A stretch of 64,000 nucleotides of DNA from Lingula anatina (taxonomy: Eukaryota; Animalia; Brachiopoda). Positions 1-64,000 of this stretch are shown piece by piece. The number at the start of each line of letters is the position of its first letter. Within the stretch, counting starts at the first letter, position 1. The stretch lies in the NCBI GenBank assembly GCA_051362555.1, contig CM120644.1, positions 14,654,534-14,718,533 of the forward strand, written 5' to 3'. The notes under the pieces were generated by a model. That model did not search any database, had not been told where the DNA came from, and saw only the letters and a program-made list of their open reading frames with translations. The position numbers and the translations under genes are program-made.

Positions 1-275
1 TCTCTTGATTCTTTGCAAAATATGAGTATATCGGAATTGAAACCAGCGCAGTTTGAGGCCCTGCATCATTATCTACTGAGGGATGATGTTTTTTGCGTGC
101 TGTCCACAGGTTACGGCAAGTCCCTGATATTCAGCCTTATCTTTGATTGGTCCGGATTTGAACAAAGCGCGCTTTGACTCGTTCGCGTTCATTGGCTAAA
201 TCGTTCAATGAGTCAATGAGCGGGCTTTAAATTTGATTGGCGGGCGGCGGAGGCTATCGAATGTGGTCAGAGGTA
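1..275 (+). mobile_element. Relic of a RecQ-helicase-carrying DNA transposon (Academ-like), end fragment
   Basis: From ATG at 22 the frame reads MSISELKPAQFEALHHYLLRDDVFCVLSTGYGKSLIF, a RecQ/SF2 Q-motif plus Walker A (LPTGxGKSL), then degenerates into GATTGG-rich sequence ending CAGAGGTA. Academ assignment is inferred from known RecQ-bearing Academ elements. Confidence 0.5.
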
Positions 276-840
276 ACTTGACACGATGAAGATAGGCTAT
301 AGTGAAGAGGTTAGTGGCAAGTTATCTCTGAAGCTCAGGGTGCATTTCAAGGTCTCACAAAACAAACTCGAAAGGGAACTTACAGACATAGAAAGGACAA
401 AGGAAATAGTAGATGAAAGGCTGTCAAAGATAATGGGAGCAGAAGAAATCTCCCTGGATGAGGAACAGATAGAAGTCAAAAGAGAGATGGCCCCGAAAGC
501 AAAGGAAGAGACACAAAAAGTGAGATATCAATTGTTTCGCCGAAGTAAATTTTACATGGGCTTATGGAAATGAATTATTAACTTTTAAGTTCTATAAGAA
601 TGAAACTTTGTTATGGTGGTTGGGCTTTTTATTTATAAAAGATTTTATAATGTACAAGTTAAGGTTGTCTTTTAATGCCCCCTGTGACTGTTTTAAGAAG
701 AATTAAAATGTTCCTATTTGAATAACATTTCGGTTAACTTTTACTTTTACTTTTAATTACTTTTATGTAAGTTTTTAATCTATCTTTGTAGTATTAGTAT
801 CTACATGTATATGTGAACGTAAACAACACTGAAAATTGCA

Positions 841-851
841 TTATTATTATA

Positions 852-884
<33 letters not shown>
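841..884. repeat. (ATT)n microsatellite
   Basis: Near-pure ATT run. Confidence 0.9.
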
Positions 885-886
<2 letters not shown>

Positions 887-2132
887 AAGAGATACCGATC
901 AAGAATGTAACGTACCAGCAACATTTCGAAATAAATGAGTAACACTATGACACTGCTCTGAATCAAAGTTTCATCTAGGTTTGATGCCATTTCTCAGATT
1001 TGGGCGGATCCAGATATCTTTTCTGACAGTTTTTTCCGAATTATCTTTGTTGATCTATCCTCTATTTGTGACCGTCTTCCAACGAAACAAAATTAGATGC
1101 CCATCAATGTAAACTTATGAATTCTGACCGTTTTCCAGAAGACCCAGAACTGTCCGTTTCACTACGGAGATTAAGAGGTTCACTTCTTCCGGTTACTGAA
1201 ATGTTTTCATTTTTCAGTTTGCTTTAATCAAACACCTATGTATAAAAAGATTGCAATTTCCTTTTTAGGCTAACCTTAACATCGCCAAAGAGCAAGATAA
1301 GTCGAAAATTAAAGAGGAAAGAATTAGATTTGAGGAAGAGTGCCTGAGGAACTTTGAAAACAACCAAAAGGTACATGTATATCGTTTTAGCCCCCCCCCC
1401 CCAAAAAAAAATATTTGTGCAAAAAATCAGATGAAGTTGGTAAAAAGGAGAATATTAAAAACATTATAAATATATTCTTTACTTATATTTATGCTTTTAA
1501 GCAAGTATTAACGGTAAATTTGGGTTGGTTACCCTTCTGCCAGGGCGACAGAATGATTTTTCACAAGATATTCGCGGATATGTCTTTAAGATAAATAGAC
1601 CGTCATTTAATTCTCTGCCATTCTCCGACTTTTTCAAAATTCCCCTATAATACAGTGTATCTGCCACCCTGGTAGAGGTTAGGGTTTGTGGGGGGACAAG
1701 ATAGGTCATCAAAATCTTCCTTTATATGTGTTTTTTCAGAGGAAACATTCCTCACTACTAATTCACAAAAAATAATTTACATACCTTTAATGAGATAATG
1801 CTGTATTTTCAGAAATTCCCCATTCGGCGCGATGTGTTTGAACAAAGCAAGCCCCCCTCTAGATTCAGACGGTGGTGGAATTCTGTCGTAGATGCCGTGA
1901 GATCTTCATTTTATTTCGGTGGACGCAGACGCACCAGGGTTCACCCTTTAGAGTAAATGGATTGTGTACAGACAAATTAACTAAATAATGAATGAAAGCA
2001 ACGGTGTAAATATATATGAAAATAAATATCAAAGTTTTATCATATTTTTTGCTACAACAAGAATCAAAATGGTAAAATAGATAGTATTTCCACAACATTG
2101 GCGATTGAAATCATATAACGACAAGTTCACTA

Positions 2133-3242
2133 CTAAGAAATTATTTTATTTCTAATTTTTAAATAGAGGTAACAACATATCATAATGGCTAAAACGAGGC
2201 ACGTGCTCAGTGAGCCCACCGATATCCATTTAATTGCTTCAGATAACGTGATTGTTTCTCCAAACCCGGGATACCAGGGCCCGTGATAATACTTAATTTT
2301 TCGAAAGTGATACAATTGTTGTCGCGGAAGGAAAATCAGTACCGCTGCACTCTTAATAGGCGCATCACCCCACCTATAATGATAAATTCCACCACTTTCG
2401 TCTATGAATTTCAAAAAACGCGCAACGTCGGGTCTTCGCCAAAAGTCAAACCTCGATACCTCAAAGTTGTTGTAAAATATCCCACCTTCTGGCCAATCAC
2501 TGTATTCTTTGGGTTCAACTGAATTCACTTTTAGATAATGTGTAATATTTTCCTTGAGGTAAGTAAGGCAGAGTGGATTGTCAAAGTAGACAAGGTTATA
2601 TCCGTAGGTGTAATGATTATCCTGCATAAACCTGAATACATCATATGTGATGTAATCCTGAAGTAGCGAATCATCATCAAGTCTGAAGTACCACGTGATG
2701 TTGGCGAGAATCGGTTGCTGAGCAACCAGACGAGCATGGAACCTGCTCATGTGATTGTAACCAGGGAAACGGGACCGATCAGGTTTTGGACACGTGATGT
2801 CCTTGACGGCTTCCTCTGCTGAAACATTCAAGTAGTAGGGCTGGGTGAAGTGGATTTTTTGGAAGAATATTCTTGATGTAGAAATATCTGTTAAATCAGT
2901 CAAATCTCTATCAGTGACGTTTCCTTCATAGAAAACAACCACAGGGTATTGAAATTTTTGATTAAAATACGTATCAAGATGACGAACGGCGACTTTCATT
3001 CTCCAAAAACTCGCCTCATAGGTCAAGAAATATATGACTGCTTTCGGCTTTCCCGTGGGCCAAGTGCTGACCACACGCTGAAACTCCTTCAACTGTTGGT
3101 CATTCCTAAAGTCCCTCAAAACAGATTTTTGCCTCATCTGCGTGCGGACAATTAATGTGACGGTCAGGATGCAAATAACCAGTGCGGTCATCACGAGGAA
3201 AGGGCGTGGCCTTGACCGCCTCAGCAGCAGGGTATTCAACAT
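2133..3242 (-). CDS. Glycosyltransferase family 15 (Kre2/Mnt1/KTR-like alpha-1,2-mannosyltransferase homolog), copy A
   Basis: GT15 motifs YNHMSRF, WYFRLDDDS, YNNFEVS, GGIYHYRWGDAPI, YYH. N-terminal signal anchor FLVMTALVICILTVTLIV. Start taken as Met24 of the 392-aa ORF (3242) because a T-rich tract and ctaacAG acceptor (AG 3254-3253) lie just upstream. Confidence 0.9.
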   Translation of the reverse strand: MLNTLLLRRSRPRPFLVMTALVICILTVTLIVRTQMRQKSVLRDFRNDQQLKEFQRVVSTWPTGKPKAVIYFLTYEASFWRMKVAVRHLDTYFNQKFQYPVVVFYEGNVTDRDLTDLTDISTSRIFFQKIHFTQPYYLNVSAEEAVKDITCPKPDRSRFPGYNHMSRFHARLVAQQPILANITWYFRLDDDSLLQDYITYDVFRFMQDNHYTYGYNLVYFDNPLCLTYLKENITHYLKVNSVEPKEYSDWPEGGIFYNNFEVSRFDFWRRPDVARFLKFIDESGGIYHYRWGDAPIKSAAVLIFLPRQQLYHFRKIKYYHGPWYPGFGETITLSEAIKWISVGSLSTCLVLAIMICCYLYLKIRNKIIS

Positions 3243-3401
3243 CCCCTCATACCTGTTAGGTAACGATAATAAATAAATAAATAAATAAATAATGTTCACA
3301 AAGTTAAACATGAGTAGCTGAGCATTTAATATGTTTTTTCTTTCTAAACTAACAAAACAGTATCGAAACTCCCGAAATTATATATAGACCTAGCACGCAA
3401 C

Positions 3402-3714
3402 GCCTTTATGCCTGACATTATGTGTGTGTGTGCGTGTGAGTGTGTGTGTGCGTAAGTGTTTGCTTGTGTGGAGATGGTCCACGTAGCATGATTACCGTCA
3501 TACTATAACACGCGTGACTTCCAATGCCCCACCTTTTGTAGCGTTTTAAGCGACTGAGAATCCAAAAGGGGGTGAGGCAACTTCTACTTATGCACACAGT
3601 GTTCTTCCTACCGCGGTGACGTACACTGCACTTTGCAGTTATGCCTTCGCCATAAAGGAATTCATTCTTGATAACATGTAAATGCAATATCAGGCCAGAA
3701 TGAGGCATAAAGGC
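3402..3714. mobile_element. Possible MITE bounded by a 12-bp inverted repeat (GCCTTTATGCCT...AGGCATAAAGGC), containing a (GT)n tract
   Basis: Perfect 12-bp inverted repeat at 3402-3413 and 3703-3714; no clear TSD. Confidence 0.3.
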
Positions 3715-5232
3715 TTAATGAGTCTGCAGCTACAAACTGTTCATTCTCATCCTTAAGCTTATTTTTGACAGTCTGTTTTGAGACTTAGCTAGCCAAACGC
3801 ATGGTCAATCACTGGAAGGAAGCTATACCAATGTAAAATTTACCTGAAGGCACTCCGGTTCACCAGAGATACTATATCATCCCTGTCTGCGACAGAAATT
3901 GTGTCACATATATGCGTGACCTCGATTTCGCTATGACCCAGAGGTGTTTATTCAACAAGATCATTCCAGGTGAAAACTTGTATGACGTCATGCAGGTGTG
4001 TCGATTTGTCAACCGCATATTAAAGGTACACTTCATGGGTTGAAAACTCCACAAAATGCTTATTTTTGCCATCCACAGCTTCTTATTAATCATTACAAAC
4101 ACATTAAAAACGATGTAACCCCTTTTAAATATTTTTGTGGAGCGTACTTGATGTTGATATTTACATAGGAGCATAGAAAGGATGGTCGCTGGTTAAATGA
4201 TTGACCGCTTTAAACTAAAAGCCTCATTACCACGGGAAATCCATATTGGGAAAATCCCCACACAGTTGACCTTTAAGTGGTCAAGAAATTCATATACGAG
4301 GTCTTTTTCACAACTAAAAAATTTAAGAAATATTATCATCAGACAGTTATAAAATATTTAGTGAAAAATCGGAAATTTAACAGTTGTACGTTATCCTAAA
4401 AATGACGATCAGAATTAAAGAAGCGGGTTTAAAGAAACTGTAATGTTGTGTATACAGTACGTATACAATGTATATAAGTGCCATTCTTACTATTAAAAAT
4501 ATATGTCATTGTATGTATGTATGTGTGCAGTTACGTGTGTAATTATGTTTGTATGTATGTGAGCGCGTGCGTGTGCATGCAAGTGTATATTTATCAAAGG
4601 AATTTTGTCAGCACTCTGCTACTAGGCACTTATCAAGCTAGAAGAAGAAACTAACTTCACAATGCGAGCCAACAAAGTGAGGTTATTCGAAATTTTATTC
4701 ACCTGTATAAAAATAAACAAGACACAAATTAATAACACTTTATATGCCAAAACAAAACCATTTGATATTTCCATCATTTTTCACAATCTCCAAGGTGATA
4801 TATCTTCCAAATCTGTTAAGTTTACGATTTATATATAAACCCGTTTTAGAGGTATTTCATTTTTTACTGTCCGTGGTGGTATTAACTGAAAAGTTAAAAA
4901 AATAAATTTTGTCAATCGATTTGGGTGTGGTGCACCTTAGTAATTATGAAAAAAAAGGAAAAAAAAAGAACGCAAAGAAAACTGCTAGGAACAGTCATTT
5001 GGTGCTACATGAATCATGCCTTCTACCAGTGTGGCAGATTATATAGGGAAAAACGGAAAAATCCACACGGCTAAATGACTGTCTTTTTATCTAGAGACAT
5101 ATCTGTGAATATCTGAGAAAAATCAATCTGTCGCCCTGGTAGAGGGTACATGTATCATATATATTTTATTAAATCCTAAGTATTTTCGTTTTGGCGCAAT
5201 CGATAGGCTGAGAAAGGAACGCACTGATTGTG

Positions 5233-6378
5233 TTACCGTGAGAATGGTCCTACGAAAACAAAAACAATTAAAACCAACAGCACCATTCCGACTAGAGATA
5301 CCACGGGTATTTCAAAGATATCTGTGCTCAGGAAAGTATCTATCCATGTGTCGTTTTTGACGCCGTGTCGATACCGCAAATCCGAGAAGAAATACGTTTG
5401 GTTTTTGTCAAGAAATATGGTAACTGCGTCTGTTTTGATTGGTGCGTCTCCCCAGCGATCATAATATATACCTCCTTGCCTGTCAATGTACTCTATAAAT
5501 TGCCACACGTCTGGCCGTCGCCAAAATTTTACATTGGAAATCTCAAAGTTGTTCCAAAATATGTCTAGCTTGGGCCAATGATAATAGTGCTTCGGCTCTA
5601 TAGATTGGTTAAATAGGTAATAAGTCACGTTACCTAATAAATGTTCAACACATAAAGGGTCTTCCTCATGGACGGAATTGTAACCATACATGTAACCGCC
5701 GTTCTCCATCGTCTTAAAAACGTCGTAGGAAATATAACGTAAAATCTCGGAGTCGTCGTCAAGTCTCCAATACCACGTGACGTTTGCGAGAAATGGGCTT
5801 TCAAAAACGAGGCGGACGTGGAAGCGACACATGTGATTGTAACCAGGAAACCGAGATTGGTCCAAGGGGTATGGACATGAACTTCTTTTTACCGCAGCCA
5901 GTAAAGGTTCTTTGATAGAATCAGGCTTGGTGAATGTAACTCTTTGGAAGAATAATGGTGAGGGAGACTGTGATAGCAATTTCCATAATGCCTCATCTGA
6001 TAAATATTGCTCATAGAATACGATTACAGGATACATGTATTTTCGGTTGAAATTCTTATTTAAAAGTCTCAACGATCTTTCGAGCCTCCACAAATTATCT
6101 CCGTTGATCAAATAGTATATCACAGCTCTTGGTTTTTCTGGCGACCAATCTCGCATCATCTCGTTGAATAACGCAAGTTCTCCGTCATTGCTAGTTGGCC
6201 TTCGCTCACCCATTGGTGGAAGCTCCAGTTGGAAGGCATGTTGACTACTGGATGTATTGTAAGTGTAAAATAATAATATAAAGGGAATGAGTCCAATGAA
6301 TCCAATTCCAAGGACCTGTTTTGCTGGCGGTGGCAGAATTCCACACATTTGATTCGACGGTAGATGCTGAAATGACAT
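5233..6378 (-). CDS. Glycosyltransferase family 15 homolog, copy B (381 aa)
   Basis: SRFPGYNHMCRF, WYWRLDDDS, WNNFEIS, GGIYYDRWGDAPI, YRHG; clear paralog of copy A. N-terminal TM VLGIGFIGLIPFILLFY and C-terminal hydrophobic segment. Possible acceptor tttgtcAG about 50 nt upstream. Confidence 0.92.
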   Translation of the reverse strand: MSFQHLPSNQMCGILPPPAKQVLGIGFIGLIPFILLFYTYNTSSSQHAFQLELPPMGERRPTSNDGELALFNEMMRDWSPEKPRAVIYYLINGDNLWRLERSLRLLNKNFNRKYMYPVIVFYEQYLSDEALWKLLSQSPSPLFFQRVTFTKPDSIKEPLLAAVKRSSCPYPLDQSRFPGYNHMCRFHVRLVFESPFLANVTWYWRLDDDSEILRYISYDVFKTMENGGYMYGYNSVHEEDPLCVEHLLGNVTYYLFNQSIEPKHYYHWPKLDIFWNNFEISNVKFWRRPDVWQFIEYIDRQGGIYYDRWGDAPIKTDAVTIFLDKNQTYFFSDLRYRHGVKNDTWIDTFLSTDIFEIPVVSLVGMVLLVLIVFVFVGPFSR

Positions 6379-6566
6379 TTTGGAATATTATGTGAATGGT
6401 GTTATCGTGCTGTGAGAACGCGGTTATTCTGACAAATATTAATTGCGAACCCTTTTAGTGCATGAAAGTGTAACAAATTAAGTAACAAGTGTAACAAGTA
6501 GTAAATGTATATTGTAACATGTAAGATGTCCATCTCCATCTTTCTCCTTCACTCTCTCTTTCACTG

Positions 6567-6568
<2 letters not shown>

Positions 6569-6602
<34 letters not shown>
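6569..6602. repeat. (CA)n microsatellite
   Basis: Pure CA run. Confidence 0.9.
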
Positions 6603-6605
<3 letters not shown>

Positions 6606-8044
6606 AGCCAACACAATACTCGTTAAAATGCTGTTAAAGAGACCAGTGCATGACATTTCGTCAAACTCCCTCTCTCCCTCTCTAGCTCTAACTCACTCTC
6701 ACTTACATCTAATCGTCAGATTAGATTTTAAGAATGTCAAAATCTTCACCTAATTAGCTCACATAAAATTAAAATACTGGGCTACATTGCATCAGCAGAT
6801 CTAACGCAATGTGTTGCGCCGAAATAGGTTGTCTGGCGATATGCACGAATAAAAAGCGCTTTTCTTTAGTTTGTTCACCAAAGTTTTATTTCAAATTTTA
6901 ATTAAAAAAATTAATTAGAATTATTCGTAGTGAGGTAGTAAAATCGAGTGGGTGGCATGATATATTGTTACGTTACTGTTAAAAACGACATTATCGATAC
7001 ACACATCATACCTCACAAATGTCTTTTTAACTTCAAAATGTCTTTTTTGCTTTACCTTCGAAAACAATTTTGAACAAACTTTAATTGTTTTTTGGCAGTT
7101 ATCAGTAGAATACATAACTGAGATGTAGCTATTTTGGCAACGTTCATATTTTGGCATGCCGCGTCCTCCCGTCACAAGTCTTTTCTCCCTTGTATTTTCC
7201 TTTAAAATTAGAATGTCTACGTCACCACCCATGTCATTCTACCAGTCATTGACATGCATTATGCACAAAACGTGTATTTGACATTTTTTTTTTTTTTTTG
7301 ATAAGTGGAAACTGTGACATACACTTTATATGAAGTATTACATTCTGTCTTATATACTATTACCCCTCTCCCTTTTCTTCTTCCTCTCTCATGCGTGTAC
7401 ACATATAAGCATACGTGAGGCGTGTGTGGATTTCATTTTGATTTATGTTATCTCCTGAGGTTAGTTAAAAACAACCATTAGGATAGAAGTTGTGAGTGTG
7501 TTGTTAAGCTATATTTATATCCGCATTGTTATATATCATATGAATTCATAATATGATAAGCTTATAATTTATTTATTCAAAATCAAAGCAACCGAAAGCC
7601 TGAAGTTGTACAAATGCAAGAGCGCAAATAAAAAAATGAAAAGAAAGGGTTATGTACAATGATCACAATAAGCACAGGTATTTAAAAAGGGCTGTATAAA
7701 AAGCTAAATAAAGAAAACTGAATAAGATGTGTTTTGAAATCAAACTGTTTAAATTTAGACCTACTGAAGGTAGAGTGGGTGTTATCCCTTAAGTTTTTGT
7801 GGGATTGGGAGATCAAAAAGATTTTAAACCTCTAAAGAGGTAAATGATCACGGTATGGTTGTTCATGTCCGTATACCAACACTTAGAACTGCGGTTATCT
7901 GTTTTATGAATTATTCAAAACTGTTATATTATAGGTTTCTCTGCTGGTGCAATGTAATATAGACTTACTTGCATGCATTTAAGATACAAATCTAGATCAA
8001 ACGACACAGAACCTAAATCATGGGGTCTAATCATTGCCATTTTA

Positions 8045-8300
8045 GGGCTCATTTCTAGTGAAGCTATCGTTCCACGTAGATCGATCCAACTCCGCAGGGA
8101 CCATAGCTGAATGCAGCCAGATTAAGAGATTAACTCGCCGCCTCTTGTTTCCAGCGTACTCATATAATCGCCAGCTTTTCCGTATTCTACTCAACGCCAG
8201 AAGAAGGCGTGTTACTCTGCTAAACTGATTGCCTTCAGCGAGAGTCCTTGCGGAATTGGATCGATCTACGGAGAACGATAGTTTCATTGGAAATGAGCCC
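8045..8300. mobile_element. PIF/Harbinger-type MITE
   Basis: About 90-bp imperfect TIRs GGGCTCATTTC...GAAATGAGCCC; 3-bp TTA TSD at 8042-8044 and 8301-8303. Confidence 0.8.
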
Positions 8301-9849
8301 TTAGTCAAGAACCTGGACAAACATCTTTTGCATCTTCCCTATCTAGCATGGGAGCAAGTAACCAATATGAGCGAGAGACCAATATTAAACTTTATATTAA
8401 ATATTAAACTTTAATACTGACCTACTTAGCACGTAACTACATGTACAATACACACAACAATATAAAGATATATGTGGGGGGGGGGGGGTGAGAAAAATTC
8501 CGTTCAAGATGCCATTGTTATTACAATTATAGACAGAGCAGAGTGCGACATATTCAATACAAAACATTATTTAGAATGACTTTTTCAAATATTGGTGCTT
8601 TTTATCTTTTTATAGATCTTTTTAAAAAAATTAAATTGTCTGAAATACGTAAAATCTTATTCATGGAGTTACATTTAGTCCTGAAACACGTTCTTTATAC
8701 TAAAATATAAGATGGCGAAAATCGTCTTCTGTAATATGACTTGGCAAATATTATTTTTCGCAAGTAGATTTCATGCGAAAATCCTGTATAGCATATCGTA
8801 AGCTTATTTCCTAAGAATAGGAGAGGCAAATGATTATCTTTTAAATTTTGTGATATGCTTTTCTAGTTTTCGCAACTCATTTCCATTCACAATCTCAACG
8901 TAAGATTCGATTTTAAAACTTTCAACCATAAATACTTCACATGCTCGCAGATATTCGGATATAAAACCAGGCTTGCTTGTCACCATAATATCTCTTCTGT
9001 CTCATGAATAATTAACTTATTTCATTAGAATAGGGGAGGCTTATGATTATCTGGGCATCTATTTCATACTTTAATACCTTTAGCTGTCCTTTGTTGTGAA
9101 CAGCAGTTTAGTATTCTAGTAGCTTAATTTGAAGTCAGAGAAAGTAGATTTAGAATTGCATAACGTTGTATTTTAAGAATTTTTAATTGTATAGAACATT
9201 ATGACTATTAAATATAACATTGAAATGTATACTATTGGATGCGGTATTTGAGCAATAAACGTCATCATTATCATAATTACTACATTATCGACTACATAGA
9301 ATAAACAAATTAATTATTTCCTTGTCTTAAATCACCCGTTTTTACCCTTGTTTTTCAACCTCGGTAAAAAATATTTCACATTTTCTTCATACAGCCGATT
9401 TTTTTAAATTTCAAAAATATACAGTATCGAAAACAATATACTAAAACTAAATATCTGATTCAAACATTTTGTGCAACCAATATAACTTCTCATCATCGTG
9501 CAACTCCATTGCAGAGGTTGTAATATTTTTTTTATTGGCCCTGAACCAGTATTCGCGGGTTAGGGAATAATAACTCTATATGAATAAGGGGTGGCCTAAC
9601 CGTTCATTAAACCTAGTGGCTGTCATAATTTGGCCAATTAGGCCTCCCAAGGACGTCATACTAGTAGTACATTAATAAAACGAGTCCACCGGAAAATAGG
9701 GGGCGTATGCTGTTTATGTTTTACACTACATACCGGCACAGACAACTGCACTTTTTATATATGATATTGAGATAGGCCTACCTGGCAATACTGCAATGGC
9801 ATATAGATATGAGATCTTGAATTTGGCTATGATCTTATGACAGGGGGTA

Positions 9850-9850
<1 letters not shown>

Positions 9851-9883
<33 letters not shown>

Positions 9884-9916
9884 ACGTATGTGTGTGTGTG
9901 TGTGTGCGTGTATGTG

Positions 9917-9955
<39 letters not shown>
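9851..9955. repeat. Compound (GT)n(GA)n microsatellite
   Basis: Direct reading; source of several spurious ORFs. Confidence 0.95.
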
Positions 9956-9957
<2 letters not shown>

Positions 9958-11046
9958 CACACCAGCAAAATATGCCGCACCGCAGTCGTACAATAACGGC
10001 CCTGTACGACTGCGGTGTACTGGGTATACCACCTTCCATGTGCTTTGCTACGGGTCATTCAACTGAGACAAGGTGACTGTTTCTTTTTTTTTCTCTAACA
10101 AAATATTTACTTTAATAGGCTTCAGATGATGTAAGACATACACACACTCTTGATCCCTCCACCTAAACATTAAGCAACATGTGCTGTGTTTATAAAAATA
10201 CAAGTACTCCATACAAAAAAGATAATAATAATAATAACGCGGAGTCTTCGGTACACATATTTCTGCATCAGTGCCCGTGGTCAACATGCACGCGGTCTAA
10301 CGTATTGTGATTATAAATTATCTTTCTCCAAACTCAGCGTAACTTAGGCATCACTGCTGCATACGTATCGCAGTAAGTACTGTACTTAGCACAGTGAGGT
10401 GTCGCATCGAGACAACTCTCTCCAAATCACCCCTCCCCCTCTACACACGTAGTACAGAGACTTAATACCGCGGACGGCAACATATATTAGGTAGGGTATT
10501 GTCTCTATCCTTTTTATACATATTTTCTTGGCCACATCCTCTACTTACCCGACAAACCGCCTTGCCTTCATGTATCAGGTTGACAGTGTCAGGTGTTGGA
10601 CGGAATACCACTGCGCATGCGTCACCAAAAAAGGTATATTGATCTTAGCGCACATCTCATGTGATAGGTGTGATGTATATAGCGATGCAGGAAAAACTGG
10701 AGGGCTTACCGTTGAATGCTATATTGTTGACTTGAAAATATGTCAAAACTCCCTCTAGGTATATTCAGTATCGGTTTGTCGATAGTACCGTGTTAATGCT
10801 AGAGGCTATAGCTGAGGCGTATACACTGTACCGAACAGGCACAATTGCGAGATACATGCACGTGCATGGTAGCGGTTTTCTATATAGCCTACTTATATTG
10901 CTCCCCAATCCATGCACGTTAGACTTTAATATAACTAAATTATAATATTTCTATTATTTTTTATGACTAGAATTAAATTCACCATGTTTCCCGTTCCCAC
11001 CCAGCTACATGTAGTAGGTCTATGCCATATTAACTGTTGCCGAGAC

Positions 11047-11295
11047 GACCGTTCACAATGAATTTTGTCGAAATAGCTAATGCACACTAACTTTAGGGGG
11101 ACCCTTGCTGAATGCAATCAGATTAATCAACACGTCTTTTCTTGTTTCCAACGTACTCGTGTAATCACCGCATTTTTATATTCTACTCAACGCTAGGACA
11201 GGTGAGTAAGCTTGTTAATCTGATTGCATTCAGCAAAGAGTCCCCGGGGAGTTAATGCGTGTAAGCTAGATCTAAAAATCGTTGTAAACGGTCCC
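11047..11295. mobile_element. MITE related to the 8045-8300 element
   Basis: Inverted ends GACCGTTCACAATG...CGTTGTAAACGGTC and inner inverted repeat GCTGAATGCAATCAGATTAA...TTAATCTGATTGCATTCAGC. Core CTTGTTTCCA..CGTACTC...TATTCTACTCAACGC is shared with 8045-8300. Confidence 0.65.
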
Positions 11296-11927
11296 AAAGT
11301 TTGAAGAATTTTACTTACCGTGGTAATGGAGATTGAAACTGGTGATTAATTTCCCTAGTAATTTTAATAATTATCTGGACCACCAACCATGTAAACACTT
11401 ACCAGGTCTGTATCGCGAGTGCGACTTGGAGTCTGGAGGGCTTAGTTCCATCGAGGAAAGATCGATATCTGAATAGTACCAGTTTCCCCTCCAATCTGAT
11501 TTATTTTTATATATGTATTTTGTTAAATTCTGTTTAGTATTTTGTGTGTTAATAATATTGCTGATTTATTTCCTCTGATTTATTTCACCATTCTGCTTAG
11601 TAGTTAATCAGCATTATGTTCATTTGTTAAAACTATTCCCTTACTTTCTTTCTTTCTTTTTTCTTTTTTGTTGTTGCTTTTGTATACATATATATTCGTG
11701 TGTATAATTTGTAACTTTCTTGTAATTAACAGAGTGCATATAATGCTTCTATGCGCTATGCCTCCGTTTCTTGTGAATAAACTGTTTTAAAAAAGTTATC
11801 TTACTTCAACCGTTGAGCAGGTAGTATGGCTGTGATATCAACGGCGGCATGGGCGGGAGGGAGGGGCAAGCTGTCTCCTCCAGAAACAGGCATCGCAACA
11901 GGTTATTGCCTTAATTGTTTTATCTTT

Positions 11928-12331
11928 GGCCGCATTCAGAGCAGCGGACTAACTTGTCCACGGGTCAAATATGGCAGACCCACTTGAATACTTCCCCACG
12001 GGGAATCTATTCAGTGTCTATTAGCGGATTAAACAGCGAGCTTTTAACACCCCATTTCCATAGATTTTTAGATCGATCTATCCCTGTGGGGAGTCTCACT
12101 AGATTACTGTCAGCTTGGCCGTCTTAAGCGTCTGTCCCGCCTACTAAAAGCTGTAAGGTGGTAATTAACTATGGTGTCCGCTCGGCTGACTGCAATTTAG
12201 CCTGAACCCCCAGGGAGTTAGGTCGATCTAAAACTTAATCCTTAGATCGATCTAAATCTCTGGGAAAGCACCCTAAGTCGGTGGCCATATTTGGCCCGCG
12301 GACTAGTTAGTCCACTGTTCTGAATGCAGCC
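11928..12331. mobile_element. Harbinger-like MITE with a second MITE nested inside (about 12046-12275)
   Basis: About 55-bp TIRs GGCCGCATTCAGAGCAGCGGACTAAC... / ...GTTAGTCCACTGTTCTGAATGCAGCC flanked by TTT/TTT; the inner segment is homologous to 13026-13243. Confidence 0.65.
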
Positions 12332-12621
12332 TTTAAAACCGCTAGGTCACGCGTCAGTTCTTTTTTTTTTTTTTTTGGCTCCAATCAATACATTTTTCAC
12401 CTAACCTTTGTAAGCAGACAGTTGAATTAAATATATATGCAATTCCTCTGCATATTTGATGAATGCGTTTAACTGTTGGCTGTCATGCAGTGCTTGGTAG
12501 AAGGAAAAAAAACGTTTTTTTCTTCAGCTGCTATTAATTTATTGAAATCGAAATTCGTCCCAAACAAATGACAAGCAACAGAAGATCGAGGTGAACGAAT
12601 TTCTAAACAGATAACATCTTT

Positions 12622-12780
12622 CAGGGCCGTAGCTTGAGCAAAATGCCAGGGGGGGCAGTAAGCGGACACGAGGGGGCGAAGTCCCCGAGAGGGGAGGGGG
12701 TGTCCCCCTACCAGTGTGGAAAATTCTAAATCCCAGGGGGGGCAGCTGCCCCCCCTGCCCCCCCGGAGGCTACGGCCCTG
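12622..12780. mobile_element. GC-rich MITE with CAG termini and 5-bp TSD
   Basis: TIR CAGGGCCGTAGC...GCTACGGCCCTG; TSD TCTTT on both sides. Confidence 0.8.
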
Positions 12781-13025
12781 TCTTTCTCCTCTTATTTTTA
12801 ATAAACAGCGTTAAACAGCATTAGTTTCATTGTGTGAAAGGGCTCTAGTAAATGTGTCCTTATTGACTTCTATATGCCTTATTATAGGACTCACTTTTGA
12901 TATATATTTTATGTGCTTCATCTTGCATATTATTAACATAAAAGTTTAAACTGTGTATAGCAGTTAGAAGTTTCCCCGAGTTAACTTGCAGGCTAAATTA
13001 CGCTGGTTTCTTTCTAACAATATCT

Positions 13026-13243
13026 AGGCTCTATTCCCATAGATTTTAGATCGATCTATCCCCGTGGGGAGTCTCACTAGATTACTTTCGGATAATCCGA
13101 CTTAAATGTCCGTCCCGCCTACTACAAGCTGTAAGGGGGTAATTAACTTTCGTGTCCGCCCGGCTGACAGCTATTTAGCGTGAACCCCCAGGGAGTTAGG
13201 TCGATCTAAAGTAGGTCGATCTAATCTATGGAAATGGGGTGTT
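13026..13243. mobile_element. MITE, second copy of the nested 12046-12275 element
   Basis: Shares CCATAGATTT..TAGATCGATCTATCCC.GTGGGGAGTCTCACTAGATTACT...CCCAGGGAGTTAGGTCGATCTAA with 12046-12275. Confidence 0.7.
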
Positions 13244-13860
13244 ATTGATCAAGTGATATTTGGACACTTTTTCCTTGATTGAAGGTAAAAGTTGAAAATT
13301 TAAAGCCATGTTAATTTCGTTGAGATATGATTGTGGTAATTGATATCTAATTGCGGTGGTTAAGACACTAAGGGTTCCTGTAGTGGTTCCGCTTGTAAAA
13401 CCGTAAAGTTCGACATGTAACACATACATAAACCCAGCAATATAATCATTTGAAGGTGTGTTCGTCTACATTAATTCTAGTCACGGTAAGCGAATAAATG
13501 GATGTTTCCTCTCAATTTCATCTGTAATATCAAAGTATGATTATTTAATCAACAATGCAACATTAAGCTGAAGACCCAGTAATGGCCGTTATATACACTC
13601 TGCATTAAATCTATGTTATACACTCCTGCTACTATATCAGTACAACTGAATTCAGTCAGATAACGGCGATAAAATATGTCACCATGTCTGTATTGTCTGT
13701 ATTGTACATAGAGATAACCCAAAAATTGCTGATTAAGATGTACTTTGAAGTGTCCTTGAACACTGAACGTCTCGCCTGACCAGGTGTACATGTCAAGAGA
13801 GACAGCACATCTAATGGCGACTGGGGGCGTGTACCTGTCACAAAAAGAAATATAACTGGA

Positions 13861-14345
13861 GAAAGTACAGGTAAATCCCACTCCTAATATATCGTAATAC
13901 ATCATATTGGGAATATAATTCTGAAAATTGTGTGATAATGCACTGGGATGATGCTTGCTACAGTTTATGTCTCTGTAGGGCGGTAAAAATATAACACATT
14001 GTTACCGAGTTAGGATTGTATTATTCACTCTTCATCATACCTACCCGGTGATATTTCGGCTACATCATTTTTTTAGAATTTATTCCATTTTCGTTCTTCT
14101 TTTATGTAATAATTCACTGGATAACTACAATTATGTTTAATTACATATCTATTGTAATAGTTTCGTTTTCACTTCCGTCTTTCAAATCTTTTTATTATTA
14201 ATTATTTTGGTTTGTGTTCGTTCTTACTTTTCGTTTATATTACGGGACTTATCTTTAAAACATTAAGTTGGATGTCTTTCTTTGTTTATATTAAGGGAAT
14301 TTTCATTTAAACATTGTTGCATGTCTTTCTCTTCTTTATTTTCAG
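13861..14345 (+). promoter_or_regulatory. Candidate 5'-UTR intron of TRIM copy 1 (donor CAG|GTAAAT at 13870/13871; acceptor TTTTCAG at 14345)
   Basis: CAG|GTAA donor conserved in all six units (about 13870, 20622, 33673, 43913, 50220, 63550); polypyrimidine tract plus AG shortly before each TRIM ATG. Pairing of donor and acceptor is inferred. Confidence 0.4.
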
Positions 14346-14363
14346 ATATTGCCCTTAAGAGCC

Positions 14364-16262
14364 ATGTCTCTGTCCAAGATTTTAACGAAAGATTTCTTAA
14401 CGTGCAGCATATGCCATGAAAATTTCAAAGACCCTAAGGTCCTCAGCTGTGGGCATTCTTTTTGCTACCATTGCCTCCAAGACCATTTGGATAGAAACTT
14501 CCAAGGTCAGCCTCGCTTCACTTGTCCTATCTGCAGACGTCAGTGTGATCTCCCTAAAGACGGTGTAAGTGGTTTACAAACAAATCATCTTCTGGTGAGC
14601 ATATCACACACACAGGGTCAAGTAGAAGAAGCGAAAGCTGCCAAGAAATGCAGAATATGTCTCCTGAAAAATGACCGCAATCCACCAATGGCAACAAAAC
14701 GCTGTTTGGACTGTGAGGAAAGTATGTGTGGAGATTGTTCTACAGAACATTTACTTCATAAGTTCAGTCGTGACCACAAGCTGTTTCCTTTCGACCAGTT
14801 TGACAGCGACGAATACGTGACAGAGCTGCGTGCCCGGAAAAACGTCCTGTGTGACCACAACAACAAGGACCCCGTGGAAATCTTCTGCCCAGTATGTGAA
14901 AAGTTCGTCTGTGTCGGTTGTATGGTTTTAGAACACCAGGGTCATGATTGCCTTAGAATCAACACTGCTGCCAACAAACGCAAGGAGAAACTAGAACTCA
15001 GGGTGAAGCCCATCGAGAAGAAAAGTCTACGGTACGATCACTTTAAAACCGCTGCTGAAAAACAGAAATTATCAGTAGAAGAGGGAAGAAAAAAGGCAAA
15101 GAGTGAAGTAAACAGGCAGTTGGAGCAAGTTATTGAGATGGCCCGTGAACGTGCCAGTGAACTCCTTGAAGAAATAGATGCTGTGTCCAACGCCAAATTA
15201 GAAATTTTAAATTTTTTTATTGCAACTGCTACCGTCGACCAAAACCAACTGGACGACGTTGTAGACTTCTCGAGGAAACTCATTAACCATGGCAACGATA
15301 TAGATGTCCTCCAAATGGCCTCGGCCTGTGAGCAAAGCAGTGAGAGCGTCCAAACTTTCGAAATCCCGACCCTGCCCGCAGCCTTGACCCAGCTACAGCT
15401 AATCACCAAAGATATGGAGGAGTGCGTTACCAATATCAACAGTAGTCTTGGAAACGTAGTTCCAGCTGTGAGTGGAAGACTGGTGACATCATTCAAAGTA
15501 GAACTGAGCAAGTCTCCTGAGGAGTTGATCAGTCACGTGACCACTGATGTAAACGGTGATTACCTTTTTGGCATATTCTGTAATGAGGACAAGTCACGGA
15601 ATAGAATCCTCATCTACGATTCCAACCTTGTCCTTCAGAGCACAATTCCAAACCCAAGAGCAGCAGAAAAGTACGGTTTTGCTGGGATTGCCATTGATGA
15701 TGATGGCAACATTGTCACTAGATGTCAGGGATCAAATGAAATCATTGTTTACTCCAAGAAAGGAGACCACGTGAGAACATTCCACAGTGAGTCACCTCAT
15801 GCAGTTGCGGTCAACAGCAAGGGTCATTATGTAGTGGCAGGTCGCAGTACTCTGACTGTGCACCACAAGGATGGCGAGGTCCTGCAGACGACACCGGACC
15901 CAAAGAATAAATATATCAAACGCATCCACTGTAACGCCAATGATGACGTCATCGTCACAGGAGATGATCACATCCGTGTATACGATTCCACTCTCCGGCT
16001 TAAATACAGATATGGTACCAAGGGTGATGGAGACGGACAGGTGAACGGTCCGTGCGGCACATGCTGCTTGGATAATGGAGACATCATTCTAGCAGACCAC
16101 AAAAACCATCGTCTACACCTGGTGTCACAAGCTGGAAAATTCAACCGATTTCTTTTGACCAAAAGAAATGGACTTGTAAATCCGCAACATCTTGCAATAA
16201 CTTGTCTCGGACAACTTGTCGTAGGGGGAGAGAAAGGCGAGATTAAATTATTCGAATTATGA
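14364..16262 (+). CDS. TRIM-NHL E3 ubiquitin ligase-like protein, copy 1 (632 aa)
   Basis: C3HC4 RING (CSIC..CGH..CYHC..CPIC), B-box1 (CRIC..CLDC..C..C..H..H), B-box2 (CDH..CPVC..C..C..H..H), coiled coil, NHL repeats (GIAIDDDGNIV, PHAVAVNSKG, YGTKGDGDGQVNGPCG). ATG in gccATG context after a splice acceptor; no filamin domain seen. Confidence 0.95.
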   Translation: MSLSKILTKDFLTCSICHENFKDPKVLSCGHSFCYHCLQDHLDRNFQGQPRFTCPICRRQCDLPKDGVSGLQTNHLLVSISHTQGQVEEAKAAKKCRICLLKNDRNPPMATKRCLDCEESMCGDCSTEHLLHKFSRDHKLFPFDQFDSDEYVTELRARKNVLCDHNNKDPVEIFCPVCEKFVCVGCMVLEHQGHDCLRINTAANKRKEKLELRVKPIEKKSLRYDHFKTAAEKQKLSVEEGRKKAKSEVNRQLEQVIEMARERASELLEEIDAVSNAKLEILNFFIATATVDQNQLDDVVDFSRKLINHGNDIDVLQMASACEQSSESVQTFEIPTLPAALTQLQLITKDMEECVTNINSSLGNVVPAVSGRLVTSFKVELSKSPEELISHVTTDVNGDYLFGIFCNEDKSRNRILIYDSNLVLQSTIPNPRAAEKYGFAGIAIDDDGNIVTRCQGSNEIIVYSKKGDHVRTFHSESPHAVAVNSKGHYVVAGRSTLTVHHKDGEVLQTTPDPKNKYIKRIHCNANDDVIVTGDDHIRVYDSTLRLKYRYGTKGDGDGQVNGPCGTCCLDNGDIILADHKNHRLHLVSQAGKFNRFLLTKRNGLVNPQHLAITCLGQLVVGGEKGEIKLFEL

Positions 16263-16781
16263 GTGGCTGTTCAGCTTACAATGCCCCCCCCCCCCCGAAT
16301 ATGTGCTTGTTAATACAGACTTTTGTTAATATTTGATTACATATATGTAAAATATGTTCAGAGCACATATCAGTGAAGACAGAAAGTCGTATGTTTTGAA
16401 TTATACGTGTTATTTATTGGTAAAAAAAGTTATTTACTTTGGTAATTCGTTGTTTCACTAAACTGTCTGTAAATTGATTGGTTTTGCGTCGGCCATTCAC
16501 CCTTCCACCACGGTGCTCACGAAAATTTTGTAACCCTCACAATTAAGTCTCAGCCCTACTCTACTTGACGTCAGTAGTATTTTACTGCAATGTGTTTTTG
16601 TTTCTTATGTTTTTAAAGTGCCTGACCCCGGTCCGTGCGCTGCAGTCCAAATGCAGCGAGTGAAAAAAAAAACTTGAATTACATTTGCTACCTGCGGTGA
16701 TTTTAGATTCACAAGCCATTCTGTAGGGAAAACCAAGTACAGAAATTTTGACTTTATTTTTCCTTGTAACGGTGGCATACC

Positions 16782-17090
16782 TTATATGTGTCCCCAAGGT
16801 TCAGGCAACTTTAGTTCGTGACTGCAGTTTTCAACTCTCTGTTTTTCCAAATCATCCAAAACACTCCAAAATTTTAAGTCAGGGGCCTTGTGAATCTGTT
16901 GAGTGTCCTCTTTAACAAATTCTCCTGTAGGCCTCCTGGTGAGATTTTCAGAAGGTTCCATCTGTCTGTTTCCACCTTCATCTTTGTTTTGGACGGATAT
17001 ATCGCCAGTCCTGGTGCAGTTCCAAAGAAAATATATCGCCAGAATATTGATAACCACTAATAATAAGCAGGTACCCGATCTGGTCTTCAT
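16782..17090 (-). pseudogene. GT31 copy 1: in-frame 810-bp deletion of the catalytic domain, leaving a 102-aa TM-stem-tail ORF
   Basis: ...EDTQQI fused to HKAPDLKFW...; corresponds to loss of 24037-24846 of the intact copy, with AAT microhomology at the junction. A 5-bp deletion separates the upstream ATG (17124) from MKTR. Confidence 0.88.
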
Positions 17091-17626
17091 TCCACTGTTT
17101 GTTTTGCACAGCGCTATAGAGCATATATGACACCGTTTGTCACTATATCTCAGCAGCTATTCCGTTATATACTACAGTGTACATGTACAAGTATGTTATT
17201 TCAGTTTTTCTGGTCCCTCATATTATAATGGGGAGCACTGGGGAGCACTATTCAAACACTCACAATTTCGAGTGCTGATGTTCAATGTTATTTAAATAAC
17301 ACAGTGGACGTGGATGATTTACAACATGGTGTTCGCACTTCTTCTCGCACATCTTTTATTCCTTATGTGGGTAATTGTCGAAGCAAAGTCGACACTATTA
17401 AATATTAATAAACAGGTGTATTCATGTGAAGATAAGGTTCTCAACGAGAAGGCGTAATAAATGTAAAACATTTCTGTGCTCAATAAATTTGTTATTAATA
17501 TTATAAATGCAATTCAAGACAGCGTATGATAGGAGTACTAGTATAAACAAAACAATATGATAAGAGAAGATCTCTCAACATCTTTCTTTGGTTAATTTTT
17601 TTTTTCGTGAAAAGTATTGTAGGCAG

Positions 17627-17688
17627 GGCCTGATAGCTAAGTTGGTTAATAACATGAAATGTCCTGGGTTCAAGCTCCAGTCGGGCCA
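17627..17688 (+). pseudogene. Degenerate tRNA-Ile-like sequence, internally deleted
   Basis: GGCC.GATAGCTAAGTTGGTTA (A box) ... GGGTTCAAGC (B box) ... GGGCCA acceptor; anticodon arm partly deleted. Confidence 0.6.
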
Positions 17689-18564
17689 TTCTCCTTTTAT
17701 TGTTATTTGTTGTCTGATTTTCATTTTTAAACAACTGCTCGATTCTCCTTGTTCAGTACCTGTTTAACTAGTACTCAATGCAGAGCGCAAATACGGTTAC
17801 TTGGACGAAAAATTGCAACAACTGTGAATTGCAAATTTGATGTACATGCACACTTTGGTAGCCCTCTGCGATTCGGATGGTTGATGAGCCGAAAATTTGA
17901 CAATTTTTTAAATGAAGGATAGGAGGATAACCGTAAACACAAATTTAGGACTGGCTGTGTAAAATGCAATTTGTAGAGTCGCTGCTTTAGAGGAGGCAAA
18001 CAATTACAATGGCGGTGTTTGTAACAGCTTAAACAATCACACACACTTAAGTTGTCCAATGAAGGTGTGTCTTGATTGTGTCTTGATGAAAAAAATACTT
18101 CCATACGCATTTTACTCAGTAATCTGTCTAATACATGTAATTCAAACGACAATTGGTGCCAATATAACTTCGTGCAAACTGACGTATAGTCCTGATGCTT
18201 GAGCAATTGGGAATCAGGCACTTACCAACCCGAACTGAACCAGTGTGGTGAGTCAACCCCACACCGACAACACGCAAAGCATGGAGAAGTGTGCAGTAGG
18301 GCGGCTTAACGAAAAAAAAAAAAAAAAAAAACAAACCGAAAACGGCGAATAAAAGCAAGAAATTTGGCATGTAGTTCCCTTTTGACATTCTAAAACAAAT
18401 AAGAGCCACACCCACCTGAATTATTTTACCGTTTGACCCAAGTTGACCCTATGAGAAATGACATATGTAGAATTCAACCAAATTTCGATTCACAGCGGAT
18501 CTTTTTCCCGCAGAGAAAGAGCGGTCTTCTCGAACTGCCCACACCCCTTGCATACATTTTACAT

Positions 18565-19711
18565 CATCCCCAGAAATGCACTGCATGACGTCACGCTTAG
18601 CCCACTGCGCATGCGTGCACTTTTAATGAGTTGCTAGATTGCCATAGGAAAATGAATGGGTTCGCGATTCGTGGGTACTTCGTGATAATTGACAAACTAA
18701 CGGTCTGATGCCGATAGACAGCAACGCTGTGCTATGCTTCAAGCAACTCCTGACCAAATATCGCTAGGTTTTTTTTTAAATTCTGTTGTACACACGTACT
18801 AAGAAGTTTGCCGTGTATTGCCTAGCCTACCCTCAGCAAAACGCACATATTTTCAGAAATAGTGGTTTTAGACGGTAGATTCACTTAGAAACAAAGGCAA
18901 ACTAATTCGTTGCCGATAGCACCAGCAGATAGCAGCACCATACAGACTCTGATTAAAAACTTTCATGGCAATTGAAGAACTTTTACCACTGTACAATGGA
19001 GTCCAAAAAAGCACTTGGCACAAATGTGAAACTGCCCAGTGCAAGGCCAAGAATTCTATCAGTATTTTCAATCATATTATCCGATTCTACGTAAAGTGAC
19101 TGACAATATCATTATTCAGTATTTAACTAATCTCTTAATCCAAAATTCCTATCATCATTTAATAATAATGCAAAATTCTTCTTTCAGATTGCTATTTATT
19201 TTAAATTTTAATGCTGCAACTGTTCCAAAATAATCTTGTAGTAAAGGAAAAATGCAAATAAGAAGTGGAAGACCAATTTTGCACACATTGTTTGAATATA
19301 AAAAGAATAAGATTATGATTTAACAAATTAAAATAATTTTTCATTAACTCTTTCATGAATAACATATTAAACAAAATTTAAGTTATAAATTAGTGGTAAT
19401 GGCTTATTCTGGAATATATGACCTCTGCACATCATCAGTAGCCTACCTGACTTGGTACAGTATAGTTACTACTTGGATACAGAGTTAGATTTAATAATGT
19501 AACAATAAGAACAATATACATTACAATAAACTTCTCTGCACATGTCAGACGCCTGTAACCATGAGCTAACACTACTTGACAATGGGCTGAGCACTTATCA
19601 CAGAGTCTGTGTGCGATGCCATTGTTTTGCTGTGATTGGCTAGTTGAGTCACGTGAAGCCCTACTGTAGCGCCCTCGCGTATCGCGTGAATGCTGCGCAT
19701 TTCTGGCCATG
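18565..19711. mobile_element. 1.15-kb non-autonomous DNA transposon, CA- termini, 5-bp TSD (possibly Transib-like)
   Basis: Absent at the homologous site in the unit at ~27610. TIR CATCCCCAGAAATGCA / reverse complement CATGGCCAGAAATGCG; TSD TACAT/TGCAT. Confidence 0.6.
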
Positions 19712-20111
19712 TGCATATGTAATCCAGGCAAGATTGAATCAAGGCAGATTTTTAATCCGTATAGACCACCATCATCTGTAGACCAAGATATAATGCCGTA
19801 GAGGAGATAATGCGCAAGTTGTAGAATATATTGCTGTTGTTGAAACGTGATTGTGGTAGTTGATATCTAATTGCGGTTGTTCAGACACCCAGGGTTCCCG
19901 TACTGGTTCCGACTATAAACCAAAAATTCAACATGTATTACATACATAAACCCGACAATATATTCATTTGAAGGTTTGGTCGTCTACATTAATACTAGCT
20001 ACGTTAGGCGAATTTATGGATGTTTACTCTCAAATTCATCTCCAATATCAAAATATGATTATGTAGTCCACCAGACAACATTAAGCTGAAGACCCAGTAC
20101 TGTATTTCATA

Positions 20112-20600
20112 TACACCCTGCTATTAGGTCAGTTGTATCAGTGTCACAACTGAATTCAGTTAGATAACAGCGATGAAATAATGTGCCGTCATGTCTGTAT
20201 TGTACAAAGAGATAACCCCAAAAATTGCTGATTAAGATGTACTTTGAAGTCTCCTTGAACAATGAACGTCTCACCTGATCAGGTGTACGTGTCAAGAGAG
20301 ACAGCACATCTAATGCCGACTGGGGCCGTGTACCTGTCACAAAAAGAAAGTGTTAAACACCCCTGCTACTAGGTCAGTTGTATCACTGTCACAATTGAAT
20401 TCAGTTAGATAAGACTGATGGAATAATAGGTCACCATGTCCGTATTGTCTGTATTGTACATAGAGATAACCCAAAAATTACAAATTAAGATGTACTTTGA
20501 AGGCTCCTTGAACAATGAACGTCTCACCTGATCAGGTGTACGTGTCAAGAGAGACTGCACATCTAATGCCGACTGGGGCCGTGCACCTGCCACAAAGAGA
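20112..20600. repeat. About 245-bp local tandem duplication inside the upstream block of unit 2
   Basis: CACCC(C)TGCTA.TAGGTCAGTTG...GTACCTGTCACAAAAAGAAA occurs twice head to tail (20112-20349, 20350-20600). Confidence 0.85.
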
Positions 20601-20819
20601 AATATAACTGGAGAAAGTACAGGTAAATCCCATTCCTACTATATTGTAATACATTACATTGGGAATATAATTCCGATAATTGTATGATAATGTAGTGGAA
20701 TGATGCTTGCTGCAGTTTGTGTCTATGTAGGTTGTTATAAACATAACGGGTCGTTACCGAGTCCGGATTGTAGTATTCACTCATCATAATATAAACCCTG
20801 TAATATTGCGGTAACCTAT

Positions 20820-20872
<53 letters not shown>
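20820..20872. repeat. poly(T) tract at a homologous position in each unit (also 50421-50459)
   Basis: T runs of variable length directly after the conserved upstream block. Confidence 0.9.
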
Positions 20873-20876
<4 letters not shown>

Positions 20877-21199
20877 ATATTCTTTCATTTGCAGTTTTCA
20901 TTTATTTCATATTTCAATTTATAGATTACAATAATTTTAATTACATAAGTTTCATTTGTACTTCCGCCTTTTTAATTTTTTTCTTTTTTTCCTGCTATGT
21001 GTTTGGTTTTATTACTGCACTCATTTTCATCCTAGTGATATAAACTTTTGTCACATACGCCTAATAATGAGGTAAACAAATACCTTTCATTACATGTATT
21101 TAAATATAGCTTTTTGATATGGTTACCTCCATTACAAAATCTTCATCTTTTATCTGATGTATTTTATTTCTTTATTTCAATAGTTTGGTCTTAGGAGCC

Positions 21200-23098
21200 A
21201 TGTCTATGTCCAAGATCCTAACGGAAGATTTCCTAACATGCAGCATATGTCATGAAAAGTTCAAAGATCCCAAGGTCCTCAGCTGTGCCCATACGTTTTG
21301 CCAGCATTGCCTCCAAGACCATCTGGGCAGAAAATTTCAAGGTCAGCCTCACTTCCCTTGTCCTATCTGTAGACGTCAGTGTGTCCTCCCTGGAGGCGGT
21401 TTAAGTGCTATACAAACAAATCATCTTCTGGTCAGCATATCACACACACATGGTCAAGTAGAACAAGCCAAGGCTGCCAAAAAATGCAAGATATGTTGCA
21501 TGAAAAATGTCTCCAATCCACCGACGGCAACAAAACGATGTTTGGACTGTGAGGAAAGCATGTGTGGAGATTGTTCTTCGGAACATATGCTTCATAACTT
21601 CAGTCGTGACCACAAGCTGTTTCCTGTCGACCAGTTTGACAGCGACGAATACGTGACAGAGCTGCGTGCCCGGCAAAACGTCCTGTGTGACCACAACAAC
21701 AAGGACCCCGTAGAAATCTTCTGCCCAGTGTGTAAAAAGTTCATCTGTGTCGGTTGTATGGTTTTAGAACACCAGGGTCATGATTGCCTTAGAATCAACA
21801 CTGCTGCCAACAAACGCAAGGAGAAACTAGAACTCAGGGTGAAGCCCATCGAGAAGAAAAGTCTACGGTACGATCACTTTAAAACCGCTGCTGAAAAACA
21901 GAAATTATCAGTAGAAGAGGGAAGAAAGAAGGCAAAGGGTCAAGTAAACAAGCAATTGGAGCAAGTTATTAAGATGGCCCGTCAACGTGCCAATGATCTC
22001 CTGGGAGAAATAGATGCCATGTCAAATGCCAAATTAGACATTTTAAATGGTTTAATTGCAACTGCTACCGCCGACGAAAAGCAGCTGATGGGTATTGTTG
22101 ACTTCTCGAGAAAACTCATTAACCATGGCAACGATATAGATGTCCTCCAAATGGCCTCCGCCTGTGAGGAAAGCAGTGAGAGCGTCCAGACTCTCGACAT
22201 CCCGACCCTGCCCGCAGCCATGACCCAGCTACAGCTGATCACCAAAGACGTGGAGGAGTGCGTTACCAGTATCAACAGTTGCCTTGGAAACGTGGTTCCC
22301 GCCGTGAGTGGAAGACTGGTGACATCATTCAAAGTAGAACTGGCCAAGTCTCCTGAAGAGGTGATCAGTCAAGTGACCACTGATAATAATGGTGACACCC
22401 TTTGTGGTATTTGGTGTATTGATGACAGGTCACGGAATAGAATCCACATCTACGATTCCAACGTTGTCCTTCAGGGCACAATTCCAAACCCCAGAGCAGC
22501 AGAAAAAGACGCCTTTGCTGGGATTGCCATTGATGATGACGCTAACATCGTCACTAGATGTCAGGTGTCAAAAGAAATCATCGTCTACTCCAAGAAAGGA
22601 GACCACGTGAGAACATTCCACAGTGAATCACCGGAAGCAGTAGCGGTCAACAGCAAGGGTCACTATATAGTGGCAGGTCGCAGTACTCTGACTCTGCACC
22701 ACAAGGAGGGCGAGGTCCTGCAGTCGACACCAGACCCAAAGAATAAACATTTGAAATACATCCACTGTAACGTCAATGATGACGTCATCATCAAAGGAGA
22801 TGACCACATCCGTGTATACGATTCCACTCTCCAGTTTAAATACAGATATGGTACCCAGGGTGATGGAGACGGACAGGTGAACGGTCCGTGCGGCACATGC
22901 TCCTTGGATAATGGAGACATCATTCTTGCAGACCTCTGGAATGATCGTCTACACCTGGTGTCACCAGATGGGAAATTCAAGCGATTTCTTTTAACCAAAG
23001 AAAATGGAATTGATAGGCCGAAAGATGTTGCAATAAATCATCTCGGACAACTGGTCGTTGGAGAACAGAGGGGGAAGATAAAATTCTTCGAGTTATGA
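21200..23098 (+). CDS. TRIM-NHL protein, copy 2 (632 aa)
   Basis: Intact paralog of copy 1 with the same domain order; gccATG at 21200. Confidence 0.95.
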   Translation: MSMSKILTEDFLTCSICHEKFKDPKVLSCAHTFCQHCLQDHLGRKFQGQPHFPCPICRRQCVLPGGGLSAIQTNHLLVSISHTHGQVEQAKAAKKCKICCMKNVSNPPTATKRCLDCEESMCGDCSSEHMLHNFSRDHKLFPVDQFDSDEYVTELRARQNVLCDHNNKDPVEIFCPVCKKFICVGCMVLEHQGHDCLRINTAANKRKEKLELRVKPIEKKSLRYDHFKTAAEKQKLSVEEGRKKAKGQVNKQLEQVIKMARQRANDLLGEIDAMSNAKLDILNGLIATATADEKQLMGIVDFSRKLINHGNDIDVLQMASACEESSESVQTLDIPTLPAAMTQLQLITKDVEECVTSINSCLGNVVPAVSGRLVTSFKVELAKSPEEVISQVTTDNNGDTLCGIWCIDDRSRNRIHIYDSNVVLQGTIPNPRAAEKDAFAGIAIDDDANIVTRCQVSKEIIVYSKKGDHVRTFHSESPEAVAVNSKGHYIVAGRSTLTLHHKEGEVLQSTPDPKNKHLKYIHCNVNDDVIIKGDDHIRVYDSTLQFKYRYGTQGDGDGQVNGPCGTCSLDNGDIILADLWNDRLHLVSPDGKFKRFLLTKENGIDRPKDVAINHLGQLVVGEQRGKIKFFEL

Positions 23099-23934
23099 GT
23101 GACTGTTAAATTTACAATGTCCTCCAAATATGTGTTTGTGGATACAGACAATTGATTATTTGATAACATATAAAATTGCCATGTAAACACCTTGTAGCTC
23201 TTACGTCACTTGCGTTTTGTTTCAATAAAGAACTTTCAAGCAAATTGGTTGTATATAAGGAAGAGAATTGTTTGCTGTGACTTAGCATCATGGAATTTTA
23301 AGTATTTATGTATCACGTGTATTTTAGTTTACAAATATTAACCATTGTAAATATGCTCTTTCAAGCAAATTCTCTGATTCTTAGAAATGAAAACTGAGGA
23401 GGAGTATATTTCATACATGTGTGTATATTACTGGGAGTATAGGATTAATAGTGTTAATCGGGTCTCGAAAATGGTTAGTTGTGGAACTTAAATTTAAAAA
23501 ATTGCAAACACCAACTGACAAACATCAATTCTAATCTGGATTTTATTTAGTAGTTATTAATTCCCCGACACAGCTTCGTAACAGTTCCGTCTGCTTTCCC
23601 GTTTAAAAAGATTGTTTTCTAATCAAAATGACAAAATGTTTTTAGTATTATATTATTAATAATAAATTGTGATCGACACACATACCTGTGAAGACGGGAA
23701 ATTTTTTATTATGAATTATACATGTTATTTATTGAAGAATGTTATTTACTGTTTTTAACTTAAGTGTCTGACCCCCGGTGCGTGCGCTGCAGTGCAAATG
23801 CGGCGAGTGGAAAAAAAAGTTGAATTACATTTGCTACCTTCGGTGATTATAGATTCACAAGCCATTCTGTACGAAAACCCAAGTAATGTTGACTTTATTT
23901 TTCCTTGTAACGGTGGCACAACTTAGATATGTCC

Positions 23935-25080
23935 TCAAGGTCCACTCAACTCTAGTTTGTGACTGCAGTTTTCAACTATCTGCTTTTCCAAATCATCCAA
24001 AACACTCCAAAATTTAAAGTCAGGTGCCGTGTGAATGGCCAACGGCATTGAGAGAAGACAAGAATCCTTCTTTAATTCTGGAGGTACTGTCAACCAAAAG
24101 TTTGGATTGTGGACAAGCTCAATTCCATATTCGTGCGCCAGTGTGGCTAGGTACACATCTTCAATGAAGAGATGTTTCCAAAACGAGGCTGAATGGAGGA
24201 CTCTGACGACTTCGAAAGAGGCTACTGTGGCAAACCCCGAAAGGAAAGCGGGATATTTACTTCCACTGTACTGCCTAAGTGACTGGTAATATTTTTGTGT
24301 TGGATTTCGAAAAGGAGAACTCCCTTTCGGGTACAAATAGCCTGTGAACAACGTTTTCATCTTGAAATGAAGACCCTTCAAGTATCGGATAATCTCGCGG
24401 TAATTTGCGATAACATCATGCCCGCACCTTAAGACAAATTTTGCACCTGCGCAGTAATCAATGGCCCATCGCATGGCCAGTAGTGACTTTAGAGTGAAAT
24501 TCTTGTAGGTGTCGTTAAATGTCATTTTGATGATATCTTTGTGTTCAGAGTTTTCTACTAATATCCCACGTTCTACGTCTGAATCATTTGTTTGGCCGAC
24601 GGCAAATACAGTCTTTATTTTCTCTCCAAGAACGTCTTTAACGCTCCCACACGTCTTTCGATACATGCCCCTGGTGATAAAATCACGAGGATCTGACATA
24701 ACTAACACTAGGAGGTACACGTCGTCTGTATCCCTGCATGGGCTGTTTATTATGTACCTGTATCTTTTAATGTGGTACCACAGGTCAGAATCATTTTTCT
24801 TTAGTTCACATACAATCTCTGGCACTATGCAATCCCCAAGACTAATCTGTTGAGTGTCCTCTTTAACTAATTCTCCTGCAGGCCTCCTGCTCAGATTTTC
24901 AGAAGGTTCCATCTGTCTGTTTCCACCTTCATCTTTGTTTTGGACGGAGGTATCGCCAGTCCTCGTGCAGTTCCAAAGAAAATATATGGCCAGAATATTG
25001 ATAACCACTAATAATAAGCAGATACCCGATCTGGTCTTCATTCCGATGTTTGTTTTGTCTTGCACAGCGCTAGAGAGCAT
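23935..25080 (-). CDS. GT31 family beta-1,3-galactosyltransferase-like protein (381 aa), the only intact copy; DxD motif altered
   Basis: Type II TM (ICLLLVVINILAIYFLW); GT31 motifs LLVLVMS..R..YRKTCG, EHKDII..FNDTYKNFTLKS..W..C..AKFVLRCGHDV, PFR..KYY, YPAFLSG, IEDVYL. Confidence 0.9.
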   Translation of the reverse strand: MLSSAVQDKTNIGMKTRSGICLLLVVINILAIYFLWNCTRTGDTSVQNKDEGGNRQMEPSENLSRRPAGELVKEDTQQISLGDCIVPEIVCELKKNDSDLWYHIKRYRYIINSPCRDTDDVYLLVLVMSDPRDFITRGMYRKTCGSVKDVLGEKIKTVFAVGQTNDSDVERGILVENSEHKDIIKMTFNDTYKNFTLKSLLAMRWAIDYCAGAKFVLRCGHDVIANYREIIRYLKGLHFKMKTLFTGYLYPKGSSPFRNPTQKYYQSLRQYSGSKYPAFLSGFATVASFEVVRVLHSASFWKHLFIEDVYLATLAHEYGIELVHNPNFWLTVPPELKKDSCLLSMPLAIHTAPDFKFWSVLDDLEKQIVENCSHKLELSGP

Positions 25081-25565
25081 ATATGATACCGTTTGTCACT
25101 ATATCTCATCAGCTATTCCGTTATATACTACAGTGTACAAGTACAAGTGTAGTATGTTATTTCCGTTTTTCTAGTCCCTTATATTATAATGGGGAGCACT
25201 GTCCGATATTCAAACACTCACAATTTCGAGTGCTGCTGTTCACTGTTATTTAAATAACACAGTGGACGTGGATGATTTACAACATGGTGTTCGCGCTATC
25301 TTTTATTCTTTATGTGGGTAATTATCAAAGCAAAGACGTCACTATTATATATGAATAAACAGGTGTATTCATGTGAAGATAAGGTTGTCAATGAGAAGCC
25401 GTAATAAATGTAAAACATTCCTGTGCTTAATAAATTATTATTATAAATGTAATACAAGGTACAGCGTATGATAGAAGTACTAGTATAAACAAAACAATAT
25501 GATAACACAACATCTCTCAACATTTTTCTTCGTTTAAATTTTTTCGTAAACCGTATTGTAGGCAT

Positions 25566-25635
25566 GGCCTGATAGATTAGTTGGTTATAGCGTACAAATA
25601 ACGCAATGTCCTGGCTTCATGCCCCAGTGGGACCA
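25566..25635 (+). pseudogene. Degenerate tRNA-Ile-like sequence
   Basis: Homolog of 17627-17688 and 61916-61989, with A-box and B-box remnants. Confidence 0.55.
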
Positions 25636-26130
25636 TTCTCTTTTTATTGTTATTTGTTGTCTGATTTTCTTTTTGTGAACAACTGCTCGATTCTCATTGT
25701 TCGGGGCCTGTTTAACAAGTGCTTAATGCAAAGCGCATATTCGGTTACTTGGACGAAAAATTGCAACAACTGTGAATTGCAGATTGGATGTACATGCACA
25801 CTGTGGTAGCCCTATGCGACTTCGATAGTTGATGAGCCGAAAATTTGGCCAATTTTTTTAAAATGAAGGATTGAAAGGTAACCGTAAACACAAATTTAGG
25901 ACTGGCTGAGTAAAACTAAAGGCAGGCCTAATTTTCCGAAAACGCAATTTGTAGACTCGCTGCTTTAGATGAGGCAAGAAATCACAATGGCGGTGCTTGT
26001 AACCGCTAAAACATTTACATACACTTAAGTTGCCCGATTAAGGTGTGTCTTGAATGTGTATTGATGAAAAAAAACATAAGTTGCATACGCATTTTACTTA
26101 GTAATCTGTCCGATAATTCAAACGACAGTT

Positions 26131-27293
26131 AAGAGTTTATTTAGCCAATTATAAAAATCTTAAATCATTTTCCATTTGGAGCAATATACAGAGTAAAATA
26201 ATAAAATAATACAATAAATAAATAAATAAATAAATTAAGAATTTAGTTTTGAGATCAAATTTAAATGCGTCACTGCACCTGGATAAAAGCTGTTTAAAAA
26301 GCGTTTACTGCCTTTAAAAGTTAAAAGTCTACTGTTGCTTGGTAAAAAAGTAAAAAGAGATGATGCAGGATGGAAAGAGTCTTTCATGGTGTTGACAATT
26401 CTTTTCTTCATCCTGTCTTTAAAAATATCATCCAGCTTGGGGAGATCCTCCCCGATAATCCTGCTTGCAGTTTTTACGTTTGTTAATTTCTTCCTTTCCT
26501 CCCCAGCTGTTCTGCTATACCATATTATAATTCCGTACGCTAGAATGCTTTCAATTACACACCTGTAAAAATTGACTAAAATAGGCACGCTATCAGTAAA
26601 AGTTCTCAATGATCTTAAAAAATACGGTCTTTGCCGTGCCTTCTTTAAATCTTTGCGGTGTTATCTTTCCAATTCAATTTACTGTTAAGGTGTATACCAA
26701 GTAGTTTAAATTCCTCTACCCTACTAACTTCAACATTACCAATGGTGAGTGGTACCTTTACATTCTGATTCCTTCTAAAATCCACTATCATTTCTTTGGT
26801 TTTAGTTACGTTCAAGATAATTACTCTCGCACCAGCTTAACACCGACTCAACAGATTCTCTATTTGTAGTCTCGTCATTATCAGTAACTAGCCCTACAAG
26901 CGTAGAATCATCCGCAAATTTCATGAGAAAAGTTCCGTCGCTTACACCAGTGCAATCATAGGTAAAAAGGGAGTAAAGACAAGGTGAAAGGACGCATCCC
27001 TGTGGTGCACCGGTATTTAAGACTGTTATTTTTGAGCTAAAGGAGCCGACTTTAACAGATTGTCTTCTATCTAAAAGAAAGTCTAAAATCCAGTCACAAA
27101 TAAAAACAGGTAGCTTAAGATGGTTTAAAAGTTTCAAATATAGTTTTTTTGGCACAATTGTGTTAAAAGCTGAACTGTAGTCAATAAATAAAATCCTTGT
27201 ATAAGAGTTTTTGTTATCTCAGTGTTGTAGTACAGTGTGTAGGCACAGATTAACTGCATCTTCAACATTTCTGTTAGATCGATAAGCGAATTG
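26131..27293 (-). mobile_element. 5'-truncated non-LTR retrotransposon (Rex1/Babar-like RT), frameshifted
   Basis: QFAYRSNRNVEDA, NTGAPQGCVLSPCLYSLFTYDC, KFADDSTLVGLV, FYRCVIESILAYGIIIWY; 3' UTR with AATAAA; CAGTT TSD at 26126-26130 and 27294-27298. Confidence 0.85.
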
Positions 27294-27796
27294 CAGTTGG
27301 TGCCAATATAACCTCGTGCAAGCTGCCGTATAGTCAAATGTGCATCAGACATTGATCAACCCGCACTGAACCAGTGTGGTTAGTCAACCCCACTCCAACA
27401 ACACGCAAAGCATGGAGAAGAAGTGTACAGCAGGGTTGCTTAACGAAAAAAAACGGCGAATACAAGCAAGAAATTGGGCATGTGGTTCCCTTTTGACATT
27501 CTAAAACAAATAACAGCCACACTCACCTGATTTCGATTCACAGCGGATCTTTTTCCCGCAGAGAAAGAGCGGTCTTCTCGAACTGCCCACACCCCTTGCC
27601 TACATTGTACATGTATATGTAATCCAGGCAAGATTGAACCAAGGCAGATTTTTAATCCGTATAGACCACGATCACCTGTAGACCAAGATATAATGCGGTA
27701 GAGGAGATAATGCACAAGTTGAGGAATATATTGCTGTTGTTGAGACGTGATTGCGGTATTGATATCTAATTGCGGTTGTTGAGACATCCAGGGTAC

Positions 27797-30700
27797 TGTT
27801 TTGGGTTAGAAAGAACATAGAACTCCTTTTTGTACACGGTTGGCTTTATTTTCGGTTTATTCAAAATTGCTGATAAGCTGACAGTTGATAGCTGATAGCC
27901 GATAGCCGATAAACGGTCACTAAATTAAAAATAAAAATACAATATAATATATTCAAAGTATAATATAAAACAATGATTCTCATAAATTAAAACAAGTACA
28001 CTTACATAAATTGTGGAGTCTATATCTTATAAAGAGAGTCATGTCCTTCTGTCCTTCTCCAGTAAAGTCTGTGTATGTGTGTGTGTGATCTCAGTAGGTG
28101 TGGTCTTTTGTATTCATGCCTCACATGAGTGAGTGACCACATTTCACATTTGCTTGACTGAACAGTTTTTGTCAATATTTTGTGGATCCCAGAACATCGG
28201 GAGGTTCTCCTCGCAGAGATACGTTATATATTTTTATCTCTGCGACACTAATTATTAAACATAAAGTTCAAATAACACACAACTCTTTAACTAATGAAAT
28301 ATATTCATATACTGTAAAGAAATCATAATTATATAACATCATTTATGACTTGTGTACTAATATATATATAATGTTGCATTTAGTATTTAAGAGCAATTAC
28401 ATATCCTCAACAGGAATTAATAAACCCAATCTTCTCACAGATCTCTCTACCTCAATATTCTTAGCACCCTTGTACTCATGAACTTTTTCTCCCACTCTAT
28501 AATTTTTATAATACTTTTACCCTTCTTACTAGACCATCAGTGCCAGGGAAAACTTCAGTAACCTTTGCAAGACGATATTCTCCCTTGAGAACATTCCTAT
28601 CAGGTACTAAAACAACATCTCCCACTTTCAAGTCTCGATTCCCTTTAAACCATTTGGTTTGATGGACAAGAGTGTGTGCAAAGAGATTCTTCCATTGCTC
28701 TCAGAACTGTTTCACACAGCCTTCCACTAAAGTGAGACGAGATCTCAAGGAATGATTTGCATCATAACCTCCAGGATTTCTAGAAGTAGATCTACCAAGA
28801 AGTAGAGAATTGGGAGTAAGGATATTGAGAGTAGAATCAACACTGGGCATCAATCCTATTTGTATTTCATTAAGCAAATCTGCAACTTGTGTAAAGACTG
28901 AGAATTTCAGGCACAGATAACCTCTGATTTTTCACACTAAGGTCAATTGCTTTTTTTAGCAGACTTTACCAATGATTCTACAGCACCTTGATACCATGGA
29001 CTGTCAGCAGGCCCAAATTTCCAATTAAGACCCACATCTGAACCTTGTCTCAAAAGAACGTCTTTATCTTTATTGGCCTATGCTCGTGCTAATTCAAAGC
29101 TAGCACCTAGAAGTTGAGAACCAAGATCTAAATAGATAACAAACGGCCATCCTCGAATAGCTGCAAAACGAGACAATGCCAACAAAAATGACTGTGTATC
29201 ATATCAAAACACCACTTCAATGTGAACAGCCCTGCAACAAAGATCAGTAAAAATGACCCCCCATGCTTTACCAGTAGTGGGTTTTTGAACTTCCCCCTTT
29301 ACCTGGTAGGGTCCAAATAAATCCAACATCACAGTGGAAAATGGAGGAGAAGGCATGAGACGAGCAGGTGGCATAGGGCCCATTTTTTGATCAACGTATT
29401 TTGTTTTGAGAAGTTTGCACAATTGACAATTGTCACAAATACTTTTGCTTAATTTTGCAGCATGAGATGTCCAAAATCGTAACCTGAACTTTGCTGCTGT
29501 AACATCGCGACCTTTATGACCACAATTTAAATGTTAATCATTCATAAACAATTTGGTCAAAGGATGCTTTCTAGGCAGTAAAATCAATGGTTTGTTTTCA
29601 GGTGTCAGTGGATTTTGATGTGCAATGCGTGTCCCTACTACCCATAATCCATTTTGTTTAACGGGCATCAAAGTACGGAATTGTGCTTTCACTCCATCAT
29701 TATACCATGCAGAATTCTGAGCATCAGATATCAAAAGCATTTCAGCCTGTGTAAGTAATTCAGGTGTAACATTGGACTTATTTCCTCCTCGGAAAGAACC
29801 TGCTCTGAAAATTGCCAAGATCCTAGCATAAGCCCATTTTATAACTTTCAAAGATGAACACCTAGGATAAGATGTCTCTGCATGGAGTAATGTGCCAGTA
29901 TTCACTGTTTTCAAAGATGCTTGGATTTTCTTCTCACCTCGAAGAAATTCAGACACAGTAGGGTTAAATTTCACACTCCACTGATATCGTGGCTTGTAAA
30001 GAAACTCTGGTCCATTGAACCATTCTGAAACAGGACCTAAATCACTAGGAAACCTACCTCTTGTGACCCAATCAGCAATACTATGCTGTCCACTAATCCA
30101 ACCCCAGCAACCAACATCCCCTGTTGTTGCTGCCTGGAATTCTCCAATACGAACACCCTCATATACACGGAATCGAGTGCTCAGTTTGTTAATCATACAC
30201 AAAACGGTTGCTGAATCAACTAATTGCAATATTTCAGAAAATTGAAATCTGCATTCAGATTCAATTACTTTTTTGACATAACAGCACCATTTAATTCCAT
30301 TTGTGGAATTGAAATACGATTCAAAGGTGCAATTCGACATTTTGCCATTACTAACCTACACCAGAAAGTGCCATCTTTCAAAGTCCACCTAATGTAGGCT
30401 GCACATCCATATGCGTTTTCTGAACCATCAGACAAGATGATTAACATTGGATCACCAACAACATCATGCACTGGTTTCAATTCATCAATCTGAAACAATG
30501 AACAGAAAAATTTCCTCAATTTGACATTTAATACCTCTGGAATAGCTTCGTCCCAATGTAGACGCATGTTTCTCTCAAATACATCTTTGCAAGTAAGAGA
30601 AAAGGTACAAGGAAGCCAAATGGATCAAATATTCCCATCACTTGCTCCAAAACTATGCGTCTGGTCAGCACAGTAGCTATTTCACCTGGAACCTGAGATG

Positions 30701-33214
30701 AAAGAAGGTTAGGTTCAGTACGAATATTTCTACGTTTCGTAGATTTCGTAGAGAAATTCAAACATGCTTTGAAAACAATAACATCATCTGAGGGAATCCA
30801 AGAAACGCCCAAAACTTTGTGGATTTCTGACTTAGCTTTAGGTACATTCTGACCCCCAAAGATCCACCCTTTTGTCTTAAAACCTCCCTTGGAAAAATAA
30901 TATCATTGTCTCTGGATAAGAGTTCAGCTTGAGAAAAGCTTTACACACTATCCACTATATCATCAACATAGGAAGATTCTTTGATGATATCAGCTGCCTG
31001 TGGACTGATAGAACAAAAGAAGTCAGCAGTCATGTCTTTTGCCTCAATTGCAATTGTACCTGCAGGCTTGTCTCCCATATTTACACGTGTAATGCACCAA
31101 ATGTCTGGGGGTCTATTTTCCATGTCACGCCACAAAAATCGGTGAGTATTTTGTTCTAACTTCCCCAGAAAAACTGAATTATACATCTTTCTGATGTCAC
31201 CAATCAAAACAACTGGGTTTTCACGGAATCTAATCAAGAGTCCTAGCAAATTGTTTTTGAATGTATCAGGGCCTTTTGCAAGAAATGAATTCAAAGAAAC
31301 CCCTTGGAAAAGTTGGCTACTGTTGAAAACAATTCTGACTGGAGTTGATGAATTTTGTGGCTGCTCGACAGCTAAGTGTGCTAAATAGAAGCCAGGGCCA
31401 TCCCATTCAAGAATTTCTTGCTGGGTCATTTTTCTAGCTACATCTATAGTTTCCATATCATGTATTTGTTCAGAGTACTTCTCTGCCCATTGAGGGTCCA
31501 TTTTAAGTTTTTTTCAGTACTTTTCAAAGTGGCAAAAACAGCATTATAATTGTCAGGCAATAATGTTGGGTCAAATAACCAGGGATATTCAGCAGACCAG
31601 CATTCACGTTCTTTGTCATAGTGCAATTTTGAAGTTATCAGTTGTAATTCTTGTTCCTCTTTAAAAGAATATGTATGTCCCACAGATGGACATTTTCCAC
31701 ATTTGCAAGCACCACATTTTGGATTCATTTCCGTTCCCATTTTCTCACCTAATATGAAAGTATCAATATTAGAGAGCTTTTCGGGAAAAATGTGACTCAC
31801 TTTTTGTTTTCAAAGAGTCTACGCTTTTGTGCCCATTAAAGGAGTCTGAAAAGACAATTTTACCCTTGCTTCTAGAAGGATTAAAATTCACAACACTCCC
31901 ACCCTTAGTAGGGTTTGAGAAGGGACCAGCAGAGCTATCTACAGTATGTCCCTGAGAGGGATCAGTAATCTCAACACCCCCACCCTTATAAGGGTCTGAG
32001 AAAGGACCAATAGAGGAAACTACAGTATGTCCCTGAGAGAGATCAGTAACCTCAAAACCCCCACCCTTAGAAGGGTCTGAGAAAGGGCCAATAGAGGAAA
32101 CTACACTATTCCCTTGGGAGGGATCAATTATCACAACACCCCCACCCTTAGAAGGATCTGAGAGGGGGCCAATAGAGGACACAACACCTTGACTCTGAGA
32201 GGGATTAATAATCATAGTGTCCCCACCCTTAGAAGGGTCTGAGAAGGGGCGGTTAAATTCACTGTGAGTGACTTTCATACAAGAAGAGTTCACATGCATA
32301 TACATGTACTGACAGATTTGCAGAGAGTAACTGAATAACCAATGCTGTTGGATTTCTCTGTTCGTTTTACTGTTCAATTAACTTATGATATCCTGGCAAA
32401 CATACACCCAAATCCCCCTCCATTACACTGAGGTTAGCACCATCAGACTCGATTTCTTTTTTTTTTTTTTGGATGTAAACCAAAATAATCCCCACCTAAC
32501 AATATGTCAACGGGTCCGTTTGGCCTTTGAAGAGTTTTTTGGATCAAAATTTGGAAAAATGTTTGCAATGGCAGTCTCACTTAACTGAGAAACAGAGCTT
32601 GAGAGTGTAGGCAAACAAAAGACTTCAACTTTCACTTTTCTACCACTGACAGTAATAAGAGTGACTTCATACAAATGAGTAGAAATTGTGTCTGTAGAGG
32701 GTAATCTATTCATTTGAATGGAAACTTTTCCAAATTTCTTTGCGTTTAGTTTTTCAACGCCGTTTTGAGAAATAAAAGTAGTATCAGCACCATCATCACA
32801 AAAAACAACAGCTTTGTTTTTGGATGGAGAAACTGGGACATCATATATGGCATAGAGTGTCTTACCATTACTTTTGGCTACATTGCTCTCAGCATGTTTG
32901 CTCTCCACAGAAGTGTCACCTGTATTATAGCCTTTATCTACAGTGGGTGCTTGCCAACACATCAGGGTGTGGTGGGAACATCTGTTACAATAAGAGCATG
33001 GACTATTTTCTTTGCAGCTGGCTCTTCTGTTGGAAGCAAAACACCTGAAGCATCTACCTGCTTGTCTGAGTTTTTCTTTTCTTTCAGGTACTGTGTGTGT
33101 GTGTGTGTGTGTGATCTCAGTAGGTGTGGTCTTTTGTATCACATGAGTGAGTGACCACATTTCACATTTGCTTGACTGAACAGTTTTTGTCAATATTTTG
33201 TGGATCCCAGAACA
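27797..33214 (-). mobile_element. Decayed BEL/Pao LTR retrotransposon (3' LTR 27797-28196; truncated 5' LTR 33091-33214)
   Basis: Fragmented ORFs give Gag Cys/His motifs (CFRC, CSYC..HHTLMC), protease FCDDGAD, RT GDIRKMY/YVDD, RNase H LSDGS/PQMEL/ADWVTRG and integrase LDLFGP/DLCCRAVHIE. LTR termini TGTTTTGGG...CCCAGAACA; many frameshifts; no clean TSD. Confidence 0.9.
31870..32250 (-). repeat. 81-bp (27-codon) minisatellite, about 5 copies, inside the BEL/Pao pol region
   Basis: ACCCTTA recurs at 31901, 31982, 32063, 32144, 32225 (period 81); translates as (PFSDPSKGGGVxIxDPSQGxxVVSSIG)n. Confidence 0.9.
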
Positions 33215-34307
33215 GTTAACATACATGAACCCGATAATATATTCATTTCAAGGTTTGTTCGTCTACATTAATACTAGCCACACTAGGCGAATTTATGAAT
33301 GTTTCCTCTCAAATTCATCTCTAATATCAAATCATGATTACTTATTCACAATACATTAAGCTGAAGACCCAGTACTGTATTTCATATAGGCCTACATGCT
33401 GCGTTAAATCTGTGTTAAACACCCCTGCTACTAGGTCAGTTGTATTATCAGTGTCACAACTGAATTCAGTCAGATAACAGCGATGAAATAATGTGTCACC
33501 GTGTCTGTATTGTCTGTATTGTACATAGAGATAACCCAAAAATTACTGCCTAAGATAACTTTGAAGTCTCCTTGAACACTAACGTCCACCTCAGGTCAAG
33601 AGAGACAACACATCTAATGGCGACTTGGGGCGTGTACCTGCCACAAAAAGAAATATAACTGGAGAAAGTGCAGGTAAATCCCACTCCTAATACAGTATAT
33701 TGTAATACATTACATTGGGAATATACATGTAAGTCAGATAATTGTATTATAACGTAGCGGGATGGTGCTTGCTGCAGTTTCTATAGGATAGTAAACATAT
33801 AACTCGTCGTTACTAAGTCCGGAGTGTAGTATGCACTCGTCAGAATAAATTCCCTGTGATATTTCAGTTACGTACTTTTTATTTAGAATTTTATCCAATT
33901 TTCATTTTCATTTATTTCATAATTCACTTGATTGCTTACGATAATGTTAAATTACATATCTGTATGTGTAGCTTCTTTTTCACCTCCACCTTTCTTTTCT
34001 TTTTTCTTTTCATTTATTTATTTATGCATTTTGTTTCGTGCTTGGATTTACTGCACTGATTTTCATTCTATTGATATAAACCTATTGTCACATATGCCCA
34101 ATAAAGAGGCTTACGGGGTCCTCAGTAAATAATGAACTTTTCTTTCATGTGTCGGCACTTGTCTTACTCATTTTAACATAAAGTAGCATACCTTACGTAA
34201 CATGCATTTAAATATAGCTTTTTGATATGTTTACCTCCATTACCAAACCTCCACCTTTTATCTGATGTATTTCATTTCTTTATTTTCATATTTTGGTCTT
34301 AGGAGCC

Positions 34308-36206
34308 ATGTCTCTATCCAAGAACCTAACACAAGATTTCCTAACATGCAGCATATGTCATGAAAAGTTCAAAGATCCCAAGGTCCTCAGCTGTGCCCAT
34401 ACGTTTTGCCAGCATTGCCTCCAAGACCATTTGGGCAGAAATTATCAAGGTCAGCCTGGCTTCCCTTGTCCTATATGTAGACGTCAGTGTGTCCTCCCTG
34501 GAGGCGGTGTAAGTGCTTTACATACAAATCATCTTCTGGTCAGCATATCACAAACACATGGTCAAGTAGAACAAGCCAAGGCTGCCAAGAAATGCAAGAT
34601 ATGTTGCATGAAAAATGTCTCCAATCCACCAACGGCAACAAAACGCTGTTTGGACTGTGAGGAAAGTATGTGTGGAGATTGTTCTTCGGAACATATGCTT
34701 CAAAACTTCAGTTGTGACCACAAGCTGTTTCCTGTCAATCGGTTTGAAAGCGACGAATACGTGACAGAGCTGCGTGCCCGGCAAAACGTCCTGTGTGACC
34801 ACAACAACAAAGACCCCGTAGAAATCTTCTGCCCAGTGTGTAAAAAGTTCATCTGTGTCGGTTGTATGGTTTTAGAACACCAGGGTCATGATTGCCTTAG
34901 AATCAACACTGCCGCTAACAAACTAAAGGAGAAACTAGAACTCTGCGTGAAGCCTATCGAGAAGAAAAGCCTACGGTACGATCACTTTAAAACCGCTGCT
35001 GAAAACCAAAAATTGTCAGTAGAAGAGGGAAGAAAGAAGGCAAAGAGTCAAGTAAACAAGCAGTTGGAGCAAGTTATTAAGATGGCCCGTCAACGTGCCA
35101 ATGATCTTCTGGGAGAAATAGATGCCATGTCAAATGCCAAATTAGACATTTTAAATGATTTAATTGCAACTGCTACCACCGAAAAACACCAACTGGACGA
35201 CATTGTAGACTTCTCGAGAAAACTCATTAACCATGGCAACGATATAGATGTCCTCCAAATGGCCTCGGTCTGTGAGCAAAGCAGTGAGAGCGTTCAGACT
35301 CTCGACATCCCGACCCTGCCCGCCGCCCTGACCCAGTTACAGCTTATCACCATCGACACGGAGGTGTGCGTTATCAATATCAACAGCAGTCTTGGAGATG
35401 TTGTTCCCGCCGCTAGTGGAAGACTAGTGACATCATTCAAAGTAAAACTGGCCAAGTCTCCTAAGGAGATAATTAGTCACGTAACCACTGATATAAATGG
35501 TGACACCCACTGTGGTATTTGGTGTATAGATGACAACGCACGGAGTAGAATCCTCATCTACGATTCCACCTTTGTCCTTCGGGGCACAATTCCAAACCCA
35601 AGAGCAGCAAAAAAGTACGCCTTCTCTGGTATTGCCATTGATGGTGACGGTAACATTGTCACTAAATGTCAGGGGTCAAGTGAAATCATTGTCTACTCCA
35701 AGACAGGAGATCGGGTGAGAGCATTCCACAGTGAATCACCAGAAGCAGTAGCGGTCAACAGCAAGGGTCACTATGTAGTGGCAGGTGGCAGTACTTTGAC
35801 TGTGCAGCGCAAGGAGGGCGAGGTCCTGCAGACGACACCAGACCCAGAGGGTCAATATATCAAATACATCCACTGTAACGTCAATGATGACGTCATCATC
35901 ACAGGAGATGATCACATCCGTGTATACGATGCCACACTCCAGTTTAAATACAGATATGGTTCCCAGGGTGATGGAGACGGACAGGTGAACGATCCGTGCG
36001 GCACATGCTGCTTGGATAACGGGGACATCATTCTAACAGACCTCAACCACCATCGTCTACACCTGGTGTCACCAGCTGGGAAATTCAAGCTTTTTCTTTT
36101 AACCAAAGAAAATGGACTTGTTAGTCCGAAAGATGTTGCAATAAATCGTCTCGGACAACTGGTAGTTGGAGAAAATAAAGGCGAAATTAAATTCTTCGAA
36201 CTGTGA
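34308..36206 (+). CDS. TRIM-NHL protein, copy 3 (632 aa)
   Basis: Intact paralog; gccATG at 34308. Confidence 0.95.
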   Translation: MSLSKNLTQDFLTCSICHEKFKDPKVLSCAHTFCQHCLQDHLGRNYQGQPGFPCPICRRQCVLPGGGVSALHTNHLLVSISQTHGQVEQAKAAKKCKICCMKNVSNPPTATKRCLDCEESMCGDCSSEHMLQNFSCDHKLFPVNRFESDEYVTELRARQNVLCDHNNKDPVEIFCPVCKKFICVGCMVLEHQGHDCLRINTAANKLKEKLELCVKPIEKKSLRYDHFKTAAENQKLSVEEGRKKAKSQVNKQLEQVIKMARQRANDLLGEIDAMSNAKLDILNDLIATATTEKHQLDDIVDFSRKLINHGNDIDVLQMASVCEQSSESVQTLDIPTLPAALTQLQLITIDTEVCVININSSLGDVVPAASGRLVTSFKVKLAKSPKEIISHVTTDINGDTHCGIWCIDDNARSRILIYDSTFVLRGTIPNPRAAKKYAFSGIAIDGDGNIVTKCQGSSEIIVYSKTGDRVRAFHSESPEAVAVNSKGHYVVAGGSTLTVQRKEGEVLQTTPDPEGQYIKYIHCNVNDDVIITGDDHIRVYDATLQFKYRYGSQGDGDGQVNDPCGTCCLDNGDIILTDLNHHRLHLVSPAGKFKLFLLTKENGLVSPKDVAINRLGQLVVGENKGEIKFFEL

Positions 36207-37230
36207 GTGACTGTTCGGCTTACAATAGACTAATTAAAGGGTGTATGTATTTGTAAATATATATACAATTCTTTGGATATTCCATTACATATTAGAAAAC
36301 CAGTTTGCCAACATCTTGTAACTCTTTCGTCACTTGGACCATCAACGTTTTGTTTCAGCCCTCGGCACTGGTTGTATGTAAGGACGAGAATATAAGTATA
36401 TAAGGATGAGCTGTGACTTAACAGATATATAATAGAATATGAAGTATTTATGTATCATGTGTATTTTATTTTGCAAACATAAACCGCTGCCTCCTTCAAG
36501 CGAAAAATTCTCTATGATTCTTAGAAAAGAAAACTGAAGAGGCATATATTTTATACGTGTTTGTATATTACTGGGAGTACAGGAAGGGATATGTTAATTG
36601 GGACTCGGATGAGAGATTAGTTGTGATCGACCTTATTTTAATTTTAAATTCTATCAAAGACATCCAACAAACATTCAAATCTGGATTATATTTTGTATTC
36701 AACGATGCAGTTTAGTAAAAGTAGCGTCTGCTTTCCCGAATAAAAATATTGTATTCCACGCAAAATGACAAAATGTATTTTAATATTATATTACTGAAAA
36801 TAATATGTGTTCAACGCAAACATCAGTGAAGGTATGGAGTCGTATGTTTTGAACTATACGACTGGAAAAAGTGTTATTTACTTTAGTACAGGTTGTAATG
36901 CTTTGTTTTACTGAACTGTCCTTAAATTAATTGGTTTTTGCAGCGGGCTGTTCCACCACGGTGCTCACGAATATTTTTAACTCTCAAAATTACGCCTTGG
37001 TTGTCCACCGCTTGACGTTAGTAGTATTTTACTGCAGTAGGTTTCTGTTTATTAATTATGTTTTAAAGGGCTCGACCCCGGTACGTGCGGTGCAGTGCAA
37101 ATACTGCAAGTGAAAAAAAAGTTGAATTACATTTGCTACCTGCGGTGATTTTAAATTCACAAACCATTCTGTAGGGAGAATCCAGGCACAGAAATGTTGA
37201 TCTTATTTTTCCTTGTGGCGAAGGAATAAC

Positions 37231-38286
37231 TTACATGTTTCCCCAAGGTCCGCGCAACTCTTGTTTTTGACTGCAGTTTACAACTATCTGTTTATTCCAA
37301 TCATGAAAAACACTCCAAAATTTAAAGTCAGGAGCTTTGTGAATGGCTAACGGCAGTGACAGAAGACAAGAGTTCTTTTTTAATTCTGGAGGTACTGTCA
37401 ACCAAAAGTTTGGATTTCGATCCCGTTTTCGTGCGCCAGTGTGGATAAGTACACATCTTCAGTGAAGAGATGTTTCCAAAACGAAGCTGAATGGAGGACT
37501 CCGACGACTTAGAATGATGCTACTGTAGCAAATCCCGACAGGAAAGCCGGATATTTATTTCCAATGTACTGCCTAAATGAATGATAATATTTTTGTGTTG
37601 AGATTTCGAAAAGGAGAATTCTCCTTCTGGTATAAATAACCCGTGAATAACGTTTCCGTCTTGTGTTTTGGAAGATCCCTCAAGTACCTGATAATCTCGC
37701 GATAATTTGCGACAACATCGTGCCCGCACCTCAAGATAAATTTTGCACCTGTGCAGTAATCAATGGCCCATCTCATGGCCAGTAGTGACTTTAGAGTGAA
37801 ATTCTTGTAAGAGTCGTAAAATGTCATTTTGATGATATCTTTTTGTTCAGAGTTTTCTGCTAATATCCCATGTTCCATGTCTGAATCATTTGTTTTGGCG
37901 ACAACAGTTTTTATTTTCTCTCCAAGAACGTCCTTAACGCTCCCACACGTCTTTCGGTACATGTCCCTGGTGACAAAATCACGAGGATCGGACATAACTA
38001 ACACTAGGAGAAATACGTCGTCTGTATCCCTGCAGTGGTTGTTTATGATGTACCTGTATCTTTTAATATGGTACCACAGGTCAGAATCATTTTTCTTTAG
38101 CTCACATACAATCTCCTGTAACATGCAATCCCCAAGACTAATCTGTTGACTGTCCTCTTGAACCAATTCTCCTGGATGCCTCCTGCTGAGATTTTCGGAA
38201 CTTTGCATCTTTCGGTTTCCATCTTCATCTTTGTTTTTGACGGAGAGCGCGCCATTCCGGGTACACTGCACAACGCTAGAGAACAT
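37231..38286 (-). pseudogene. GT31 copy 3, pseudogene
   Basis: In-frame loss of 30 codons including the TM anchor (MFSSVVQ|CTRNG), a 1-bp insertion near 37601 (frameshift), and a ~10-bp deletion near 37416. Retains RCGHDV. Confidence 0.9.
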
Positions 38287-38361
38287 GTACGATACCGTTT
38301 GCTATATATATATCTCATCAGCTATTCCGTTATATACTACAGCGTACATATACATGTGTAG

Positions 38362-38525
38362 CAGGGGCGTAACCAGACCTTTTAAAATTGTACGTACAGA
38401 TTTTGAAAATTCCCAGGTACGATTATATTCCGTGAAAAATACACTAAATTTATGGAGAATAATATCATGGTTGGCTAAAAATTGTACGCACAGTGCATCC
38501 GTGCGTATGCCTGGTTACGCCCCTG
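38362..38525. mobile_element. MITE with CAG termini and 5-bp TSD, inserted upstream of GT31 copy 3
   Basis: TIR CAGGGGCGTAACCAG...CTGGTTACGCCCCTG; TSD TGTAG at 38357-38361 and 38526-38530. Confidence 0.85.
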
Positions 38526-38750
38526 TGTAGTATGTATGATCTTTCGCTTTTTCTAGCCCCATGAATTATACTGTCCGATATTCAAACACTCAAAAATTTC
38601 GAGTGCTCATATTCACTGTTATTCAAATAGCACAATGGACGTGGATAATTTACAACATGGCGTTCCCGTTATCTTTTTATTCCTGATGTGGGTAATTATC
38701 CAAACAAAGACGACACTTTAAAATATTATAAACAGGTGTATTCATGCGAA

Positions 38751-40593
38751 AGTGACTGCGGACACTTTACTGGGAGACCAACTGGCAGGTAAAGAAGAGC
38801 GCTAGGCAAGACAAGCGAGCCTTCATTCACGAACTCACAGAGGAGACAGAGGCAGCAGCAAGGAAGGGAGACATGAAAAGAATCTATGAAATTACAAGAG
38901 CGTTATCAGAAAACGAGGAACCTTACCCAACCAGCGAGAGACAAGAACGGTACCGTAAGACCATAGCAGGAGAGGCAGAGCAAAGAGCAAGATGGGCAGA
39001 ATATTTTAAGGAGACTTTGAACAGAACCCCACCAGCAGTACCTCCTGACATACCACCAGCCAATCAGTTACTTGACGTTAATACTAACCCACCAACAAAG
39101 CAAGAGATCATGAAAGCCATCAAGTCCCTGAAGTCTGGCAAAGCAGCAGGACCAGACGGCATTCCACCAGAAGCCCTGAAGGCAGACATCCAGACATCAA
39201 CGAATTGCTGCACCCATTGCTAGTAAAGATCTGGGAGAAGGAAGCAGTACCAGAGGACTGGAAGAAGGACTGTATTGTGAAACTACCCAAGAAATGAGAC
39301 CTCACGTTGTGCAACAACTGGAGAGGGATTATGCTACTTTTTATACCTGGAAAAGTACTGTAAAAATCATCTTGGAGAGACTTAAGACTGCCCTCAACAT
39401 GACCCTGCGAGACGAACAAGCAGGCTTCCGCCAAGATAGATCCTGTACAGACCACATCACCACAATGAGAATCATCATCGAGCCGTCATTGGACTGGCAG
39501 ACACCACTGTACAGCGTTTTTGTAGACTTCCAGAAGGCGTTTGACAGCGTGGACAAGGAGGTCATCTGGAAACTGATGCAGCACTATGGGGTTCCCCCAA
39601 AGTACGTCACCATCATTCAGCAGCTGTATGAAGATGCAACCTGCCAAGTCATACACGAGGGAAAGCTAACTGACCCCTCCCAGATACAGACCGCTGTACG
39701 TCAGGTGATGGTGGTGGACTGGATTATGCGGCAATCTACTGCAGGCCATAAGACCGGCATCCAGTGGACATTCAACAAGCAGTTGGAAGACTTCGACTTT
39801 GCAGATGACATTAGCCTTCTCTCTCACAGACAACAACATGCCCAGGAGAAACTAGAACGTGTCGCAGTAGAGGCAGAGAAGACTGGCCTCAGGGTCAACA
39901 TCAGGAAGACCGAGGTCCTACGCATCAACAACCAACAGCAAGACCCTCTAATTTCTACAGTGGGAGGAGATCAAGGAAGTAGACAAGTTCACTTACCTGG
40001 GCAGCGTAGTGAGTAAAGATGGTGGAGCAGATGATGACATCAGGAGCCGCATCAACAAAGCAAGACATGCCTTCAGACTTTTTCACCCTATCTGGCGATC
40101 TTCAGCTATCTCACTCCAAAACACTATCAGAATTTTTAACACCAACGTCTAGTCATTCATGCTTTATGTCTCAGAGACATGGTGCACAACAAAAACCAAC
40201 AGGAAAAAATTGCAAACTTTCGCCAACAGGTGCTTGCGTAACATCTTAAAAATCAGGCGGCCAGAAGTTATTTCAAACGAAGACCTCTGGGATAGAACAA
40301 ACACCAATAGAAATAGACATCAAAAAGAGGAAATGGGGGGTGGATAGGCCATACCTTACGCAAACCAACAACAAACGTAACTCGCCAGTCACTAAACTGG
40401 AACCCCCAGGGAAAGCGGAAAGTTGGAAGACCCAGGCAGACTTGGCAAAGGAGCACCGACACTGAAATGAAGACAGCTGGAATGACATGGGCCGATCTGA
40501 AGATGATCTCCCAGAATCGTGTCCGTTGGAGGGGTGTTGTTGCGGCCCTTTTCTCCCCCGAGGAGATAGAGGCATAATAGATGGATGGAATGA
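38751..40593 (+). mobile_element. 5'-truncated RTE-clade LINE, degenerate
   Basis: GKAAGPDGIPPEALK, EQAGFRQDRSCTDHI, FVDFQKAFDSV, IQWTFNKQLEDFDFADDISLLS, WIGHTLRK, WNPQGKRKVGRPRQTW; short (GATG)-like tail; frameshifts. Confidence 0.9.
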
Positions 40594-40677
40594 TACCGTG
40601 TAGATAGAAGTGCTAGTATATACAAAACAATAATACAATATGATAACACATCATCTCCCCTCTTATGAAAGGTTTGC

Positions 40678-40679
<2 letters not shown>

Positions 40680-40751
<72 letters not shown>
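40680..40751. repeat. (TA)n microsatellite
   Basis: Pure TA run. Confidence 0.95.
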
Positions 40752-40756
<5 letters not shown>

Positions 40757-40859
40757 TGAACACATTTTAGAATGATTTTATTTCTTATATTAGAACGATT
40801 TTATTATGTGATTTTAATACTATGGAAATTATGGGGTATTACGATTTAAGAGCCAGATC

Positions 40860-41141
40860 CAGGGGCAGATCCAGGATTATTAGAAGGGGGGATCCAAAAC
40901 GACAGGCCTCGGATGCGAAGCCGACCATCGCCCACTCGCTGTGGGGTTAACGTTTGGCGCCTGCTCAAGGGCCCAAAAATATCTTGGTAATTTGGAGAGC
41001 AGTGCCCTTTGGTTTGGTTTAGAACTATGATATAGGTAGTCGAAATTCTAATTTCAAGAGAGAAATATTGGTTGTGATATAATTATCAGAACCCGAAGGG
41101 GGGCTCAGGACCCCCCTGACTCCCCTCTAAATCCACCACTG
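40860..41141. mobile_element. Degenerate CAG-terminus MITE
   Basis: CAGGGGCAGATCC...AAATCCACCACTG imperfect TIRs with GC-rich subterminal tracts; TSD unclear. Confidence 0.5.
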
Positions 41142-41195
41142 GATTTTATGTATGTACTCTTTTGTCTTTCACCTCTGAGGTGGAAATAAATAAAT

Positions 41196-41226
<31 letters not shown>

Positions 41227-41810
41227 TTAATTATAAGAAGTGCTGAAAGCATGACATTCTTCACTGTCGTTAATTAAAGACTGACAAGTTATATACCATT
41301 AATTATTCAAATTTAAAGACAGCTCGGTAGACAACGTGCGTTAGACCATTGTATAGGGATAGGTTTAAAGTCAAATGTTCATCACATCTGTTTTTCAAGA
41401 TATTTAATTTATCATTTATACTAATTTTCATTCAAACTGGGGTTCTTTAACCGACAGAGTAAAAAATCAAGAAACGAACATTATGTACCTGCAAGTCGAT
41501 GCTCAAGTACAGTAAAACTCTCTATATAAAGATAAAGAAACACGAAGACCGAATTTAGCTGACAAGTTGTCTCAAATAATTTCTCTTTAAAACTCTCGAC
41601 TTGATTTGTTTGCATACATTTGACATAAATGTGCAGTAACTCTACCTACTAGCTTTCATTTAATTTTAATTAAAATTTTCATTTTGACCGTATCCCAATA
41701 CGTATTTTAAAATTACATTGTGCAGACTTCAAGACAAGACTTGTGTGAATATATGATTCAAAGATTGAATAATTCATTAATATATGATGAATAGAATAAG
41801 GATCACGTTA

Positions 41811-41849
41811 CCTTGGCGGAGGCCTGCGCTCTTTGAGGGCTTTTCTTGT
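41811..41849 (+). mobile_element. Possible 3' end of a Helentron-associated (HINE/DINE-like) element
   Basis: CCTTGGCGGAGG followed by a short stem-loop (GCGCTC..GAGGGC) and a T-rich end; the matching 5' end was not found. Confidence 0.3.
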
Positions 41850-44526
41850 GTTTATAATCAAAGACGTTATAATAAATAATGTCCACTAAAATAGTTGGAT
41901 TGTACAATAATTTATATAAATTAATATAACTCTTAAACGAATTTTTAGAAATTTATAAAAATAGATAAAAGCGTTTTAATTGATTAAAATTATATTCAGC
42001 ACATGGAGGATATTTTTAAAAATACAAATGTACGATCTTTTATTCATCCAAGAATGCATTAATGGTCTTATTTCAAGAAACTATGCATTTGAATATTTCC
42101 CATTGTCATACTTTCTATGCCTACGTGCCGTTCAAGGCTCCTAATCTTTCCCAATTCAGGTCTTAAAAACTACACAACTCCTCAAATAAAATAAGTTACC
42201 GTCAATAATTCCATCGGAGATGTACAGGAAGAAACTGCTGTCTAATGACTGACCAGACATTTAGAACTAAATCATCAAAATTTTTATCTAATTGGAATAA
42301 AACATCAAATACAAGCGCTGGGAGGGCAGTAGAAAAAGAATGTTTTCCCCACCGAGGAAATTTCATTTTGGCTAAGAAACCACTGATTAATAAATGTCGT
42401 CACCGGCTTAGGTCATCACTTGGACAAAAAATTGCAACAACTCTGTAATGCAAATTGGATGTACATACACCCTTTTCTAGTCCCTCAGTTCTGTTGTTTG
42501 ATGATCCATAAATTTGGCCATTTTTTTAAATGAAGAATAGAAGGAGAAACGTAAAATAACAGATAATGGACTGGCTGAGTAAAACTAAAGGCAATCTGTA
42601 GGCTTGCTGCTTTAGATGAGGCAAGGGTGGTGTTTGTAACAGCTAAAACAATCGCACACACGTAAGATGTCCAGTGAAAACGTGTCTTGATTGTGATGAA
42701 AAATATTACCTTCTTACACATTTTACTAAGTGATTTGTTGACAATTCAAACGACAATTGTTGCCCTTGCGTAAACTGCTGTAAAGTCCTGATGCTTGTAC
42801 GCATGGGAATACAAAACATTTCATGCATTTATTTATCTATTCATTTATTTGCCTCACAGACGTTTTACTAGGGCTGTAAGACAGTCTTATGTATTTTGAA
42901 AATCCTGTGCTTCTTACATGACACTTTGATTACAAACATTTTAGGGAAAATGGGTGGGATCTCAGGTGTTAATAAATAACAGTTGGTGTAGAAAACTCGG
43001 ATATTACGGACAAGGAAAAATACCAGTTGTCCTAGGTATTAAAATGTTTAATCATTTGGGTGTGGATCAGATAAAAACGGTTTTTATGCTTTGGCATCAC
43101 ATCAACAAAATAATTTTTTGTGCTACCGTGGTATGTCAGGCTTGGTGACTAGCTTAAAACAGCTTATTTTAAAAAATCAGCTTGCACAGTGTTCAATAGG
43201 GACGGCAAGATTTTGCGGCTCCTAAAAGGTTGTCTATAGGTTACGAGCACATTGTGATCCAGGTTTAAATGTCCAGTATTGTTTGAGCAACGTTTTCACC
43301 ACAGTTTTCACCACGTTTTCACTACAGTTAGGATCGAGTGATCACCTGTAGACTAAGATATAATGCAGTAGAGGAGATGCTGCACGAGTTATGGAATATA
43401 TTGCTGTTGTTGAGACATGATTGTAGTTGAGACACCCAGAGTTCCTATACTGATTCCTATACTGATTTCTGTAAATCAGAACGTTCAACATGTAACACAT
43501 ACATAAACCCGGCAATATATTCATTCGAAGGTTTGTTTGTCTAAATTATTACTAGCCACAGTAGGCGAATTTATTGATGTTTCTCTAAGATTCATCTCTC
43601 AAATCAAAGCAAGGTTACTTAATCCACAATATAACATTAAGCTGAAGACCCAGTACTGATTTTCTTATGCACGCTGCGTTAAATCTATGTTTAACACCCC
43701 TGCTACTAGGTCAGTTGTATCAGTGTCACTATTGAATTCAGTCAGATAACAGCGATGAAATAATGTGTCACCATGATTAAGATAACTTTGAAGTCTCATT
43801 GAACACTGAACGCCTCACCTGACCAGGTGTACGTGTCAAGAGAGACAGCACATCTAATGGCGACTGGGGGAGTGTACTTGCCACCAAGAGAAATACAACT
43901 GGAGAAAGAACAGGTAAATCCCACTCCTAATATATCGTAATAATTCGGATAATTGTCTGATAATGTAGTGGGATGGTGCTTGCTATAGTGTTTGTCTCTG
44001 TAGGGTGGTATAAACCTAACACGTCGTTACCGAGTTCGGGTTGTATTATTCACTCGTCATAATACCCACAGTGTGATATTTCGGTTACCTACGTTTTTTT
44101 AGAATTATCTTTCATTTTCAGTTTTCATTTATTTCATAATTCAATTGATAGATTACAATAATTTCAATAACATATCTTTTTGTTAAGTTTCATTCGTACT
44201 TCCGCCTTTCTTTTTCTTTTTCTTTTTTTGCTTTGTGTTTGGTCTTATTACTGCATTCATTTTCATTCTAGTGATGTAAACGTTTGTCACATACATATAA
44301 TAAAGAGGATTACATGGTGCTTTACAAAAAAAAAAAAAACAATGAAGCCGTTTTATACATTTTCTTTTATGTGTCGTACTCGTTGTCGTACTCGTTTTAA
44401 GTTAAAGTTGCATACCTTACATTACCTGTATTTGAATATGGCTTTTTGATGTTTACCTCCATTACCAAATCTTCATCTTTTATCTGGTGTATTTCATTTC
44501 TTTATTTTATTTTGGACTTAGAAGCC

Positions 44527-46425
44527 ATGTCTCTGTCCAAGATCCTAACGGAAGATTTCCTAACATGCAGCATATGCCATGAAAAGTTCAAAGATCCCAA
44601 GGTCCTCAGCTGTGCCCATACGTTTTGCCAGCATTGCCTCCAAGACCATCTAGGCAAAAAATTTCAAGGTCAGCCTCACTTCCCTTGTCCTATCTGTAGA
44701 CGTCAGTGTGTCCTCCCTGGAGGCGGTGTAAGTGCTATACAAACAAATCATCTTCTGGTCAGCATATCACACACACATGGTCAAGTAGAACAAGCCAAAG
44801 CTGCCAAGAAATGCAAGATATGTTGCATGAAAAATGTCTCCAATCCACCAAAGGTAACAAAACGCTGTTTGGACTGTGAGGAAAGTATGTGTGGAGATTG
44901 TTCTTCGGTACATATGCTTCATAACTTCAGTCGTGACCACAAGCTGTTTCCTGTCGACCAGTTTGACAGCGACGAATACGTGACAGAGCTGCGCGCCCGG
45001 CAGAACATCATGTGCGACCACAACAACAAGGACCCCGTAGAAATCTTCTGCCCAGTGTGCAAAAAGTTCGTCTGTGTCGGTTGTATGGTTTTAGAACACC
45101 AGGGTCATGATTGCCTTAGAATCAACACTGCTGCCAACAAACGCAAGGAGAAACTAGAACTCTGCGTGAAGCCTATCGAGAAGAAAAGCCTACGGTACGA
45201 TTGCTTTATAACTGCTGCTGAAGACCAGAAATTATCAGTAGAAGAGGGAAGGAAGAATGCAAAGTGTCAAGTAAACAGGCAGTTGGAGCAAGTTATTAAG
45301 ATGGTCCGTCAACGTGCCAATGATCTTCTGGGAGAAATAGATGCCATGTCAAATGCCAAATTAGACATTTTAAATGGTTTAGTTGCAACTGCTACCGCCG
45401 ACCAAAACCAACTTGACGACGTTGTAGACTTCTCAAGGAAACTCATTAACCATGGCAACGATATAGATGTCGTCCAAATGACCTCGGCCTGTGAGCAAAG
45501 CAGCGAGAGCGTTCAGACTCTAGACATCCCGAGTCTGCCCGCAGCCATGACCCAGCTACAGCTTATCACAAAAGACATGGATGAGTGCGTCACCAATATA
45601 AACAGTTGCCTCGGAGACGTGGTTCCAGCCGGCAGTGGAAGACTGGTGACATCATTCAAAGTAAAACTGGCCAAGTCTCCTGAGGAGATTATCAGTCACG
45701 TGACCACTGATGCAAACGGTGATGTCATTATTGGTATATTTTGCAATGAGAGCATGTCACGGAATAGAATTCACATTTACGATTCCACCTTTGTCCTTCA
45801 GGGCTCGATTCCAAACCCAAGAGCAGCAGAAAAAGACGGCTTTGCTGGAATTGCCATTGATGATCACGGAGACATTGTCACTAGATGCCAGACGTCAAAA
45901 GAAATCATTGTCTACTCCAAGAAAGGAGATCACGTGAGAACATTCCACAGTGAATCACCGGAAGCAGTAGCGGTAAACAGCAAGGGTCACTATGTAGTAG
46001 CAGGTCGCAGTACTCTGACTGTGCACCGCAAGAATGGCGAGGTCCTGCAGACGAGACGCGACCCAGAGAACAAACATAACAAACACGTCCACTGTAACGT
46101 CAATGATGACGTCATCGTCACAGGTGATGATCACATCCGTGTATACAATTCCACCCTCCAGCTTAAATACAGATATGGTACCCAGGGTGATGGGAACGGA
46201 CAGGTGAACGGCCCGTGCGGCGCATGCTGCTTGGATAATGGAGACATCATTCTAACCGACCTCAACAACCATCGTCTACACCTGGTGTCACCAGATGGGA
46301 AATTCAAGCAGATTTTTTTGAGCGAAGAAAATGGACTTTATAGGCCGAAAGTTGTTGCAATAAATCATCTCGGACAACTTGTTGTTGGGGAAAGGCAAGG
46401 CGAAATTAAATTCTATGAATTATGA
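44527..46425 (+). CDS. TRIM-NHL protein, copy 4 (632 aa)
   Basis: Intact paralog; gccATG at 44527. The ORF-track N-terminal extension runs through the predicted intron. Confidence 0.95.
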   Translation: MSLSKILTEDFLTCSICHEKFKDPKVLSCAHTFCQHCLQDHLGKKFQGQPHFPCPICRRQCVLPGGGVSAIQTNHLLVSISHTHGQVEQAKAAKKCKICCMKNVSNPPKVTKRCLDCEESMCGDCSSVHMLHNFSRDHKLFPVDQFDSDEYVTELRARQNIMCDHNNKDPVEIFCPVCKKFVCVGCMVLEHQGHDCLRINTAANKRKEKLELCVKPIEKKSLRYDCFITAAEDQKLSVEEGRKNAKCQVNRQLEQVIKMVRQRANDLLGEIDAMSNAKLDILNGLVATATADQNQLDDVVDFSRKLINHGNDIDVVQMTSACEQSSESVQTLDIPSLPAAMTQLQLITKDMDECVTNINSCLGDVVPAGSGRLVTSFKVKLAKSPEEIISHVTTDANGDVIIGIFCNESMSRNRIHIYDSTFVLQGSIPNPRAAEKDGFAGIAIDDHGDIVTRCQTSKEIIVYSKKGDHVRTFHSESPEAVAVNSKGHYVVAGRSTLTVHRKNGEVLQTRRDPENKHNKHVHCNVNDDVIVTGDDHIRVYNSTLQLKYRYGTQGDGNGQVNGPCGACCLDNGDIILTDLNNHRLHLVSPDGKFKQIFLSEENGLYRPKVVAINHLGQLVVGERQGEIKFYEL

Positions 46426-46530
46426 GTGAATGTGCGACAACAATGGAGTCCAAATGTGTTTGTATACAGATAATTCTGTTAACATTTGATGAGATATAAC
46501 TATTTTCCCAACACCTTGTACATATATGTC

Positions 46531-48149
46531 TAAGGCCCAGACCAAATCTAGTACCATGCATAAGAAGCCTAGACCCCATGTTAATTACGCCCTGGCTGGG
46601 CTCAGTCTTTGCATGGTTAACAGCATAATGGGCAAGTTAATTGACCAAGTTAATTGGCCAAGCTGTCAGTTAAACTTGTTTTTAAAGGTGAAGTGTGCTG
46701 AGTAATTGTAGATTGTTGGATGTATGTTGGAATGCGATTTTATATCTTTGACCACTTCACTTACTGTCTAAGTAGGGTTAAGGCTGGCATTACAGTACCT
46801 GCTTATGAATAGCAGGCTCTTTTTTGTAACTATTTTCAGTAACACTCACTCATTATTTAAAATTACAAGTTGTTCAAATTTCTAGATTTTGATTCCTTAT
46901 TAGTCTCATGAGATTTTGAGTCTTTATGATGGACCATTTCACAGTATTTTGAGTGTTATCTTCTGTGAGTAACATATCTCAGATTTGTATTCTTATCTTA
47001 AAGCATCCATCAAAAATGGATACTAGGCTTTGCAAACAATATAGTTTGAATTAAGAAAAAACAACTCTAAAGCTGTCAGATTGATGTCGAATGTAAGCAT
47101 GGCATTGAAAGATATATTTGAGACCTTATTAGTTTTTAAAATTGTGTCCTAATGAATCGACTTTATCAGTGATCTAAACTGCCATAGATTATGATGCAAA
47201 TAAAATATATATTATAACTTTAGGGACTTCTGTTATAGCTGTGCCCGCAAATGGAGCAAATATTTGCTATAAATTCACACTTTTCTCTGTTATTTATCCT
47301 TAAGAAAACGCAGATATTTTCCCAAAAGGCAAACAAAACACTAAAGGGCAGACTTTTTTTCCTATAATCTGTATAAAATCTAGATAATTAAAATAACACA
47401 CTAACAAACGGAGCCCACCTTTAATTTAACATTTCTTAAAGGTACATACGAACCGAGCATCGGTGGATAGTGGATTCCCAGTAACACATGTAAACCACTT
47501 CTACTAGATTCTTATATGACTCAAATAAATTCGACATGCCAAGGGATAAACTGAACAGATCACTCGATCAGCCATAAAAGACCTTTAGACTGCTCCTTTC
47601 TTTAAATTTATGGTTGTAAATTTAACCTACTTCCGTGACCTACTTTCCTGCCCCATTGCCATACAGCTTAGAATGCCAGCAGAAAAATCTGTTCAAACAT
47701 CATTTTCGGGTAAAATTAAACAATGCCTTTTGGTAATTCTCTTAGTTATACTACTTGAAACTATATGCTGGCATTTGGTTGGTTTTTGTGACAAAAAATT
47801 GACTTTGTATGCATCTTTAAGTAAATGTTACCAAATCAATCTACACGCCTTTTCTTTAAACATTAAACATCTTTAAAAATATCATCCTCAGATGTATTTT
47901 ACAAATCACAGGTAATGAAATGTTACTCAATCTCAATTGTCACATCTCTAAGTATCATAGTACATGTATGTGCCTTGATCTAAGACATCCCCTGCACATG
48001 CCATACAAACAAATTGGCAGCTTGGCCAATTAACTTGCCCATTTTGTTGTTAACAATGCAAAGACACCATAAAGACTGGGCCAAGCCAGGGCGTAATTAA
48101 CATGGGTTCTGGGCTTCTAATGCATAGGACTAGATTTGGTCTGGGCCCT

Positions 48150-48151
<2 letters not shown>
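46531..48151. mobile_element. 1.6-kb non-autonomous DNA transposon with ~130-bp TIRs, next to a (TA)n tract
   Basis: Left AAGGCCCAGACCAAATCTAGT...GGGCAAGTTAATTG matches the reverse complement of 48020-48150; absent from the 3' flanks of the other TRIM copies; no transposase ORF. Confidence 0.8.

Positions 48152-48236
<85 letters not shown>
48152..48236. repeat. (TA)n microsatellite
   Basis: Pure TA run. Confidence 0.95.
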
Positions 48237-48240
<4 letters not shown>

Positions 48241-49263
48241 GGAAAATGAACATTCTTTCAGTAAAGAGCTCGCGGCACACTGGTAGTTTATAAGGACGAA
48301 AATTCTTTGCTTTATTTAGCATTCATATAACGGAGTTGGATGTATTCATATATTATGTGTATTTTATTTTGCAAAAATTGACTGTTGCCTAGACTCTTTC
48401 AAGCAAAGAATGTGATTCTTAGCAAAGAAAACTGAGGAGGCTAATATTTTCTACATGTATGTATATCATTGTGAGTACAGGATGAAGTTAAATTGTGTTA
48501 ATTGGGTCTCGGATGAGAGATGGTTAGTTGTGAAGAATAGAAGGATAACCGTAAAAATAACAGATTGTGGACTGGCTGAGAAAAACTAAAGGCAGGTCTA
48601 CTTTCCGAAAATGCAATTTGTAGACAGTCCTATAAGTATTTTGAAAATCCTGTGCTTCTTACATGACACTTTGATTACAAACATTTTAGGGAAAATGGGT
48701 GGGATCCCAGGTGTTAATAAATAACAGTTGGTGTGGAAAACTCAGATATTACGGACAAGGAAAAATACTAGTTGTCCTAGGTATTAAAACGTTTAATCAT
48801 TTGGGTGTGGATCAGGTAAAACGGTTTTATGCTTTGGCATCACATCAACAAAATAATTTTTGTGGTACCGGGGTATGTCAGGCTTGGTGACTAGGGTAAA
48901 ACAGCTTATTTTAAAAAATCAGCTTGCACAGTGTTCGATAGGGACGGCAAGATTTTGTGGCTCTTAAAAGGTTGTCTATAGATTACAAGCGCAGTGTGAT
49001 CCAGGTTTAAAGCTCCAATATTGTTTGGGCAACGTTTTCACCACAGTTTTCACCACGTTTTCATTACAAGCAGGATTTAGATTACGTGTAGATCACGATC
49101 ACCTGTAGACTAAGATACAATGCGGTAGAGGAGATACTGAACGAGTTGTGGAATATACTGCTGTTGTTGAGACGTGATTGTAGTAGTTGAGACACCCAGA
49201 GTTCCTATACTGATTCAAATTGTAAACAAAAAAGTTCAACATGTAACCCATACATTAACCCGG

Positions 49264-49427
49264 TGTAACGAAACTTAAGGTCCGTGTAACAGAGAGTCCG
49301 GCCTCCATATCATTACAATGTTTAGCGCTAGTTTCACCTAAATGTGTCAAAATCTAGGGCAAGGCTCACCTGTACAAATGAATGGGAAGCGGACTCTCTG
49401 TCATGGAGGACTCTCTGTCACGTTACA
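49264..49427. mobile_element. 164-bp MITE with TGT...ACA ends (Ginger-like) at a CCGG site
   Basis: TGTAACG...CGTTACA termini, subterminal inverted repeat ACAGAGAGTCCG/CGGACTCTCTGT, flanks CCGG/ACGG; other units have the empty site AACCCGGCAATAT. Confidence 0.75.
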
Positions 49428-49811
49428 ACGGCAATATATTCATTCTAAGGTTTGTTCGTCTAAATTAATACTAGCCACGGTAGGCGAATTTATTGACAAT
49501 TCATCTCTTAAATCAAAGTATGATTACTTAATCCACAATGTAACATTAAGCTGAAGACCCAGTACTTAAACACCCCTGCTACTATCACCTGTAGACTAAG
49601 ATATAATGTGGTAGAGGAGATACTGCACAAGTTGTGGAATATATTGCTGTTGTTGAGACGTGATTGTGGTAGTTGATATCTAATTGCGGTTGTTGAGACA
49701 CAAAGGGTTCCTGTACTGGTTCCGATTGTAAACTAGTAAAGGTTCAACATGTAACACATACATAAACCCGGCAATATATCCATTTGAAGCTTTTTTTCGT
49801 CTACATTAATA

Positions 49812-50419
49812 CTAGCCACGGTAGGCGAATTTATGAATGTTACCTCTCAAATTCATCTCCAATATCAAAGTATGATTACTAAGTCCACAATATAACATTA
49901 AATTGAAGACCCAGTACTGTACTATATATGCAAGCTGTACTAAATCTATGTTAAACACCCCTGCTACTAGGTCAGTTGTATCAGTGTCATAACTGAATTC
50001 AGTCAGATAACAGCGATGAAATAATGTGTCACCACGTCTGTATTGTCTGTATTGTACATAGAGATAACCCAAAAATAGCTGATTAAGATGTACTTTGAAG
50101 TCCCCTTGAACACTGAACACCTCACCTGACCAGGTGTACATGTCAAGAGAGACAGCACATCTAATGGCGTCTGGGGGCGTGTACCTGCCACCAAGAGAAA
50201 TATAACTGGAGGAAGAACAGGTAAATTCCATTCTTAATATATTGTAATACATTACATTGGGAATATAATTCCGATAATTGTATGATAATGTATAGTGGAA
50301 TGGTGCTTGCAGCAGTTTGTGTCTCTGTACGTTGGTATAAAAATAAGGCGTCGTTACCGAGTCCGGATTGTAGTATTTACTCATCATAATACCTACCCTG
50401 TAATTTTTCGGGTACCTAC

Positions 50420-50420
<1 letters not shown>
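49812..50420 (-). other. Stop-free ~200-codon minus-strand reading frame in the conserved upstream block (function unknown, possibly a relic gene)
   Basis: Open frame ..MMSKYYNPDSV...LDMYTWSGEVFSVQGDFKVHLNQ...YWVFNLMLYCG..AYRG. Homologous partial frames at 13549-13905, 20107-20901, 33342-33539, 63358-63717. No recognisable domain. Confidence 0.3.
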
Positions 50421-50463
<43 letters not shown>

Positions 50464-50860
50464 ATTATTTTCATTTTCAGTTTTCATCCATTTCATAATT
50501 CAATTGATAGATTACAATAATTCTAATTATAAATCTGTTAGTTAAGTTTCATTTGTACTTCCGCCTTTCTTTTTTCTTTCTACTTTTTTTTTTTTTTTTG
50601 CTTTGTATATTTTTTCCTATAGTAACTTTTGTTACACACGCATAATAAAGAGGCTTATTTGGTTCTCTATAAAATTGAAGACGTTGCATGACTTTTCTTT
50701 CATGTGTTGGCACTTGTCTTACTTATTTTAACATGAAGTTGCATACCTTACATTGCATGTACTTAAATATGGCTTTTTGATGTTTACCTCCATTACCAAA
50801 TCTTCATCTTTTATCTGGTGTATTTCATTTCTTTATTTTCATATCTTGGTATTAGGAGCC

Positions 50861-52759
50861 ATGTCTCTGTCCAAGATCCTAACGGAAGATTTCCTAACAT
50901 GCAGCATATGCCATGAAAAGTTCAAAGACCCCAAGGTCCTCAGCTGTGCCCATACGTTTTGCCAGCATTGCCTCCAAGACCATTTGGACAGAAATTGTCA
51001 AGGCCAGTCTCGCTTCCCTTGTCCTCTCTGTGGACGTCAGTGTGTCCTCCCTGGAGGCGGTGTAAGTGCTTTACAGACAAATCATCTTCTGGTCAGTATA
51101 TCACAAACACATGGTCAAGTAGAACAAGTCAAGGCGGCCAAGAAATGCAAGATATGTTGCATGAAAAATGTCTCTAATCCACCAACGGCAACAAAACGAT
51201 GTTTGGACTGTGAGGAAAGTATGTGTGGAGATTGTTCTTCGGATCATATGCTTCATAAGTTCAGTCGTGACCACAAGCTGTTTCCTGTCGACCAGTTTGA
51301 CAGCGACGAATACGTGACAGAGCTGCGTGCCCGGCAAAAAGTCCTGTGTGACCACAACAACAAGGACCCAGTAGAAATATTCTGCCCTGTGTGTAAAAAG
51401 TTCATCTGTGTCGGTTGTATGGTTTTAGAACACCAGGGTCATGATTGCCTTAGAATCAACACTGCTGCCAACAAACGCAAGGAGAAACTAGAACTCAGGG
51501 TGAAGCCCATCGAGAAGAAAAGTCTACGGTACGATCACTTTAAAACCGCTGCTGAAGATCAGAAACTATCAGTAGAAGAGGGAAGAAAGAAGGCAAAGAG
51601 TCAAGTAAACAAGCAGTTGGAGCAAGTTATTAAGATAGCACGTCAACGTGCCAATGATCTTCTGGGAGAAATTGATGCCAAGTCAAATGCCAAATTAGAC
51701 ATTTTAAATGGTTTAATTGCAACTGCTAACGCCGAGCGAAACCAACTGGATGACGTTGTAGACTTCTCAAGGAAACTCATTAACCATGGCAACGATATAG
51801 ATGTCCTCCAAATGGCCTCGACCTGTGAGCAAAGCAGCGAGAGCGTTCAGACTCTCTACATCCCCACCCTGCCAGCAGTCATGACCCAACTACAGCTTCT
51901 CACCAACGACATGGAGGAGTGCATTACCGGAATTAACAGTTGCCTTGGAGACGTAGTTTCCGCAGCGAGTGGAAGACTGGTGACATCATTCAAAGTAGAA
52001 CTGGCCAAGTCTCCTGAAGAGATGATCAGTCACGTGACCACTGATACAAATGGTGATACCCTTATTGGTATATTTTGTAATGAGGACAAGTCACGGAATA
52101 GAATCCACATCTACGATTCAACCTTTGTCCTTCAGGGCACAATTCCAAACCCAAGAGCAGCAGAAAAAGACGCCTTTGCTGGGATTGCCATTGATGATGA
52201 CGGTAACGTCGTCACTAGATGCCAGATGTCAAATGAAGTCATTGTCTACTCCAAGACAGGAGACCGCATGAGAACTTTCCACAGTGAATCACCGGAAGCA
52301 GTAGCGGTAAACAGCAAGGGTCACTATGTAGTGGCAGGTCGCAGTACTCTAACTGTACACCACAAGGATGGCAAGGTCATGCAGACGACACCAGTCCCAG
52401 AGAGTAAATATTTCAAATACATCCACTGTAACGTCAGTGATGACGTCATCGTCAAAGGAGACAGTCACATCCGTGTATACGATTCCACTCTCCAGCTTAA
52501 ATACAGATATGGTACCCAGGGTGATGGAGACGGGCAGGTGAAAGGTCCGTGCGGTGCATGCTGCTTGGATAAAGGAGAAATCATTCTAACAGACCTCCAC
52601 AACTGTCGTCTACACTTCGTGTCACCAGATGGGAAATTCCGGCGATTTCTTTTAACCAAAGAAAATGGACTTGCTTTTCCGAAAGATGTTGCAATAAATC
52701 GTCTCGGACAACTGGTTGTTGGGGAGTATGGAGGCGAGATTAAATTCTTCGAATTATGA
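50861..52759 (+). CDS. TRIM-NHL protein, copy 5 (632 aa)
   Basis: Intact paralog; gccATG at 50861. Confidence 0.95.
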   Translation: MSLSKILTEDFLTCSICHEKFKDPKVLSCAHTFCQHCLQDHLDRNCQGQSRFPCPLCGRQCVLPGGGVSALQTNHLLVSISQTHGQVEQVKAAKKCKICCMKNVSNPPTATKRCLDCEESMCGDCSSDHMLHKFSRDHKLFPVDQFDSDEYVTELRARQKVLCDHNNKDPVEIFCPVCKKFICVGCMVLEHQGHDCLRINTAANKRKEKLELRVKPIEKKSLRYDHFKTAAEDQKLSVEEGRKKAKSQVNKQLEQVIKIARQRANDLLGEIDAKSNAKLDILNGLIATANAERNQLDDVVDFSRKLINHGNDIDVLQMASTCEQSSESVQTLYIPTLPAVMTQLQLLTNDMEECITGINSCLGDVVSAASGRLVTSFKVELAKSPEEMISHVTTDTNGDTLIGIFCNEDKSRNRIHIYDSTFVLQGTIPNPRAAEKDAFAGIAIDDDGNVVTRCQMSNEVIVYSKTGDRMRTFHSESPEAVAVNSKGHYVVAGRSTLTVHHKDGKVMQTTPVPESKYFKYIHCNVSDDVIVKGDSHIRVYDSTLQLKYRYGTQGDGDGQVKGPCGACCLDKGEIILTDLHNCRLHFVSPDGKFRRFLLTKENGLAFPKDVAINRLGQLVVGEYGGEIKFFEL

Positions 52760-53793
52760 GTGACTGTTAAGCTTACAATGGCCTCCAAATATGTGTTTAT
52801 GAATACAAACAATTGATTATTTGATAGCTTATAAAATGGCCATGTAAACACCTTGTAACTCTTACGTCACTTGGATCATGAGCATTATTTTTCAATAAAA
52901 GAGTCTAAGCAACCTGGTCGTATATAAAGACGAGAATTAGTTGCAGTTATATCACAGAATTTGAGGTAATTATGTATCACGTGTATTGACTTCGCAGTTA
53001 TATCACGGAATTTGAGGTAGTTATGTATCACGGGTATTTTAGTTTGCAAGTATTACCCATTGTACATATGCTCTTTCAAGCAAATTCTGTGATTCTTAGA
53101 AATGAAAACTGACGAGGAGAATTTTTTATACATATGTGTATATTACCGGGAGTGCAGGATGAACAGTGTTAATCGGGTCTCGAATATGGTTAGTTGTGAA
53201 CTACGGACCGTAAATTTAAATTATTGCAAACGCCAAGCGACAAACATTCATTCTAATCTGGATTTTATTTAATATTCATTAATTGCCCGACGCAGCTTCG
53301 AAACAGTTCCGTCTGCTTTCCCGTTTAAAAAGATTGTTTTCCAATCTAAATGACAAAATGTTTTCAGTATTATATTATTAATAATAAATTGTGATCGACA
53401 CACATACCTGTGAAGAAAGGAAATCTTTTATTTTAAATCATACATGTTATTTATTGAAGAATGTTATTTACTTTGGTGTGCTTTGTTTCACTAAACTCTC
53501 TGTAAATGTTTGCATCGGGTTGTGACCCTACCATCACGGTGCTCACGAAAAATTTGTAACCCTCAAAGTTAAGTCTCGGCCGTACACTGCATAACGTCTG
53601 CAATATTTTACTGCAATGTGTTTTTGTTTTTGAAGTGCCTGACCCTGGTACGTGCGCTGCAGTGCAAATGCGGCAAGTGCAAAAAAGTCGAATTGCATTT
53701 GCTACCTTCGGTGATTATAGATTTACAAGCAATTCTGAAGTGAAAACCCAAGTAATGTTGACTTTATTTTTCCTTGTAACGGTGACATGTAAC

Positions 53794-54952
53794 TTACATA
53801 TGCCCCCTAAGTCCACGCATTTGTTGTTTTTGACTGCAGTTTACAACTCTCTGTTTTTCCAAATGATACAAAACACTCCAAAATTTAGTCAGGTGTCTTG
53901 TGAATGGCCATAGGCATTGAGAGAAGACAAGAATCCTTCCTTATTTCTAGAGGTACTGTCATCCAAAAGTTTGGATTGTGGACAAGCTCGATTCCGTTTT
54001 CGTGCGCCAGTGTGGCCAGGTACACGTCTTCATTGAAGAGATGTTTCCAAAACGAAGCTGAATGGAGGATTCTGATGACTTGGAATGAGGCTACTGTAGC
54101 AAACCCTTACCGGAAAGCCGGATATTTATTTCCACTGTACTGTCTAAAAGACTGGTAATATTTTTGTGTTGGATTTCGAAAAGGCGGTTTCCTTTTCTGG
54201 TATAAAAAACCCGTAAATAACGTTTTCGTCTTGAATTTTGGAAGATCTTTCAAGTACCTGATAAACTCGCGGTAATTTGCAACAACATCGTGTCCGCACC
54301 TTAAGACAAATTTTGCACCTGCGCAGTAATCAATGGCCCATCGCATGGCCAGTAGTGTCTTTAGAGTGAAATTCTTGTAGCTGTCGTTAAATGTCATTTT
54401 GATGATATATTTGTGTTCAGAGTTTTCTTCTAATATCCCACGTTCTACGTCTGATTCATTTGTTTGGCCGACGACAAATACAGTTTTTATTTTCTCCCCA
54501 AGAACGTCTTTAACGCTCCCACACGTCTTTCGATACATGCCCCTGGTGACAAAATCACGAGGATCTGACATAACTAACACTAGGAGAAATACTTCGTGAG
54601 CTGTTTATTATGAGCTGTTTATTATGTACCTATATCTTTTAATATGGTACCACAGGTCAGAATCATTTTTCTTTAGTTCACATACAATCTCTGGCACCAT
54701 GCATTCCCCAAAACTAATCTGTTGACTGTCCTCTTTAACTAATTCTCCTGCAGGCCTCCTGCTGAGATTTTCCGAAGGTTCCATCTGTCTGTTTGCACCC
54801 TCATCTTTGTTTTGGACGGAGATATCGCCAGTCCTGGTGCAGTTCCAAAGAAAATACATCGCCAGAATATTGATAATCACTAATAACAAGGAGATACCCG
54901 ATCTGGTCTTCTTTCCACTGTTTGTTTTGCCTTGCACAACGCTAGAGAGCAT
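53794..54952 (-). pseudogene. GT31 copy 5, pseudogene
   Basis: Full-length homology, but with tandem TAA TAA from a 14-bp duplication/replacement at 54598-54625, a nonsense codon at 54107-54109, a 2-bp deletion near 53887, and an LTR element inserted 43 bp upstream of the ATG. Confidence 0.9.
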
Positions 54953-54995
54953 ATATGACACCGTTTGTCACTATATCTCAGTAGCTATTCCGTTA

Positions 54996-57900
54996 TATAA
55001 CACGCAGGGGTTATATAGGTTAAATAAAAGTCAAAGAAAAGGCATGTGTTTTTCACTGGATCTTGGTTTATTCACATGGATTCACAAGACACGTAAAAAC
55101 TAAAAAAGAAGAAAAGAAAAAGAAAATTACAACAATGTACTTACTAACGGTTATTTACGTGTTCAAATTTACTTACTCAAAAATTTATACATTTCAATAA
55201 TCACCAATAATAAATAACTAATCATCAATAATCAATAATAATCAATAAACAGTATTAAACTCACCATTTCTGCCATTTCTTTACACTATAAATTTCAAGT
55301 AGAAATAACGGATTCAAAAGTAAGAGTACTATGTGTTCCTCCTACGGAGACACTGTGATGAATGAAACAAAGTGCAAAACTCATGGGGCACCACCCTGAA
55401 TGAAAAGTTGTCATTTATGCAAATGAGTGCATTAGATGAGCCGGACATCAGGCTCCTCAATCACAACAAAAGTAAACTAAACCTTACATACCGGCCACCG
55501 AAAGGCGATTTAATCAAGATTCAAAATAGCCTTTCTAATCAAATATAAACACTATTTAATTTACTCAAAAAATGTCTTATAAAGTCATTGTCACTTAAAT
55601 GCATTGCACATTAAACAAAATTTCCTTCCAATAAACACAATTTTCGCACATCACGGCGAAAGCGTCCCTTGGCTGTTTTAACAATCACCTGGCGCACATG
55701 TCCGTATTTATCAGGAAAAGTTTCCTCTATCAATCCTTTAGGCCAATGACCACGAAAGGCATTTTCATCAATAAGCAAAACAAAGTCACCTTTTTGAAAG
55801 TTTTTTGCTGGTCGGAGCCATTTCTGACGTTCTTGAAGCACAGGCAAGTATTCTTTAATCCATCGCTGCCAAAATTGGTCTGCAATTAACTGCGCGTGTT
55901 TCCACTGTTCATTATATTGATCACGTTCTGTGAAATTGTCAGCGGACAAACAGGGATTCGAAAGCAACAACAGTAGTTGGTTAGGTGACAAAGTTTGTAG
56001 GTCGTAGTAATGGTCTGCTTTGACTACTGGGAACTGCATTTCATCTTCGGCACACCATGCACTTGCGAATGACTTTTTTCACTGTTGACAATCCACGCGT
56101 TATCCAAAATTCTTGACGTATCACAGATAACACGTGATATGCTCCCACATGTCCTTCTTTAATGTGATAGTGTCGCACAATGATTTCAGTGACGTGATGA
56201 TCGTGTGGAAGAATTTTCGGGTGTTTCCGTGAAGTAGATATCGCTGCATTCTGGAGACGTCCTCCTACACACAGAATCCCATCAATTTTGATCGGAGATA
56301 GCTTGCGCAATGGGCTCACGTATCCCTTGGAATCGGGTTTTTTGGTCATTGCAGATGATACAACGTTGCACTCTTTGGGAAATGATTTTGCTTGTACATA
56401 CATCACAATGGCATCAGTAGCAAGCGCGATTTCCTGTATGGTCCATTGTTTCTATCTACTGTCAACTGTCTCACGCGGGACAGTAAGTAGCGTTTGAAAC
56501 GCAAAATCCAGGCAACTGATTTCTGTAAAGTATACCACGATGATAAATGATGCAACAATCGCTCTACACCGTCCAATACTTCCGACGACGTAGTGACATG
56601 TACATGAGCTGATTTACATTTCACTTCTCTGTCATTTTCTGGAATTTCATGTAGATTATCTGGTTGTTTCGGCCAATGTATCTCGGGCTGATACAAGAAA
56701 GCTGGGCCATGTAACCAAAGCTGTATGTCATCACCGTAATCACTTCTGAGCTGTATTCCTCTCGAAGCGTAATCTGCCGGGTTCTGATCTGAATCAACAT
56801 GATACCACTGCGATGGGAATGAAACATCATGTATCATTTGTAAACGATTGGCAACAAAAACGTGGAATCTGGTCGCGGAATTCCGAATGTACTGGAGCAC
56901 AATCGTAGAATCTGTCCAGAAAACAACACGATGAATGGGCAGTTGTAGCTCCTCCATCATTTGTTTGTGAACTTTCGCAGACAATGTAGCAGCTGTCAGC
57001 TCCATTCGTGGAACAGTCACTGTTTTCAGAGGCGCTACACGTGATTTCCCCATGACAATGTTGCAATATACCTGCTGATTAATATCAACAAACCGCAAGT
57101 AGGAAACAATGCCGTAGCCGGATAACGAGGCATCTGAAAAATGGTGAAGTTCAATGGACTGAATATCTGCTAATTGAGCTGATTTGTAGCATCTTGGGAC
57201 TTCAATTGTTTGTAAATTGTCCAATCCTTCTCTCCACTGTGTCCATGCATTAAGATGCTCTGCAGGTAAGTCACTGTCCCACGCAATGCCTTCCCGACAC
57301 AATTCTTGGAGTATCTGTTTAGGTTTGAGAATAAGTGGCGCTGCAAAACCCAGTGGATCATATATTGATGCAATAAATGACTTAATACCTCTGCGGGTAT
57401 TCTTTACATCCCTTTCACGGACGCAGTATCCAAATGTATCCTTTTCTATTTTCCACTGTACGCCTAACGCATGTTCTATCGGCTGTTTGTCAAAGTTTAC
57501 ATTTCTGACCGACGGTGCTTGCTCTGCAGTGGGCACACTGGATAGAACTTCCTCCTGGTTCGATATCCACTTGGTCAGATGAAATCCACCTTTCTGCAGT
57601 AGCGAGGTGAGTTGAGTAATCACCATCTTAGCTTCATCAACGGTCTCTACAGACTTTAAGCAATCGTCAACATAGAAGTTTCTGTAGACAGTTTCAACGG
57701 TCTGGAAATCAAAGTCCTTTCCATGATCTTCTGCATTTTTGAGGAGAGCGTAGACTGTACAACTTGCAGAGGAAGTAGCACCAAACACGTGGACTAACAT
57801 TTGGTATTCTTCTGGTTGTTTGCTGAGATCTCCTGCCGGCCACCATAGGAATCGTAAGGCGTCACGATCATCAGGGTACACTCTCACTTGATGATACATT

Positions 57901-60900
57901 TGCTCAATATCAGCAACAATGGCTATCTTCTCCTGGCGGAATCTAAGGAGAACTCCAATGAGTGAATTGGTTAAATCCGGACCCTGTAACAAGGAATCAT
58001 TCAGCGAAACGCCTGCATATTTCGCTGCACAATCGAAGACAACTCTAATTTTGGACTTCTTTGAATTGATCACAGGGTGATGAGGTAAGTACCAAACAGA
58101 ATTGCTGTTATTATGCAGATTTCTGTGGTCAATCTTCTGAGCGTGTCCTTTATCAATATACTCCTGAAGAGCTTGAGTATACTTCTCTCGTAGTTTTTCG
58201 TCACGCTGTAAACGTCTTTTGAGCAAATTCAAGCGCTTTTCAGCTGCTGGCTTGTTATTGGGTAAGAGCTCGTCTGACTTCCAAGGAAGTGAAACTTGGT
58301 AATGTCCGTCAACAAATACCACGGACTCATCCATGATTCTCTTCGCTTTCCTATCTTCTAATGACATGCACTGGTTGCTGCTGACTGAAGACTCACTGAA
58401 TTCACTGTTGTAAATCTTGCTTAGTTGGGTAGAAATAGAATCGCAGCCTCTCAGAGAATTGTCACATCCGAGTACCTGGTCTGCGTGAATGAAATTAACC
58501 GTGACGTCACCATCATTTGGTCTTTTCATGGGACCTAATATAGTCCATCCTAAAATCGTTCGGATCGCGTACGGTTGTTTCTTATCGCCTCGTCTCTCTT
58601 CTATGCGCCAGTGAGCTTCAGGGTGATCATTACCGATGAGAATGGTAACTGTTTTGTCATCTAGCTCTGGCAGTTGCACATCTTTCAAATGGCTCCACTC
58701 TAAAATGTCCTCATTGTTTGGAATGTTCTTTTCACAGATGGGTAGTCTGTCGGTCGTCCAAACTTGATCTAGAATCAATCCTTGCTGGCTATTGATAGCT
58801 TTCACTTCTAGCTGTACTTCTTGTCCTTGGTTTACGCAACTTTCATCGTTAACTGTACTGACACTGTACTGGATAGGTTTCCCTCTGGCACCTAACTTTT
58901 CAGCTAAACTGTGTAAACATAAACTGTGATCAGATCCATTGTCTAGAAATGCATAAGTTTCAATAATCGGTCCACCATTGCCGCCGCTCACGGTCACTGG
59001 GATAATCTGTAGACTGATTCTTCTTCCTGTCGCTACCGCAGCACTCTGGACTGCAACTACGGGGTCAGTAACAACAGACGTAGCGTTGGCACCAGGCTCA
59101 CGTTGCAGTGCGGAGCTGTTGGCAGGTACACAGGGTGGGTGTAGTAACGCGTGATGTCGCTTGCCACATCCAGGGACTTGACACAATTGTTTCCATTGAC
59201 ACGTTCTCGCCGTGTGTGGAGGGTTGGACTGAAGACAATTGAAACACAGTTTGTTTTCCGACACAAAATTTCTCCTATCACTGTAATTCATTCTAGCAAA
59301 TTTGAAACATTGCTTGATAGTATGATTTCCAGAACAAAACACACACGGGTCTCTCTGGACTGACGATGGCTGGGACTTGTTGGAGTTACTGTTGCTTTTC
59401 TCGGCAGGGTGAACGTTAGTGGCTAGGGTAGTGGTCTTATAGGACGGGTTGTGACAACTGCCCTTTGACTTAGGTTTCACATCCGGCTTGGATCCTACCA
59501 ATTGTCCGAACCTTGTGTTGGCAATCTGTACCATTTCCTCCAGGTAATCTGCGAGATCCTTGAACTTGACCTCAATCCACTGATTCAACAATTTTCCGGA
59601 ACGTTTGGCCCATCCAGCTTGGAGATATTGCGGTAATCGCCGGATCACTTTTTCCAGAGTATCCATAGAATTCAAATCTTCATAGTATCCCATCTTGGAT
59701 GCTGTCATTTGGCACGTAGTCATGTCTCTTGAGAGCTTGGAGAGTCGTGTAACGTCTGACGCTTTAATGGGAGGACCTGTTACTATTTTCTCCAACATAG
59801 CTTTGATGATGATGTGTTTTTGTCCGAAATGAGTCTGTAATATGTTTCTAGCCTGGAAATAACCTTCCTCTGGTTCAAGTATGACACAGCTTTTTATGGC
59901 TTCTTTGGCTTCACCTGTGCAGTACTGTATGAGGTATGACAGTTTACTTCTAAAGTCTGGTACTCTTTGTTCAATATTAGTCTCAAAGTTTCTTATGAAA
60001 GTCGGGTATGATACCGGATCACCATTGAAATACAAGTACTCACGTTTGGGCATTTCTTGGTTCAGCGTGATTTCTTGTAAAGCTCGTTGTTGTTGTTGAA
60101 GTAAGTGTGCTACTTGGTCATTCATGGTAAGCTGACGTTGTTGCTCTATGGTAGACGTACCTATTGACTGCGCCGTCATAGGTGTATATTCCGTTGCATG
60201 TGGGTTTAACGTCATCGTTGGATCTGTATAGGATGGCACAATGTACGGTTGCTGTAGCTGTGACGGTTGTGACGACTGTGCTGCAGTAGGGAACTCCTGT
60301 GGTTGATTTGTCCTTGACATAGGTTTCGGTTGAGTGGGCTCCGTCTCATATGACACTCCTAATTGCTGAAGCTGTTGCGTGGAATGCGGGTGATGTGCAT
60401 TCATGCGTGACCGCTGTTGCTCACTCTGCTGTTGCTGTTGTGCACTGATATGTTGATGAGAAACATGATCGGAATTTGTCAGATTATGTGCATCAATAGT
60501 ATCAACGTTACCTTCTTCCATGGAATTAAAGTAGCGATCAATCGTGAAGTTGTGTTCCGATAAAGATGCGTCTTCCTGAATTTCAGCCTCAATTTCCCGC
60601 CGTCTCACCTGGGCTCGTAGGGAAAGCATTCTCATTTCGTCTTTTAGCTCTTGCTCGCGATACCGACGCCTTAGTGCGGTTTCCGCTTCTTCGAATTCCA
60701 GCTGAGCATTAGCAATAGCAAGCGCTGCTTTCGTCCTTTGGGATTCCGATGCCGAACGCAAACTGTTGGTTCTGAATCGTCTATGGGATAGTCCGAAATC
60801 TTGTAAGCTGCCGTGGTACGCCATGATGGAAATTTCAGTGGGATGATTGAAAAATGTTTTTACTTTATATAACACGCAGGGGTTATATAGGTTAAATAAA

Positions 60901-61360
60901 AGTCAAAGAAAAGGCATGTGTTTTTCACTGGATCTTGGTTTATTCACATGGATTCACAAGACACGTAAAAACTAAAAAAGAAGAAAAGAAAAAGAAAATT
61001 ACAACAATGTACTTACTAACGGTTATTTACGTGTTCAAATTTACTTACTCAAAAATTTATACATTTCAATAATCACCAATAATAAATAACTAATCATCAA
61101 TAATCAATAATAATCAATAAACAGTATTAAACTCACCATTTCTGCCATTTCTTTACACTATAAATTTCAAGTAGAAATAACGGATTCAAAAGTAAGAGTA
61201 CTATGTGTTCCTCCTACGGAGACACTGTGATGAATGAAACAAAGTGCAAAACTCATGGGGCACCACCCTGAATGAAAAGTTGTCATTTATGCAAATGAGT
61301 GCATTAGATGAGCCGGACATCAGGCTCCTCAATCACAACAAAAGTAAACTAAACCTTACA
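54996..61360 (-). mobile_element. Recent BEL/Pao LTR retrotransposon, 493-bp LTRs (54996-55488, 60868-61360), 5-bp TSD CGTTA
   Basis: LTRs look identical by eye; TSD at 54991-54995 and 61361-61365; PPT-like GGTGGCCGGTA before the 3' LTR; gag-pol internal region. Confidence 0.95.
55611..60824 (-). pseudogene. BEL/Pao gag-pol polyprotein, open through RNase H, then frameshifted with the integrase core deleted
   Basis: Three Gag Cys/His knuckles (CVFC..H..C, CFNC..H..C, CQVPGC..HH..H), protease FLDNGS, RT ADIEQMY/YVDD, RNase H FSDAS/PRMEL/WTDS/NPADYASRG. Frameshift near 56440. Integrase HHCC (HIKEGH..CMVC) is followed directly by SRPL and the C-terminal domain. Confidence 0.9.
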
Positions 61361-61575
61361 CGTTATATACTACAGTGTACATGTACAAGTATGTTATTTC
61401 AGTTTTCTAGTCCCTCATATTATAATCGGGAGCACTGTCCGATATTCAAACACTCACAATTTCGAGTGCTGATGTTCAATGTTATTTAAATGACACAGAG
61501 AACGTGGATGTTTATTCCTTATTTATGGGTTATCATCGAAGCAAATACGACACTATAAAACATTAAAATAAACAG

Positions 61576-61722
61576 GGCCCGTAACTCAAAAACATCACGT
61601 ATTGCTAATAGCGATATCAAATAGAGGCTACAATATGTAATATGGGGCGAGTAAATCCCGAGTTATGGAACAGAGACGCTTGCTCACGGTCGCAATGCGC
61701 GATGCTTTCGAGTTACGGGGCC
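61576..61722. mobile_element. Harbinger-like MITE with CWG target
   Basis: TIR GGCCCGTAACTC...GAGTTACGGGGCC, flanks CAG/CTG; other units have the empty site AAACAGGTGTATTC. Confidence 0.75.
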
Positions 61723-61915
61723 CTGGTGTATTCATGTGAAGATGAGGTTCTCAACGAGAAGGCGTAATATATGTAAAACATTTCTGTGCTCAATAAATTA
61801 TTATTATAAATGCAATTCAAGGTACGGCGTATGATAGAAGTACTAGTATAAACAAAACAAAATGATAACACAACATCTCTCAACATTTGTCTTTGATTGA
61901 AGGCATTTATTTCGT

Positions 61916-61989
61916 AGCCTGATAGCTCAGTTGGTTAGAGCGTCTTGCTTATAACGCGAATGTCCTGTATTTAAGCCAGAGTTGGGCTG
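61916..61989 (+). pseudogene. tRNA-Ile-like pseudogene (anticodon reads TAT), best-preserved copy
   Basis: TAGCTCAGTTGGTTAGAGCG D-arm, CT-TAT-AA loop, AGCCTGA/TTGGGCT acceptor stem; T-loop/B box mutated (GTATTTAAGCC). Confidence 0.65.
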
Positions 61990-62899
61990 TGCCCCTTTTA
62001 CTGTTATTTGTTGTCTGATTTTCATTTTAAACAACTGTTCCATTCTCATTGATCACGACCTGTGTAACAAGTGCTCAACACAGAGCGTAAATACGGTTAC
62101 TAGGACGAAACATTGCAACACTGCCATTCCGATAGCTGATGAGCCGAAAATGTGGCTAATTTTTTAAAATGAAGGATAGAAGGATAACCGTAAACACAAA
62201 TTTAGGACTAGCTGAGTAAAACTAAAGGCAGGCCTACTTTTCCGAAAAGGCAATTTGTAGACTCGCTGCTTTAGATGAGGCAAACACTCACGATGGTGGT
62301 GTTTGTAACTGCTAAAACAATCACACACATTAAAGTTGCCCAATGAATGTGTGTCTTGATTGTGTTTTGTTGAAAAAAAACATTACTTCCATATGCATTT
62401 TACTCAGTAATCTGTCTGATAATTCAAACGACAATTGGTACCAATAAAACTTTGTGCAAACTGCTCATTCTTGAGCAACTGGGCATCAGGCACTCACCAA
62501 CCTGCACTGAACCAGTGTGGTGAGTTACAGGTCAACACCACTTTGACATCACGCCAAGCATGGAAAAGTGTGTGGTGGGGCGACTTAACGAAAAAACCTT
62601 GTCACTTGATAAAATTACCATATTTGGCATGTGTTTCCCTTTTGAAATTCTAAATCAAATAAGAGCCACACCCATCTGGAAAAATTTACTGTTTAGTCAA
62701 AAATTGCCCCCCCCCCCCCCCAACCCCCAAGTTGACACAATGAGAAATTAAATATTTGTCAAATTCAAACCAAATTCCCATTTACAGCGGGGTTTTTCCC
62801 ACAGAGAAAGAGCGGTCCTCTCGATCTGCCCACAGCATTCGCCTACGTGTATGTACATGTATATGTGATAGGCAAGATTGAAATCAAGGCAGATTTTTA

Positions 62900-64000
62900 A
62901 TTCGTGTAGACCACGATCACCTGTAGACTTAGATATAATGCGGTAGAGGAGATACTGCACGAGTTGTGGAAAATATTGCTGTTGTTGAGATGTGATTGTG
63001 GTAGTTGATACCTAATTGCGGTTGTTGAGACAACAAGGGTTCCTGTACTGGTTCTGACTGTACACTAGAAAGTTCAATACGTAACACATACATAAACCCT
63101 GCAATATACTCATTTGAAGGTTTGTTCCTCTACATTAATACTAGCCAAGTTAGGCGAATTTATGGATGTTACCTCTCAAATTCATCTTTAATATCAAAGT
63201 ATGATTACGTAGTCGACAATATAACATTAAACTGAAGACCCAGTACTGTATTTAATATACACGCTGCGTTAAATCTGTGTTATACACCCCTGCTACTAGG
63301 TCAGTTGTATCAGTGTCACAACTGAATTCAGTCAGATAACAGCTATGAAATAATGTGTCACCATGTCTGTATTGTCTGTATTGTACATAGAGATAACCCA
63401 AAAAATAGCTGATTAAGATGTACTTTCAGGTCCCCTTGAACACTGAACACCTCACCTGACCAGGTGTACATGTCAAGAGAGACAGCACATCTAATGGCGA
63501 CTGGGGGCGTGTACCTGCCACCAAGAGAAATATAACTGGAGGAAGTACAGGTAAAGCCCATTCCTAATATATTGTAATACATTACATTAGGAATATAATT
63601 CCGATAATTGTATGATAATGTATAGGGGAATGGTGCTTGCTGCAGTTTGTGTCTCTGTAGGTTGGTATAAAAATAAGGCGTCGTTACCGAGTCCGGAGTG
63701 TAGTATTTACTCATCATAATACCTACCCTGTAATATTTTGGGTACCTACATTTTTTTTTAAATAATTTTTTTCATTTTCAGTTTTCATTCATTTCATAAT
63801 TCAATTGATAGATTATAATAATTCTAATTCTATATCTATTAGTTAAGTTTCATTTGTACTTCCGCCTTTCTTTTTTCTTTCTACTTTTTTTTTCCTTTGT
63901 ATATTTTTTCCTATAGTAACTTTTGTTACACAAGCATAATAAAGAGGCTGATTTGGTTCTCTATAAAAATTGAAGACGTTGCATGACTTTTCTTTCATGT
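62900..64000 (+). other. Upstream block of a sixth TRIM unit (CDS predicted to start about 155 bp beyond the window)
   Basis: Close colinear match to 49580-50705; position 64000 corresponds to 50705, and the copy-5 ATG is at 50861. Confidence 0.8.

What the first reader, a model, noticed from the sequence alone, without database searches (positions are those of the whole stretch)
2133..6378. Fungal/protist-type GT15 mannosyltransferase genes embedded in an animal genome
Seen: two diverged, intact GT15 paralogs with uninterrupted coding exons and upstream splice acceptors, on the same sequence as metazoan TRIM-NHL genes and animal transposons. Established: GT15 (Kre2/Mnt1) is a mainly fungal alpha-1,2-mannosyltransferase family, absent from vertebrates and Drosophila. 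Kre2 has an EPD metal motif, whereas these have RLDDDS. Inference: horizontal acquisition, or patchy ancient retention, followed by duplication, implying an uncharacterised animal glycosylation activity.
Basis: partly seen in the sequence, partly recalled or inferred. Interest (0 to 1): 0.7.

Follow-up and report, generated by a model that had tools for sequence, protein, structure and literature searches.

The report
Ancient spiralian GT15 sugar-transferase pair
These are two intact, transcribed sugar-transferring enzyme genes in what is most likely a lamp-shell (brachiopod) genome; they belong to a family best known from yeast, but they group with copies from segmented worms and a flatworm rather than with fungi, so they are likely an old inheritance of this animal group that makes a still untested sugar linkage.

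Summary
Observation confirmed. There are two intact GT15 (PF01793) genes on the minus strand, 47% identical. They are 95% and 97% identical to proteins already named in RefSeq for Lingula anatina and are covered by RNA reads. No splice joint was seen. The interpretation needs correcting. The genes are not fungal-type: RLDDDS is the canonical DxD motif, shared with protist, bacterial and viral GT15s, whereas EP(D/N) marks the fungal branch. They sit in an animal-containing clade with named annelid (Owenia, Capitella, Dimorphilus) and flatworm (Macrostomum) proteins, at support 95/92 and 90/88. Grouping with fungi is rejected (AU p=0.005). Both carry a second, C-terminal hydrophobic segment, shared with an Owenia protein in the same subclade. 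The likely reading is an old spiralian family of Golgi retaining glycosyltransferases, probably GDP-mannose users, with a local tandem duplication. Whether it entered early animals by transfer from a non-fungal microbe or was retained is unresolved. Metazoan GT15s are already tabulated (PMC7185993 supplement); my ten searches found no paper on their origin or activity.

The parts
2133..3242 (-). GT15 gene 1, single coding exon, 369 aa; N-terminal hydrophobic anchor, catalytic domain with RLDDDS, C-terminal hydrophobic segment
   Evidence: 351/369 identical to XP_013386701.1; low RNA coverage in 3 of 4 runs
3253..3300 (-). Likely 3' splice acceptor of gene 1 (T-rich tract, AG at 3254-3253), 10 nt upstream of the ATG
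   Evidence: sequence; RNA depth drops in bin 3219-3409 and is zero at 3410-3791; no joint read listed
5233..6348 (-). GT15 gene 2, single coding exon, 371 aa; same two-anchor layout
   Evidence: 359-360/371 identical to XP_013386709.1 and XP_013382411.1; depth about 16-27 in run X1, stranded as expected for a minus-strand RNA
6367..6385 (-). Likely 3' splice acceptor of gene 2 (tttcAG at 6368-6367); puts the ATG at 6378 inside the intron
   Evidence: sequence; mean depth of bin 6275-6465 is about half the per-site depth at 6292-6335, and zero beyond 6466; inferred
5072..5148 (.). Short host interspersed repeat downstream of gene 2; inverted copy at 1530-1609 downstream of gene 1
   Evidence: 86% identical inverted pair; many RNA reads from unrelated loci pile up on it with loose ends

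Best explanation
The two genes are intact, transcribed, tandem GT15 paralogues that group with annelid and flatworm GT15 proteins, were likely inherited from an early spiralian ancestor, and are predicted to be Golgi-lumenal, Mn2+-dependent retaining glycosyltransferases that probably transfer mannose from GDP-mannose to a membrane-near glycan. Shown: family, fold, intactness, transcription, active-site conservation and clade. Inferred: the first Asp of DDD and the C-terminal His bind Mn2+, and the catalytic domain is held in the lumen by anchors at both ends. Also inferred: donor GDP-Man (about 65%), alpha-1,2 linkage (about 40%), and a glycolipid rather than glycoprotein acceptor (about 40%). 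I favour an ancient entry from a non-fungal microbial eukaryote (about 55%) over retention from the opisthokont ancestor with many losses (about 35%).
For: Family and fold. Residues that PMC4546622 and PMC11077754 assign to Mn2+, phosphate and donor-sugar binding (passages) were mapped through the alignment. They are kept in both genes and across the 116 animal-clade rows: Y180 116, M183 116, R205 116, D207 116, N277 116, E279 116, R308 111, D311 114, A312 114, H338 115 (P0002 numbering). The guanine-binding Asp is Glu (104 of 116), a swap also seen in 9 of 15 Candida species. Tree: animal-containing clade 95/92 in a 54-row IQ-TREE and 90/88 in a 52-row tree with Macrostomum added. A 10-row subclade (91/96) holds four Lingula proteins, Owenia CAH1777906.1 and five unnamed rows, and 8 of its rows carry the C-terminal segment. 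Lingula plus fungi is rejected at p=0.005. GC3 is 0.465 and 0.435 against 0.45-0.50 for six neighbouring host genes. Of 30 read-versus-window differences in gene 2, 15 are synonymous (pN/pS about 0.29, p=8e-4).
Against: Only 10 animal-clade proteins besides the window pair carry an animal name, so the taxonomic range is thinly known and absence from other animals was not tested. Support for the animal clade fell to 90/88 with an unsettled bootstrap in the larger set, and its rows were chosen from earlier trees. The 8-row C-terminal-anchor subclade is 93/77 only, and another Owenia protein outside it also has such a segment, so the feature arose at least twice or was lost repeatedly. The animal-plus-fungi clade is only marginally rejected (p=0.040). 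Several fungal pocket residues differ: Ktr4 Arg142 is variable, Asn172 is His/Tyr, and the acceptor-site His and Trp of CaMnt1 are mostly Ile and Tyr, so donor and acceptor may differ from yeast. Membrane segments rest on hydropathy and model helices only. The 30 differences are a best-supported subset of 165 listed, and reads may come from a near-identical paralogue.
Confidence: 0.7

Rival explanations
1. GT15 was present in the opisthokont or eukaryote ancestor and was kept in some spiralians while lost in most other animals, with no transfer at any point.
For: DxD-type GT15s occur in scattered eukaryotes: Telonema, trypanosomes, and Guillardia and Chlorella in the PMC7185993 table. The nearest outgroups of the animal clade look eukaryotic. 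The animal-plus-fungi clade is rejected only at p=0.040. The GH13_1 amylases offer a published parallel where retention could not be excluded (PMC7003070, abstract).
Against: No choanoflagellate, sponge, cnidarian, deuterostome, ecdysozoan or mollusc name appeared among the named hits or the 30 proteins looked up, but most hits are unnamed. Bacterial- and viral-type rows lie between the animal and fungal clades (99/90; 97/97).
Confidence: 0.35
2. The pair was acquired by this brachiopod lineage from a fungus.
For: 3469 of 3547 GT15 sequences in the PMC7185993 table are fungal. The only solved relatives are fungal. The coding regions lack introns.
Against: AU p=0.005 against Lingula plus fungi. 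DDD rather than EPx: 22 of 22 intact fungal-type ORFs have EPx. Annelid hits score far higher than Kre2p. Host-like GC3. The neighbouring host TRIM-NHL and GT31 genes also have single coding exons.
Confidence: 0.02
3. The genes are contamination or a chimeric assembly from a symbiont or food organism.
For: No long-read linkage could be tested, and no whole genome is held for this window.
Against: RefSeq holds 95-97% identical Lingula proteins, two of them with the same longest contig length of 55,470. RNA runs with the same species label cover both genes (3 of 4 runs). A host repeat lies beside both genes. Relatives lie on 32-39 Mb Owenia sequences.
Confidence: 0.02
4. The spiralian enzymes have changed donor or linkage, for example to an alpha-galactosyl- or alpha-glucosyltransferase using a UDP-sugar.
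For: Nucleobase-pocket positions differ from fungi (Arg142 variable, Asn172 to His/Tyr, Trp204 to Phe) and so do acceptor-site positions. Identity to Kre2p/Ktr4p is only 22-26%.
Against: Donor-sugar residues (R205, Y180, N277, D311, A312) and an acidic base-binding residue are kept. All characterised GT15s in the papers read use GDP-Man.
Confidence: 0.3

Closest known systems
CAZy GT15 / Kre2-Mnt1 family: S. cerevisiae Kre2p (1s4n/1s4o/1s4p), Ktr4p (5a07), A. fumigatus CmsA (7boo)
   Same: Pfam PF01793; GT-A fold; conserved YxHMCR, NxE, RWGDA and metal His; N-terminal type II-like anchor.
   Different: DDD instead of EP(D/N); altered guanine-stacking and acceptor residues; extra C-terminal hydrophobic segment; separate clade; 22-26% identity; activity untested.
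RefSeq Lingula anatina 'glycolipid 2-alpha-mannosyltransferase(-like)' XP_013386701.1, XP_013386709.1, XP_013382411.1
   Same: 95-97% identical, same start codons and lengths: very probably the same genes in another individual or assembly.
   Different: The names are automatic annotations; no function or origin is attached to them in anything I found.
Annelid and flatworm GT15 proteins: Owenia CAH1777906.1 and CAH1782037.1, Capitella (CAPTEDRAFT_153870; ELU17833.1 in PMC7185993), Dimorphilus, Macrostomum PAA67564.1
   Same: RLDDDS, same clade; two Owenia proteins also have the C-terminal hydrophobic segment.
   Different: Most members end about 36-45 residues after RWGD and lack the second anchor (107 of 112).
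GH13_1 'fungal/Dictyo-type' alpha-amylases in brachiopods, phoronids, some annelids, molluscs and hemichordates (PMC7003070, abstract read)
   Same: A fungus-typical carbohydrate enzyme with a patchy bilaterian range that includes brachiopods, and retention versus transfer unresolved.
   Different: A hydrolase, also found in sponges and anthozoans; no such non-bilaterian GT15 was named in my hits.

Membership tests
GT15 (PF01793) | Profile match above the curated cut-off | tested here: met
   137.7 and 150.2 bits against a cut-off of 25
GT15 (PF01793) | Kre2-like GT-A fold | tested here: met
   Model of gene 2; the top 10 Foldseek rows are all CmsA, Kre2p or Ktr4p. Gene 1 was not folded.
GT15 (PF01793) | Metal, phosphate and donor-sugar residues (acidic metal ligand, His, Tyr220 equivalent, Arg, RWGD Asp) | tested here: met
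   D207, H338, Y180, R205, N277, D311 in gene 2 and their equivalents in gene 1 (roles from PMC4546622 and PMC11077754 passages)
GT15 (PF01793) | GDP-mannose donor and alpha-1,2 transfer | not testable with these tools
   Needs an assay; the nucleobase pocket is only partly conserved
Fungal Kre2/Mnt1/Ktr clade | EP(D/N/x) in place of DxD | tested here: not met
   DDD in both genes; EP in 13 of 13 fungal-type rows; PMC4546622 describes EPD and its variants
Fungal Kre2/Mnt1/Ktr clade | Falls within or next to the fungal clade | tested here: not met
   AU p=0.005. The fungal rows are unnamed metagenome ORFs plus Diversispora.
Fungal Kre2/Mnt1/Ktr clade | Single N-terminal anchor (type II; layout recalled, PMC4546622 passages mention only a lumenal domain with an N-terminal stalk) | tested here: not met
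   A second hydrophobic segment lies at the C-terminus in both genes; hydropathy only
Recent horizontally transferred gene | Restricted to one lineage, nested in the donor clade, atypical composition | tested here: not met
   Three phyla in one clade; GC3 like the host genes
Ancient horizontal transfer into Spiralia | Absent from other holozoans and nested in a non-opisthokont clade | tested here: inconclusive
   The only named near outgroup is Telonema; the sister position is unresolved; most hits are unnamed

The most novel reading that the evidence does not exclude
An ancient transfer from a non-fungal microbe gave early spiralians a DxD-type GT15 family that then expanded in annelids and brachiopods, including a subfamily anchored in the membrane at both ends that builds a sugar linkage on glycolipids which vertebrates and flies cannot make.
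Probability: 0.25. Interest if true: 0.6.

Novelty: new variant of a known kind. Interest (0 to 1): 0.4.

Why it matters
GT15 is treated as a fungal family and as a drug target because humans lack it (PMC11077754, passage). A conserved, multi-copy branch in brachiopods, annelids and a flatworm means that these animals probably carry a Golgi glycosylation step that has no assigned enzyme or product. The two Lingula proteins are single-exon and easy to express, so the activity can be tested directly. It is not a striking new transfer: the genes are already annotated and metazoan GT15s are already counted in a published table.

Tried and rejected
No whole genome is held for the window, so copy number and long-range linkage were not tested. 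No RNA holder was listed among indexed runs; raw-read runs were laid instead. No splice joint with 3 or more reads was listed within 1500-7200; first exons may lie further upstream, outside the stretch laid. The genome-contig scan found 5 pattern matches and no relative, and a second query had no usable conserved stretch, so named bacterial relatives are limited to one Anaerolineales MAG protein. The ESM Atlas gave fungal, diatom and giant-virus GT15 clusters only. Earlier findings of the scan: none. In one search the three Lingula rows formed their own branch beside the annelid-containing rows, which looked like the species tree. I dropped that reading, where an Owenia protein and unnamed rows joined the Lingula subclade. 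The idea that the C-terminal segment is Lingula-specific (4 clear and 1 borderline of 112) was also dropped after 7 more were found among the 115 new proteins. The EukProt protein labelled Filipodium sits inside the animal clade; I treat it as likely host carry-over (that its host is a sipunculan is recalled, not checked). Literature searches for a candidate product gave no alpha-1,2-mannose structure for Lingula or annelids. Rows left out of trees: 5 short domains and near-duplicates; 2 without a motif anchor; 22 new rows without both anchors or too short and 15 long-branch or redundant rows; the careful trees use chosen subsets of 54 and 52 rows. No complex prediction was run because no binding claim is made.
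Full report
Observation. The window holds two stop-free minus-strand ORFs at 2133-3377 and 5233-6387. Both match Pfam Glyco_transf_15 (E 7e-40 and 1e-43) and are 47% identical over 318 residues. From the sequence and the start of the named relatives, the coding regions are 3242-2133 (369 aa) and 6348-5233 (371 aa). Each ATG is preceded by a pyrimidine-rich AG (3254-3253; 6368-6367). The AlphaFold model of gene 2 has mean pLDDT 85.5, and its ten best PDB matches are all CmsA, Kre2p or Ktr4p at 22-26% identity.

Host. The best hits are proteins named Lingula anatina in RefSeq: gene 1 is 351/369 identical to XP_013386701.1, and gene 2 is 359/371 and 360/371 identical to XP_013386709.1 and XP_013382411.1. 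The first two list the same longest contig length (55,470), which fits a tandem pair in another assembly. The window is therefore most likely Lingula or a very close relative, and the genes are already annotated. Two further, more distant Lingula GT15s exist (XP_013387234.1, XP_013389523.1). The rest of the window is animal: five intact TRIM-NHL genes, four GT31 copies, and Pao and RT elements. GC3 of the two genes (0.465, 0.435) is like that of six neighbours (0.45-0.50).

Expression. Four RNA runs with the same species label were laid on 1500-7200, 6 to 30 in 100 of each run read. Gene 2 has depth about 16-27 in X1 with first mates on the plus strand, as expected for a minus-strand RNA in most stranded libraries. 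X7 and X9 cover both genes thinly, and X4 covers neither. Depth falls in the bins holding the two acceptors and is zero just upstream, which fits spliced 5' UTRs, but no joint was listed there, so splicing is inferred. Of 30 single differences in gene 2 taken from the 40 shown (165 listed), 15 are synonymous against 22% expected (pN/pS about 0.29, p=8e-4). The reads may come from alleles or from a near-identical copy.

The motif. RLDDDS aligns to Kre2p RVEPDI. PMC4546622 (passages) states that the Kre2 family lacks the DXD motif found in many glycosyltransferases and has EPD or variants. In my data DxD is the widespread state: D, D, D in 116, 115 and 114 of 116 animal-clade rows (the window pair plus 114 of the 120 hits), in 8 of 8 near outgroup rows, DDD or DTD in 16 trypanosome-type rows, and DDD or DSD in 80 of 80 viral loci. 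EPx occurs in 22 of 22 intact ORFs recovered from 116 matches to a fungal pattern taken from another motif. The motif thus argues against a fungal source.

Phylogeny. FastTree on 222 rows gave a 116-row clade holding all named animal proteins (support 94). A careful IQ-TREE on 54 chosen rows gave that clade 95/92 and the fungal-type clade 100/100. AU tests on that set reject Lingula plus fungi (p=0.005) and, marginally, animals plus fungi (p=0.040). A profile search of 1.84 billion representatives found 5397 proteins at E up to 0.001; adding the new rows and naming ten brought in Macrostomum lignano, two more Owenia proteins and a fourth Lingula protein. In a second careful tree (52 rows, bootstrap not fully settled) the animal clade has 90/88, and the window pair (100/99) lies in a 10-row subclade (91/96) with two other Lingula proteins, Owenia CAH1777906.1 and five unnamed rows. 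The nearest outgroups are unnamed eukaryote-like proteins and methyltransferase-GT15 fusions, one named Telonema subtile; their order is unresolved. Limits: only 10 animal-clade proteins carry an animal name, the fungal rows are unnamed apart from Diversispora, and rows were chosen from earlier trees. What follows is that the family was present before brachiopods, annelids and probably flatworms split (inference). How it got there is open.

Anatomy and mechanism. Both proteins have a hydrophobic segment near the N-terminus and another at the C-terminus; the model shows helices at 19-43 and 359-376. The second segment is rare in the family: 4 clear and 1 borderline of 112, and 7 more among the 115 new proteins. 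Eight carriers group at 93/77, including Owenia CAH1777906.1; another Owenia carrier lies elsewhere. Mapping the Ktr4p and CaMnt1 ligand residues (passages of PMC4546622 and PMC11077754) through one search shows that the Mn2+ ligands (D207, H338 in P0002 numbering), the Tyr220 equivalent (Y180) and the donor-sugar residues (R205, N277, D311, A312) are kept in both genes. The base-binding acid is Glu, but the Arg142, Asn172 and Trp204 positions and two acceptor positions differ. The likeliest mechanism is a Golgi-lumenal retaining transfer of mannose from GDP-Man, with the domain tied to the membrane at both ends. That would suit a membrane-near acceptor such as a glycolipid. Donor, linkage, acceptor and location are inferred.

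What is known. PMC7185993 (passages; supplement files 1-12 searched, file 13 not) counts 3547 GT15 sequences: 3469 fungal, 16 metazoan, 26 protist, 23 plant, 12 bacterial, 1 viral, and lists a Capitella protein as a representative. The Lingula genome paper PMC4595640 has no occurrence of 'mannosyl' or 'horizontal' in its main text and none of 'mannosyltransferase', KRE2 or KTR in its one supplement held. PMC12403961 (section 18) reports other glycosyltransferase expansions in Alvinella and does not list GT15. PMC7003070 (abstract) describes a parallel case for amylases. PMC3606520 (passages) notes complex glycosphingolipids in Lingula and annelids without giving their mannose linkages. PMC3797821, PMC8778642, PMC6935376 and the bioRxiv S. 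rosetta paper (passages) added nothing on animal GT15. Ten searches found no paper on the origin or activity of animal GT15. The library lacks most subscription journals and bioRxiv supplements, and gene-family tables in other genome papers' supplements, which I did not see, may list these genes. Absence from vertebrates and Drosophila was not tested; PMC11077754 states absence in humans.

Verdict. These are real, expressed, already annotated genes. They are not fungal-type and not a lineage-specific transfer, but members of an old, uncharacterised spiralian branch of GT15 with an unusual second anchor. New variant of a known kind; interest 0.4.

Noticed in passing
window 13300-54999 and 62900-64000: Tandem array of units, each a single-exon TRIM-NHL gene (+; five intact, 632 aa, 83-87% identical to the copy at 21200) tail-to-tail with a GT31 galactosyltransferase-like gene (-). 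One GT31 is intact (25041-23935), the others are broken or deleted (17090-16797, 38265-37246, 54910-53888); the upstream region of a sixth unit begins at the window end.
   Followed up: partly
window 54993-61360: Pao/BEL-type LTR retrotransposon with 496-bp terminal repeats that are 100% identical, so a very recent insertion; main ORF 56403-60902. An older, decayed Pao copy lies at about 29500-33250.
   Followed up: no
proteins P0145, P0159, P0294 and about 40 related rows: A large clade of long eukaryote-like proteins near the animal clade; the three scanned fuse Methyltransf_22 to one or two GT15 domains, and one is named Telonema subtile. This suggests coupled glycosylation and methylation.
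   Followed up: partly
loci L001-L080: DxD-type GT15 genes without an obvious N-terminal anchor are common in viral contigs, many from giant-virus MAGs; 104 stretches encoded a relative.
   Followed up: partly
proteins P0218, P0275-P0277: Several Trypanosoma species (theileri, melophagium, rangeli, grayi) encode a GT15 with DDD or DTD in a clade of their own.
   Followed up: no
window 1-175: Short frame with a helicase-like Walker A sequence (resemblance to RecQ-type helicases is recalled, not tested), ended by a stop.
   Followed up: no
window 3250-3236 (-): A four-codon out-of-frame upstream ORF overlaps the start codon of gene 1; it might damp translation.
   Followed up: no

What the first reader, a model, noticed from the sequence alone, without database searches (positions are those of the whole stretch)
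13318..64000. Amplified TRIM-NHL + GT31 two-gene cassette beside GT15 genes: candidate invertebrate immune/recognition locus
Seen: a convergent pair (single-coding-exon RING-BB-CC-NHL gene and a GT31 gene) is repeated at least 5 times, with a 6th unit starting, directly next to two GT15 genes. Established: tandemly expanded TRIM genes with variable C-terminal domains are typical of antiviral/innate immune clusters (TRIM5 and fish finTRIMs, which use B30.2), whereas TRIM-NHL proteins (Brat, LIN-41) are normally low-copy RNA regulators. Inference: this is a birth-and-death sensor-E3 family that uses the NHL propeller as its variable recognition module, possibly linked to glycan remodelling. I know of no described TRIM-NHL/GT31 cassette, but could not search.
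Basis: partly seen in the sequence, partly recalled or inferred. Interest (0 to 1): 0.8.

Follow-up and report, generated by a model that had tools for sequence, protein, structure and literature searches.

The report
Brachiopod TRIM array with fast-evolving propeller
In a genome that is likely a lamp shell's (Lingula), a ubiquitin-ligase gene was copied head-to-tail five times together with a neighbouring sugar-transferase gene: all five ligase genes are intact and one face of their predicted propeller-shaped binding domain changes unusually fast, as would suit a likely family of immune sensors, whereas the sugar gene is broken or missing in four of the five copies and is likely a passenger.

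Summary
The array is real, but the 'two-gene cassette' is only partly so. Five intact 632-aa RING-B-box-B-box-coiled-coil-NHL genes and the start of a sixth unit are present. GT31 is intact in 1 of 5 units: internally deleted, intact, broken, absent, broken. Closest relatives are Lingula anatina proteins. The reference assembly has the same locus, so this is no artefact, and 21 further paralogs lie on 11 other scaffolds with no close GT31 found. The real signal is in the propeller. Codon models show positive selection there (omega about 6 at 6% of sites, p=3e-6; p=8e-4 allowing multi-base changes) and none in the RBCC part. The same sites are hypervariable in 20 other paralogs and crowd the top, ligand-binding face (13 of 75 top-loop against 0 of 55 bottom-loop positions). 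It works like TRIM5/finTRIM clusters but with NHL instead of B30.2. An immune role is inferred, not shown; RNA reads were near zero. GT31 is likely a passenger, though its copies were constrained for part of their history.

The parts
2133..3311 (-). GT15 gene a (flanking, outside the repeat)
   Evidence: ORF 392 aa, PF01793 E 9e-40; 95% to L. anatina XP_013386701
5233..6378 (-). GT15 gene b (flanking, outside the repeat), 47% to a
   Evidence: ORF 381 aa, PF01793; 97% to XP_013382411 and XP_013386709
13319..14363 (+). Unit 1 upstream block: predicted non-coding exon ending at 13870 (CAG|GTAA) and intron
   Evidence: Block conserved in all six units; splice not confirmed by reads
14364..16262 (+). 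TRIM-NHL copy 1, intact, 632 aa
16797..17135 (-). GT31 copy 1, internal deletion of codons 80-348 and a 5-base loss near the start
21200..23098 (+). TRIM-NHL copy 2, intact, 632 aa; residues 366-632 modelled as a six-bladed propeller
23935..25080 (-). GT31 copy 2, the only intact one, 381 aa, N-terminal hydrophobic anchor, GHD in place of the DxD motif
28047..33214 (-). Decayed Pao/BEL-type LTR retrotransposon between units 2 and 3
   Evidence: Terminal direct repeats 28047-28196 and 33074-33214; PF05380
34308..36206 (+). TRIM-NHL copy 3, intact, 632 aa
37246..38268 (-). GT31 copy 3, broken (5' end disrupted, indels, frameshifts, stop)
38756..40016 (+). Non-LTR retrotransposon fragment (reverse transcriptase) upstream of GT31 copy 3
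   Evidence: PF00078; 97% to the tail of RefSeq model XP_013382403
44527..46425 (+). TRIM-NHL copy 4, intact, 632 aa; its unit has no GT31
46519..48162 (.). Insertion with 92-nt terminal inverted repeats 3' of TRIM copy 4
50861..52759 (+). TRIM-NHL copy 5, intact, 632 aa
53812..54952 (-). GT31 copy 5, broken (two stops, one frameshift)
54993..61360 (-). Young Pao/BEL-type LTR retrotransposon, two identical 496-bp terminal repeats, inserted 41 bp upstream of GT31 copy 5
62858..64000 (+). Start of unit 6 (upstream block, predicted non-coding exon and intron); coding exon lies beyond the window

Best explanation
This is a tandem array of a 7-8 kb segment in which five intact TRIM-NHL ubiquitin-ligase genes show positive selection on one face of a predicted six-bladed propeller, so they likely act as a diversifying set of intracellular sensors that would bind changing foreign targets and tag them with ubiquitin, while the GT31 gene inside the segment is likely a passenger that decays after copying. 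Shown: the repeats, intact TRIMs, broken GT31s, selection limited to the propeller, different TRIM copies at the same locus in another assembly. Predicted: the propeller fold and the top-face position of the variable sites. Inferred: amplification by unequal crossing-over; coiled-coil dimers that carry two propellers; target binding that clusters the RINGs and triggers ubiquitination (TRIM5/TRIM21 model, recalled); a pathogen as the driver; a protein rather than an RNA as the usual ligand.
For: 5 of 5 TRIM ORFs intact against 1 of 5 GT31. M1a vs M2a on residues 369-632: 2dlnL 25.6, p=3e-6, omega 6.3 at 5.6% of sites; residues 1-368: 2dlnL 0. Holds on 15 of 15 topologies (24.5-30.9), with multi-base changes (14.3, p=8e-4), and 0 of 25 neutral simulations reached 25.6. 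The 11 sites with posterior above 0.5 average 2.27 bits in 20 other paralogs against 0.67 for random propeller sites and 0.87 for other variable sites (0 of 100,000 draws each). Model pLDDT 95.6, 24 strands, TM 0.82 to TRIM2 NHL. Over 2 bits: 13 of 75 top-loop, 0 of 55 bottom-loop positions, Fisher p=6e-4; 7 of the 11 sites are in top loops. At the same locus in the reference assembly the GT15 proteins are 95-97% identical to the window's but 4 of 4 TRIM models are at most 89% identical to any window copy. 21 paralogs on 11 other scaffolds form a separate branch (SH-aLRT 100, quick tree); the GT31 search found no relative on scaffolds of those lengths.
Against: Expression is not shown: at 95% likeness four RNA runs gave depth at most 1.1 on copy 1, at most 0.24 on copy 2 and 0 on the bins inside the intact GT31. 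No ligand, no immune induction data. Codon tests use five sequences, my own implementation and empirical Bayes site calls (only 4 sites above 0.95); one neutral simulation reached 19.6; whole-domain omega is 0.56, below 1. Against a pure passenger: broken GT31 copies show past purifying selection (branch omega 0.42 for copy 3, p=0.002 against 1; 0.56 for copy 5, p=0.13), and the reference 55-kb scaffold has two GT31 models beside two TRIM models. Absence of GT31 at other loci rests on annotated proteins of 209-667 aa and on scaffold lengths, not on DNA.
Confidence: 0.55

Rival explanations
1. The propeller diversifies against an internal or non-immune target: transposon products or RNAs, germline or gamete conflict, or sub-functionalisation of RNA-binding specificity as between Brat and LIN-41. 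GT31 is still a passenger.
For: NHL top faces change specificity quickly in evolution (PMC5908797, passages); selection alone does not name the driver; the array is dense in young retroelements; hardly any reads in four RNA runs of unknown tissue.
Against: Top loops are net neutral to acidic (-15 to +2 in 25 proteins, crude residue count), unlike the basic RNA-binding faces of Brat and LIN-41; recurrent change at the same sites across 25 paralogs and turnover between assemblies resemble finTRIM (PMC2657112, passages).
Confidence: 0.2
2. A selected two-gene defence module: TRIM sensors plus a GT31 that alters surface glycans, with gain and loss of GT31 activity itself under selection.
For: Linkage is present in a second assembly; GT31 copies diverged to a similar depth as the TRIMs (dS 0.17-0.28 against 0.16-0.26) with omega 0.3-0.4; copy 3 was constrained before it broke; two GT15 genes flank the locus.
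Against: 4 of 5 GT31 copies are broken or gone by unrelated lesions; 21 of 25 reference TRIM paralogs lie on scaffolds where no close GT31 was found, and none was found on the 596-kb scaffold of this same locus; the genes are convergent, so share no promoter; a cytosolic ligase and a predicted Golgi-lumen enzyme are in different compartments (inference).
Confidence: 0.1
3. Neutral copy-number drift: the array grows by recombination in a transposon-rich region and surface loops vary only because they are unconstrained.
Against: Site models reject omega at most 1, also with multi-base changes; bottom loops are as conserved as strands (0.5 bits) while top loops are not; all five ORFs keep exactly 632 codons while the neighbouring gene decays.
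Confidence: 0.13
4. Assembly artefact.
For: No long reads were laid on the window.
Against: Copies differ by 10-14% in DNA and carry different insertions; TRIM and GT31 models alternate in accession order on a reference scaffold that also holds both GT15 orthologs.
Confidence: 0.02

Closest known systems
Lingula anatina 'TRIM2/3/56/71-like' RefSeq proteins (e.g. XP_013382406, XP_013386703)
   Same: Same family and, for four models, the same locus: 73-89% identity, same architecture.
   Different: Automatically named only; no window copy has a match above 89%; no description of the family was found in the genome paper's main text or supplement (term searches).
TRIM-NHL proteins, class C-VII / subfamily C (TRIM2, TRIM3, TRIM32, TRIM71/LIN-41, Brat, Mei-P26)
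   Same: RING, two B-boxes, coiled coil, six-bladed NHL propeller; best structural match TRIM2 NHL, TM 0.82, 20% identity.
   Different: No filamin domain; single coding exon; 25 or more paralogs instead of 3-5; top face hypervariable and not basic by residue count.
Fish finTRIMs and mammalian TRIM5/TRIM22 clusters
   Same: Tandem lineage-specific clusters, conserved RBCC, positive selection on loops of the C-terminal binding domain (PMC2657112, passages).
   Different: Binding domain is an NHL propeller, not B30.2; virus induction and restriction are untested here.
TRIM56
   Same: TRIM with an NHL-like C-terminus that serves in antiviral defence by binding viral RNA and proteins (PMC11768893, passages).
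   Different: One gene with a long disordered linker, not a diversifying array; orthology was not tested.
GT31 beta-1,3-galactosyl/GlcNAc transferases (B3GALT5, B3GNT2)
   Same: PF01762; aligned over residues 97-361, EDV motif and C-terminal His kept.
   Different: DxD motif reads GHD in 4 of 5 Lingula proteins and RHD in the fifth; most copies in the array are broken.

Membership tests
TRIM (RBCC) | N-terminal C3HC4 RING | tested here: met
   PF00097 above cut-off in 5 of 5 copies
TRIM (RBCC) | B-box after the RING | tested here: met
   PF00643 above cut-off in 5 of 5; a first B-box (PF22586) below cut-off in 4 of 5
TRIM (RBCC) | Coiled coil after the B-boxes | tested here: inconclusive
   PF25600 E 1e-4, below cut-off, in 1 of 5; continuous match to TRIM28 RBCC over residues 13-311; not folded
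TRIM (RBCC) | E3 ligase activity | not testable with these tools
   Zinc ligands are invariant in the five copies
TRIM-NHL (class C-VII) | C-terminal six-bladed NHL propeller | tested here: met
   Model pLDDT 95.6, six four-stranded blades; top Foldseek hits are TRIM2, Thin, TRIM3, TRIM71 NHL domains
TRIM2/3 or TRIM71/LIN-41 subfamily | Filamin domain before the NHL domain (recalled for TRIM2/3; for LIN-41) | tested here: not met
   No filamin hit in 5 of 5; only about 20 residues lie between coiled coil and propeller
TRIM71/LIN-41 and Brat (RNA-binding NHL) | Basic top face with conserved RNA-contacting residues | tested here: not met
   Top-loop net charge -15 to +2 in 25 proteins, top loops hypervariable; crude count, no electrostatic map and no LIN-41 control
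finTRIM / TRIM5 cluster | B30.2 (PRY-SPRY) domain | tested here: not met
   No such Pfam hit; C-terminus is a propeller
finTRIM / TRIM5 cluster | Tandem lineage-specific expansion | tested here: met
finTRIM / TRIM5 cluster | Positive selection on loops of the binding domain | tested here: met
finTRIM / TRIM5 cluster | Induction by virus or dsRNA; restriction activity | not testable with these tools
   RNA runs of unknown tissue and treatment gave near-zero depth
GT31 | Galactosyl_T domain with type II anchor | tested here: met
   PF01762 E 9e-33; hydrophobic stretch at residues 20-37 of copy 2 (seen)
GT31 | DxD metal-binding motif | tested here: not met
   GHD aligned to DSD of B3GALT5 and DDD of B3GNT2; shared by distant Lingula paralogs, so a GT31-fold variant of unknown activity
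GT15 | Glyco_transf_15 domain | tested here: met
   PF01793 E 9e-40 and 1e-43

The most novel reading that the evidence does not exclude
A polymorphic defence haplotype in a brachiopod: NHL-propeller TRIMs serve as the invertebrate counterpart of TRIM5-type restriction factors, each haplotype carrying its own sensor set, and the linked GT31 with its unusual GHD motif is a surface-glycan switch whose copies are gained and lost under the same pathogen pressure.
Probability: 0.08. Interest if true: 0.85.

Novelty: new variant of a known kind. Interest (0 to 1): 0.5.

Why it matters
Invertebrates lack the B30.2-type TRIM restriction clusters of vertebrates (subfamily G is vertebrate in PMC3503706, table passage). 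A TRIM family whose NHL propeller carries the same evolutionary signature would be a convergent solution and gives a short list of residues (388, 410, 437-438, 456, 494-495, 518, 562, 580, 605-608, 623-626) to test for ligand specificity. Unchecked notes of this scan report the same pattern in sea urchin, scallop, clam and mussel, so the Lingula case adds a phylum rather than a new principle. The TRIM-GT31 pairing matters little if GT31 is a passenger.

Tried and rejected
No whole genome is held for the window, so the array could not be extended and synteny rests on protein accessions and scaffold lengths. Sequencing-run search: 10 of 20 rows hold part of 21000-25400, none half of its words; no RNA holder listed; unlaid shares are not used as evidence. 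RNA lay at 95% on 12500-27500: the only deep signal is a small inverted-repeat element at about 13030-13245; the stretch held no control gene and other haplotypes may be too divergent to map, so silence is not concluded; expression at lower likeness and the state of the GT31 lesions in other animals remain open. Interferon-type elements: one strict ISRE-like match in the intron of copy 1 only, loose matches in T-rich intron sequence, no shuffle control; rejected as evidence. Gene conversion: tracts found only in the RBCC part (copy 1/2, aa 202-242, p=0.0008 uncorrected, 10 pairs), so it does not explain the propeller signal. The 50%-cluster search was swamped by long NHL-repeat proteins; 2 unnamed single-domain TRIM-NHL relatives stood out (P0171, 40% identical; P0224). 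The careful tree did not finish; the quick tree is used, and rooting on P0031 is unreliable. Literature: ten searches listed no paper on an expanded or positively selected TRIM-NHL family in brachiopods or other marine invertebrates; none of them contained a GT31 term, so 'cassette not in print' is untested beyond the scan's own notes (none). Term searches in the mussel and lancelet pangenome papers found nothing on TRIMs. The 2018 paper on the Lingula immune system (recalled) is not held and may describe this family. No complex was predicted: no binding between TRIM and GT31 is claimed.
Full report
What is there. The window holds five TRIM open reading frames of exactly 632 codons on the + strand, 80-83% identical to copy 1 in protein, with no gaps among them. 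Each has RING and B-box matches above Pfam cut-offs. Self-comparison shows a repeated segment of roughly 7-8 kb, lengthened in different units by different insertions, and the upstream block of a sixth unit at the window's end. A conserved CAG|GTAA site about 500-650 bases before each start suggests one non-coding exon (predicted, not seen in reads). Two GT15 genes lie outside the repeat.

The GT31 partner. Only unit 2 has an intact GT31. Unit 1 has lost codons 80-348, unit 3 has indels, frameshifts and a stop, unit 4 has lost the whole gene, and unit 5 has two stops and a frameshift, with a young LTR element (496-bp repeats, 0 mismatches) 41 bases upstream of its start. The lesions are unrelated to each other. 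The intact copy aligns to B3GALT5 and B3GNT2 but has GHD where they have DxD; distant Lingula paralogs share this, so it is a family trait, not decay.

Organism and locus. The best 24 of 38 TRIM hits are Lingula anatina proteins at 73-89% identity on 13 scaffold lengths; the GT15 genes are 95-97% identical to L. anatina proteins. I infer Lingula, L. anatina or very close. Two reference scaffolds carry this locus. On the 55,470-bp one the accessions run GT15 (XP_013386701), TRIM (703), GT31 (704), TRIM (706), GT31 (707), GT15 (709); on the 596,021-bp one lie two TRIM models and a GT15 ortholog, and no GT31 was found. Accession order is only a proxy for gene order. The linkage is thus real in another assembly. 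None of the four reference TRIM models exceeds 89% identity to a window copy, and one ends in retroelement sequence: the TRIM content turns over faster than the flanking genes. The other 21 paralogs form a separate branch (SH-aLRT 100, quick tree) and sit on 11 scaffolds, several with 2-5 copies; the GT31 search gave 5 hits, none on scaffolds of those lengths (annotated proteins of 209-667 aa only). The family therefore appears to expand without GT31 elsewhere.

Selection. Pooled dN/dS is 0.30-0.36 in RING, B-boxes and coiled coil and 0.56 in the propeller. Site models of my own implementation on the five coding sequences give, for the propeller, M1a vs M2a 2dlnL 25.6 (p=3e-6), omega 6.3 at 5.6% of sites, and M8a vs M8 25.6; for residues 1-368 no signal. 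The result holds on all 15 trees, falls to 14.3 (p=8e-4) when double and triple changes are allowed, and 0 of 25 neutral simulations reached the observed value, the largest being 19.6. Conversion tracts lie in the RBCC part only. As a second line, the 11 sites with posterior above 0.5 are far more variable than other propeller sites in 20 reference paralogs from other scaffolds (P0001, P0002, P0021, P0022, P0044 and the outgroup left out): 2.27 bits against 0.67, or 0.87 for sites that also vary in the window.

Where the sites lie. The C-terminal 267 residues fold with pLDDT 95.6 into six four-stranded blades, closest to TRIM2, Thin, TRIM3 and TRIM71 NHL domains. By the published definition, the b-c and d-a loops form the top, ligand-binding face (PMC4015489, passages). 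Assigned by strand order, 13 of 75 top-loop and 0 of 55 bottom-loop positions exceed 2 bits (p=6e-4); 7 of the 11 selected sites are in top loops, 1 in a bottom loop, 2 in strands, 1 before the propeller. Top loops are net neutral to acidic in these proteins, unlike the basic RNA-binding faces of Brat and LIN-41 (PMC4015489, PMC5908797, passages); the count is crude.

How it most likely works. Conserved RBCC plus a binding face under diversifying selection plus copy turnover is the pattern of finTRIMs and TRIM5 (PMC2657112, passages). I infer dimeric ligases whose propellers bind shifting foreign targets and whose RINGs then ubiquitinate them (mechanism recalled from TRIM5/TRIM21). TRIM56 shows that an NHL-like domain can serve antiviral defence (PMC11768893, passages), and ten TRIM-annotated genes were among 121 candidates for herpesvirus resistance in oyster larvae (PMC9437489, passage; domain type not given). 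Nothing here shows the ligand or induction. Four RNA runs laid at 95% gave almost no reads on copies 1 and 2 and none inside the intact GT31; this neither shows nor excludes expression.

Passenger or partner. GT31 lies inside the copied segment, convergent with the TRIM, and its copies diverged to a similar depth. Loss in 4 of 5 units beside 5 of 5 intact TRIMs points to a passenger. Against a plain reading, the broken copies were constrained for part of their history (branch omega 0.28, 0.42, 0.56 for copies 2, 3, 5; copy 3 below 1 at p=0.002, copy 5 not significant), and the reference scaffold has two GT31 models, both lacking the N-terminal anchor as annotated and one with an altered C-terminus. 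A dosage benefit for a while, or descent from functional copies by recombination, would explain this; a co-selected module is not excluded.

Comparison and novelty. The proteins are TRIM-NHL by architecture but not TRIM2/3 or LIN-41 subfamily members (no filamin), and they work like finTRIMs without being members (no B30.2). Similar clusters of 50-115 members occur in molluscs and echinoderms, and unchecked notes of this scan describe diversifying propeller arrays in urchin, scallop, clam and mussel, one with a decaying passenger enzyme and one without adaptive signal; these are leads, not support. Ten paper searches listed no description of such a family in brachiopods; the Lingula genome paper and its supplement have no hit for tripartite, NHL or B-box in the terms searched; Aplysia has 22 TRIMs (PMC9334734, passage). 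A 2018 Lingula immunity paper could not be read. Verdict: new variant of a known kind, interest 0.5.

Noticed in passing
window:23935-25080: Lingula GT31 subfamily replaces the DxD motif by GHD (4 of 5 proteins; RHD in one) while keeping EDV and the C-terminal His; activity unknown.
   Followed up: partly
window:2133-6378: Two single-exon GT15 (KRE2/MNT1-type, best known from fungi, recalled) genes; relatives also named from annelids Capitella, Dimorphilus and Owenia.
   Followed up: partly
window:54993-61360: Very young Pao/BEL-type LTR retrotransposon with identical 496-bp terminal repeats and a 1473-aa ORF.
   Followed up: partly
window:38756-40016: Non-LTR retroelement fragment; a 97% identical copy interrupts a TRIM model (XP_013382403) at this locus in the reference assembly.
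   Followed up: partly
window:13030-13245: Small inverted-repeat element that draws hundreds of RNA reads with loose ends in 4 of 4 runs, i.e. a high-copy element inside many transcripts.
   Followed up: no
window:14159-14176: Strict ISRE-like and overlapping Ets-IRF-like match in the intron of TRIM copy 1 only; degenerate in the other copies (motif definitions recalled).
   Followed up: partly
window:20116-20602: The predicted non-coding exon block is duplicated in tandem (243 bp, 88%) in unit 2.
   Followed up: no
window:31874-32278: 81-bp tandem repeat inside the decayed LTR element.
   Followed up: no
P0171, P0224 (unnamed proteins): Two TRIM-NHL proteins of the same length and architecture, P0171 40% identical, sharing the divergent first blade; possible older branches of the family.
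   Followed up: partly
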